64,000 nt of DNA from Protoeuglena noctilucae (Eukaryota), in the NCBI GenBank assembly GCA_958009085.1, contig OY253687.1, positions 248,001 through 312,000 on the forward strand, given 5' to 3'. Of the stretch, positions 1 to 64,000 are shown piece by piece; the stretch's first letter is position 1, and each line of letters begins with the position of its first letter. A program made the position numbers and the translations under genes. The notes beneath the pieces are model-generated. The model was given only the letters and a program-made list of their open reading frames with translations, was not told where the DNA came from and did not search any database.

Positions 1-393
1 CAGTCGCGTCGACAACGACTGCATCCTGAGAATGCACCGTCGGCCGCCGTGTGAGGCGAGGGGGTGACTTTTGCTCCGTGCTGTTGAGACGCGGCGTTGG
101 GTGGCAAAGCTCGTGGCACATTCTCCGCGACAGCTTCAGCGCCATGCGCAGTACGGATGGCGTCGAGAAGAGACGCTTTTCAAGTGTTCAGGAGCGCCAG
201 TCTTCGGTCGTGGCACTGGCAGAATTGCGTGGCGGGGCCAGAGAGCGAGTTCCAGGCCCACGAGCTGCGGCAGCGCGCCATTGCGTCTATTTGTTGGCCT
301 GCTAGCTCCTGTTCTTGGTTGTACCGAGCTCTGTTCCCTCGTAATGGCTCAGACTGCACCCCCAAAGCCTGGGGACGCTCCAGCGCCCTTTCC

Positions 394-2367
394 ATGAAGG
401 ACCCGGGTCCGGATGACGTGGTAGTAGTTGTGGATGGGAACCGGGTCACGTGGACTCTGCAGGCGTCGGGGGAGGCACTCCCGCCACTGCAGAAGCCTGG
501 GCTGGCCGCCAAGGTGCGGGGTTGCGGACGCACGAGCGCGAGGACGTGCATGAAAGTGACACTCTGCGAAGGGGCTCGACGTTCCTTTCCCAAAGCCCCT
601 TCGCAGGCCGTGAGGCCCACACGGAAGGCGGAGTACCGTGGAGTGCTCGTGCACGCAAACAAGTTCAGCGCCCGCACGTGCCCCTTTAACGAGAATGTTC
701 CCATGGGAAGCTTTTCGACGGCGGAGGATGCTGCCATCGCTTTCGACCACTTCGTGATCGCTCAGGTGCCGCGGGACAGCATGCAAGGTAGCCTGGGCTC
801 CTCCCGCTGCCCCTTCGCGCCTCTCTTGCAACCATCGGCAAACATGCCGCGATATCAAGCTGCTGCTGTAGTCACACCTCCATTCCTGCGCCCTCGTCCC
901 CGCAGCACGGTCTCGATGCGGCCCTCCAGGCTGGGCTCAACTTCCCCGAGGTCTGGACGGCCGCAGGCGCGAGGGCGCCGCCTGCATCCTCGACATACGC
1001 ACACGAGCGCATCCTCACCGTCATTCCGGGGAGCCTTGCCTCGGAGGGCAACGCGGAGGCCTTTGCTGCAATGCAGCGGCTTTTCGACCCGCTAGACGAG
1101 GCCGCGAACCCCCGCATCGGCCCAGTCCCGGGCGATTACGACCTCAGCTTTGCCGAGAGGCGCCTGCTGGCCCAGCCCGGCCTGCGCCAGCCTTTCGAGG
1201 GAGTCCAGGCCAAGGACCCCGGGTTCATGGCGCATGTGACCAGGTGCACAGCTTGGCTGACGAGCTAGCTTGGCGCCGGATGGTTCGCTGCTACGTGGTT
1301 CATCTGCGACCATCCACACCTCCGCCGCGTACCTGTGAGGTGTCGGACGCCAAGCCAGCTCGCCGCTGCCGCAGAGAGCGGGCGGCCGGGAGCGTGCAGG
1401 TGGGCCCCTTCGCCACCGCGGAGCGCGCGGCGCTGTCGCGGGACCGCGCCCTGGTGCAGCGGGTGGGCTTCACCGCGGCACTTGAGCACGGCCTTCACTT
1501 CCCCGAGCTCGTGGTGGATGCCGGGGATGCGGCAGAGCCAGGCGGCACGCGGGGGCGGGGGGCGGGGTCTGCCCCGGGGTCTGCCCGCGTGGAGAGACGC
1601 GGCGGCGATGGCAAGCGCAGTCATCCCGCCAGGTGACGCCCTCCTGCCTGCGTTATTGTGCTTGCGTTGCGTGTGCCACAGTGTGGGCTCCGGTTGTGGC
1701 CCTGCATCACTTACAGCTCTGCATGGACAGCCGCGGTCCTCTTCAAAAATTACAAACAGCCTTCGCTCCCTCCGCCGCAGCGAGCCCGTCACCCCGCGAC
1801 CCCCACGCCCGCTCCCGTCCCACGCCGGCACAGCGTCACCCCGGCAGCCGCCATCCGCGCAAACCCAGTCGCGAGCCCCGGGGCGCTCGCGGGCCCTGGG
1901 CTTCTCCAGGGGTGTCTCTGGCTTCAAGGGCGTGCGGCCTTACGCCAGCGGCAACCGATGGAGCGCCTACGCTCACCGGGTGAGAAGTGCCTTTTTCATG
2001 AGGGGCCAACGTGGCGCGTGTGCAGAGCCTGCTCATGCTACACGTGCTCAGTATAGCACGATACGGCTTGCCACCCCGTACAAGAGTGCAAGCCTGTGAT
2101 GCCTGACGAGGTCTGGGTGCCCAGCCGCTGCGTCAACGAAGCATGAGGACACCCTCGCTCCGTGCCGCCGGCTCCGATTCATGTTCCTTTCAACTTGGTT
2201 CGCAGGATGGCAAGCAGCGCTTCCTGGGCGGATTTGACACGAAGGAGGAGGCGGCGCGGGCATACGACGAATTCAGCGTGGCAGAGCGGGGCCTGGAGGC
2301 CGCGAGGCGCGTGGGGCTCAACTTCCCCGAGGAGTGGGTCACGGGTGAGGGATGGGTGATGATCTAA
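394..2367 (+). CDS. Spliced transcription factor with three AP2/ERF-like domains
   Basis: Joined exons give three AP2-type units: YRGV...MGSFSTAEDAAIAFD...GLNFPE; FEGV...VGPFATAERAALSRD...GLHFPE; SGFKGVRPYASGNRWSAYAHR|DGKQRFLGGFDTKEEAARAYD...GLNFPE. GT-AG introns at about 514-606, 766-905, 1243-1374, 1633-1780 and 1980-2205. Start codon uncertain. Confidence 0.85.
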
Positions 2368-2596
2368 GCGAGTGACTTGTGAGCTCAGTCACAGTGGGAT
2401 ATCTTGCGGGCAGGGGCAGTCGAGATAGAAATGCCATGTCTGCGCCGTGGCTCGGCACAGTCGCAGCACACTTTGGCCCCCTCTTCTGGCATTGTGACAT
2501 GATTGCGCACGCACCCTCGTTCCCATCGCAGGCAAGTGGGCGCCTGCACCGAAGTCCCTCAGCGGGTGCGACACATCTGTCGACGCCAGCCCGGCC

Positions 2597-5080
2597 GTGG
2601 GTGACGCCGTCTGTGCCCCTGTCTCCAACGATCCCCACGCCAACGCCAGTAGGGCAGCACCCGTACCTGACCAAGGCGGCATCGCGGTGTTGGTTTCAGA
2701 TGCCCCGGGCGTCCCCTCCGCGCCGCGCGCGGGAGAGGGCGAGCGGGACGGGTGGCCGCTCTCGCCGTGCCCCACCCCAGTGCCGCCTTTCCCTGTGCCG
2801 CCCGGGAGTGTGGCGGCCGGGCGGGCGCGCGAGGGGCGGCGGGCGAGCCGGGGGCGCGGGTGGCGGTGGCTCGCGGAGTGCGACGAGTCCTCGTCGAGTG
2901 ACGGGGAGGCCGGGCGTGGGTGGGGCAAGCGCCGGAGGGGTGGGCGCGGCCGGGGCCGCGGGAGGGGTCGCGGCCGGTGGGGTAGGGGAGATGCACAGGG
3001 GCCATCTCTTGCTTACGAGAGCGGAGCGGAAGAGAGGATGGGTGGGCAACCAGCGGAGTCGGACTCGTGGAGTGAGGAGGAGGCTTTGGTGCGGATGATG
3101 CAGAGGGGGCGGAGAGGCCGGCGAGGGGCGAAGGAGGACGCGGGCGGGGGCGGGGAGGCGCTGTTGGGTCCCAAAGAGCTAGCGGCGTCGACTGGGAGAG
3201 ATGCGGGGTCGGCGGGAGTCGAACCCGCATCGGTGGTGGAAGGGGCGGAGCGGGGTGCGTCATGCAACGGGGGTGCCGCTGCGGGTGGGAGGGCACTTGG
3301 GGTTGCGGGAGAGGTAAACGCTGACAAGAGCAAGGTGCGGTGGGAGGAGGAGTCCTCTGGGACCTTGGAGGAGATGGGGAGTGGGGACGTGTCCGTCCGA
3401 CCAGGCAGGGGCGAGGAGGTCAGCGGGGAGCGGGTGGAGGCGAAAGGGGAGGTGGAGAGGTGGTCCGCCGAGGGGGAAGCGGGTGTCGCTGGCGCAGGGG
3501 TGGGTGTGGGAGTGGAGGGTTACGCGGTGGCGAGGCTGCGTGGGGGCGGGGGTTCGTGGGACGGGAGCGGCTCTTCTACTGAGGAAGAGGAAGGGAGCGA
3601 AGACGAGGTGGGGGCGGCCAAGGGCGGGGCTGCGTTGGCGGGGAAGGGGTCGCGGAAGCGGGAGCGGGATGGGGAGGACGGGCCGGCCTCGTCTGGCAAG
3701 CGGCAGGCAGGGTCGGCGGGAGCAGACGCGGCGGCTGGGAAGGTGGCATCTAAGCCGCCAGTATTTGCGCTGCCTGCGAGGCAGCCTGGGGCGGCGGTGG
3801 GGAGCGTGGGTCATGCCGTTCCGGGGCAGGAAAGGGCGACAAGCGCAGCTCAGCTCAGCAGACAAAGCGTGGCAAGCGCAGCTCAGCTCAGCAGGCCAAG
3901 CGCGGGAGGCGCAGTCCAGCCCAGCAGAGAGGTACCTGCTGCCAGGGGCCAGGGGAACCGCCCTGTGTCGCAGCCGGCCACCGCCGCCGTCGCCGCCGTC
4001 GCTGCGACCCAGGCACGGCCGACAACAGCAGCCGTATCTGCGCCGGCAATGGGCCATGGCGTGGCTTGGACGGGGGACATGGCCAGGTCCCGGGTCCGGG
4101 AGTTGGTGGAGGCGGCGGTGAAGACGGCGCAACAGGCGCTGGGGCAGTTGGATGAAAGCGTGGCGGTGGCAGAGAGTTCGATGGATATGGCGGTGACCAT
4201 GATGCTCCATGCGCAGCAGACGGTCAAGATGCTGCGTGCGGCCGAGGCGCAAGGATCTGTTCCCGCGAGCGCCGGGGGCGCGGGCAGAGGGGCGCCCCGG
4301 GCGGCGGCGAGGGCGGCGGGGGCCCAGCGACCGGCGCAGCAGTCTGATACAAAGGCAACGCCCCAGGCTCTGGCGCAGCAACGGGCCCAGGTCTTGCATG
4401 CGATGCACCTGGCCGCGTTACACGCTCAGCAAGCGGGGCAGGCGTCAGCGTCGGCGTCAGGGCAGGCGCACGCGGCTCACACGGTGATGCAGTGGCACGC
4501 GACCTACCACCGGTGGCTCCAAGAGGCGGGTGCCGCGCAGGCGCAGGGCGCGCAGGGCGCGAACGGACCCACGTCCGCCCCGGTCGGCGGGGAGGAATAC
4601 TGGAAAGCCTACGTGGCGGCCTGGGGCGCGCGTGCGGCACAGCACGCCGCGCAGCGCGCGGCGACGGCCCCCGTGGGGAGCTCTGCGGGGAGGGCGGCGT
4701 CCGGCGCGCACGGGGCGCTGGCCGCGGAACCCGCGGGGCCGGTGGGGCAGGACGGGGGGCGAGCAGACGGTGCCAAGTCCAGGACCGCGTTCCCCTCGGA
4801 GTACCATGCGACCGTGCGGCGTCGGTTCCTGGCGTCGCGGCAGCTGTCGGGGAAGCCTGGCCCGGCGCACGAGCCGCCGGCGGACATGCCGGTGTCCGCA
4901 CAGCCCCCGGAGGGCGGGGGCGGGCACATGGGGGGGTCGCCTGGCGCCGCGTTAGGGCCGCCGGAAGCGTTGGGCGGGAACCTGATCCTGGACATGGACG
5001 ACGACTCGGACGACGATTCGAGGGAGCCGGTGGTGCTCCAGGCCTATCCGGTGGAGGACGAGTCGAGGCCTCGAGGATGA
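2597..5080 (+). CDS. Long intronless low-complexity (Ala/Gly/Gln/Glu-rich) hypothetical protein, probably nuclear
   Basis: 827-codon open frame with acidic tracts, an NLS-like RKRERDGEDGPASSGKRQ and a helical VRELVEAAVKTAQQAL segment. A TGTAA (chlorophyte polyA-like signal) lies at 5215-5219. The true start is unknown because 2597 is GTG. Confidence 0.55.
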   Translation: MGDAVCAPVSNDPHANASRAAPVPDQGGIAVLVSDAPGVPSAPRAGEGERDGWPLSPCPTPVPPFPVPPGSVAAGRAREGRRASRGRGWRWLAECDESSSSDGEAGRGWGKRRRGGRGRGRGRGRGRWGRGDAQGPSLAYESGAEERMGGQPAESDSWSEEEALVRMMQRGRRGRRGAKEDAGGGGEALLGPKELAASTGRDAGSAGVEPASVVEGAERGASCNGGAAAGGRALGVAGEVNADKSKVRWEEESSGTLEEMGSGDVSVRPGRGEEVSGERVEAKGEVERWSAEGEAGVAGAGVGVGVEGYAVARLRGGGGSWDGSGSSTEEEEGSEDEVGAAKGGAALAGKGSRKRERDGEDGPASSGKRQAGSAGADAAAGKVASKPPVFALPARQPGAAVGSVGHAVPGQERATSAAQLSRQSVASAAQLSRPSAGGAVQPSREVPAARGQGNRPVSQPATAAVAAVAATQARPTTAAVSAPAMGHGVAWTGDMARSRVRELVEAAVKTAQQALGQLDESVAVAESSMDMAVTMMLHAQQTVKMLRAAEAQGSVPASAGGAGRGAPRAAARAAGAQRPAQQSDTKATPQALAQQRAQVLHAMHLAALHAQQAGQASASASGQAHAAHTVMQWHATYHRWLQEAGAAQAQGAQGANGPTSAPVGGEEYWKAYVAAWGARAAQHAAQRAATAPVGSSAGRAASGAHGALAAEPAGPVGQDGGRADGAKSRTAFPSEYHATVRRRFLASRQLSGKPGPAHEPPADMPVSAQPPEGGGGHMGGSPGAALGPPEALGGNLILDMDDDSDDDSREPVVLQAYPVEDESRPRG

Positions 5081-5741
5081 CGCCAGTGGGAGGGGCCAGA
5101 GGTACCAACGCAGGGCCAGCGAGCGGCCGATGGGGGATATCAAGACCTCTAGAGGATCGGGTTCTGCGGGTAGGTAGCCCTTGACTCGGTTGGGACTCGA
5201 CATGTGCGGAATCGTGTAAAGCCGCATCCTTTTGCATCTGCCAGTGAAACGCTTGAACGTTCGTGAGCAGCCTTGGCCATCAGCCTTGCCGGAGCTGAGA
5301 TCGAGGTCAATTGTGTCTTTGTGAGCGTTATCTGAGTGAGCAGCCACTGCTGTACGGCAAGAGACACGCCAGCGTGTCGAGAAAGCCGCCTGCGCTCCCC
5401 ACAGCGACTTGCGCGCGCCACGACGGCCGCGAAGGCCCGATGCTGTCGCCTAGGTAGCATCTGACAGTAGTTTTGTCTGTCTCGAGCGGGACGCGCCGTG
5501 TGGTTGCGACAGCGCAATGCCGGGTCTCTGGTCGGCGCTCACGAGGTATGGTGCATTTGCGAGACTTCTAGCGATGGAGACTCGCGATGCCGACGTGATT
5601 GCGGTTCGTGATAAGCATATGCAGCTGGCAAATGTGCCTAACGGGCGGATCGGCGGCAGACGCGCCCGCGAAATGCGTCTGCCCTTGCCCTGCAGGCGCA
5701 AGGCTCTCTATCATGAGGACCACACGCCCGAAGGGGGCATC

Positions 5742-8700
5742 ATGACTTCCGGTAAGTACATCCTGTTCCGTTGGCATGGTCGGCGCGCGGGCATCGCGCC
5801 TGGCAAGTCCGCAAAGGCTTTGTCGAACTCGCTCTTTGCGACACCGCCTGCAGAGCCGGCGGACGAGTCGTCGGAAGGCGGAGGCGGCCTTTCGAAGTCT
5901 CTCTCTGTGTGGGACATCATCGCCTACGGCCTCGGGAGCACCGTCGGAGCCGGCCTGTTCGTCGTCACAGGTGCAGTCACGCCCTGGCCCTCACCCTTGC
6001 TGTCCGCGCCACCAGCCGCCCAGGCTGATCTCTGCGTCGCCCGCAGGCCGCGCGGCGAGGGTCTTTGCGGGCCCTGCCGTCATCCCCTCCTTCGTGCTGG
6101 CAGGCGTCTCGTGCCTCTTCAGCGCCCTGTGCTACGCCGAGCTGGCATCGGCGATCCCGGTGTCGGGATCCGCGTACTCCTACACGTACATCACGCTGGG
6201 AGAGGCCGCGGCTTGGTTCATAGGGTGGAATCTGACCCTCGAGGTACACGCCTGCCATCTGCGACCCATGTCCTGCTGTCTGCACAGCTCAGTCTCACCC
6301 TCTCACCTGGCATGGCTACCAGCAAGGCTTCAAACTCTCCTTTCCTGCCGCATCTCTCTCTCCGCGCAGTATGGCGTATCTGCCAGTGCCGTCGCACGCG
6401 GGTGGGCGTCCTACGCTGCCAGTTTCTTTCAGGCGATCGGCGCGCCCCTCCCTGCCGCCCTCCACGGACTGCCCCTCTTCCCCGGCACCATCCTCAAGAG
6501 CCTCTCTCCTTTGGTGAGTCACACGCTGACTGTCCAACACACGGCCCCTCGCACACCCTCCTCATCTCATCGCCCGCACCCATTCCTTGCACCATTGCTC
6601 TCTCCCATCTCGTACCTCACCCCTCCCAGACTCCCACTCCCTACTTAACCACCCCAGGCCGCCATCTTGTGCCTCCTCTGCACCCTCATCCTCCTGATGG
6701 GCGTCAAGGAGTCCTCCCGCCTCAACCTCGCCGTCACCATCGTCAACATGGCGGTCATCCTCTTCATCGTCGCTGCTGGTGCCGGCAGCATCCAACGCGC
6801 CAACTGGACGCCCTTCGCGCCCCACGGGGCGCCCGGGGTCCTCGCGGGGGCCTCCTACGTCTTCTTCTCATACATCGGATTCGACACCGGTGAGGGCAGC
6901 ATCGCACATAGGAACTAAGCAATCGCAGTTAACTCACCGTTCCCCCAGCTTTCGGCACCCACAACCCCCTCCAGTGCACACCCACACCTCCCCAAAATCC
7001 CCCTGCAGTGTGCACGTTGGGAGAGGAGTGCCGCAACCCCCAGCGCGACATGCCCGTGGGCATCATCGGCTCGCTGGGTCTCGTCACGGCACTCTACATC
7101 GTCGTGAGCCTCGTCTTGACGGGGATGGTGCCCAGCCATGACATCGACACCCTGGCGCCCCTCGCCACCGCCTTCGCAGAGGTGACCCCTTCGATCCCCA
7201 CTGATGGTTTGACAACGAAGTTGCCTTTCTAGAAGACTCTTTGAGGCTGTCGGGCTCTAGCGCTGAACTGCGCAGCTCCCACGCTCTTTGCCACCTCATT
7301 CCCTCTTCGCTCCATGCTTGTACACGCACTCATCACACTGTCTCACCCCTCTCCATCCCTCCGCCACCCTCTCAGGTTGGCATGCACTGGGCCACGCGCC
7401 TGGTCGCGCTGGGCTCCGTCACCATCCTCACCGCCACCACCTTCTGCTCCCTCTTCGGACAGCCACGCATCTTCCTGTCCATGGCCAGGCGAGGAAATGA
7501 ACACAGCATTCGTAGCACTGTCGTTGATTGTAATATCGAGTGCCGTGGTTGCACGTCGCTGGGCGCAGTTGTGACGACCCACGTCACTTCACCCCATCCC
7601 TCTCACCACCCCTCCCATCCCACCCCGTCCATCACCACCCCATCCCTCACCACCCCCACAACCCCTGCCAACCCACCCCACCCTCACCACCCTTACCCAA
7701 CCCCCCTCTTCCCAGAGACGGCCTCCTTCCCCCTCGCCTCGCCAACGTCGACCCACGCACCCACGTCCCCGCCTTCGGCACCGTGTTCGCGGGGTCCATG
7801 TCCGCCATCCTTGCCTTCCTACTCGACATCGACACCCTCACCGACGTCATATCGGTGCGTGATGCGTGCGTGAACGCCATGTCTCTACGTCCACCATGTC
7901 CTAGTTTCACTCCTGGTTTCAGGATGCTTAGTGGAAGTCGACATGTGCATGGGTCGCTGCCCATGACATCCCAGCCGAGTCGTCCTCGTTGCCAACTCCC
8001 TCACAACACTCCCCTTCTTCAGTACAACCCATCTCGGCCTCTCCCGCAGATCGGCACCCTCAGCGCCTTCATCGTCGTCTGCATCGCCGTCCTCACCCTC
8101 CGCTACTGCCCGCCCATGCCCCAGCCACCGACCTCAGCAGACAGCCCAGGCGCACGGTGGTCCCTCGAGTCAGGCACCAGTGCCGACGCCGCAGCGACCT
8201 TCCTCGCACCAGACGACGCGAGAGATGGCCCTAGCGTGCGCTCGCCCGCCCCGCATCTGGCTGCCCTCAGGGCCCTGCGCGCGCACGAGGCGCCCGTACC
8301 ATTTGCCGCGGTCCCATCGTCGCACTGGGGCGCGAGGCTGCGGAGGGCTATGCGCGCGGTGCCCAACGAATGGTGGATCGCGGCGTTCACTGCCGGCGCC
8401 TTCCTCACCAACCTCGGCGCCAAGGCGAGTGGTGTTGGCTTTGATAGGTGGTTCGTACCACGGTGGGGTGGAGTGAGAGGGAGTGGCTAAGGTGTGGGCG
8501 GGGGGTACGACGCCGACCTTGCCATGGCTGCATGTGCCAATGACTGTGACTGTGTCGCTTGACTGGGACGCGCCTGATCCATTGGCTACATGCCCTAACT
8601 GCTGCAGGTGTCTGTGCCTGTGTCCCTTCTCTCTCTTTGGTTGTGATGTGCCCGCCGCGGTGACTGAGACGTGCCTGATGCAATAGCTACATGCCCTGGT

Positions 8701-9910
8701 TGCTGCAGGTGTCTGTGCCAGTGGCCGACGACGCCTCTGCCGCGCCACGCGTCTCCGAGTCCACCTTATGGCCCCTGTGGGTCGTCATACCCCTGGGCGT
8801 GTCCCTGGTCATTCCCGTCTTTGCGCTGTGGGTCAACTATGGCGAGGGCGTACCCGTGGGGGAGGTGGAGGCGGCGGGGGCGTTGGCTGAGGCGCGGCAG
8901 ACGCCCAACATCGAGTTCACCCGTGAGCGTGGGGTTGTGATCTGTTGTGATGTTATACATAAGCATGCATTGAGTTCGTGAGCGTGGGGCAGTAGTCATG
9001 GCGTCACTGTGAGCTGACCCTGTCATAACCCACACTGAGCAGCACCCCCGTGCCCCCCGTTCTGCAGGCCAGCTGGGTTCGAGTCCGCCCAGCACCCCTC
9101 CTATTCACCACTTCCAGGCAGCCGCGGCGTCCCACGCCACTGACGGCGCTGCCGACGCTGCCAAGGGGCCCAGTGCTCACTTACGCTCCCGATCGGGCAC
9201 GCCGCCGGTGCCACGGCCGGCATCGGCGTCGGGGGTTCTCGATGCGCGGGCGGCGGGGGCAGAGGGCGCGGATGGGGCGGACACGTCGCCATCGGGCCTG
9301 GACATGGGTACGAGCGGGCCACTTCACGCGAGGCATGTCGTGGCGGGGTGGGCGAGGGCGAGCGGGGGTGACGCGGAGGCACAGGTTGCGTCACGGGGTG
9401 CGGACTACCGAGGGGCTGAGGCGGACACGGTGGGATTGCTGGGGCGTGGACGAATGGATTCGGCGGGTGGGGGAGTGGGTGCGGGTGGGGGCGCGGGTGG
9501 GGCGGCGCTGGGCAAGCCGGGGCATGTGGGGGATCGCAGCTCGGCGTTCCGGGGAGGGCCAGGGAGCGTGGATGGTATTGGATCTGACGGCGTCGGTGTC
9601 TCAGCAGGATTATCACATTCGCAGCTAGAATGCTGATGCCTTGACCACAGCGTCGCGCACCATTCTCACACGTCTGAATGGTGACTGAGTCGTAGCTCGT
9701 TACTTCTGCAGAGCTCCGCTGGTCCCCTGGGTCCCCTGCCTGGGCATCTGGGTCAACATGCACCTCATCACAGGGCTGCAGATGGTGGCCATCATCCGCA
9801 TGGTGGTCTGGACGGCTTTGGGGTTCGCGGTGTACCTGGGGTACGGACTGAGGCACAGCAAGCTCAACACGGCCCGGCGCGCGAGGACCGGGGCTCACCG
9901 CGTGGTCTGA
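5742..9910 (+). CDS. Cationic amino acid transporter (APC/CAT family), about 11 exons
   Basis: Motifs GLGSTVGAGLFVVTG, AGPAVIPSF, CYAELASAIPVSGSAYSY, VFFSYIGFD, EECRNPQRDMPVGIIGSL, QPRIFLSMARDGLL and C-terminal PLVPWVPCLGIWVN...YLGYGLRHSKL. Start codon and the 9068-9600 segment are uncertain. Confidence 0.92.
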
Positions 9911-10116
9911 CTGCGCAGAGGTGTGGCTAGCCCACTCCTCGTTTGCAAAGTATGAATGCAGTCTTGCCCTTTGCTGTGCCTGTTTGGCTGTGACAGTGTT
10001 ATTTTTGAAATATCTGCCTCGCATGGTTGTGCCGCCAATTGCGCTGCCGATAGCCTACACGCGCCAGGTCGCTCTCACATATCTCATCGCACATCAAAAG
10101 ACGCGGATCGTTTCAT

Positions 10117-12672
10117 TCACTCCAAAGATGCCGCGTCCTTGCTAGTCCCTCCCACCTGCCAGCTGCGGGCCTTGCCCACACGCGCGGGCCCTGAGATCAA
10201 ATGCCCCGCCTCTGCCTTCCTCGGTGGCACAAATGCCCGACGGAGCTTCGCGGGACGCGAAAGAGGCGCAGACGGCCCCTCCACCTTCACCCCAGGATCC
10301 ACCTTCACCCCAACATCAACTGCCACCTCCGTTACATCCCCACCCACGCCTCCCTGTCCTGGCCCCTCGCACCCCGCGTCGCCCCCCGCACCCACATCCC
10401 TCGCCTCACTCCGCCACGCCACTAAAGGGGCCACGTGGCGAACGCCAATGAACCCTCCGCGCCTTCGCACCCCCGCGATGTGCGGTCGGACCCCCTTGGG
10501 CCCAACCGGGAGCCCGGGCTTGGCGTAAGTGGCCCCAGCACAAAGCTCGACCTCAGCTGGGGCCCTGCCTCGAGCTCCAGCTGCCCCTGCACCCTCGCTC
10601 ATGTCAGGTGGCAGCTCAGGGCCGGCACTCAGTGGCGCTTGGATTGGCGCCGTAGTCCCCCCACGGTGGCACAGCTGGACGGCTTTGGCGGTGTTCCAGA
10701 GACCCAGGGCATTGCGGGGCTGCAGTGGCACCCGGCCGGCATGTACCGATGTGGTTGCGCGCGAGTTGTCTGGAGGCGGACAGCGAGGGCACGGGTGTGA
10801 GGCGGCGAGGGCGGTTTGCAGGCGCTGCTGCACAGGTCCAGCATTGCATGCTCATGTCATCGTGGGCAAAGTGACAGGTCGTTAGCGTTTTATCATCATA
10901 TGTCCACCTCACAAGTACGCTTCCACACTCTCAACGCCCTCGCCTCTCTCAGACGCCGTCCTCTCGCCCTGCCTCTCCCACGCGCGCACTCGTGCCGCGA
11001 AGCCCTCCGGGTCCTCGCAGCTGCAGCACGGCTGGTCTCCCTCCGCGCACCTCCGCACCGCCTCCCCAAAGTGCCGCGACAGCACCGCACGCTTGCACCC
11101 GGCGCCCGACGCAAAGGGCACCACGGAACCCCCGCCCTCGCCGCCCTCGTCGCGTCGGCGGCTCTGTGGCAGGCATGGGGGCCATCCGTGATCCTCTGCT
11201 ACCTGGTGATCGCATCTGCCCCATTACGATATCATGCAAGCAGGCCACAGCTACCCACCTGCGACTCGAGGCGCTGGGACTCCTTGACGCCCTCGTGAGA
11301 GACGTACATGCGAGAGACGGCCGGGGCGCCGTCCCGTGCCGCACGTCCCGACTCTTGCACGAAACCCTCGAGGCTCGTGGGGACGTCCCAGTGCACCACA
11401 AATCGGACGCTGCTGTGGTCGATGCCCATGCCAAACGACACCGTCGCACACACCACCTGGGACGCGGCAGAGATGGGGGCACGGCGTCGGGGGCTGAGCC
11501 ACGGGGGTGCGAAGCACAAAAGGGGTGAGGTCAGCTGGCTCCCGGCAGAGACTGACACTCGCATGTGTGTAGGAAGACGACGACACGCAGTACATGCGAG
11601 ACTCGCCTGCAAATGCTCTTCCTTCCATCGGCTCTGCACCCGCGCCCGAGTCTGGGCGTCCCGTCCTGCGTGGTAGGCCTCCACGTCGACTCCCGCGCTC
11701 TGCAGCTCCCGAGACAGCCAGTCCACCGTGTCCCGCCGCACACAGTACACGATGCCTGCAGGCGCCAGACCAGAGTTGTGGGTCGTTGAAAAACACATAT
11801 CCATTACCTTGCAAGCCGCCCTGCAGCCTCATGCTCAAGTTATACTCTCACCTGTGGAGCCCCCCTGCTTCTCAATGAAGGCCGCCAGGTCCGCCACGCA
11901 CTCCTCCTTGCCCCCGATGGCTTCCTTGAACGCCACCTCGTACCGAATCTCGCCACGGTGGCAGCTGTTCTCCACAGTCACAGGGTCCCGCATCGCGAGC
12001 GCGTCGCGGATGCCACGGCGCACCGCAGGCGTGGCCGTCCCCGTGAGCGCAAGGATCGGGACGTCCGGCGCCACCTCCCGCCGCAGCTCGCCCAGGGACA
12101 GGTATGCGGGGCGGAAGTCGTGGCCCCATTCGGTGCAGCAGTGCGCCTCGTCGACCGCCAGGCAGACCAGCCGGCCGTTCTGAGCAGTGGCACGCAGCGC
12201 GTCGCGCAGCTCCGGCAGCTGCAGGCTCTCCGGGGTTGTGAGCAGCACGCGCAGGTCGGGCTGGTCGTCCGCCAGGTCGCGCAGGACCCGCAGCTTGCGG
12301 TCGGGGGCCACGGAGCTGTTGATGCAAGCACAGCTCACGCCCGCGTCGCACATGTTCTCGTATTGGTCCTTGGCCAGGCTGATGAGCGGCTCCACGACAC
12401 AGCACACGCCTCCCAACATCAGCGCAGGGAGCTGCGGGCCGCGGAAACGATGCTCTCAAGTGCTGTTGTGCCACGACCTGGAGGTGCTCTCGATGGCTCC
12501 AGCGCACCTGGTAGCACAGGCTCTTGCCGGCGCCCGTGGGCAGGACGACGAGCGCATCGCGCCGCGCCATGACGGCCCGGCAAGCAGCCTCCTGGCCTGG
12601 ACGGAAGCTCCTGTGGCCAAACTCGCGTTTCAGGGCATCGAGAAGCGCGCTCCCGTCCATGACGGCGGCCAT
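10117..12672 (-). CDS. RecQ-family DNA helicase
   Basis: FGHRSFRPGQ, LPTGAGKSLCYQ, AVDEAHCCTEWGHDFRPAY, LTGTAT, GIVYC, YHAG, VVCATVSFGMGID, QESGRAARDG and a Zn-binding CKRAVLSRHFGE...C...CCSC. The 3' end is uncertain. Confidence 0.92.
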
Positions 12673-13848
12673 CACGCCCGCAGCGGCATGAGAAGGCACC
12701 GACAGCTCGCGTGCGCAGTTCGCAAACGGCGAGCGGGGACCAGCCGGAGCTACTGCCGGCGGGACGCAGGCGCTTAGAACAAGCGCACGTGAGAATGCCA
12801 GGGGCTGCGGACGATGCTTAAAAGTTCGTCCCTGAGTCTGACTGCCTGAAACATAGGCTGCCCGCGAGGACAACGGTGTTCTTCGGCTCACTTCGCTTGC
12901 ATATTTCCATCACCGGCGACCCAACCAAGACACGGTGTGCGTCCCGTCTCTTCTGCATCTTTCTCGAGCCCACAGCAGGTAAGCAAGCGGCACCTGGTCA
13001 GTTTGCGGCCTCAGATGGCACCGCGGCGCGTCGAGGAGCGGATGCCGACGCAGGACGCGCGGATCCCGTGGGCGGGAAGTGGTCGCGTCGCGCCCGTCCG
13101 CTCCCTCGGGCCTCGCGACCGCCGCGGCAGCGCCACGTGAATGCCTTTTGTTTTCCGGCAACGCGCGTCGATCCGCGGCCGCCGACCCGGTCCGCCGCGC
13201 CAAATGCGGCGCTTTTGGGGCGGAGGTCCGGGACGCGGGCTTGCCAGGCCGACGGGAGGCGTGGCCTTCCGCGGACGGCCTCCTGGCAGGCGCGGGCGCG
13301 GCCGGTAGCACCGCGGAAGCGCGGTGCGAGGCGTGCTGCGGGGCCGAGGGCGTGGCTCTCGGTGTGCCGCCCCCCGCGCTCGGGCGGACGCGGCGGAGCG
13401 CCGCGTGGTCGTTGAAGGTCCAGTCGATGGTCCACAATGGCCCCGTGGCGCTCCGATGACCCGGCGCATCGCGCGGGGAACCTCCGCAAAGCGTGGCCTC
13501 TGCCGCACGTCGCGGGGCCCCCGCGCGCGCCGACGCCGCGTCTGCGCCGAGGCTGGCCGCCTCCGTGGCCAAGGCTGGTCTCGGCTGGCTGCGGTCTCCC
13601 CGTTGGCGCTCCCGGTGCCCTCGTCGGCCGTTTCCCGGCGCCCCCGCCGTCGCTTCGGACGAGAGCAGGTGCGCCAGGCACGCCCGCCTCCGAAAGGCGG
13701 GATGCGCTGGTCGCGCTCCTCTCTCGCGCCGTCGTCGACCGGGAGTGAGCGCGTTTTAGGACCGAGCGCGGGCGGCAGCGCTGCTCCAGCCACTGCACTA
13801 ACGCACCTCCCGAACACGATCGCGCAGTTGCCGGGCAAGGGCGCCGCC

Positions 13849-16094
13849 ATGTCTTCCGTACGCGAGGTCGACGAACCGGGCCTTCCGCCAGGGTGGAAGG
13901 CCCTTTACGACTCGGCGTCGGGCGCCAAGTACTACTGGGACACGGTGGCCAATCGGACCACGTACGAGCGACCTACGGGAGCCGCGAACGGTGAGAGGGG
14001 CGGCGTCGCGTAATCTTTGGTCGATATTGCGCGGCTGGCTGTGCGGGCGACGGCGAGAGGCGCAGGGATGAGATGACGACGGGCATGGTGCTGATGGCTC
14101 GCAGAGGGTGATGCCAATGGCCGGGGGCGGTCGCGGTCGCGGTCGCCGGACCGGAAGCGCTCGCGTTCTCGTTCGCGGGACCGTGACCGGGGCGAGCGCA
14201 GGTCCCGGTTCGACCAGGGCCCGTCCAACGGCGGGGGCGCGTACAACTACGGCGGGACGGGCGTGTCGAACAACAGCTTCGGGGAGCAGTCCAAGAAGCT
14301 GACGTACGGCCGGGCCGAGGGCCGCGACTACCGGGAGCGCATGAAGATGCACGTGGTGGGGGAGAACGTCCCTGACCCCTTCACGACATTTGAGGCGGTG
14401 GGCTTCCCGCAAGACATCATGGCGGAGATTGCGCAGGCGGGGTTCAAGGAGCCGACGCCAATCCAGGCGCAGACGTGGCCGGTGGCGATGCAGGGCCGCG
14501 ACGTGATCGCGATCGCCAAGACGGGGTCGGGCAAGACGTGCGCCTTCCTGCTGCCGGGCATGCTGCACATCCGCGCCACGCGCAAGGACCCGCGAATTGG
14601 GCCGACGATCCTGGTCCTGGCCCCCACGCGCGAGTTGGCCGTGCAGATCAAGCAGGAGGCGGACAAGTTCGGGTCCCGCAGCATCTTCAACACGTGCACG
14701 TACGGCGGCGCCCCCAAGTCGGCCCAGCTGTCCGACATCCGCCGCGGCGTCCACATCATCATCGCCACCCCCGGCCGCCTCAACGACTTCCTCGAGTCCC
14801 GGCAGGTCAACCTGGCCCAGGTCTCGTACCTGGTGCTGGACGAGGCTGACCGCATGCTCGACATGGGGTTCGAGCCCCAGATCCAGTCCATCGTGGCGCG
14901 CATCCCCACGCAGCGCCAGACGCTCTTCTTCTCCGCCACGTGGCCCAAGGAGGTGAAGTCGATCGCTGCGCAGTTCGTGGTTAACCAGACGGTCCACGTC
15001 TTCCTGGGAGAGGTTCAGGAGAAGCTGGTGGCTAACAAGGACATCCAGCAGAACATCATCTTCACCAGCGGGTACGAGAAGCCCCGGAAGGTCCTCGACG
15101 TCATCCGGGGGTTCCCGAGGGACTACAAGACCATCATCTTCTGCGCCACCAAGCGCGGGTGAGCGGCGCACTCGGTGGCAACGGGGGTGGTGGTAGCGGG
15201 CGTGGGGTGGCAGACGCACGCCGGTGGCTGCTTGGCGATGGTCATGGGACTGCGACTGGCTTTCACGTGATGACTGACTTGGCATCTCCGGGCGTGTGGG
15301 CGCAGGTGCGATGACTTGGAGTTCATGTTCCGCCGGGAGGGCCTGCAGTGCGCGGCCATCCACGGCGACAAGTCGCAGCGGGACCGCGACTGGGTGCTGC
15401 AGTCGTTCAAGATGGGCCGCATCAGCATCATGATCGCCACGGACGTCGCCGCCCGTGGGCTCGACATCAAGGGCGTCAACGCCGTGGTCAACTTCGACTT
15501 CCCCTCGGTGAGCCGCAATAAGTGTTATATTGACTTCGCGCAACAATGGGGCCTCTGAATGGACGCGTTGTTGCCGCTGCCGCTTAGCTCTCCGACCTCG
15601 CCGGGGCGGTGGCACAGTGGGCGTGGCTAAAAGCTGCCCAATACAATTCGACAAGAATGACAACAACACACACACCCGTCACTCTTCCCCCTCCGCCTCC
15701 CCAGGGTGGCTGCGAGGACTACATTCACCGCATTGGTCGTACGGGGCGCGCGGGGGCCAAGGGCGAGGCCTACACCCTCTTCACCCACGACGATGGCAAG
15801 TTCGCACGGGAGCTCATGGAGATCATGCAGGAGGCGGACCAGATGGTGCCGCCAGAGCTGCACCAGATGGCGATGAGCGTGCGCCAGGCACGCGGCTCCT
15901 CCCGCTACGGCGGCGGGGGCGGGTTCGGGGGCCGCGGCGGGCGGGGCGGGGGCCGGGGCTTCGGCGGCGGCGGCGGGGGCTTCGGGGGTGGCTTTGGCGG
16001 GGGCGGCTACGGGGGTCCGGGGGGCTTTGGCGGCCCTCCCTCGTATGGAGGTGGGTACGGGGCCTCGCGCGGGGCTGCCCGGGGTTACTTCTGA
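13849..16094 (+). CDS. DEAD-box RNA helicase of the DDX5/DBP2 group with N-terminal WW domain and RGG tail (plant RH14/40/46-like)
   Basis: WW domain [10 protein letters not shown]...YYWD...TTYERP, then [60 protein letters not shown] and an RGG-rich C-terminus. Three GT-AG introns. Confidence 0.95.
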
Positions 16095-16672
16095 GCCTGT
16101 CGGGTGCCAGGCGAGGCCCATTTTGGATCGGGAGACGGGCGGCGCATCCGGCGAGCAGCTGCGGTCTGCTTGCTGGCTCTGTGGTGGTGATACGGGGGCT
16201 TGCCTCTGATCGGGTTTGCCTCTATGGGTGCGACATGGCGAGTTCTGCCTGACGTTGAAAGGCAGACTTGCCAAGGCTTGACACCTTTCCATCCGTACGT
16301 GGTGCCTGGATGCCTTCACAAACCCGCATGTCAGCACAGTGTGTGCGATGCTGTGCCCTCGGCTGATGCAGGGGCGCACCTGCACGGTGACGCCTACCAC
16401 GGCGCGAACGACGCCACGCTGCACAACCTGGCCTTCGGTCACACGGAGCGCGGCGGTGGGCGCGGCGGGCACGGACGCCGGTGGTAGGGCCGAGGCGAGG
16501 CGCCAAAAGATGGCAGTGTTCTAGCATGGGCATACCGAGCAGCCATGAGAATTTGAACGAAAAACTAGGTCTCAACGCACTGATACTCGTCATCGGAAGA
16601 GCAGCGACTCTCGAACAGGGCGAAGCATTGCATCTGTGGAGCCCAGCGTGGCAGCCGATCACGCTCCTCGCA

Positions 16673-18777
16673 ATGCATTCCTGTCGCGCCCATCTGCATC
16701 GATCCGTAGTCAGCGCTCGGGATGATTGCTACAGCGTCCCGCGCTGGAAAGGCACTGCGAGGGCCAGGGCCTCTCATCTTGACGCCTCTGGTTGGAGAGT
16801 CGTGCGCCAGCTGCGCGCGCGGCCGAGAGTGCGGGCCATGGGCAGCAACGAGGTGAGTGTTGTCGCGTTGTGCCATCCGCGTCATGCCGGCTGCGCTAGA
16901 GCAAGAGGGTCGATTGTAGGGCAGGCTTCGCCCCACCCTTCGTCTGCGGCCGCTTCCGCAATCCCTGCCCCGCCATGATCCCCAGCCGGATGCGGACGTG
17001 ATCGGGACGTTTGAGAAGGAGGCGAAGCGGATGGCACGTCCAGAGGAGGAGGCTTTTTTGGCAGAAATGTCCAAGGAAAGCAAGCCCTCGGGAACGAAGT
17101 CCGCCCAGGACCGCCTGAAAGCCGCGATGGCATACAAGGCGGCAAGAAGCGCGAAGCCTGTCGAAGAGACGTGTTCGGAGGGCGTCGTCGGGCAGGGGAG
17201 TGGCGAGGGCAGCGCAGGGCAGGGGGCGAGGGACGGCGGTCCTGCTGGCGGTCCTGCCGGGTTCCTAGACGGCGTGTTGGGGGCTCAAGCTCAGGCGGAA
17301 GCGACTGCGAAAGATCCGCGGAGGCTCGAGCTGGAGGAGAAGATGCGGTGCGTATCTGCACAAGTGGCGGAGACACCACATGACCTCGGCTTGCACCACC
17401 CTGGCCTCACCACCCGCAAGGGACACAAGCGCGAGCGAGCCCCGTCTCCTCCAACACCCGCAGGTCCGGCGCCATCAGCATGGAGCAGTACACGGTGCAG
17501 CTGGAGGAGCTGCGGCGGGCGTCCACGTCAGTGGAGTTTATTTCCATTGACAAAGACTACGCCCCCACCACGGGCAGCCCTGCATCGGACTATCAGCCCA
17601 AGGTGGCCACGTGGGGCGTGTTCCCTCGTCCCAAGAACATCAGCAACGCATTCGGGGGTGGCCGGAACCTGCCGCCCGGGTGAGGGGCCTGTTATTCGGG
17701 CTCGGCTTGCCCATGAGGAGGAGACCCCTGTCACGTGTGACGCGATGTTCAAACGTGACATCGGGTCGAGCCTCGGTACCAATCAAGCCATGGTTCTGAT
17801 GGCACACTGACGGCACTGACGTGCGCACGCTCTCTAGCTGCCCTGTGACGTTTTCAATTTGCACCGTGGTGGCGTTGCACCGCAGTCAGGCGTTGGAGTC
17901 TGAAGAGGAGCGAAAGGAGGCGCAGCGGCGGACGAGGGAGGCCCTGGCGCGGAACCGCCAGTCCGCGGGGTTGGTGACCGACGAGGGAGATGAGGCGGCA
18001 GCGCAGATCAAGTACGACGAGGGGATGGCGCTGATGAAGGCGGGGCGGCTGGAGGAGGCGGCGGAGGTGTTTGAGCAGGCACTGGCGTTGGTGCCGACAC
18101 GGTGAGCTGGCGAGAGGCACCAGCTGACCCTCGCGTGCGTGCGTGTGTAATGAGGTGGCCAGCTGACCCATGCATGCGTGTCTATGGGGTGCCAGGCGGA
18201 CTGTCGAGCGTGCGGGCCGTGGTGTGAGCGATGTTGCCGCTGGCCTGTGCTGCCCGTGCGTTCGCGAGGCCCGCCCCCTGGTGCCCATTGCAGGGGCACG
18301 ACGGGTGGCATGGCGGCCCTGCAACGTGCCATTTGCCTGGATAGCATGGGTCGTGGCGATGAGGCTCGGGCGCTGTACCGGCAGCTGGAGCGCCACTCGA
18401 TTGCCTACGTCGCCCGCACGGCCAAGCGCATGTCCTTCGGCTTTGCTGCCATGAAGAGCCTCAAGGTGATACCCTGCGCTTTGCGATGCGTGACGATCAC
18501 TGTCACCGACCTCGCTTCAGCCGGGCGCTGTCGCAGTCTGATCGCACAGGCATGGGATCCTCTGCCGCTGTTGCTTTGTTCGCAGACCGACACGATCTCT
18601 TTCATGGCCACCAAGGCCGAGTGGCGGCCGTACTTCGACACGTTCACGGACCGGCGATACCGGGCCTACGTCCGGCCTGAGGGGGAAGAGGACGACGTTG
18701 TGGTGCCGCTCGCCGCGTCCATCGCCGTCGTGGCCCTGCCGCTCGTCGTCGTGGGATCTTTCGTCCTCCAGAGATGA
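16673..18777 (+). CDS. TPR-like protein with C-terminal TM helix, probably plastid-targeted
   Basis: Block YQPKVATWGVFPRPKNISNAFGGGRNL, recalled as conserved in a green-lineage TPR family. TPR-like YDEGMALMKAGRLEEAAEVFEQAL and AICLDSMGRGDEARALY, a hydrophobic C-terminus and an Arg/Ser/Ala-rich N-terminus. Confidence 0.75.
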
Positions 18778-18915
18778 CAGACTTCTATCTTTGGTCAGAA
18801 ATGATTGGCATTGAACGATTTGTTGCTGACGTGTGGACCGAGCGGCCTTTGTAGTCTAATCTGACAGGAGCAGTCCCGGCGAACGTGCCGTGCTATGCTG
18901 TGCTAGAAGCCTATC

Positions 18916-20836
18916 TTACCCCACTCCACGCAACCCCGCTAGTAGCCGCTCCAAATCCTCCCGCCCACTCTCCTCGCCCTTGGCACCACCGCACGCGCGT
19001 GGCTCTCCGCACGTCCCTCGACACTCACTGCCCCCGCAGCGGTCCTCATCACCCCCGCAGCGGCCCTCTCGGTCCTCGCAGCGGCCCTCGCCGCCCCCGC
19101 AGCGACCCTCACTCCCCTCGCAGCGGCCCCCCCCTCGCTCCACAGCGCCGTCGCTTGCTGCGCCGTTCGCCCCGTCCCGCCTCTGCCCCCGCCGCTGCCG
19201 CCGCACCCCGATCGTCGGATCCCCCTGATCCAATCCGTCCAGCAACAAACACGCCTTGCACACGGTCTGGGACGACAGGAAGCCGCACCGTGCGCAGCGC
19301 CGCGCCTTGGGCGCAGCCACGGCCGCGGGCGCCACCGTCAGCGCCGCCCCCGATCTGACGATGTCGCTGATGACCCGCGGCCGTATCGCCTCCAGCTCCT
19401 TGACCAAGTCCCTGAGTCATGGAAGGCGTAGTGGCGACGTCACATCACAGTGCGGCATGCGACGCCCGGGCAGACCTACCTAGCGCCACTGCTACTTGGC
19501 AGAGCAGAGCTGTTAGTAGGTACGAGCCCAACCTCGCCCGCGCACGGCATCAGAATCGCCCAAACGGCAGCCTCGCCTGGTGTGCCCGCGTGCCGCGAAG
19601 GGCGCGTAGAGGCACTCCGTGGTAAAGTAGTCGAGGCGTTTGAAGTAGGCGTACATCACAATCTCCTTCTCGTACGTCTCGCGGAAGGGCTTGACCCTCG
19701 GGAGGCCGTGGGCCTCCTCGTCGTCCCCGCCCGTGACGGCCGAGGTGCACCGGCCCAAACGTGCTACATCCCCGCGCAACAGGTTCAGCAGCACGGTCTC
19801 CGCGATGTCGTCTGCGTTGTGGCCCGTGGCGATCTGCGGCGGTACAGGGTGGGGGGGCCCGTATCACTTGCAATAGGGGTTCAATTCCCTTCGTGCCACC
19901 AGGCGGACCGACGCACCAGTCGTGCACCCCTCTGCTCTGGGCTCAACTCCCGCGCACCCGGCGCTGCCTCCCGCCAACACGCACCTTGGCCGCTCCGACC
20001 ATCTCCGCGCCGCGGTCGAGTGCTCGCCGGCGAAAGACCCCGCAGAAGGTGCAGTTGTTCTTCCGCCCAATGCGCGCCACGATCTCGTCCATCGTCCAGC
20101 CGTACAAGTCTGCAGAGGCCGAGGTGCGCACGATGGACGCTGGCGTGAGAGTGCAAACAACCTCTGCGCCGGACAGGGCATGCTGCTGTTGCCAAGCGGA
20201 GCATGGCGGCTGTCGGGACACCCGAACCCACTCGCCCTTGTACGAGACGATCCTGAGAGGGATGCCATAGGTCTTCTCGTTCCGCTTCACCGTTTCCAGC
20301 GAGTCGTCGCGGTACCCCGCGATGCCCTCGTCCACCGAGACCAGCATGAGGTCCAAGCCGTATCCGTGGCGCTTGTTCAGCAGCGAGAGGAGGTGCGCGA
20401 GGACCGTCGAGTCCTTGCCGCCTGCGCATGCGATGGAGTCAGATGTGCAGGGACTTAGAAACTCGCGCGCGGCGTTCAGCGGGCGCCGGGAGGGAGGCAC
20501 ACGAAGGGCGCTCTTGCCACCTCCAAATCCCCACGCACCCGATGCGCCAATGGCCACGCGCTCCCCCGGAGAGAAGATTTGGTTGTCGACGATCGTGCGG
20601 TGGACCTCATCTTCGATGGCAGTGAAGAAGCACTCCCTGCGAGCCCGCAACACGTGCAGTCGACTCTGCGCGGCGCTACCCGCCATCATCCAGCGCGCTT
20701 TGGATACAAACCTTCAAAGCTGTTTCGTTGCATTCACAATAACTCACTTGCATATCACTTGCCCCGTCTTGGGCCTCTTCAGCGCCGCCAATCCGGTCTT
20801 GCACACGGCGCAGCCGCGTCGCCGACCGTCAGCCAT
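18916..20836 (-). CDS. CTU1: Cytoplasmic tRNA 2-thiolation protein 1 (CTU1/Ncs6)
   Basis: CAVC...KRPKTG..ICK, PP-loop [79 protein letters not shown] and [16 protein letters not shown]. Confidence 0.96.
19010..19135 (-). repeat. 21-bp coding tandem repeat (about 5-6 units) in the CTU1 tail
   Basis: The plus strand repeats cc(c/t)cgcagcg(g/a) every 21 nt, encoding [35 protein letters not shown]. Confidence 0.85.
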
Positions 20837-21159
20837 CCAAACCGGTTAGCATGGCGTCGCCCGGTGAGCGGCTTTCGGAAAGGGAGATGGATGCGCTGGC
20901 GATGACGAAATGAGCGTCCAGTGCCTAAATGCCAGCGGGTGATGCGCCGAACTTGCGTAGGGCACTACACTGGCGCATGCGCTGGTGAAATGACTAGGCC
21001 GATGCGCCCATCAGTGACGTGCGTAGAGCAAGGCTTCGTGGAGGCACTCCTGCTCCTGCGTCTCGAGGCCCGGGTGACTGCGTGCCCATCGTCACCAAAC
21101 AGTTGGGGTTGCCGTTGCCGTCGCGGGAATCGCTCCCTGCTCGTGAAGAGGGTGGAGGC

Positions 21160-22846
21160 ATGGTGAACATCGAGGAGATTGACTTCTCGGCTGGGGCCAG
21201 CGGGGCGCAGAAGGAGGCTGTCCCCGCGCCGAGGCAGGCTCCGCCCACGAAGGAGGAAATCATCCGCCGGAGCGCTCGGAGGCTCGTGGCGGCTCAGGAG
21301 AAGGCCCAGATGGATCTCAAGGAACGCTTCCGCAAGCTCATGGGTGCGTTGCTTCGCCGCGTCGCACGCCATCGCCTCGCCAGTGCCTGCGCAAACGTCG
21401 CGGACATTTGACGCCCTCATCGCGACACGATCCGCGCGAGCGACGCCCTCGCAGCGTGGCTGTTTGTCGTCGTCATCGTCCTCCAGATCCCCGTGTGCGA
21501 GGTACAGCATCCGAGCCTGGGAAAGGTCCCGATGTCCCCGCTGCAAGTCAGCGTGTCATACCTCTCCAGTGAGTTATGATTTGCGGGCTTCCTGTGCATA
21601 CGGCTTCTCTTACAGGCACTGCCTGCTGCCCCTTTGCTTCCTGGACGCCATGGCATGGCAACTGCGACTGGGACGTGCTGTTAAGTACCGCTCCCGACCC
21701 ATGCCACCGTCGCCTACACAGACTCCTTGAGCAACCTCATGGGCCCCGAGAAGCACGACGTCGTCCTCAAGGTCATGCTGTTTCCGGGGATCCAGTTCCG
21801 CAACGCGTGGAAGCTTTTCCACTGCCACGTCCGCCGATCGGACCTGCACTGCCGCCAGCCGTTCGTGACGTGGGCGTCCGCCCTCCAGAGCACGGCGCCG
21901 CTGCTCGCGCCGCAGGTGACGTGCGACGGCGGTGCGCTGTTACTGCTGGTCCTTGTCGGCTGACGCGGGCCTTTCTGGGGCAAGGCGGTTCAAAGGCCTC
22001 GCCAGGACATCGCCGGTGGCAATGGTTGCGTACAGAATGGTACAGTGCTGGGAGCCTGCGTGAGCTTGGTCATCGCAGGAGATCCGCCGGGCCCTGGAAC
22101 ACACGCTCGACAGCTACCAGGGGATGCAGATGGTCGTCACGGGATGCGCGTTCCTGACGCTCGCGGCCGCCGTCACCCTCCTCCGCTCCTCCGCCATCCT
22201 GGTGAGAGCGTGGGCGCCGTCGGCACGCTCACCTCCAACTGACTCAGCCGTATTTGATTTTCGATTACTTGGCCATCGCCCGGTTTTCGCAGTCGGTGCT
22301 GGGCGTGGCGACGCTGGGCTTCGCGTGCTGGCGCAACCACCTGCCCCTCAAGTACGGCATGTACCTGGTCGTCTACCTCGTCCACATGTCCGCGCGCTTC
22401 CCCATGGCCAGCAAGCGCGGCGTGAGGGAGCAGGCGAGGACCCTTACCCGACCGCAACACCGCTGCCTGCTCCCACTCTGCGTCCTCCTCGCGGGTCCGC
22501 TGTCGTGCCTTCGCACCTGTTAGTCAATGAACTCGCTATCTGCCCTTCCGCCCCTCAGGCGCACATTGCTGCGATCGCCAACTTTGAGCGCATTCTCCGC
22601 GCGAGTGGGATGACGGGGGAGGAGATCGAGGCAGCCACGGACGAGGTGGTGGGAGGGAAGGGCAAGGGGAAGCGTGACGGGGCCAAGAAGGAGACGACGG
22701 GGCCCCAGCAGGCGGCGGCTGGCGATAAGGGGAGGGCGGAGACTGGAGGTCGCGTCCAAGCAGGCGATGAGCCCGGGGGTGCCCCTGGCACAGGGGCAAC
22801 TGCCAGCGCAGGGGCGGGGGATGTCTCGCAGAAGGGGACTTCCTGA
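21160..22846 (+). CDS. Hypothetical multi-exon membrane protein
   Basis: Exon-like segments with GC3-biased codons (MVNIEEIDFS..., LSNLMGPEKHDVVLKVMLF..., SVLGVATLGFACW...YGMYLVVYLVHM, AHIAAIANFERILRASGM) flanked by splice signals. No family recognised. Confidence 0.6.
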
Positions 22847-23087
22847 GCTGTTTGCCGTGGGAACGACTGGCTGCGGGCTGCAGGCTGCAATGTCCTGTTT
22901 CAAGCCGCAATGCCGCCTGCAACAGCGCTCGTTGCTCGAGCCGCAACGCCAGCCAAGCCCGCACAGGCATGCCATACCCAGCGCCCTGCTTGCTCCTTGC
23001 GCCCCTCCTAAGCGTGCTCCCGCCACCCAGCCCTCGCCCCCACCCTACCCCACTCAGCAAAAAAAAAAAGCAATGGTCGCTGGGCTA

Positions 23088-24351
23088 CTACGGGCCAAGC
23101 CGATCATGCTTCTGGATGTAGCGCCGCACCAGCCCCGGCTCCCCGCCCGTGCTGACCAGATCCGCGCCGCGGTCCGCCATGCGCAGCACAACCCAGAACT
23201 TATCTCGCCCAGAAGCTACAGCCGCGTGGATGGGCGTCCAGCCCCTCCTATCTTTCGCCTCCAGGTCCGCCCCCGCCTCCAGCAGCAAATCCACACACGC
23301 CCAGGGCGAAGTTGCAATTACTCGCGGCGTGGGCCACAGGGGTCAATCCCTCGCAGTCTCCCGCATTCAGCTCCGCGCCGGCCTCCACCAGCATCCTCAC
23401 AACGCCTGGCGTCGTGTCGGCACCGCATCGCGAACACAGCAGAGAAGATTGGTTCTCCTTGCCCGGCACGTAGGTGGGTGACGCCCCCGCCGCCAGCAGG
23501 GCCTCCACAACAGACTCGTAACCTCCCGAGCGAGCGGAAGCTCCCCATCCAGCGAGTTGAAGCGGTGTGGCCTTAATGCACCATCCGTGAGAAATCGACT
23601 CGCGCTCCACTGCGTCCACCTCCGCTCCCACCGCCAGGCACGCCTTGACCGCCTCCACAAAGCCCTGCTCAGCACAGTAAGACAACAGGGGCTTCGTCCG
23701 GAGCAGCCGAGGGTTCACATTCCCCCCCATAGCCACCGCTGCCCGCACCATGCGCGCCGCCTCCTCGTCCCCCAGCGCATTCGCCCACTCCACCTTGCCG
23801 TCGGCCCCGCGCCCCACGGGCCGCTGCGCACGCAGCGCAACCATCAGCGGCGTCTGGTCCAAGACCTCGACGACGGGCCCAAGTGTCCCAGCGTTGATGT
23901 CCGGCGGCCCCGCCACCAGGGCCGGCCACCACAGCCCCAGGCTCGCCAGGTGCTGTGCGTGGGTGCCGCCCATCGCGTACACATCCAGTGGGCTGAACTG
24001 AGGCACATCCTCGTGCGTTATCCGGCCGAAACGGGTGCGAATGAACTCTCGCCCGTCCTCCGCCGTGGCCCGGATGCCCCACGCCCTCCAGACCTCGTCC
24101 ACCTCGTCGCGCATCTCCGGCGACACACCCCGCGCCGCCGTCGCGTCGCGCAGGGGCACCAGCCGCAGGATCTCGCCATGCAGCTCCCCGGGCAGGTCGC
24201 CCCATCCTGCGAGCGGCAGCGGACCATGCCGAATGCCACGAGAGCGCCAACTGTGAGCGCAAGAGCCTGCCCCTCCACCGCGCGCCTCACCGACGCGCGG
24301 ACCCTCTCGGTCGGCCCGCAACGACTGCTTGGCCTTACGTCCGCCCGCCAT
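23088..24351 (-). pseudogene. Intronless F-box + ankyrin-repeat gene with a +1 frameshift near 23295
   Basis: F-box WGDLPGELHGEILRLVPLRDATAARGVS followed by ankyrin repeats (TPLMVAL, GFVEAVKACLAVGAEVD, VVEALLAAGA, VVRMLVEAGAELN..GLTP). The last repeat, VDLLLEAGADLEAKDRRGWTPIHAA, is in another frame. This could be a sequencing error. Confidence 0.7.
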
Positions 24352-24912
24352 CGCGCGCCGACCTGCGGACACGGCCCCGCGCACCGTCCACGCCGGCCCA
24401 ATCACGCATCACTGCGATGCTGCTGCAGCCGCCGCGTCCGACGACCCACGCCCGCCGCGTCCTTCCGCACAGCCGCATGTCCCACTCACGCTTCGAACAA
24501 GCGCTCCTCCCGGCCTCGGTCGCGCCGCAGACGCCGACCACGCCACGTCGACGTGACTACCTTGGGCCCCGCACCGATGGCCCACGGAACGCGATCAGGG
24601 CCTTCTCAGGGCCTTCTCAAGACTGCACTCGTGATGTGGTTGTACCATGTACAGCTGCGCCGGTCCCGAGCCCCGCGGTCGTAGCCAGGCAAGACCCTTC
24701 CTGGCGTGCTGCGACTCGGTGCTGGCGCCGGCGTCGATGTCCGAGTGGGCCGGCGCGGATGTGAGACGCAGTATGAGCTCACGTGGCACCTGATCCGGCG
24801 CGATGGAGCGCTAGATCTGACGGGGTCGATTGTGGCGGGGTTCGGGACCACGGCAGCCCACGTCCAGGCAAGTCAAGCCCGTGGGATGTCATTTTCAAGC
24901 CCTCAGCCTTTA

Positions 24913-27863
24913 TTAAAACATGTCCTCATCCCCGTTCTCCGCGCCAGGCATTGCCACGTCGTCTGCATCGTCCAGCTCAGCAAGCACTCCCCGCGCCCAC
25001 AGCTTCACCGACCGATCATAGCTCGCCGTCGCCACCAGCGGCTCCCCCCCCGTCGGGCACACGTCTGCCGACATGACCTTGCCCTCTGCGTGCAAGCCCG
25101 GAGCGTGCGGGCTCTTCGCGGCGCGCCAGCCTGCGCATGTGGGCTACCTCTCTGTGACGCGCCACGAGCCTCACCGGTAATGGCCAGCGTCTTGAGTAGG
25201 CGGAAGTCGTAACCTGACCACAGCTTGGCCGTGCCGTCGTAGCCGGCCGTCAGAATGTAGTCACCGTCGCCGGGCTGGAACTTGACGGTTGAGAGCAAGT
25301 TTTGGTGCCCAGGCTGCGTGGAAAAGCCAAGTGAACGCAGATGTAATACGCCACCCGCCTCCCGCACCACCTCCACCCCTGGCTGGCGGCAGCGAGCTCG
25401 CAGTGGATCTGCACAACGCAGGTTGCACTCGTTGTAAGAGGCCTAGCGGCGATCGCAGCGCACCAGGGTGGCGAGGCACTGCCGCCTGCGTAGGTCCCAG
25501 ACGCGCGCGGTGTGGTCGTCCGATCCAGACACGAGTTGGTAGCCGTTGGGGCTGAAATCGAGGGCCAGGACAGACTTGACGTGGCCCTCGAGCACCACCA
25601 CGCAGCGGCCGGACCGCAGATCCCACACCCGAGGGGCAGCGTCCATGCCGGACGAGGCGGCCAGGGACCCATCGCACTGCGGGGCGGCACGGGGAAACAT
25701 CGAATGGGACCGGCTGCGCAGTGCGGCCCGAGCGTCTCTGCATAGGTAGGAGGGACTTGATGGCCTGGCAAGCTTCGCCGCGCGCTTGTGAGGCGACCAT
25801 GGCAGCGCTTAAGCGATGGCGACGACGCTAAGGGGCAGGGAAGCATCTGTTGGTGTTGGCGACTCACCTGGAAGGCGACGGCGTATACGGCGCGTGATTG
25901 GCCTTCTTGCTCGTACAGACACGCGCCCCTCTCCAGGTCCCACAGCCGCCACGTGCGGTCGAAGCTGGCCGTGGCGGCCAGGTTGCCGTCCGGGTGCATC
26001 GCGACGCGGCCCAGGCGGTCCGTGTGCCCCGTCAGCGTGCGCAGGAGCTGCCCTGACGAGGACCATACGCGAGCCGTGCCATCCGCGCACCCGGTCATGT
26101 AATGCGGCCCCCCCGGGGGCAGCGACGTGGATGCGCAGGGGTTCATGGCGACGCCTGCACGACGCGGGAACAACAAGATCGGAAGTCGGCGACTGCTAGG
26201 TGCCTGCCAAGCGTCTGCCCTCTCATGACATGCGTGTCGCCGCTGGGCGTGTGAGGTAGGGTCTTACCACCAACAGCGCAAGACCTGGCTCAGCATGCAT
26301 CGTACGGAACAGCGAGCACGGCTCTGTCGACAACTGCGCTGTTGTCCGAAACGCCCTCGTGAACCCGGGACGACTAGTGACTGTGACGCTTTGGCTCTCA
26401 CCAGTGATGCGGTCGTCGTGCGCCTTGACGGTCATCCCAGCACTCACCCGTGATGCGGTCGTCGTGAGCCTTGACGGTCATCCTCGTTGCCAGGTCCGGG
26501 ACTCCGAGGACCTTGAGGTTGCCGGACCACGACCCGCAGACTAGGGCGTCCCCGGACGGTACGAACTGACACGAAGACACCGGGCGCTCGTCTGCCATCT
26601 GCAGACAAGGAGCCGAGAAGGCGTCACTCCCACCGCTCAATGAGGCCGCAGCAAACCTAGACGTCATGCCTCGCGCGTTGCAGGCCCTCTGACTCATCGC
26701 GACAGCCTTATCAAGGCGGTCCTCTGAACCAGAAGTGCAGTAGTACTATGACCGGCCCCTCCCGACCATCGCACGCACAGGACACGCTCCTCTGCCCCAC
26801 CTGGCTGCCCTCCTGCGCGAGGCTCTTGAGCAGCCGCGCCGTCCTGGCCTGCCGCCGATCCACCTCCAAATAGTCCGCGTCCGTCATCGCCTTCTGACGT
26901 GCCACCCGCTCCCGGGCCTTGGCCAGCGACCCCAGCGCCAGCCGCGCACGCGTCTCGGCCAGCCGCGACTCCCCCACCGTCAGGAACGCCTCCGTCTGCA
27001 GCGTCCGGCGGTCCTCCAGGATCGCAGCCTCCCTGCAGGGAAGGGAAGCACCGGCGGTGGCATCGCCGCCCATCATGTGGGTGTATGCCAAGGCACATCC
27101 TCACAATGAGGCACTTCACGATGTTCGGCCCCAATATAAAGACTGCACACGCATCCCCATGGTCTCCCTCGTATGTCATCCAATGCAATGGCACGCATGG
27201 TGCACGCAGCGCGCACCTGGCCACTTGTCCCGTCACCGCCTCCCGCTGCCCCTCGTCCATTCCCGCCAGCAGCCGGCGCAGGCGATCGCGCCGATCCATC
27301 TCCATCTCCCCGAACAGCGTGACCGGCTGCTCCATCTTGCGCAACAGCGCGCGGACGTCCGAATTCTTCACCGGCACCACCACCTCGGCCATACGCCGGC
27401 GCTCCTCGAAGCGATTCACGACCTCGGCCTGCCGCTCGCGAGCGGCGCGGGACGCGTCCGACAGCTTCATGGTCTCAGCTGCGGGCGGAGCGAGGAGGTG
27501 CTTGGGGCTGGGCGGGATGCCAGCGTCGCACAGCATGCGCCTTGCGCGGGCGTGCTCTCACCGTTCGGGCCCAGGACGCTGATGTTGCCCGACGCAATCC
27601 CGGCCGCACGCATCTCCTCCGCGCTCCGCATCTTCCCGTCCCTCCCGATCTCCCCGTAGTTCACTGCGCGAACGGACCCGAGAGGCGCTCGGAGGCGGGC
27701 GCGCCACCCTGTTCTTGGGGCATGGGCATCACATGTCAGACGGTGCGATGTCAAGCTATCGGCAGGGCGAGCGCGCGCGTGGCCATCGCGGCTCGCCTGC
27801 GCCCGAGGCTGCCCGCCGCTGGAGCTGGGCCAGGGCCTCCATGTCGGTGTCCTCATCCCCCAT
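24913..27863 (-). CDS. PRP4: U4/U6 snRNP protein Prp4 (SFM domain + WD40)
   Basis: VPVKNSDVRALLRKMEQPVTLFGEMEMDRRDRLRRLL (PRP4/SFM motif), EGSQ|MADERPVSSCQF, and WD40 repeats GHTDRLGRVAMHPDG, ASFDRTWRLWD, VWDLRSGR, GHVKSVLALDFSPNGY. Confidence 0.95.
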
Positions 27864-28228
27864 GGCAGCCCCCCTCTGGCTCCTTCCGCTGTCACGGACC
27901 GATCGGCACGCCACCCGTTCTCCCCCGGCCTTCCCCCCCGGCTCTTTCGCTGGCCCGCTCACGCGAGCCCAGGATGCCACGTGCCGGGCCCCTGTCTCTA
28001 GCAGAGCGCACCCTCCTCGCGATCCTGTGCCGCTCTGTTTGGTGTCTGAAGAACGAAGGGGGCGAATTCTTGCTCGGCACTGGTCGCGGGGGAAACCCTC
28101 TTGCCAGAGTGTGGTTGCGTCGGACGACGGGCGGCGAAAGGACGCCGGCGCGCGCCTACGATTGCCCTTCTTTCGCTGAGCTGGTCACGCCGGGAGACTG
28201 GCTCGGATCGCACGACAGGGACGCAGAC

Positions 28229-29114
28229 ATGGGTGAGTCCGCGAGCCACGGCCGGTGCCGTTCGTGCTCGGCCCATCCGAGGGCTGACCGTCGGTAATGG
28301 ACGCTCTCTGGAAGCGCTTCCGACCTCCGCGGGGCGCGCGTGGCCTGGTTTCGCAGCTGCCGTTTTTCTGGGCCGCCCTGCCTGCGCGGTGTGCCGAGGC
28401 AACGATGTCTTGATTGCGGAATAGGTTTGGGGCCCAGCGCGTGCCCCAGTCGCCCGAGGCAGCGTGGGTGTCGGTCGTTCGTTCGCCGTCGACCTTTCCA
28501 GGCGTCCGTGGCGCCCCGGCCGACGGCATAAATGAGTCCGTGTAGCCCCGCGTAGCCGCGCGTGACGGCTACGGGCTCTGCGGACCCCGGGTTGGCGTGC
28601 CCCACCTGGGCGCCGCCCCCGGCGTCCCGGGCGGGCCATGCGGCCTGTTTCTTGGCTCTCAGACACACCTTGGCCTCCACGAGCGTGCGCGCCGCCTCCT
28701 CGCGACCCGCGCTGCTCGCGTCGCCCCGTGCAGGGAAGGTGCACGGCTCGCTGGCCCGTGCCGGCAAGGTTCGCGGGCAGACCCCTAAGGTTGCCAAGCA
28801 GGAGAAGAAGAAGCAGAAGGTGAAGCCGCGAGCGTGGTGGATGCGTCTCGTCGGCGGCTGCCAGCGCGGGGAGGGGCGCAGCTGCCGTTGGCTGCGTCTC
28901 GGCGTCCGTGGCTCCACGGCCTGGTTTCGTGGTTGCCAGCGGAGCTGTCGAGATTGCTGCGTTCGCGGACGATCGCTGGGAGGCTCGGTGCTCAGCAGTG
29001 CGTCCCTCGTGCGTGCAGACGGGGCGCGCCAAGAAGCGGGAGAAGTTCAACGCCCGCGTGGTGAACGCCACGCCCGGGGTGAAGAAGCGGAACGCCCCCC
29101 CGCAGCAGCAGTGA
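28229..29114 (+). CDS. RPS30: 40S ribosomal protein S30 (eS30), not ubiquitin-like fused
   Basis: ATGG|GTGAGT at 28229 splices to 28734, giving [46 protein letters not shown]. Introns 28233-28733 and 28820-29018. Confidence 0.93.
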
Positions 29115-29964
29115 TGCGTCGGATGACGCTGGGCGAGGCGGGGTGCTAGGCAGGCTGGGCCATAGGGGGGAGGGCGCACACGCAGCTTAGCTGGGGTTAG
29201 CGTGGACCCCGGTGCACCCCGGTGTCCCCAGACGGCACTGGGAGTCATGCACAACACTCTTGCTTGTCTCTGTGCCTCCAACTGCGTCTTGCCCTCGTCT
29301 CCTGAGGTGGTGATTGGATGGCGTGGATGGTGGGCCCCAGCTGGGATGCCTGGGCCGAGGAGACAGGACAGCCTGCACGGACATGCCTCACGCGAACAGT
29401 CAGCAGAGCAACACGATGCTGCCGTTAACACTGTGCGGGTTGGGGAAAACTGGGAAAACCTCTGCAAGCGTAGGCTGGTCGATGTTTCGTCAAAGCGCAC
29501 CCTGAGAGCCTCGCGCATTGATCCTAAAAATCGCGGCCGCGCTGGGCGGACCGGCTGGCCGGCGCGGTTTTCCAGCCGTCGGACGGACGCCTGTCAGGTT
29601 TGCTGGGGGGCCTCTACCGCACCTGCGTCGGCGTTTTCGTGTCCATTTTTGTCGTGGAAGTCCTGGGTCGCGCTCCTCGTGGACCAGGAGCTGTGAAAGC
29701 TGTTGCCCGTGCGTGCGCAGCACATCCTCGCTGCCAATCAGTTCTCTGCTGAGCATCTTCGCATCCGGACTGAGCCTCAATCGCGTGCCCGGCAGCTCGT
29801 TCCGGCTCAGCGACCTAGCCGCACGCGCGGGTGTCGTGACGCTGCCACCCGCGAGCAGGCCAACCGGCTGCGGAGAGCGCCGCGCGTGCCCAGCGCTGCG
29901 GTGGCCCTTTCGCGTTTGTGCCTGCCAACGGCCTGACAGGCTCCGGTAGTGCCTTGGGGGCGCC

Positions 29965-31877
29965 ATGGCCGCGGGGAGGGAGGGGTATGGGGACCCATAT
30001 GTCGCCTCGTCCCTGCCTGAGCTCGGCCCGGGCAGCATCCAAACCACCGTGCTTCAGGTGACGGGACAAAAGGACAAGAAGCGGGGCGCCTGACCGAGGG
30101 CGCGCGGCGCCGGCGCGTCTCTCGGGCGCTCCTCCTTCCCACATGTGCTGCTCGACCCCGGGCTCTGTGCGCGCCCGTGGATTTCCGTGGCCGATGCTGG
30201 AACGCTTGGTCTTAACGCTCTTCGTCGGCCTGCCCCGCGCAGGAGAAGCGACTGAGGAAGGCGGCGGAGGAGGATGCGCTGCGGCTTTACAACCGCGTGC
30301 GGCAGCTGCAGCGGGAGGAGCAGAAGGCCGAGAAGCGCATCGAGGAGACGAAGGAGAGGGCGAATGAGGTGCTCAGTCTCAGGGAGCGCAACGTGCAGAA
30401 GGCCCGGGAGAAGGAGCTGCGGTTGCGGGAGCTCCAGGTCGAGGTCGCCAAGCAGCGCAAGTCCAACGTCAAGCGGAAAGAGGTCACGCGACGAAACAAG
30501 GAGCTTCGGGAGACGCAGATAATGGAGTTGCGGGATCAGATGGTGCGTCCGCGAGGCGACGCGCACCGGGGAGCGTCGGGGCCCATGTGCGGCCTGCCAT
30601 GCCACGAGCCGCGTCGCGCTGCGCCTCCCCCGCAGGCCCAGGAGGTTCGCATCGAGCGCGCCGTGCTGGAGGACGAGCTGCAGCGCGAGAAGATCCTCGC
30701 GCGCAAGCGTGCGGTGGAGCAGAAGGAGCAGATACGCAGGGCCAAGGAGGAGGCGACCCAGAAGCTCGAGCAGCGCAAGCTCGCCGAGCTCATCAACGCG
30801 CACGAGGTCCGTGCCTGGCCGGTGCCGCCGCGGCAGTCGCGCGCCCATGGCTGCCTCGCGATGACCTGGGCGATCCATGCGCGGGCACCGCTGCAGTGTG
30901 CGCAGCCCAAGCCTGTGACTCTCCGCCGCTGCTGGGCCCTTTTTTGCCGTCGTTAGCTGACCGCTTTCGCTCGACGCTCGCTCCGCAGGACTACCAGCAG
31001 CGCGTGGCCGAGGAGATGGCGGTGCGGCGCAAGAAGGAGCAGGAGCTTCACGCCATGGCCAAGGTCGAGCTGCAGCTCATCGAGCGGCTCAAGAAGAAGC
31101 AGCAGGAGCAGGTCCAGGCCTACACGGAGGTGCGGGAGGGAGCGAGCTGCCCCCGCATGTGCCGAGCAGCCACCTTCTGCCAGGCGTGTTAAGGCCGATA
31201 TGTACAGGATCCGTGGCGCAACGTGATCTCGAATGCTTCTCCCGCTGTTGCCTCTGCAGCTCGAGGACGTCCTGGGGACACGCACGCTCGCCCAGGGTGG
31301 CACTGGCGGTGGGTCCCGCATTATGTCGAGCCGCAGTGCGGGGGCGCCGCAGGCCCGCGGGTCGAGCGCCGGGCGCGGCACCACCGCGCACAGCTCGGGG
31401 CAGGGCCACCCCGCGGGCGCCGACGCCGCCGAGTCGACGTCAGCTGTGGAGCAAGGGTCCCCCGGGGCCGCCCGTGAGCCAACCGAGGAGGAGATCGCCG
31501 TGGCGTTCTCTCGGGTGCGTGTCGCGATGGCTTGGATGTCGATGGCGGCTGCGCACATCCTGATCCTGACTGTGGCGGTCGCACTCGTCACCTGTCGTCT
31601 CCTGGTGCATGCGACGTTTTGGCACATAGTGTGGGCCATCCGCGCCAGGGTTTGCGCCTGGTGTGGCCACATAACATCTCTATCTGCGCTTCGTCGCCTC
31701 CTGCAGTACGACGACGAGGGGACGGGCACCATTCCCACGACGTCGCTGGAGGGCCTCATGAGCGATTTGGGCCTGCAGCTCAACGCCCACCAGCTCTCCC
31801 AGGCCGTCGCGCAGCTCGACCGCACGGGCATGGGGGAGGTTAGCTTCGGGGAGTTCCTGTTGTGGTGGAGGGGATGA
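29965..31877 (+). CDS. Coiled-coil protein with C-terminal EF-hand pair (possibly flagellar/cytoskeletal)
   Basis: Long E/K/R/Q heptads (KAAEEDALRLYNRVRQLQREEQKAEKRIEETKERA) and EF-hands AFSR|YDDEGTGTIPTTSL and LDRTGMGEVSFGEFLLWW. Confidence 0.8.
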
Positions 31878-31979
31878 CCCTGTCGTGCTTTGCTGCGGCG
31901 TGGGTCGCCTCGCTGGATGGCAGGTGCACCCTGATCGCGCAACTGTGAACCGCGACTTCACACGGTGCGACAATCATGC

Positions 31980-33244
31980 TCATGCCCATGGGTCCGCTCC
32001 GAGGTCTTCCCGCCACCCCGTGCCGGATAGACCGACCTCTAGCGCCGTCGGCACTCGCTCAACAAGCAGGGCGTACCCCAGCAGCCGCGGCACAGCGCGC
32101 GTGGATGAGTCCCCCCCGCAAACGAGCATCCCGCATAGAACCCCTGGGCCTAGAACCCGGTAATACTCGGCATGCCCCCCAAACCGCGGCGGTAACCGGA
32201 GCCCCGTGCCAGGGTGTGGGCGTGACAGCCCCGTCCAGCCCTGCGTCCGAGTCATAGGGATCCCAGGTGTTCTCAAGCCAGTAGATAACGAGAGCAGGGT
32301 CCCAGCACCGACACATTCCGCGGGCGGCATGCGGCATGCGCATGCCTGTCGTGCCCTGCACGCACCAGGTCCTCGTCGCCCCCCGCAACCCCGCCCATCG
32401 CCGTCGCCTCGCCGTCGCACCGGGATCGCGTCAGGATGTCTCGCAGTTGCGAGCCCCCAGAGTCCACCAGGTCCTCTCCGTCCGCCACCCGCACCCGCAA
32501 CACGCACTGCCCGGGGCGCTCCCCGACTGCCCCCCCGCCCCGCCGCACCCGCACGAACGCATCGCCACCCTGAGTCAGGAAGAACGTCCTCTGCTCGTAG
32601 CGCGGTCGTCGTGGCCCCAGGGGCCCTCTCGACGTCCCAGGAGCCTCTGTGATGCGGCAGCGGAAGCAGCGCACCGCCCCGGTCGCCTCAGGCAGCATCA
32701 GCTCGCGGGCCGTGGCGCCCTCCGTGGCTGCGGGAATGCACGCGCTCCGGGTATCAGAGGCTCATCCCAACGGGGTTGCAGTTGCGTGCTATGAAGTCGT
32801 CCCCTGATGGCAAAGCAACATCGGCTTCATCCCCCGGCTCAGCCCTGTGCGGTCTTCCTTGATCTGCACCAGCACCACCTGCTCACCTTCCCGGACCGTG
32901 TCGGCTGTCCCTGGCACCCAGCGCATCCCTGGAATGCGCCATGCCTGCTCGACGCCCGCGTCGGTCATGTAGCGGGGGACCATCTCCCGCTCCGCCGGCG
33001 AGAGGATCGCAATCTCTTGCCACGCCACCGCCGCCGCGTTGAAGGCCGCATCGGTTGGGCACATCTCCAGCAGGCCATCGAGCTTGAGCGCCACGCCGCG
33101 GGCCCTCCTTTGTTGCTCTATCTGACTCAGCGCCGGGAGCGGCCGTCCAAACAGCAGAGGAACGCGGAGCTCAGGAAGGCTGCCACACCGCAGGGCGTCC
33201 CTCGCCGTGGGCCGCGCACCAAGCCCGCGCACCATGCCCGGCAT
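31980..33244 (-). CDS. Hypothetical protein
   Basis: Three consecutive minus-strand ORF segments with protein-like composition, between two plus-strand genes. Exon joins not resolved. Confidence 0.4.
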
Positions 33245-33505
33245 GCTCAGCGAGCACAGACTGAACTTAGTTGCCGACGCACATGTTCTTGAGCACACAG
33301 GCGGTCACTCCCGATGCGTGGGGTTGGAAGATATGGCCGGGGGCCAACCTACCAGCGCGTTTCAAGCCCACGCCAGTCATGGTGCTGGGGGCGCTTACAG
33401 AAACGCCAGCGAGGCGATGGCTGTGATAACAACAAGGCACTTGCACCATCGCGCCTCGCCTGGAGATCAGTAGCTTCTTCTTCTGGCCGCCAGCGACCAT
33501 TCACC

Positions 33506-35246
33506 ATGGGGGGCGCCACGCCGGACCCTCCCGCGCACGAGCGCGACGCGTTGATTGCGCAGCTGAGACGAGACATTGATGGGGAACTGGACGTGAGGAG
33601 TCGGGGCGGCCGCCTCGCGGGCCGCGGGCTACCCTAACACGCCCTAAGCATAGTAGCTGCGCGCGTTGTCGCCCCTGCGCATGAACGATCGATATTGTGT
33701 CGTTCTGGAGTCGAAGGCCTCCGTGCGTGTCGCGTGTTGCTCGCGGCGAACCTAGGGTTCTTTCCGCAGCCACACTTTCTCGACAGCGGCTCGCAACTCG
33801 CGCTCTGTGTGCCCTGCGCTTGTCCCGAGAGTCACGATGACGAGCGGAGGGTCGGTGACCTCCCGCCCCCCCTCCTCGTGCCGCAGACGGACGCCCTCCG
33901 CCATTGGTGCACGTGGCACTGCTGCCTCCGCTACCTGCGCGCGCGCAAGGCGAGGCGCGCCCTGTTACCGCACCCTGCATCTAGCCTCTTGTTTCTGCCG
34001 CTGGCACCTGGCGAGAACCGCTGCGTTCCGATGTCCGTCCGCTCCGACCTCGCTGCGCAGTGGAAGTACGACAAGGCGCTGGAGATGCTGCGCAAGTCGG
34101 TGGAGTGGCGTCGGGAGGTGCAGCCGGAGAGCATCCGGTGGGACGACCTGCCCGAGCAGATGGTGACGGGGAAGATCATCGTGCCGAGGAGCGGGGACGT
34201 GTGCCTCCAGGGCAGGCCCATCCTGTTGATGGAGATGCGGCGCAACGAGTCCGACCCCGTGAAGGACGTCCAGGCGCAGGTCAAGCACCTCATCTACTGG
34301 ATGGAGGTTGCCAGCCGAGCCGCGGATGCGCTGCCCAAGGTGCGGCCAGCGTGGCCTGCGCGCAGTTGCAAACCGAGGCCGCCCGTCATGCACACGTGGT
34401 GCATGGAAAGCCGGCCCAAGTTAGCTCGCCGACTGGCCCATCGCTAGCTCACCAGCTCGCCCATCGCGCCATCGTCCCTGGGTCGCTGCCCGCAGGCGGA
34501 CGGCAAGATGGTGTGGATCCTCAACCACACGGACTTCAAGGCATCGGCGCAGGCGGCACCATTCAAGACGTCCCTCGACTGCCTGCACATCGTGCAGAAC
34601 CACTACCCCGAGCGCCTGGGCCTGGCGGTGCTGTACAACTTCTCGTCGGCTCTCGGCATTTTCTGGGCCATGTTCCGGCCCTTCATCGACCCCGTCACGG
34701 CCAGCAAGGTCCAGTTCATCAATCCGAGCAGGGACATGAAGACCACACGGCAGAACATGGGCAAGGTCAGGCCCAGTCGCTAGACCGCGTCACGTCTGTG
34801 CCAGCGCCTGCAAAGAGCCTTCGCAAGATGCAGGGCCAATACGTGTGTGTGTTCGCAGTTTTTCAACATGGCGCAGCTCGACCAGTGCTGTGCGGGCGAC
34901 GCCGACTGGTTTGGCCGTGAGGACGGCGAACAGCTGAGCTTCGACGCCGAGGGGCACCGCAAGTTCATGGTCAAGGTGGGCAGCAGCTGCGCGGAGCAGG
35001 GTTGCGAGCCAGCGGTGTGTCGCTTGCGTGTCGTCGGCAGCCCATGCCACCCCTGTCCCTGCGCTTGACTCGCAGCAAGAGGAGCAGCTGCGGAAGGACA
35101 TCGCTGCGCACGCCAAGAAGGGGGCCAACTGGTACCTGGAGGACAGTCACGAGAGGGTGTCCCCGGAGCTCGAGGGGAAGGCGGAGCGCCGGGGGTGCTT
35201 GTGCTTGCGCCCCCGAGCCCGGAAGGACCGGGCCATGTCAGGGTGA
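33506..35246 (+). CDS. Sec14/CRAL-TRIO lipid-binding protein, copy 1 (paralog A)
   Basis: CLRYLRARK|WKYDKALEMLRKSVEWR, GRPIL, LHIVQNHYPERLG and FWAMFRPFIDPVTASKVQF. Six exons. Confidence 0.92.
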
Positions 35247-35552
35247 GATGCCCTCCATCACGTCCTCTCTCGTCGGAATCGCGGATCCACTGCGTCCCCA
35301 TTCAATCACTGGTTGCGTTCTGTCCACCTGTGCTGGCGTTCGCGCCTGCCGCCTCCCGCGGCACCGTGTCTGGCACCCTTTTGCCGTTTCTGACGGCCCA
35401 AACCCGGGCGAGTTTTGGCGCGGGGCGCGCGGTGCGCTTCCGTGCAGAGGCGCGACGCATCGATCCCAGCGCGTAGCATCAGTCCTTCCTCGGTCTCCTC
35501 GCGGCGTTGCTTGAAGCAAGCGGCCTTTGACCTGAGCGGTGCCGAGAGAAAG

Positions 35553-37513
35553 ATGGGGGGCGCCGTGCCGGACCCCCCCACGGCGGAGCGCGATACTCTG
35601 GTCGCGCAGCTGAGACGGGACATCGATTCAGAGCTCGACGTGAGTCACGCCCTCACGCGACGTCAAAAGCGAGCGGGGGAGAGCCTGGCGCGCGCACTCG
35701 GCATCGCTGGATCTGTGTTGACTTAAATGCGTCTTCCCCGCGCTTCCCTGGACCCCTTCCTTTGATCCCCGGGGCTTCCCCGACTGGGGTCGGGGGGACT
35801 GCGCTCCCCGGCTCCCACAGCGATCGAGGGCGGTTGTTGGGTGCTCGCGGACGAGACAGGCGTTGTATCTGCTCACTGGAGCGATGCGACGTCCCGCGAG
35901 CGCGCATTGCCGACCAATGCGCCGAGGCCCTTTCCCAGAGACCGTCCATCACGCCGGTCCCCGCGGTCGACGCGGCCCTGACCCACATTGTTGCGCTCGC
36001 CGCGTTTCTGTGCGCACCGATGGGGCTTGGAGGCGATGCGGTGGCGCGGGGCCGCCAAGATGCAGTCCACGCGATGTGACACGCTCCCGACCCTGACCGA
36101 TGGGATCGGCGACGTCGCGAAGACCTCCCGCCCTCCCCCTCCTCGTGCCGCAGACGGACGCCCTCCGCCATTGGTGCACGTGGCACTGCTGCCTCCGCTA
36201 CCTGCGCGCGCGCAAGGCGAGGCGCGCCCTGTTACCGCACCCTGCATCTAGCCTCTTGTTTCTGCCGCTGGCGCCTGGCGAGAACCGCTGCGTTCCGATG
36301 TCCGTCCGCTCCGACCTCGCTGCGCAGTGGAAGTACGACAAGGCGCTGGAGATGCTGCGCAAGTCGGTGGAGTGGCGTCGGGAGGTGCAGCCGGAGAGCA
36401 TCCGGTGGGACGACCTGCCCGAGCAGATGGTGACGGGGAAGATCATCGTGCCGAGGAGCGGGGACGTGTGCCTCCAGGGCAGGCCCATCCTGTTGATGGA
36501 GATGCGGCGCAACGAGTCCGACCCCGTGAAGGACGTCCAGGCGCAGGTCAAGCACCTCATCTACTGGATGGAGGTTGCCAGCCGAGCCGCGGATGCGCTG
36601 CCCAAGGTGCGGCCAGCGTGGCCTGCGCGCAGTTGCAAACCGAGGCCGCCCGTCATGCACACGTGGTGCATGGAAAGCCGGCCCAAGTTAGCTCGCCGAC
36701 TGGCCCATCGCTAGCTCACCAGCTCGCCCATCGCGCCATCGTCCCTGGGTCGCTGCCCGCAGGCGGACGGCAAGATGGTGTGGATCCTCAACCACACGGA
36801 CTTCAAGGCATCGGCGCAGGCGGCACCATTCAAGACGTCCCTCGACTGCCTGCACATCGTGCAGAACCACTACCCCGAGCGCCTGGGCCTGGCGGTGCTG
36901 TACAACTTCTCGTCGGCTCTCGGCATTTTCTGGGCCATGTTCCGGCCCTTCATCGACCCCGTCACGGCCAGCAAGGTCCAGTTCATCAATCCGAGCAGGG
37001 ACATGAAGACCACACGGCAGAACATGGGCAAGGTCAGGCCCAGTCGCTAGACCGCGTCACGTCTGTGCCAGCGCCTGCAAAGAGCCTTCGCAAGATGCAG
37101 GGCCAATACGTGTGTGTGTTCGCAGTTTTTCAACATGGCGCAGCTCGACCAGTGCTGTGCGGGCGACGCCGACTGGTTTGGCCGTGAGGACGGCGAACAG
37201 CTGAGCTTCGACGCCGAGGGGCACCGCAAGTTCATGGTCAAGGTGGGCAGCAGCTGCGCGGAGCAGGGTTGCGAGCCAGCGGTGTGTCGCTTGCGTGTCG
37301 TCGGCAGCCCATGCCACCCCTGTCCCTGCGCTTGACTCGCAGCAAGAGGAGCAGCTGCGGAAGGACATCGCTGCGCACGCCAAGAAGGGGGCCAACTGGT
37401 ACCTGGAGGACAGTCACGAGAGGGTGTCCCCGGAGCTCGAGGGGAAGGCGGAGCGCCGGGGGTGCTTGTGCTTGCGCCCCCGAGCCCGGAAGGACCGGGC
37501 CATGTCAGGGTGA
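35553..37513 (+). CDS. Sec14/CRAL-TRIO protein, copy 2 (B-type 5' end, A-type 3' end)
   Basis: Same motifs as copy 1. Exon 1 and intron 1 match copy 4; the remainder matches copy 1. Confidence 0.9.
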
Positions 37514-37819
37514 GATGCCCTCCATCACGTCCTCTCTCGTCGGAATCGCGGATCCACTGCGTCCCCATTCAATCACTGGTTGCGTTCTGTCCACCTGTGC
37601 TGGCGTTCGCGCCTGCCGCCTCCCGCGGCACCGTGTCTGGCACCCTTTTGCCGTTTCTGACGGCCCAAACCCGGGCGAGTTTTGGCGCGGGGCGCGCGGT
37701 GCGCTTCCGTGCAGAGGCGCGACGCATCGATCCCAGCGCGTAGCATCAGTCCTTCCTCGGTCTCCTCGCGGCGTTGCTTGAAGCAAGCGGCCTTTGACCT
37801 GAGCGGTGCCGAGAGAAAG

Positions 37820-39780
37820 ATGGGGGGCGCCGTGCCGGACCCCCCCACGGCGGAGCGCGATACTCTGGTCGCGCAGCTGAGACGGGACATCGATTCAGAG
37901 CTCGACGTGAGTCACGCCCTCACGCGACGTCAAAAGCGAGCGGGGGAGAGCCTGGCGCGCGCACTCGGCATCGCTGGATCTGTGTTGACTTAAATGCGTC
38001 TTCCCCGCGCTTCCCTGGACCCCTTCCTTTGATCCCCGGGGCTTCCCCGACTGGGGTCGGGGGGACTGCGCTCCCCGGCTCCCACAGCGATCGAGGGCGG
38101 TTGTTGGGTGCTCGCGGACGAGACAGGCGTTGTATCTGCTCACTGGAGCGATGCGACGTCCCGCGAGCGCGCATTGCCGACCAATGCGCCGAGGCCCTTT
38201 CCCAGAGACCGTCCATCACGCCGGTCCCCGCGGTCGACGCGGCCCTGACCCACATTGTTGCGCTCGCCGCGTTTCTGTGCGCACCGATGGGGCTTGGAGG
38301 CGATGCGGTGGCGCGGGGCCGCCAAGATGCAGTCCACGCGATGTGACACGCTCCCGACCCTGACCGATGGGATCGGCGACGTCGCGAAGACCTCCCGCCC
38401 TCCCCCTCCTCGTGCCGCAGACGGACGCCCTCCGCCATTGGTGCACGTGGCACTGCTGCCTCCGCTACCTGCGCGCGCGCAAGGCGAGGCGCGCCCTGTT
38501 ACCGCACCCTGCATCTAGCCTCTTGTTTCTGCCGCTGGCGCCTGGCGAGAACCGCTGCGTTCCGATGTCCGTCCGCTCCGACCTCGCTGCGCAGTGGAAG
38601 TACGACAAGGCGCTGGAGATGCTGCGCAAGTCGGTGGAGTGGCGTCGGGAGGTGCAGCCGGAGAGCATCCGGTGGGACGACCTGCCCGAGCAGATGGTGA
38701 CGGGGAAGATCATCGTGCCGAGGAGCGGGGACGTGTGCCTCCAGGGCAGGCCCATCCTGTTGATGGAGATGCGGCGCAACGAGTCCGACCCCGTGAAGGA
38801 CGTCCAGGCGCAGGTCAAGCACCTCATCTACTGGATGGAGGTTGCCAGCCGAGCCGCGGATGCGCTGCCCAAGGTGCGGCCAGCGTGGCCTGCGCGCAGT
38901 TGCAAACCGAGGCCGCCCGTCATGCACACGTGGTGCATGGAAAGCCGGCCCAAGTTAGCTCGCCGACTGGCCCATCGCTAGCTCACCAGCTCGCCCATCG
39001 CGCCATCGTCCCTGGGTCGCTGCCCGCAGGCGGACGGCAAGATGGTGTGGATCCTCAACCACACGGACTTCAAGGCATCGGCGCAGGCGGCACCATTCAA
39101 GACGTCCCTCGACTGCCTGCACATCGTGCAGAACCACTACCCCGAGCGCCTGGGCCTGGCGGTGCTGTACAACTTCTCGTCGGCTCTCGGCATTTTCTGG
39201 GCCATGTTCCGGCCCTTCATCGACCCCGTCACGGCCAGCAAGGTCCAGTTCATCAATCCGAGCAGGGACATGAAGACCACACGGCAGAACATGGGCAAGG
39301 TCAGGCCCAGTCGCTAGACCGCGTCACGTCTGTGCCAGCGCCTGCAAAGAGCCTTCGCAAGATGCAGGGCCAATACGTGTGTGTGTTCGCAGTTTTTCAA
39401 CATGGCGCAGCTCGACCAGTGCTGTGCGGGCGACGCCGACTGGTTTGGCCGTGAGGACGGCGAACAGCTGAGCTTCGACGCCGAGGGGCACCGCAAGTTC
39501 ATGGTCAAGGTGGGCAGCAGCTGCGCGGAGCAGGGTTGCGAGCCAGCGGTGTGTCGCTTGCGTGTCGTCGGCAGCCCATGCCACCCCTGTCCCTGCGCTT
39601 GACTCGCAGCAAGAGGAGCAGCTGCGGAAGGACATCGCTGCGCACGCCAAGAAGGGGGCCAACTGGTACCTGGAGGACAGTCACGAGAGGGTGTCCACGG
39701 AGCTCGAGGGGAAGGCGGAGCGCCGGGGGTGCTTGTGCTTGCGCCCCCGAGCCCGGAAGGACCGGGCCATGTCAGGGTGA
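37820..39780 (+). CDS. Sec14/CRAL-TRIO protein, copy 3 (B-type 5' end, A-type 3' end)
   Basis: Copy 2 offset by 2267 bp. One visible change, C>A at 39697 (Pro>Thr). Confidence 0.9.
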
Positions 39781-40086
39781 GATGCCCTCCATCACGTCCT
39801 CTCTCGTCGGAATCGCGGATCCACTGCGTCCCCATTCAATCACTGGTTGCGTTCTGTCCACCTGTGCTGGCGTTCGCGCCTGCCGCCTCCCGCGGCACCG
39901 TGTCTGGCACCCTTTTGCCGTTTCTGACGGCCCAAACCCGGGCGAGTTTTGGCGCGGGGCGCGCGGTGCGCTTCCGTGCAGAGGCGCGACGCATCGATCC
40001 CAGCGCGTAGCATCAGTCCTTCCTCGGTCTCCTCGCGGCGTTGCTTGAAGCAAGCGGCCTTTGACCTGAGCGGTGCCGAGAGAAAG

Positions 40087-41966
40087 ATGGGGGGCGCCGT
40101 GCCGGACCCCCCCACGGCGGAGCGCGATACTCTGGTCGCGCAGCTGAGACGGGACATCGATTCAGAGCTCGACGTGAGTCACGCCCTCACGCGACGTCAA
40201 AAGCGAGCGGGGGAGAGCCTGGCGCGCGCACTCGGCATCGCTGGATCTGTGTTGACTTAAATGCGTCTTCCCCGCGCTTCCCTGGACCCCTTCCTTTGAT
40301 CCCCGGGGCTTCCCCGACTGGGGTCGGGGGGACTGCGCTCCCCGGCTCCCACAGCGATCGAGGGCGGTTGTTGGGTGCTCGCGGACGAGACAGGCGTTGT
40401 ATCTGCTCACTGGAGCGATGCGACGTCCCGCGAGCGCGCATTGCCGACCAATGCGCCGAGGCCCTTTCCCAGAGACCGTCCATCACGCCGGTCCCCGCGG
40501 TCGACGCGGCCCTGACCCACATTGTTGCGCTCGCCGCGTTTCTGTGCGCACCGATGGGGCTTGGAGGCGATGCGGTGGCGCGGGGCCGCCAAGATGCAGT
40601 CCACGCGATGTGACACGCTCCCGACCCTGACCGATGGGATCGGCGACGTCGCGAAGACCTCCCGCCCTCCCCCTCCTCGTGCCGCAGACGGACGCCCTCC
40701 GCCATTGGTGCACGTGGCACTGCTGCCTCCGCTACCTGCGCGCGCGCAAGGCGAGGCGCGCCCTGTTACCGCACCCTGCATCTAGCCTCTTGTTTCTGCC
40801 GCTGGCGCCTGGCGAGAACCGCTGCGTTCCGATGTCCGTCCGCTCCGACCTCGCTGCGCAGTGGAAGTACGACAAGGCGCTGGAGATGCTGCGCAAGTCG
40901 GTGGAGTGGCGTCGGGAGGTGCAGCCGGAGAGCATCCGGTGGGACGACCTGCCCGAGCAGATGGTGACGGGGAAGATCATCGTGCCGAGGAGCGGGGACG
41001 TGTGCCTCCAGGGCAGGCCCGTCGTCCTCATGGAGAACCGGCGCAACACGAAGGAGGCGATGAAGGATGCCACGCGTATGATCCGGCACATGGTCTACTG
41101 GCTGGAGGCCGCGTCCAGGCAGGCGGACGCCATGCCCGAGGTGACGCGGCGCCGGGGCCTGCGAGGGGCGCACACAGCTCGGCACGTGCGGAGCGCGACG
41201 TACCGCCCTCGCTCGGCGCAACGCAGGCGGACGGCAAGATGGTGTGGGTGATTAACCAGACGGGGTACAAGGCGTCGAATGCTCCTCCCTTCAAGGTCTC
41301 CCTCGAGTGCCTCTCGATTCTCCAGAACCACTACCCCGAGCGCCTGGGCCTCGCCATCATGTACAACTTCCCGACCGCCATGGGTTTCTTCTGGAACATG
41401 ATCCGGCCCTTCATCGACCCCGTGACGGCCACCAAGGTCCAGTTCGTCAACCTGGCCCGGGACGTCCGGACCACGCGCCAGGCGATGGGCAAGGTGCGCA
41501 GTGGTACCGGCGCTGCAGCCCTCGCGCTTCTCGCGATGGAGCGCGGTGATGGGAAAGACCGCTTCTGTTTGTCCAACGCAGCACTTCGACCTGGCGCGCC
41601 TCGACCTGGCCGTGGAGGGCGACGCCGACTGGTTCGGCCGGGCAGACGGCGAACAGCTGAGCTTCGACGCCGAGGGGTACCGCAAGTTCATGGTCAAGGT
41701 GGGCAGCAGCTGCGCGGAGCAGGGTTGCGAGCCAGCGGTGTGTCGCTTGCGTGTCGTCGGCAGCCCATGCCACCCCTGTCCCTGCGCTTGACTCGCAGCA
41801 AGAGGAGCAGCTGCGGAAGGACATCGCTGCGCACGCCAAGAAGGGGGCCAACTGGTACCTGGATGGCAGTCAGGGGGGATCGTCACTGACGGATGGGCAG
41901 GAGGGGGGCAAGAAGCGCCGAGGGTGGATGTGCTTCTTGGCGCGGCCGGGGAAGGGATCGAGGTAG
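40087..41966 (+). CDS. Sec14/CRAL-TRIO protein, copy 4 (paralog B)
   Basis: Diverges from 41021 (GRPVVLMENRRNTKEAMKD, LSILQNHYPERLGLAIMYNFP) and has a distinct C-terminus. Confidence 0.92.
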
Positions 41967-42314
41967 GTCGGGTCGCGCCGCATCGTCCGCCGCCGCCCTG
42001 CCCGTGGCAAGGATCGACGTTTTCATTCATCGGCGCTTGCAGGAAGTCGGGGAGGGAGCACACCACGGTTTACAAGACCGTCTGAGCTTGCGAGCTGGTT
42101 GCAGTGCCAGCTGGGGTAAATGTGAGCTAGAGGGGAGGGCAGAACTCGAACGACCATCACTTTCTTCCATTGTTGCTCTTAGAGTCGAGCGCAGCGCAGT
42201 GTTGCGCGTGCTTTTGGGGCGGGCGCGACCCCCCGGCATGAACGCGGGGCGCGGACTTGGCCAGCACGTAGATTTGTCAATTGTGGCGATCGAGAGTGTG
42301 AGGGGGGGTCGAGG

Positions 42315-44709
42315 ATGGCGCTGGCCTGCGCGCCCGCCGCGGGGGCGTCGGGAGCCGGCCCCCGGAGCTTGAGAGCGTCGATCATCCGGGGCCCGGCACT
42401 CCCTTGTATAGATCGGAGGCGCACGTGGCGGCCAGGCGTGTCGCGGAGGGCGCAGGCCCAAGTGGAGGTCGCGCTGCCCCCCATTGAGGTCGAGCATGCG
42501 GACGTGGTTACTGGCCCGCTCGGCGATGCGCCGGAGCCGCGCCGCCGCAGGGGGCTGCTTGCCGTGACGTGCATCCTGGGTGGTTACGTCGTTGGCATGG
42601 TGAGCACCGGGTCGGTAGCGCACCAGGTGTCCCTCCAACAGCGTACCCGCCTTCTTTTTGCGAGCCGACCTTCGTCTCTCAGCGACGTAGGCGGTGGCCG
42701 GGAGCGATTCGGCAGAAACTCACCGTTGCGAACGCCCTGGAGCGCCGAGCCTCGACGCGTCCGCGACGAGTCGCCGACCTTGCGCATCCTCTCAAAATCT
42801 CAGCTCGTTCCGCCCCGGCCGTGACTCTCGCGCCCTCCTCTGCGTCTGCAGCTCAATATTATGGCCCTGAGCTCCTCTCTCCCGGTGCTGCGGGCCGCTG
42901 GCATGGGCAGCGCCGAGGTGGGAGCGCTCGTCTCGCTCACGGGCGTGGCCAATTCGGTCGGGAAGGTCATGCACGGCGCTCTCGCCGCCCAGGTTGCCCC
43001 TCGCTCCGCGCTCGTGTGGGTGCTGACCGCCGCCGCGGCCCTGTCCTACACGGCTTCTGCCTCCGGTGAGCACTTCATTGCAAGCGTCACCCATGGCATG
43101 CACTCGTCGCGTGGGCTCGCCACGGCCATCTTGTCGTGTTACAGCGCTGCGACGACTTTCTGCCTCCCTGCATCCCCCAGGTCGCCTGGACACGCCGCTC
43201 GGGTGTGGCATCCTCACAGCTTCCATCTGCGCCCAGCGCCTGGCCACCTCCGGCCTGTGGCTGTCCGCCACGCGCATGGTCCAGCAATGGTTCGCGCCGG
43301 CAGCTTACCCGAGGCTGCTGGGCGCCATCGCCTTCGCCTCCCGCATCGGTTCTTTCGGGGCCTCGTTCGGCTTCGGCGCCCTCCTCATGCGCGGCTACCC
43401 GTGGCAGTCGGTCTTCCACATCGCCGCTGGGGCGGCGGTGCTGGCCGCGGTCGCCATCGCCACCGCCCTCCCACCATCGCCCGCCCTCGCCGACCGCCCC
43501 GCGCGTGCCCGGCCCGCGCGCAACGTTGACCCGGCGGACGCAGGGGAGCCCGCGCCCGCCTCCTCCAGCGCCATCGTGCTCGCCTGCGACGCGGACGGGT
43601 GCCAGCCGAGGCGCTACGACGCAGCCGTGCCCCTGGGCCCGTGCCGCACGGAGGAGTGCGAGATCGGGAGGGTGCTGGACGGCGTCCCGACCCACGCAAC
43701 GCAGGGCTTCGACCCTCGCGGCACCGGGGGACGCAAGAGCGACGGGGACATTGTGGTCACCGCCCTGCCCCTCGCGACGCACGCCATGGTCCATGTCCCG
43801 ACCGGGCCCCGAGGCGCAGCGGCGAGCGGCGCAGCCGGGCCGGCGACGTCGCACGCGCCGGGTGGGGGCGCACCGATGACTGTGTGGGCCATGGCGGGGG
43901 CAGGGTCGCCTGCCGTGACGGGCCTCGGGGACGCGGGCACCGACAACGTGCTGTGGGTGTTTGGGCCGTGGTCGTGGGCCGGCCAGCCGCGGCCGCTGCG
44001 GGCGATCGCCAGCGCCGCGGCGTCGACGTCGGCGCGCGTCGCGGGNNNNNNNNNNNNNNNNNNNNNNNNNNNNNNNNNNNNNNNNNNNNNNNNNNNNNNN
44101 NNNNNNNNNNNNNNNNNNNNNNNNNNNNNNNNNNNNNNNNNNNNNNNNNNNNNNNNNNNNNNNNNNNNNNNNNNNNNNNNNNNNNNNNNNNNNNNNNNNN
44201 NNNNNNNNNNNNNNNNNNNNNNNNNNNNNNNNNNNNNNNNNNNNNTGTCTGCACGAGCAGCGGCCAAGCCCACAAGGGCACTAAGCACCTCCCCTTGCGT
44301 CGCTCGCAGCGCTGACGGCCGTGGTGGGCGCCTGTGCCTCAACGCCCTTCTACCTCGGCATCAGCGCGTGGACGATGCGCAAGGGCGGGAGCGACCTCGC
44401 TGTGCTGGAGGGGACCAGGTGACATGGCAGAGCGGCTGGTGCCACCCATGCTTTGCAGCCTTGTCTCATTCGCGCTTATCCCGATCAGCTTGTAGCGAAC
44501 GCGACGCATGTGCTGCTGGCCGACCTCTGCTCACGCCGCACGCCCTCTCGGTCCCTCGCAGCGACACGCTGGCGTGCATGTGCGCCGTGCTGTTTGACTT
44601 CGTGGCGGGGCTCCTGGCGGAGACCATCGGATGGTCCGGGGTCCTCGTCTGCTGGACCGTGGCGTCGATGGTGGCCGCCTCGTCCCTCATGAGTTTCATG
44701 CACGAATGA
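42315..44709 (+). CDS. MFS transporter, probably organophosphate:Pi antiporter-like (GlpT/SLC37); interrupted by an assembly gap
   Basis: TM helices with EVGALVSLTGVANSVGKVMHGALAA, WLSATRMVQQWF, ASRIGSFG, YPWQSVFHIAAG and terminal GLLAETIGWSGVL. The subfamily call is tentative. Confidence 0.72.
44046..44245. other. Assembly gap (200 N)
   Basis: Run of N. Confidence 1.
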
Positions 44710-45107
44710 CGGGCCCACTGATGGGTCGACCAGTGGGGCGCGCGAGGAGTATCGGACCCAAGGCGCCTCGGCCCAGGCGCGATCGAGTGAGAAGCAATAT
44801 GCGATCGCATATATTAGAGGTCAAGGATCACCTCTAGGGATGCCAGGAGAAGCAGACCCCTGACAGAGACGCATGGGAGGTGCGTCGCTTGCAGTTACAT
44901 CACAGGCCGTGATTTCGGCATATGTATTTCGGGATGCGTTTCAGACGGCCGGTCCGTTGCTCGGATGGCTCGACAGCAGAGTGTGTGTAGCAGGGTGCCA
45001 CCGTGAGGTTCGCGCAGGTGGCATCGCCGTACGATCTAGAGATGGGTTAGGGTAGAGAGCGCCGGTCGAATGGCCGTTGAAATCGCTGCAGTTTTCGCAA
45101 CTCGCGC

Positions 45108-48027
45108 TCACGCGCCCTGCTCCGCGGCCTGTATCAGGCTCCGCATGCCCTCTGCCGCTGCGTGGAGCGACCCCGTCACAACCACCACCCCGCCGCCCAG
45201 TGCCGCCACCTCAGTGACGGCGCGATGGATCCCCACCTTGACGCTGGCGGTCAACTGCGGGGGTCGCGGCATCCAATCAGGTCAGCTTGCGATAGCATGC
45301 ATAGGGACGCGTGACGTGTGCACGTAGCACATGCTGCTGCCACCCCAGCCCCCCACCTGCTCCCGGCAGACCATGCGCCCTTGCCCTCTCCGCCTCGCCT
45401 CGACCTCGGCCCGCTGCCACGCGGCGACCAGGGCCCCGGGCGCTGCAGCACGCGCATCGGAGCCCCCGACCCTCAGCCCCCCAGCAAACATGACCGCCAT
45501 GGGCGCCATCGCCCGCAGCGCCCCGCACACGCCCTCCGCGTCCTTGTCCGCCGCCATGGCGAGCACGACGGCCACGGGCGCGTCCGGGAAGAAACCCCGC
45601 ACCGTTTCTGACAGGGCGGCGGCGGACCCTGGGGTGTGCGCCCCGTCCAACACCACATGCACCGCGACGGGGTCCTGAGGAGACGGCCGGAGATGGCGTG
45701 AGTTGTCAGGCATCCGCATCGTTGCAAGGAAAGCGTTGAGAGCTAGAGTGACCCACCGCAATGTGCGAGCGAGAGCCCTACGCATAGCGTTGGTCCCCAA
45801 CCCTCACCGGGGCCCGGATGACGGGCGCTTCCGCGTCGCTCTCTTCCACGACCCGCCGCGCCAGGTCCGGGCGGTGGTGGTCGTGAGAGCAGCCGGACAT
45901 GCCGTGCTCGCGGTCATGGGCGCGGTTGTGGGAGCACCCCGCCGTGCCTGCGCCTGTGCCCGCTCCACCCACCGTCACTTGGTTCACAGACGGCACCGCC
46001 GCCATCACTTGCACGCGGCATGGGACGAAGGCCCTCTCCAGGCCAGCCCGCACCGCTGCCGGCGACAGCACGAGCCCCGCCTGCTCCAGCGCCACCGCCG
46101 CAGCTGCCACCGCCGTCTGTGCATTCACCCGCTGGTGCCGCCCCACGAGGCGCAGTCGTACGGGCGACGTGGCGAAGTCTGCCGGCAGCAGCGGCGGCGG
46201 GGCGCCCGGGGGCAGAGGTCCAGGGGCGCGGGGAGCCGCCGTCACCGCCACGTCTTGGAAACACAGGCTGCGTGAGTGGAGGGGCGGACACCGTAACAGG
46301 ACATCGATGGACAGGTCTTCGAGACTCGTGAAATCGTGACGTGCTGCGTGGGGTGCATGCAAGGAGGGCCTTACACCCAGGGTCCCACCTCGGTGGCCCT
46401 TGGCCAGGAGGTACCGTGGGGTCTACACCGATACCTAGCAACTCGACATTAACGACGTCGCTGGGTCGCACGACTGGGCACTCGAGAGCCTCGGCGTGGC
46501 GGAGTAGGACCTCCATCGCCTCGTCATGGGGCTGGGGAGCAATGACGCAGGGGCGGCGCGGGCCCTGGGAGGGTGTGGCACGGCAGGGCGGTGGTTGCGG
46601 TGACGAGGTCGCTGCCGCTGTCGCTGCCAGGACCATTACATAAGGTTTAAGTGATCCGTCTCGTTAGGTAACTCGTAAAAGCACCGCATGGACTGCACCT
46701 CTGCAGGACTGAGGCTTGACGCAGCGCTGCTCACCATGGCACCCGCCTTGGCGCTGGCGACGGCGGCCAGGGACCCACCGAGCGCGTCCATGTGCTCGGC
46801 GCCGATGCCCGTCACGACGGCGACGGCCAGGTTCTCTTTGGGGTAGACGTTTGTGGCGTCACGTGCTGCGCCGAGGCCGGCCTCCAGGACAGCGACGTCG
46901 CAGCGCTCGGCAGCGAACGCCTGGAGCGCCACGGCGGTCAGGGCCTCGAAGCGCGTGAGCCCCGGGGTCAGGCGCAGGGCCTCCTCGATCGCTGGGATGT
47001 TGCGGTGCACGGCAGCACGAAAGGCGTCCTGGGGAGCACGCAAAGCACGAAGGTCTCTAGATGCTCCCTGGCCGTCGACAAAAGCACCTTGAGAAGCATC
47101 ATTGCGGCGGATGGCCCACCATGCTTGGAGCAATGCAACGTGAAGAGCGCGGCAGTGGCAGGGAGCGTGGCAAGCGGGCAGCTCAGCAGAGAGCCTGGGT
47201 AACAGATAACTTAAAGAGGCCCTTTAGACGGACGTCAGGACACTAACCTCGGTTATGGGGCCCCAGTGGGGTGCATCGTTGAACAGCGCGATGCTCTCTC
47301 GAGGGTGGAAGAGGTGAGGTGACGTGTAGAGCCCGACAGACGCCCCGGATGCATGGAGAATGCCCGCCACCATCTGCGGAAAGCGCGGCGGCGAGACATG
47401 GGCCGCTCTGCGTATGCCATGCACGCCGATGACGGTGGCATCGCCCCTCGGACACGCGGGTGCGATGGCGGGCTCGACAGCGCTGACCAAGTCCAGGTCC
47501 AGCGTCTTAACCACACACGACCCGGCTGGGAAGGGACCGTGGGTAAGGGCCAGGCATGAGCTCACCTGCGCTGTCGACCCTTTCCCCTTGGTCCCCACCA
47601 CATGGACCACAGACAGGGACCGTTCTGGGTTGCCCATGAGACCGAGCAGCGCGCGCATGCGCGACAGGTCGAAACCATCCGGCGAGTCCGTGCCGGCGCC
47701 TCGGGGCACGCCTGCGGCGATGGATGTGTGGCCGCGATCGGGGGGGAAGTGGCAATGTTGGGAGACGCCATGCCTGGAATGCCGTGAAAATGGCTCGCGC
47801 TTACCGAACTTTTCGAAGTCGACCAGCCGGTCAAGAAAACCAATCGGGTCGCCCTCCGAGCGCGCCCAGGAGCCCACGCTCCGCCCATCCATGCCAGCCT
47901 CTCCGCCACATCTGCTCGACGCCAGCCACCCAAAGCAGCTCCACGCAGCCGATGGAGGACGCGTATTCCATCGCGCGCTGTGGACCCCAAGCAGGCGGGC
48001 CGAGCAGGCGCGCAGGGCGCCCGCCAT
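45108..48027 (-). CDS. DHFS: Dihydrofolate synthase / folylpolyglutamate synthase (FolC family), organelle-targeted
   Basis: GVPRGAGTDSPDGFDLSRM (plant DHFS-like), HVVGTKGKGST, GLYTSPHL, TRFEALTAVA, VLEAGLGAARDATN, EHMDALG, GRHQRVNA, VVLDGAHT and VVTGSLH. Confidence 0.92.
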
Positions 48028-48320
48028 TGCCCGGCGGCGTGGGCGCCCCGACGCCGCGCGAGGGCGTGGCGATGCTGGCCCGAGGCAGCACAGAACCTCG
48101 CACGCAACAGGATGCTGCCACGCAAAGCTGCGACCCGGAATCTGGAGCCGTACCCGCTTTCCTTGCAGGGCCTCACCCGCCAGCAGCCCCCAGTTGATCC
48201 GGCCATTGCGCGACAGGCGCTTTGCCATCGCGAGAGTCCATTAACGTCCATTTCGTGTCGCACCTGACTGTTCGCGTGGTGCAGAAGAGCGCTTTGCGTT
48301 GCAAAAGAGAGGGGCCCGTC

Positions 48321-51111
<2,791 letters not shown>

Positions 51112-51521
51112 GAGGGGCTGGGCGGGGTGCAGCCTGCGGCCGCGTGCACCTAGAGAGCCGCGCTGCTTCGTCCACCTTTCAACCGGCGGTTGAATGGAGC
51201 ACACCAACGCGGGCCGGGGCGTCCGCGCGGCACGCGGCGTGCGGCCTCAGGCAGGCATCGCTGCGATGGACGAAAACCTACACGCGCCAGCCCAGAATCT
51301 GCTCTGCAGCCCGTCTGCGACCCTCTGGTACGTGCAGGAGCCCGGCGCCGCCGACCTTGCGGAGGGAGGAGGCGCCGGGTGAACCCCAAGTGGCCGGGCG
51401 GCTCTGCAGGACGGGCGAGGGTTAGTAAGGAGCGACGGGGCCCGTGGTGCGCCTGGCCATCGCTCGCATGCGCGTTCGCGGGCCACGTGTCACGTACATG
51501 CGACCGCGGCCGCCGCGCACC

Positions 51522-52391
51522 TCAGTCAATCTTGCGGCGGAAGGAGCACCCCTCCTGCAGGCGGGCACGCCCCCCCGTGGGCGTGCAGAGGACCGAGGAG
51601 CACGTCGTGCAGAGGACCACCGTCTGAGAGTGCGAGAAGACCGTCGTGCTGCGGGGGCGGGGCGGGACGGGCGTTGTGAGGCGCGCCGGGACGCACTTGG
51701 CTGGTGTGTCCCATCCCGGGCCCCCCGGGCGTGCCCCGCCGCGCCCGCTAGCGAACACAATCAATGACGGCCGACGCTACCGCCACCGGGAGGGCCCGGC
51801 GACCCCGGGGGCGGGCGCCCGAAAAGAAACCGCCAGACGACGCGACAGGGGCCCCGGATCCCCCCAAACGGCGGCCGCCGACGAACGAGGCCGTCCGTCG
51901 ATCGCGCGGGGCCGGTCGTCGCCCTGGCGATGGGGCCCGGGCCCCCGGGAGCCCCCCCGAGCCTCCAGGCCCCCGCCCGCCCCCGGGAGGGGTGCGCGGG
52001 TCGCGCCATCAAGGCGACAGAGAGACGGTACGATACCGCGACTCTCTGCAGAACGCACGCCGCCTGAAGCACGGCGAGGCGGGAGCGCGGGGGCAGCCAG
52101 ACCCGGTCGAGACCCGGCACTCACATCTGGAAGCAACCCTGGCACTTCACGTCCATGAAGAAGGAGTTGGGGGACTGCACCAGCCGCTTGCGCTTGTGCC
52201 TCCGCGCCTCCAGCTCCTTGGGAGGGTGGAGCAAGTCAATGTCGTGCGAGAGAACCTGCGGTGTCGTCAGAGCAGCGCCGGCGTCAGAAGAAAGCGCGGG
52301 GGGGGCCGGACGCGGAGGGCCGGCGCGGCAGGGGGCCTCGGCACCCCGCGCCCGCCCGGTCCTGCGCCCCTCGCGGGAGAGAACTCACCAT
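51522..52391 (-). CDS. RPS27: 40S ribosomal protein S27 (eS27)
   Basis: [86 protein letters not shown]. Confidence 0.97.
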
Positions 52392-52596
52392 TGTGCCTGA
52401 GCCCGGATCAGCCGCACAAGGTTCCAAAGAGGGAGGTCGACGGCGTCCCCGCGCGCACTTCCGCCCGCGCCGCCGTTCTGACAGATGCCAGAAACACAGG
52501 GCAGTCGACCCTCGCCGCTGGAAGGCCCTGCGGCTGCGTCGCAGCGCCACTTTCGACCGGTTTCGTCGCGTGGCCCGATAGACGGTGACTGGCGCC

Positions 52597-53580
52597 ATGT
52601 CCGCGGCGAGGTGTGGCCTGACGGCCTCCACGACGGCCTCCACGAGGGTGAGCCCGCGATGTCGCCGCCGTTGCTTGTGCGCTATGACTCAAGCGTGAGG
52701 ATGCCGCCGAGCAGCCGCGCCAGCTACCGCGACCGGCCCTCCGCTCGGTCTCCGCAGTTCGGGGCGAGGACGCAGGGCAGGACTCCCCGCGCGAGCGTGC
52801 AGGTGAGCTTTTTGGAAATATGTCCCAGACGCCGCGCCGCATGGGGGGCGCAGGGCTTTTTCGGGACCAAATGCTTGGCGTCCAGGGCCTTGGGGGAGTC
52901 TGCGTGCGGTTGGTTGCGCTCCCAACCAACATCGCGTCGCATGCGTGGGCTCGGGTTTGCGCGCTCGTGTCACGCGGGCCCCATGCGGCCTCCTGTCCCG
53001 GCGCCGCGTCTATCCATTGGGCGCCGCGCGACGGGCTCTCTTCCGCCACCATCATGCGCGCGTCATGGTCAACAAGCGTATGAGGTCGCACTGGCAAGCT
53101 CGCGCCGCTCGAGCCCCGCGGCAAGGCGCGCCTCGCCCTCGCCCACAGGTGCGCGCGGCGGCGGCGGACGCCCCCGAGAAGATTCGCATCAAGCTTAAGT
53201 CCTTCGACACGGCACTGATCCAGGAGTCGTGCACGGAGATCCAGGCGGCCGTGGAGGTGCGGCACCGCCGCTCCCGCGCGGCGCTGGGTCCGCGACGCCG
53301 CCGTTGGCTGCCGCGGCCCCGCCTGCCCTGGCCCACGCGAGCCCGCTGCCCTGGCCCGCAGGCTACGGGCGCTCGCATCTCGGGTCCCGTCCCGCTGCCG
53401 ACCAAGCGCCGGATTTACTGCGTGCTGCGCTCGCCCCACGTGAACAAGGACTCGCGGGAGCACTTCGAGACCCGCACCCACCAGCGCCTCATCGACATCT
53501 ATGATATCACCTCCATGACGGTCGACCGCCTCATGCAGCTCGACCTGCCCGCGGGGGTCGACGTGCAGGTCAAGCTCTGA
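52597..53580 (+). CDS. PRPS10: Plastid 30S ribosomal protein S10 (uS10c)
   Basis: Ser/Thr/Arg/Ala transit peptide over two small exons, then [10 protein letters not shown]...[39 protein letters not shown]...[13 protein letters not shown]. Confidence 0.95.
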
Positions 53581-53694
53581 TGCGACACCTGACACCCTGA
53601 CTCGGAAACTGCTGCGTGCCACGCCAGCGGCGCATTCAAGCCGCTCGGATGGTGTCCGAGCCCCGTGCGACCGGGCCGGGCAGCGGCAGCCCAG

Positions 53695-56062
53695 CTACCA
53701 GTCCGACATGTCGTGCTTCTGCTCCCGCTGCTCCTTCCATCGCCGCTCGTTGGTGATTTTGAAATACTTGGCCTCGAAGCCGTTGCTGCGGTCGCGGCCG
53801 TCCCAGTGCCGCCCCGGCCGGATGTCGAACCGGTTGGGCGGTGGGCCGATGCCGCGCTTGAGCCACGAGTGGGCGGGGACCTCCTGGGGGATCCTGAAAC
53901 CCTGCTTGAGCAGCCGCTCTCGCATCTCCGGCGTCAGCACCTGCGGAGCCGCCCGATATTGCCGCATCTCGCACCTGCAGGCCGCTGGCTTGGCCCGCGC
54001 CAACAGGGGCCAGACTCGTTTGTTCTGCACAAGGTGCCTGGCGCAGCCAGTCGCACTGTCACGACCGCCACAGCGCGCGCAGCTGCGCAAGTCTAGTCGC
54101 CTCACCCCGAGTGTCACGGCCGGGGCTGCCCGGCCTGACCCCACGCCCTTCGCAGCCGCAGGGTCGCCCCACCGTGTCTTGCGCCGCGCTTCCCAGTCCA
54201 GCACCTCGTTGTCCTTGGTCACCGCAAACGGCATAGCCTGCGGAGCGCGTAGGGACTCCAACATGCCTCGGCACGCTCGCCGGCATCCAGCCGGCAAAGC
54301 ACGGGGCGGGCAGCAAGAGCGAAGTGGCAGACACAGCCCACGACTCTCGGGGGTGTAAGCAACTGGCCACTGCCCCTTATGCAGGGGAACCATCAGTAAA
54401 CAAAACTGCACGTCGCCTCTCACCTTCAACTCCTCCTGCTGCTTCCGCCTGGCCTCTGCCGCCTGCAGCTGCGCCAGGCCCCCGCCCCAGTCGGGACGGA
54501 ACGATGTCTCATCCCTGCTCCTCTTCTTCCTCCGCTCCCTGCGCACAGCGCCCATCGCACTCTCGCAGGCACACTCAGGGCCCCTGACAGCGTGGCTGGC
54601 TGCTGTGCCAGTGCTGCACCGCATGTCGGCAACACGGCACAGCAGCGCCCGCATGGCCATGTGAGTCGCGACGTGAGTGAGAGCAATTATCCTCGCCTGT
54701 CAAACTCCTCTTTGTCCACCAGCTTGCCCTCCTTGTTCCGGTACACGGTCTGCACCTCAGCGCCACGCCCCAGCGCCCGGGGGTCTAAGGTCTCCATGCG
54801 CCTCTGCTCCTCCGCCCGTCGCGCGCGCATCTCCTCCTGCAATGACAAACACGGGTCTTATCGATGACCGTGAGCGGTTCAGAACCAAGTTACAGACAGT
54901 GAGCATAAGGGGTGGTCTCAGGCAGCAGGTCACCTGCAGGTCTTTGGCCAAGATCATGCCAGCCCTCGTCCCATCCGCCATGCGTGGGCTGGCCGGGCGG
55001 GGCCCTGCCCCTCCAGCAGCCACGGGCTTGCGAGGCGGGCTTGCATCCGATCCCCAGTCGTGGCGCTGCCGTCGGGGCGGGCTCGCGTCAGAACCCGAAT
55101 CGTGCCTCTGACGCCGGGGTGGGCTGGCATCCGATCCCGAGTCGTGCCTCTGACGCCGGGGTGGGCTTGCGTCAGACCCGGAGTCGTGCCGCTGCCGCCT
55201 GGGTGGGCTTGCGTCAGAACCCGAATCGTGCCGCTGCCGTCGGGGTGGGCTTGCGTCGGAACCCGAGTCGTGCCGCTGGCGCCGGGGCGGGCTCGCGTCC
55301 GAGTCTGAGTCGTGCCGCCGTCTCCCGATACCACCCTGGGCGTCTCTGCCAGACACAGAGGGCTTTCCCGCCGGCTCCACAGCCACCCACCCTGACCCAT
55401 CCTCGTCCCGGCCAAAGTACTGCCTGTGAGCGATGACATCGCATGTCCGATGGAAGCACGAGCTTATAAGCATGTATGTGTTTGCACGGCGTGTATGTGT
55501 TTGTGTAAACCCGAGCGAAGAGCACCCCGGCGCGAAGCGCACCTGGCGCGCTCCTCACGGCGCTGCTGGAACTCAAACTCCTTCTCGTTCACGGTGACTG
55601 CCCCCTCCAACTCGTCTTCCTCATTCCCCTCCTGCGTGCAGGGAGAGCTGCCCCGTGCCGCGCGCGCTCTCAGGTGACGGGCGTGCTCCTAGCAAGCGCC
55701 GCCGCTGCCTCTCCGAACCTGTTGAAGCTCCGCTGGCTTGCACCCCGAGATGTCCTCGTCCTTGATCACAAGCGCCTGAGATCCGGTGGATTTGGCCGCT
55801 TTCGCCTTCTTTTTCTTCTTTTTCCGCCCCTCGTCGCCGCCCTCCCCCGTGTACTTCTTCTGTGCCGAGGGACGATCTCTGGGTCTCGGTTCCAGCCGCG
55901 CAATGTTCAACATGACACGTTTGGGGACCAACCAGCGCCGCGAGCGTCGCGGGCCCACCGCGCGCTCACCAAATAGGCTTGCAGCGCGGCCGCCCGGGCC
56001 TTCTCCTCCTCCGTTGGGCCCTCGTCCTTCCGCAGCAGGCTCATACCCTCAAACTTCGACAT
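53695..56062 (-). CDS. BUD13: Pre-mRNA splicing factor Bud13/Cwc26 (RES complex)
   Basis: RHDS-DASPPR repeats, GAEVQTVYRNKEG, WGGGLAQ, RWGDPAA and PPNRFDIRPGRHWDGRDRSNGFE. Confidence 0.95.
55029..55325 (-). repeat. 42-bp coding tandem repeat (about 7 x RRQRHDSGSDASPP) in BUD13
   Basis: Directly visible in the sequence and in ORF 54757..55542. Confidence 0.93.
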
Positions 56063-56526
56063 GGCATCAAAGCCCCCCCGGGTCCCTCCCACCCCGCCCG
56101 GGCCGCTTCGCACGCGTCAAACCGCGTGCCCGTCAACTTTGGCGGCCCAGGCTGGCGAAAGGGGTTTTGCGATGGGCGTTTCGTGGACGCCGTCAGCATG
56201 TGACAGGGTCGCTAGCAACTGGCAAGCCACGAGAGCAACAATTCTCCTCAGTCTCGCTGCGAGCTGACGTCCATCTGGCGCGCCAGGTGCAGGTCTCCGC
56301 CCGGCGCCCTTCGAAAGGCGAAGAGCCTTGCGCCTCGCTGCCATGTTAGCGCCAACGTCGGCCTTTATGGTCGCGTTGCCGGAAAGGCGCTGTTCTGTGA
56401 CGCCGTGGATCAGACCGTAGCGACCGCTCCTGCCTGGTTCCCAGAACCGACCGCGTTGTGATTCCATTGGGTAGCTCAGATATCCACGGCGGTATCCCCG
56501 CGCTAGCGGCAAGGGAAACCGCTTGG

Positions 56527-58555
56527 ATGCGGGGAATTCGCCTGGTCACAGTGGCGGTGGCCTTGACGGCCATCCTCGGGCGAGTTGGCACCTAGCACGC
56601 ACTGGTGGCTAGATGGGACCTCTCGTTGCACTGCAGCGACGCCGTCTTCACTCGATCGCTGCGCTGATCTCGCCGCCTTGTCCTTGCCGGACAACACGGA
56701 GATGCCGCACACTCCCTCACCGCCCAGCGCTGGCCCGGGCCCCCGCGATCGTGCTCGTGCAGCTGCTGAAGTCCACGAACTAGCGCCGATCCCCTTGCAG
56801 GGTTGCGGCGGCAGTCCGCTTCGACATCAAGGATGCAGGCGGGGTGTGCGTGACGCAGCCTGCGGGGCCGCCCTCTTTAATCGCGGGTGAGGAGCGTGCA
56901 TCTATATCGCCGCAGCTGAGCCCCCGAAACCTGCATACCGCGGCGATGTCGCAATGTCCTTCGACCCGCGGGTCCGCAGGGTCCATTTACTCGATGGACT
57001 CGGCTGGGCTTCACTACATCCCGCTGACCCTCACCGTCACCGATCCGAGCGGGCATATCATTTCTCAAGGGAATCCCGAGTACGTCGCGTTCGAGGAGTG
57101 GCTCGACGACATCCCCGCGACCACCAAGGGCGACTACAAGTTCTGCATCGAAGGTGACGCGCGCTCGATGCTCTGCGCGCCGCATGATCTGCGCGCATGT
57201 GGACTCTGGACTCCTCACCGCACCGCCACGCCGCACACGCGCAGTCGCCTCCTCCTACCTCGGCCGGAACCCGTACCCTTACCCGGTGGCGTTCGACCTT
57301 AGCCTCACGACATTCAAGCCCAGGGACTCCCCGTTCGCCGCTCCCGACAGCAAGCCCGTCGCTGCCGACGTCGACCTCCATAAGGCGATCTCGGATATCA
57401 TGGTCAAGGCGAGCACCTGGGGCGCTGGCAGATCGGGCCTGCCCCATCGGCGGCTACAGGCCCCTGCCCGGCCGAGCGCTGAGCGCCGAGCGTCGGCAGC
57501 CCTTCCACGCAGATGGATCACGTGAAGCGCGAGAGCACGTTCCTGGCCACGCGGTGGAGGCGGCACAGCGCCAACAACAAGGCCCTGGAGTCGCGCCTCC
57601 TCTGGGGGACCGCCTTCCGGTGCTTGGTGGTCATCGGATGCCAAGTCTTCCAGGTCTACTTCGTGCGGTCCATGTTCAAGAACAAAGGCTTCTCGGGCAT
57701 CCTCGGCGAGATGTCGGTGAGGGGCGGACGGGTGCCTCAGCTGGCGGGCAACAGGTCGGTCCTTGCAGCCGCGCCAGACGCTGAGCACACGGGGCGAGGC
57801 CCGCTGTGGTCGCAGAACGACATCGCGGCCATGCGCAACGCGAGGCAGGTCGCGGCAGCGATGGCCGGGCCAGTGCTCAGCAAGATGGGAGGCCCGGCGT
57901 TTGCGCCCGTCGCGCGGGCGCCGTCCTTCGGGCCCCCCGGTGAGGGCTCGCAGCGCATAACAGCAAGTGCGCGGCGGGGTTTGGAACGCGCGCCCTGCGG
58001 CCATCCACGCGGCCCCGTTGCCCTGCGTGCAGGCGCTCCTACGGGCTACGGCACCTACGGCGGAGTGGCGTCTCAGCCGGAGCCCGCGTGGTCAGGGGCG
58101 CCCGCGCAGCCGGCTGCGCTCCCGTGGTCCCACTCGTCGGGGGAGCATGCGGCGGTGGGGCCCGCGTACGGAGCGACGCCCGCGCTCGGTGGGGGCGTCG
58201 AGCCGCAGGATCGTGTGATGCCCGAGGCCGAGGCAACGGCGTTTGGGAGTCGCGTGCCCCACGGTGGGATGGTCCACAAGGCAAGCTCGCACGGCGCTCC
58301 TAGGTGTCCCAGCCTTCGTCCTTGCTGGAGTGGCGAGTGTCCACCTGACCCATCCGGCTCCGCCTGCAGCGAGGTACACCGACGACGGGGCACTTCCAGG
58401 GTCAAGGCGCATACGGGGGACCTCAGCCGACCGGGGGGCCAGGGTACGTGGGGGACGGCATGCCGCTGCCGGCTCGGGTGCCTTCAGGGGGCGCGACGAC
58501 GTGGCAAGCGCCTGCAGGGGCGGGATGGGGGGCTGGCCAGAGGGGCCCTTACTGA
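56527..58555 (+). CDS. p24/emp24 GOLD-domain protein with extended C-terminal tail
   Basis: Signal peptide MRGIRLVTVAVALTAILG|VAAAVRFDI, GOLD LTVTDPSG...KGDYKFCIE, coiled coil MDHVKRESTFLATR..H...NKALESRLLW, and TM ending QVFQVYFVRSMF. Confidence 0.8.
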
Positions 58556-59188
58556 GCGCAGCGTCGTGTTTCCGAGATTCTGAACCCGACTAGTGCCTGA
58601 CTAAGTGACTTGCTGTTTGGCGGGGTCAAACGATGCGGGCCCGCGCGATGCCCGCGTGGCCGCACATTCCACCCTTCTTGAAATTTGGCAGGTTAGGGAG
58701 GGGTGTAGATGCAATAGGATACTGCAGACGAGCACATACTCGGGAGGCCCCCGCACATCGCCAGGCGAGCGTCATGAACGTTGCCGTTTGGAGGGACGCG
58801 AGATTGTAGTGCGGACAACGGTTGTTGGCAAATTGTCCCGAGAGATGCGCAGCGGGGCCGGTTATCCGGGGCTGCAAGGTTAAGCCACACGTGGGCCCGT
58901 GCGTCCCGGTCTTGGCCCGCACCCGTGCGCCTGCGCCTGCTATGGCGAGATGAAGCGATGTAGTGGAGATGTGCGGAGTTACTTTCCCAAATGTCGGACC
59001 GCTAGGGCTCCTGGGGGAGGAGGACATGCTTCGCAGCCTTCCCGGGCTCGAGTTCAGCGGCGCCGGGGTTCCAACCGCGTTGCGCAGGCAGTCATGATTT
59101 CCGTGCTCATGAATTATGTAGCGCATGCTCCAGCCCGCGAGATTCCTGCCGAATGCGACGTGAAAGTCACATGCCCGCAGGGCGTGCA

Positions 59189-61436
59189 ATGACCACCCAC
59201 TACACGGACTACACTTGGATCGTGGGGCTCGGTGCAGTGCTGTCCTTTATCACCGCGTACGGCATCGGGGCGAATGACGTGGCCAACGCTTTCGGGTCCT
59301 CGGTGGGGTCGCGGGCCATCACCATCAAGCAGGCGCTGCTCATTGCGTCCGTGTGCGAGTTCTCCGGAGCCATGGGACTCGGAGCCCAAGTAACGACTAC
59401 AATCCGCGTGGTGAGCATCCGCGGAGGAGGCTCTCGGGGCGCCAGGCTGGGGAAGGGTGCGGGCTTGGTCATGACATTGCCACCTTGCGCCTCTGGCCGC
59501 AGGGCATTGCCAAGTTCAGCGTCTTTGCGGACGCCCCGGACCTGTTCATGTTCGGCATGCTCTGCACGTTGGCCGCCACGGGCGTCTGGCTCATCCTGGC
59601 GACGGCGTTTGAGCTCCCCGTGTCGACGACCCACTCGTGCGTCGGTGGGGTGCTGGGGTTCGCCATCGCCGCGCGCGGGCAGCAGGCCGTGGTGTGGTAC
59701 GGCAAGGCCCAGCCGGGTCAGTTCCCCGTGGGCGGCGTCGCCGGCATTGTCATCTCGTGGGTCTTCTCGCCCGTGTGCTCGGGCGTGCTGGCCTCGCTCC
59801 TCTTCTACACCGCACGCACGGTCGTGCTCCGGTCGCGGCACTCGTACGCCCGCTCCTGGCAGACGCTGCCGTGTTGGGTCTTCCTCACGGTGTCTCTCAA
59901 CGTGCTCTTCATGGTGCTCAGCGGCGCCAAGGTGCGTACGCTGCATGTGCAGGGTGCATGCGACAGGCGTGCGGGCTGTGTGGCACCAGCCTGACTGTGT
60001 GTGCATGGCTGGTAAAACCAGCCACGGCACCTTCACCCTCACCCTCACCCTCATTGTAACCCTCCACCCCACTCTCTCGCACCGCAGTCAAGGACCTCCA
60101 GCATGTCCAACAGCCAAGCCATCGGCGTGAGCCTGGCCACGGGCGCCGCGACAGCCCTGGTCATCGCCCTGCTCATCCGGAGCGTGCTCAAGCCAAAGGC
60201 GGAAGAGCTTTTCCAATCGCGGATACGCAGCGGCGAGATCGTCCCCGTGAGTCGCCGCGTGCCTCGCTCTGCGTGCCTTCCGCACGCGGGTTCGTTTGAC
60301 TCTAGAGTGACGCTCTGCCTGGCGGTGCAGAACGGTCGCTGCATGCGCTTACGTCAGTGTTGGGACGTGCGACACTTGCGCCTTTGCCGCAGGACCCCGA
60401 CAACCCGAACCGGTATCTCTACGACCAGATGCGCATCCGTGAGACGGAGATTCAGAAAAAGAATGAATTCGACGCCAAAGGCGACAGGAACGCGGCCAAG
60501 TCCCTGTTCCAGACGCTGACGACGGGCCTGCGTCAGGACGTGCACGACGTGGTGGACACGGACGTCGCCGTGAGCACCATCCACGGCTCGGCTGAGGTCT
60601 TCGACGCCCGCACGGAGGAGGCGTTCAAGTACCTGCAGGTGTTTACGGCCATGTCCAACTCGTTCGCGCACGGGGCGAACGACGTGGCTAACTCGGTGGG
60701 GCCCATGGCCGGCATCTGGTACGTCTGGAAGACGCAGAAGCTGAGCAAGAAGACCGACGCGTCGACGGCGAACGACATGTACTGGATCCTGGCGCTGGGC
60801 GGCGCGGGCATCATCGTGGGGCTGTCGACGTACGGCTACATGATCATGCGCGCCCTGGGCGTCAAGATCGCGAAGCTGACGCCGTCGCGGGGGTTCGCGG
60901 TGGAGCTGGGGGCGGCGTTTATCATCGTGATCGGGTCGCGGCTGGGCCTGCCGCTGTCGACGACGCACTGCATGGTGGGGTCGACGATCGGCATCGGGCT
61001 GCTGGAGGACCACCGGGGGGTCAACTGGGGCTTCATCCCGCGCATCGTGTTCGGGTGGGTCATCACGCTGGTGTTCGTGGGGTGCACGTGCGCCATGTTC
61101 TACGCGATGGGGGCGTACGCGCCCAGCGTGTACGGCATCCGCGACCGCGACTTCTACCAGAACGTCATTGAGGGCTTCACCACGTCGCTCTACCGGTACG
61201 TGAACGTGACCGACAGCGCGCAGCTCGTGGCGTCCAGTCAGTACAACAACTGGACCGCGACGCTGGGCCGCGTGAACGACCAAGCCGAGTTACTGTACCA
61301 GACGAGGCACGCGTCGTCCGGGGCGCGCGTCATCGGCCGGACCGAGGTTGGCCATGTCCTCGATGACACCCTCTCGTTCCTGATAGGATCCGATGGGCGC
61401 TCGGGTATGCTGAGCCAGTGCGCCAAGTGGACCTAG
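59189..61436 (+). CDS. PiT/PHO4-family (PTB-type) Na+/phosphate symporter
   Basis: Two signature motifs, [17 protein letters not shown] and [14 protein letters not shown], plus [25 protein letters not shown] and [12 protein letters not shown]. Confidence 0.96.
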
Positions 61437-61950
61437 TGTGCCTTGTCCACCCAGTGGGTGGGTGACCGAGCCTTTGCGCGTCCTGCGACCTCCCAGCCCT
61501 GTTGTCTCGGCGAACACTTCACGTACCTGGCCCCTTTTTGCTCTCGGACCCGGGGACCACCACCCGCACCTCTCGTAGGACTAGGGTTGTTAGTTAGGCC
61601 CACTCTGCGCGCCGCGGCGTTTCAAGCTCGCTGACAGTAACCCAGCGGTGTCAGCCTCTTCCTCCAGGATGAGGAGCCAGCTGGATGCTTGCTGGCATCG
61701 AAAAGGTGCCGCGGCGCCGTTGTGCTGCGGCCGCTGCCGAGGAATGGTGGAGGCATTGCAGTGGGCCCGTGTGGGTCCCACCCCCGGAGCCCTCAGGGGG
61801 TGAGTCCATCATCTTGCTGTCAGCGAATGTGGAGACGATTCTCCTCTACGCAATGCAATTGGGATTTGCGGCGGATGGGGACGCATCGCTCCGCGATCCC
61901 GGCGTTTTCACACCGAAGCCCGATTGCGTCTGCAGGACGCCTGCGAGCAC

Positions 61951-64000
61951 CATGCGCTCCCAGGGATCGTCCGGGAGTACTACCGGCAACGATCACTCCG
62001 CCAGCCTCGGCTGGGCCGTGCTGGCGCTGGCCGGCTTCGCCGCGTTGTGGAAGGCGCCGCACAAGACGGTGGCCGCCGTGGTCTCGGGGCCCGTGACCAT
62101 TGCCAAGTCCTTCCTTTTCATCGTATTGGCCGTGGACGCCGTCCTCATCGCCCAGCCGTGGCTCGTGGGCCTTTCTAAGAGGCACGCTCCGGGCTTCCAC
62201 GCGAGCCTCAGGTGGGTGGCGCGCGTTGCAGGGATCCCCAACATCTTCTTGCAGCTGACATGGAGGTGGGGGTGTGCGGGGTCACTCCCCGCGTCGCCCC
62301 GGTTCTCGCAGCAAGCGCGTCGTGCAGTTCGTGCGCTATCAGCTCCGTCTCTCGGATGCGGAAACGCCCGAGCTGGCGGTGGCCGCCGACGAGGCCGACG
62401 GTCGGCGTGGCGGGAGCGCGCCCTCCGCGGACGTCGCTGAGGCCGTCGCGTCGGCCCTCTCGGACCCCAAAGGTGCCGCCCCCTCCCCCGGCGCCCCGCC
62501 AGCGCGGTGCCCGCCGCCACGAGCGGCGATGGGACACTTATTCAACGTATGTCTGCCCCCGCAGGACCGTTGCGGGATCTGGTGAAGCGCTGGGCGGAGG
62601 AGGCGAGGGCGGCGGGCCCCAGCGACTGGCGGGACATGCCCACCCCCATGATGCCGGCCCGCGGGGCCGCCCCGACCCCCGCTGCCGTGCCTGCCGGCCT
62701 CACTCGCGCCCAGGTCGAGCGCATCGTGGACCACCACATGGAGCGCTGCCTCCTCAGGCGAGGGAGCACGTTGGGCGGACACGTGGGCGGCTGCAGTTGC
62801 CAGTCCCGGCCTCGCCCCCGCCCGTGCGATGAGACAATTCCGCTCACTGTCGCGTCCCCGCATTTGGTTTCGAAAGTCGGCACTTCAACTCCGTTTTACT
62901 CTTCTTGCCGGCTGCTGACCTTTTCTCGCCACCGCAGTGCACCTTTCGCTTCCGCTGCTGTTGGCTGCTGTTGGCCCCATTGCCATCCTCTCACCCTGAC
63001 CCCCGCCGCAGCGACCGCTCGGAACTGCGGGCGCTGCGCACGCAATACATGGAGGAGGTGCGGGTCGACGCGGAGCGCAAGTGGGAGGGCATCCGCTCCC
63101 AGGCCGACCCGCTGATTGCGCAGATGACGGCCCTGGCCCAGGACACTCGAGTCCTGCATGCGGTGAGCTCGCTGCCCGCTTGCTTTGGCTCGCAACTTTC
63201 GCTCCATTAGAGCCTCAGTGGCCCACCTCTGCACTTCACTACCCCCATCGCCAGCCCTGCTGCTTGTTCACCACGTGACCTTGCGACACCAGGGCGTGCC
63301 TATCCGCGCCCCGCACTGCACGTTGGTGTGCTGTGCTCGACCGCAGGATTTGCGAGAGCAGTGGGACGACTTCTCAAAGAGCGAGGTGGAGGCACGCAAT
63401 GCGTGGGTGGCTGAGACCCAAACACGCATGCAGGAGATGCGCGACGCGATGAAAGCGCAGTTGGGTGCGCTGAGAGAGGAGGCCTTCCGGCGCATGGATG
63501 CCGACAGGTGAGGGATGGGGTTCGGGGTGGGTTGGCGAGAGGGAGCGGTGGCAGGCCAGGGCATGGCACGAGGAGTGGCGAGGTGGTCATGCATGGGCTT
63601 GCGAGCGTCCCTGTGGGTCCCATCTGCCTTTTGTCGTCCTGAATCATAACGTAATTGGAGAGGTTCTGGCATCGTTGTCGCCCTAGATGCGAAGAACCAG
63701 CCGTGCCACCCTCGCAGGGACGCGGCGCAGAGGGAGGTTTCTGACGTAGACCGCTGGCTGACGTCATCGCTGGAGGACGCGCAGAAGGACCTGCAGGCGC
63801 TCGCGGCTCGTGCGGAGGCGCAAGCGGGCGAGCTGGAGCGCGCGACGGCCGAGCTGCGCCAGGACCTGGCGGGGCAGATGGCAACGGTCGCATCGAAGGA
63901 AGAGCTGGAGTCAGCGAGAGACGAGGCGATGAGGGCTGCCCAGGAGGGCCTCGCTGCGTTGCGGGAGGACGCGGAGGCGGCGATTCTGCGGGAGAGGGAG
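61951..64000 (+). CDS. Partial gene: N-terminal hydrophobic helices followed by a long coiled coil (runs off the window)
   Basis: Exons SELRALRTQYMEEVRVDAERKWE, DLREQWDDFSKSEVEARNAW and DAAQREVSDVDRWL...ELERATAELRQDL join in frame. Start and family uncertain. Confidence 0.6.

Follow-up and report, generated by a model that had tools for sequence, protein, structure and literature searches.

The DNA considered here is a 64 kb window of nuclear sequence (66% GC) from a GC-rich marine green alga. It carries genes for a cationic amino acid transporter (CAT), a RecQ5-like helicase, CTU1, PRP4, Sec14 in four tandem copies, SQD1, BUD13 and p24, as well as an unnamed membrane protein gene and a last gene that encodes a coiled-coil product. 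There are about four introns per gene. The plastid-targeted proteins carry a simple transit peptide at their start, and green plants and algae supply the best homologues.

Some of the introns begin with GC and end with AG. The original prediction listed 13 such sites, and G|GC is indeed present at all of them; the ten sites given with both ends all finish in AG, each intron following an exonic G. The donor tally is correct as reported, with GCGAG 11 times and GCACG and GCAAG once each (in p24, the donors at 56580 and 57409 are G|GCGAG and that at 58281 is G|GCAAG), as is the observation that four of the introns are in frame and free of stop codons, namely those of RecQ, CTU1 (20110–20235), Sec14 and SQD1. 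The claim that all 13 are GC-AG introns stands in most part: six are independently confirmed, four are probable, two are possible and one, at 58281, is unsupported. The finding that GC-AG introns in the window are real and elevated in share largely holds.

The six confirmed introns lie in five genes spread across 47 kb, and are established independently by RNA, by a contig-derived protein or by collinearity with homologues. For SQD1 (49438..49560, + strand; donor GCACG, 123 nt), absence of the interval from mature RNA is seen directly, in RNA contigs of three of the four runs examined (X1, X2 and X5), which come from two studies. The RNA-contig joint, 49434 to 49558, has three ambiguous bases, and GC..AG is its sole resolution. 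With BUD13 (54539..54696, − strand; donor GCGAG), the evidence comes by way of a 218 aa protein (P0121) from a public assembled contig of 1636 bases, which matches the spliced model at 100% identity through this junction.

Homologue collinearity provides the evidence for the other four. The read-through reading frame of the RecQ5-like helicase matches RECQ5 residues 243–299 and 301–355, with exactly 50 in-frame codons (75–124) inserted between them; these represent the 150 nt intron at 11457..11606 (− strand). In CTU1, the 126 nt intron at 20110..20235 (− strand) appears as 42 inserted codons between residues 43–118 and 119–156 of 6scy, and its junction is gap-free in 84 of 84 homologues. That of the 165 nt intron at 19412..19576 (− strand) is gap-free in 81 of 84, and the best GT-only parse of this region loses 13 residues, among them a cysteine aligned with TtuA. 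The closest CTU1 homologues are just ∼70% identical. The transporter intron termed CAT1 (7489..7715, + strand) leaves an exon chain that stays open, and all eight full-length homologues are gap-free within ±8 aa of the junction.

A gene finder trained on GT introns only, in which GC donors were then allowed at set bit penalties, recovered eight of the originally predicted sites unaided, and both CTU1 sites when run on the CTU1 gene. Fourteen GC donors were called when the penalty was 2 bits and 11 when it was 4 bits; the corresponding ranges for ten decoy dinucleotides were 1–8 and 0–6. Several of its GC calls were rejected. The call at 54837–55371 is refuted by P0121, the true intron being 54837–54933 with GT-AG ends; that at 43982–44309 spans an N gap; that at 7489–8270 would skip two real exons; and that at 56839–56979, made at zero penalty only, replaces a true GT intron at 56887–56979. 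The gene finder also overlooked a CAT exon.

Four further GC-AG introns are probable. CAT2 (8425..8708, + strand) is in the same transporter as CAT1. A stop closes the upstream frame at 8488, the downstream frame is open from 8679, third-position GC (GC3) is 0.54 inside vs 0.92 and 0.80 in the flanks, and there is approximate collinearity with a homologue (P0261); in-phase GT alternatives score at most −0.4 bits. Between 8923 and 9711, towards the 3′ end of the gene, the CAT model is tentative. In Sec14 (33950..34060, + strand), the 21 aa upstream exon matches CRAL_TRIO_N positions 16–42 and stops at the donor (E 7.6e-4). Its sole PDB match, a weak one (E 1.4), is the Sec14-family protein PDR16, and PDB searches with the Sec14 open reading frame and with the downstream exon gave no match. 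The four tandem copies are identical over exon and intron, and therefore paralogue comparison is uninformative and the intron is counted as one independent case. The p24 intron that follows the signal-peptide exon (56580..56800, + strand) belongs to an open chain, 56527–56579/56801–56886/56980 onwards, which encodes a signal peptide and then the start of a GOLD domain; the single GT alternative that is in phase has a score of −8.7 bits. In PRP4 (27664..27796, − strand, close to the 5′ end of the gene), the upstream exon is coding-like, the read-through frame is non-coding-like, and the gene finder retains the intron at a 6-bit GC penalty. A search for an in-phase GT alternative to this intron found none, and a PDB search with PRP4 exon 2 gave no match.

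Two GC-AG introns are possible. That at 57409..57512 of p24 (+ strand) has an alternative GT six bases upstream, and the flank score is 7.4 bits for the GC donor vs 1.1 for this GT; GC3 is 0.71 inside vs 0.84 and 0.96 in the flanks. An RNA contig (X4) crosses the interval unspliced, and X4 has other unspliced pieces too. The intron in the last gene (62758..63011, + strand) is retained at the 6-bit penalty, with a GC3 of 0.64 inside vs 0.88 and 0.92, and with GT alternatives at −1.5 bits or below; no homology was found around it. The unsupported site in this region is the claimed donor at 58281 (58281..58369, + strand, where the 3′ end is a guess at the nearest good acceptor). It is situated ∼600 nt past the point where the p24 Pfam match ends, has a weak flank (3.3 bits), and its frame is open to 58581. 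A candidate that had not been predicted before is present in the unnamed membrane protein gene (22434..22558, + strand); its donor is CAG|GCGAGG, it is retained at the 6-bit penalty, and the read-through frame has one stop codon. Short exons gave little in homology searches: nine of 15 had no Pfam match, a search of proteins of 78–249 aa with p24 exon 5 gave no match, and a metagenome scan with this exon yielded just one weak, unrelated locus (L001).

GC-AG introns usually make up ∼1% of introns in plants and animals. In the window they represent at least 6%, i.e. the six independently confirmed sites among ∼98 introns, with a best estimate of ∼10–12%. The denominator consists of ∼98 curated non-redundant introns, many of them predictions only, and rests largely on our own gene finder; it agrees with the rough count of 100 made originally. 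Six of 98 exceeds an expected 1.5% (p=0.0037), which bears out the contention that the share is far above the usual one. Among RNA joints (15 of 46 listed), one of the 14 interpretable ones is GC-AG (7%, CI 0.2–34%), and this fraction by itself does not exclude a low share. It should be pointed out that the share was measured in one 64 kb window and may differ from that of the genome as a whole. The frequency is about tenfold above the mean of 1.2% given for 121 plant species (PMC6310983). The original prediction cautioned that novelty needed checking, and rightly so: high GC-donor shares are in print for other GC-rich marine algae (PMC4815162; bioRxiv 10.1101/2024.10.30.620910; PMC4028052). 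The window adds a further case, and the splicing it shows is of a known kind.

The GC-AG introns of the window are ordinary U2-type spliceosomal introns with C for T at donor position +2. The ten introns given with both ends and the two p24 introns whose ends were placed here all start with GC and end with AG, and all 12 intervals have lower third-position GC and a lower coding score. Nine confirmed or probable GC donors have G at −1 (9/9), G or A at +3 (9/9), A at +4 (8/9) and G at +5 (9/9), and none of the nine resembles the U12 donor box motif. Apart from the C at +2, the GC donors stay close to the local consensus, (C/A)AG|G[T/C]GAG. In verified GT donors, position +3 is G and not A in 24 of 25, which fits GC pressure on the whole donor signal. 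The hexamer GGCGAG occurs 128 times on both strands of the window, and 12 of these occurrences serve as curated donors; GGTGAG is a donor in 34 of its 78 occurrences. Thus the GGCGAG motif alone proves little. A search with Rfam at gathering thresholds found no snRNA and no other match in the window.

In other eukaryotes, flanks are stronger at GC donors. Those of the window that are confirmed or probable show 5.8 U1-complementary flank matches out of seven vs 4.6 in the 25 GT donors that were verified (p=0.0015 by Mann-Whitney with six sites, 0.0003 with nine), although the comparison is biased, as GC sites were picked via the G|GCGAG motif and the SQD1 donor, the sole one found from RNA alone, is weaker (C at +4). 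The proposal that a T-to-C change is tolerated through strong flanks is favoured by the match counts and qualified by the manner in which the sites were chosen.

The explanation that appears best, and which we consider probable, is that these are ordinary U2-type GC-donor introns, about a tenth of all introns, in which the mismatch is tolerated via strong flanks, and that the high share characterizes the lineage. U1 snRNA would pair with the donor with a single mismatch, the C at +2, for which almost complete pairing on either side (−3 to −1 and +3 to +6) may compensate. T-to-C changes at +2 might keep arising through GC-biased mutation or gene conversion; with only weak selection against C where flanks are strong, GC donors would accumulate. 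A lineage property in this sense would involve more than GC content alone. GC content is insufficient as the whole cause, because the GC-rich Micromonas commoda is reported to have 1.5% GC donors (PMC4815162).

Perhaps the splicing machinery itself is altered in this lineage (the U1 snRNA 5′ arm, U1C, U6 or Prp8), such that GC is recognized about as well as GT. This seems unlikely on balance. The tenfold excess over the plant mean (PMC6310983) speaks for it, as does the poor predictive value of GC content, given reported shares of 1.5% in M. commoda and 25.6% in Micromonas pusilla (PMC4815162), and the SQD1 donor GCACG is spliced in spite of weak flanks. However, flanks appear stronger at GC than at GT donors in the biased comparison above, which is what a costly mismatch would lead one to expect, and GGCGAG is put to use as a donor far less frequently than GGTGAG (12/128 vs 34/78). 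Altered machinery and tolerance via strong flanks overlap in part. A chance cluster or wrong gene models, with a genome-wide share really near 1–2%, is quite improbable. The single GC-AG joint among 14 (15 of 46 RNA joints listed) would be compatible with it, and the decoy dinucleotides, with their 1–8 false introns, and the one refuted GC call show that models can err; against this are the six confirmed sites in five genes over 47 kb and their excess over 1.5%.

Membership of the GC donors in a repetitive intron family that is spreading (introner elements) is very improbable, even though there is a precedent in a marine green alga, M. pusilla, where 79% of GC donors are reported to be in D-IE1 introns (PMC4815162), and GGCGAG is common to 12 of the 16 curated GC donors. 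When all 98 curated introns were compared with one another by blastn, no family emerged and, among GC introns, no repeated internal sequence; one short pair was found, both members being GT introns. The GC introns also range in length from 87 to 644 nt. Least credible of all is the reading that the C at +2 stems from faulty sequencing or assembly, or from polymorphism among strains, with GT as the true donor; nothing was found that speaks for it. The same T-to-C error would be needed at the same donor position in a dozen independent sites, and all sampled words of 49000–58900 are present in DNA runs X8–X11. There is also the broader idea of a further independent rise of GC donors in the green lineage, without introners, via a change, specific to this lineage, in how 5′ splice sites are recognized, by which C at +2 would become nearly neutral. 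This is speculative, and we think it somewhat less likely than altered machinery as such. If true, comparison of U1, U1C and Prp8 with those of M. pusilla, pelagophytes and Emiliania would show whether one molecular change recurred.

Tolerance through strong flanks remains the preferred reading, and the introns have practical consequences. Gene predictors that accept GT only would mis-model about one gene in three in the window; a GT-only parse broke or truncated CAT, CTU1, BUD13, PRP4, Sec14 and p24. Open reading frame calls in the public protein collection read through these introns, e.g. P0001 through the in-frame CTU1 intron and P0122 through BUD13 introns. Annotation of the genome, or metatranscriptome mapping onto it, should permit GC-AG. 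Few GC-rich marine algae with many GC donors are on record; the window brings in one that is green and intron-rich and lacks introner elements, which helps to tell an effect of GC pressure from one of repeat spread.

The closest known system is Micromonas pusilla CCMP1545, for which van Baren et al. (2016) report GC donors in 25.6% of introns overall and in 9.7% of regular spliceosomal introns (PMC4815162). It too is a marine green alga, GC-rich and with many GC donors; the share in its regular introns is close to the ∼10% found here, and its GC introns were likewise missed by predictors that require GT. It differs in that 79% of its GC donors are in repetitive introner elements and that it has about one intron per gene, whereas the window has no repeat family and about four. 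The window BUD13 is just 59% identical to the Micromonas protein, which indicates another lineage.

Pelagophytes resemble the window in share, with reported GC-AG fractions of 14–17% in Aureococcus and about 14% in Pelagomonas (bioRxiv 10.1101/2024.10.30.620910). However, they are stramenopiles with 0.2–0.9 introns per gene, and the window is intron-rich and green. In the haptophyte Emiliania huxleyi, Feldmesser et al. (2014) found GC-AG at 56% of the 241 junctions that they curated, roughly fivefold the share in the window, and noted intron retention (PMC4028052). As in the window, the E. huxleyi genome is GC-rich (65%), the AG acceptor is kept, and predictors misplace junctions. The authors of the pelagophyte work credit the high genomic GC, and GC-rich genomes are also credited in E. 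huxleyi (bioRxiv 10.1101/2024.10.30.620910; PMC4028052). Ordinary plant GC-AG introns (PMC6310983) are of the same U2-type class and have the same AG acceptor as those of the window, where they are ∼10 times as frequent.

GC-AG introns are real in this window, and their share is clearly raised. The original prediction placed 13 of them here; six are confirmed and four are probable, two are possible, and one, with its donor at 58281, found no support. The motifs lie where they were described: all ten introns for which both ends were given follow an exonic G, start with GC and end with AG, and the three p24 donors are also as described. The motif G/GCGAG (slash, splice site) by itself is not diagnostic of a donor. 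On the two window strands GGCGAG occurs 128 times and GGTGAG 78 times, and the curated intron set has 12 of the former and 34 of the latter as donors.

The 64 kb are rich in nuclear genes, with a GC content of 64-69%. Pfam searches of 150 open frames show a CAT-type amino acid permease, RecQ and DEAD-box helicases, CTU1, PRP4, ribosomal proteins S30, S27 and S10, four Sec14 genes in tandem, an MFS transporter, a Mur-ligase-type gene, SQD1, BUD13, a p24 protein and a PHO4 transporter. A gene at 394-2367 has several AP2-like DNA-binding repeats; Pfam gives it a single weak AP2 match, which falls short of the family cut-off. A 200 N assembly gap (44046-44245) lies within the MFS transporter gene, and the gene model spanning it is unreliable. 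The closest homologues of CTU1 and BUD13 are from green algae and land plants, at no more than about 70% identity, and simple Ala/Arg/Ser-rich leaders open SQD1 and the nuclear-encoded plastid S10; the window is therefore read as that of a marine green alga. Of words sampled from 49000-58900, 40-48% are present in marine metatranscriptome runs.

Contigs from four RNA runs were aligned to 44300-64000, giving 46 joints. The 15 with listed results take in SQD1 alone of the six claimed GC sites in that region, and 14 have a single standard reading, 13 as GT-AG and one as GC-AG. The latter is the SQD1 intron (49438-49560, + strand, donor GCACG), seen in three runs that belong to two studies; its joint was first labelled CA..CG, and three ambiguous bases permit GC..AG as the sole standard pair. 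At 48232-53937, single RNA contigs span opposite-strand neighbours, SQD1 (+) with RPS27 (-) and plastid S10 (+) with BUD13 (-), and therefore the 3′ ends of these convergent transcripts meet or overlap. RNA contigs over the PHO4 exon carry base differences at three consecutive positions (60974-60976) and a non-standard joint at 61007->61130 (GA..GT, with a side of 32 bases), and contigs of each of the four runs have loose ends at 61161; these oddities (60974-61161) probably represent either a conserved PHO4 from another organism or a related paralogue.

The other confirmed introns are based on proteins. P0121, a public-collection protein of 218 aa from an assembled contig of 1636 bases, is identical to the spliced BUD13 model from the exon preceding 54696 through the stop, and therefore 54539-54696 (-) is spliced out. 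P0121 also reveals a large BUD13 exon missed by the gene finder (54934-55120, -), which carries repeated Arg-His-Asp-Ser-Gly-Ser-Asp-type units. The RecQ read-through frame matches human RECQ5 in two blocks (17-73 with 243-299, and 125-179 with 301-355), and the extra piece between them is 50 codons, 11457-11606 (-). In CTU1, the first intron (20110-20235, -) separates two blocks aligned to the archaeal thiolase 6scy (83-159 with 43-118, and 202-235 with 119-156), and at the second (19412-19576, -) the TtuA alignment continues beyond the sole usable GT donor and takes in a conserved Cys. Both CTU1 junctions were compared in 84 homologues of 310-400 aa, out of 119 other proteins listed. The GC model outscored the GT-only model in all 84; gaps within eight residues of the junction were absent in 84/84 (first intron) and 81/84 (second), and the GT-only model was ungapped in 0/84 and 4/84. 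The first CAT junction (7489-7715, +) is ungapped in all eight homologues of at least 430 aa, out of 59.

Four introns are probable. In the second CAT intron (8425-8708, +), the upstream frame meets a stop at 8488, third-position GC drops to 0.54, in-phase GT alternatives are poor, and the nearest homologue (P0261) is roughly collinear, differing by five residues. An internal direct repeat (8540-8720) duplicates the acceptor region of this intron. Downstream of the next exon, at 8923-8990, two copies of the donor word GTGAGCGTGGGG are spaced 55 nt apart, and modelling of the 3′ part of the gene (8923 to 9711) found no good in-phase donor. The 21-residue Sec14 exon ending at the donor of 33950-34060 (+) resembles CRAL_TRIO_N positions 16-42, and its sole PDB match is a Sec14-family protein, a weak one (E 1.4). 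The four tandem Sec14 (CRAL-TRIO) copies (33638-42085) have a period of 2267 bp; copies 1-3 encode near-identical proteins, and copy 4 diverges in its middle and 3′ part. Around the GC intron all four are identical, and it is counted once. Only through the p24 donor at 56580 do the signal-peptide exon and the first GOLD-domain exon join in frame. PRP4 (27664-27796, -) has no in-phase GT, and its short upstream exon has the look of coding sequence, which the read-through frame lacks.

Donor scores, together with composition and frame, suggest that the p24 donor at 57409 and the intron of the last gene (62758-63011, +) are possible GC sites. For the former, use of a GT that lies six bases upstream would make a two-residue difference to the protein, and one contig of RNA run X4 crosses 57409-57512 unspliced, which carries little weight because X4 has further unspliced pieces. 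The unsupported donor at 58281 has a weak flank and lies in an open low-complexity frame about 600 nt past the p24 domain end. The p24 frame (57513-58580) stays open for about 290 Pro/Ala-rich codons past the domain and has a good GT donor at 57717.

A Viterbi exon-intron parser, trained in four rounds on GT-AG introns only, predicted 24 genes with 95 introns and found 12 of the 14 RNA joints, and it broke or truncated precisely those genes with claimed GC donors. With GC allowed at a 2-bit penalty there were 100 introns, 14 of them GC (11 at 4 bits, nine at 6 bits). Eight predicted sites are among these calls, and with CTU1 alone both introns were placed exactly. With ten other dinucleotides substituted for GC, the parser called 1-8 'introns' at the 2-bit penalty and 0-6 at the 4-bit one; GC stands out over these decoys, yet the parser has a real false-positive floor. 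One GC call in BUD13 (54837-55371) is false according to P0121, the true intron being 54837-54933 with a GT donor. A further candidate (22434-22558, +), outside the original prediction, looks good.

The curated non-redundant set has 98 introns (about ±15, as many are predictions and the parser misses some exons and invents others); it is parser output corrected by RNA and homologues, with Sec14 copies 2-4 left out. Confirmed GC-AG introns set a floor of 6/98 or 6% (CI 2-13%), and confirmed or probable ones reach 10/98 or 10% (CI 5-18%); against an expectation of 1.5%, p=0.0037 and 2e-6, respectively. Twelve sites give 12%. The predicted 'about one in eight' is reasonable, in the upper-middle of the estimates. 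Five of the introns have lengths divisible by three, and four of these are in-frame and stop-free as predicted: RecQ, the first CTU1 intron, Sec14 and SQD1. Predictors do read through such introns, as seen in public-collection ORF calls (P0001 at CTU1, P0122 at BUD13).

The GC donors fit the local major-type consensus (C/A)AG/GTGAG, with T at +2 replaced by C. Of 25 GT donors that RNA or collinearity verifies, 24 have G at +3; nine confirmed or probable GC donors have G at -1 (9/9), A at +4 (8/9) and G at +5 (9/9). Out of seven flank positions open to U1 pairing, GC donors match 5.8 and GT donors 4.6 (p=0.0015 for the six confirmed sites), a comparison biased by the original search for G/GCGAG; the RNA-found SQD1 donor is weaker. 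Compensation by a stronger flank has long been described for GC-AG introns. The curated GC introns have no internal sequence in common and therefore are not a spreading repeat family. GC-biased mutation probably supplies T-to-C changes at +2, with selection tolerating C where the rest of the pairing is strong. GC content is not the sole factor, because Micromonas commoda is given at 1.5% (PMC4815162), and a changed U1 or associated protein is a possible further factor.

Caution over novelty was well placed, as published accounts already give high GC-donor shares for several algae. Searches combining GC-AG with green-alga terms found no such share for an intron-rich, introner-free green alga. 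The mean in 121 plant species is given as 1.2% (PMC6310983). Micromonas pusilla CCMP1545 is reported to have 25.6% GC donors in total, with 43.5% among introner introns and 9.7% among regular ones, vs the 1.5% of M. commoda (PMC4815162). For pelagophytes, the figures are 14-17% in Aureococcus and about 14% in Pelagomonas (bioRxiv 10.1101/2024.10.30.620910). Emiliania huxleyi is given 56% of 241 curated junctions, nine verified by RT-PCR (PMC4028052), and a 263-species survey likewise flags Emiliania and Aureococcus for many unusual introns (PMC11347168). The main value of the present introns is for annotation, and they also add one further lineage to these for comparing tolerance at the 5′ splice site.
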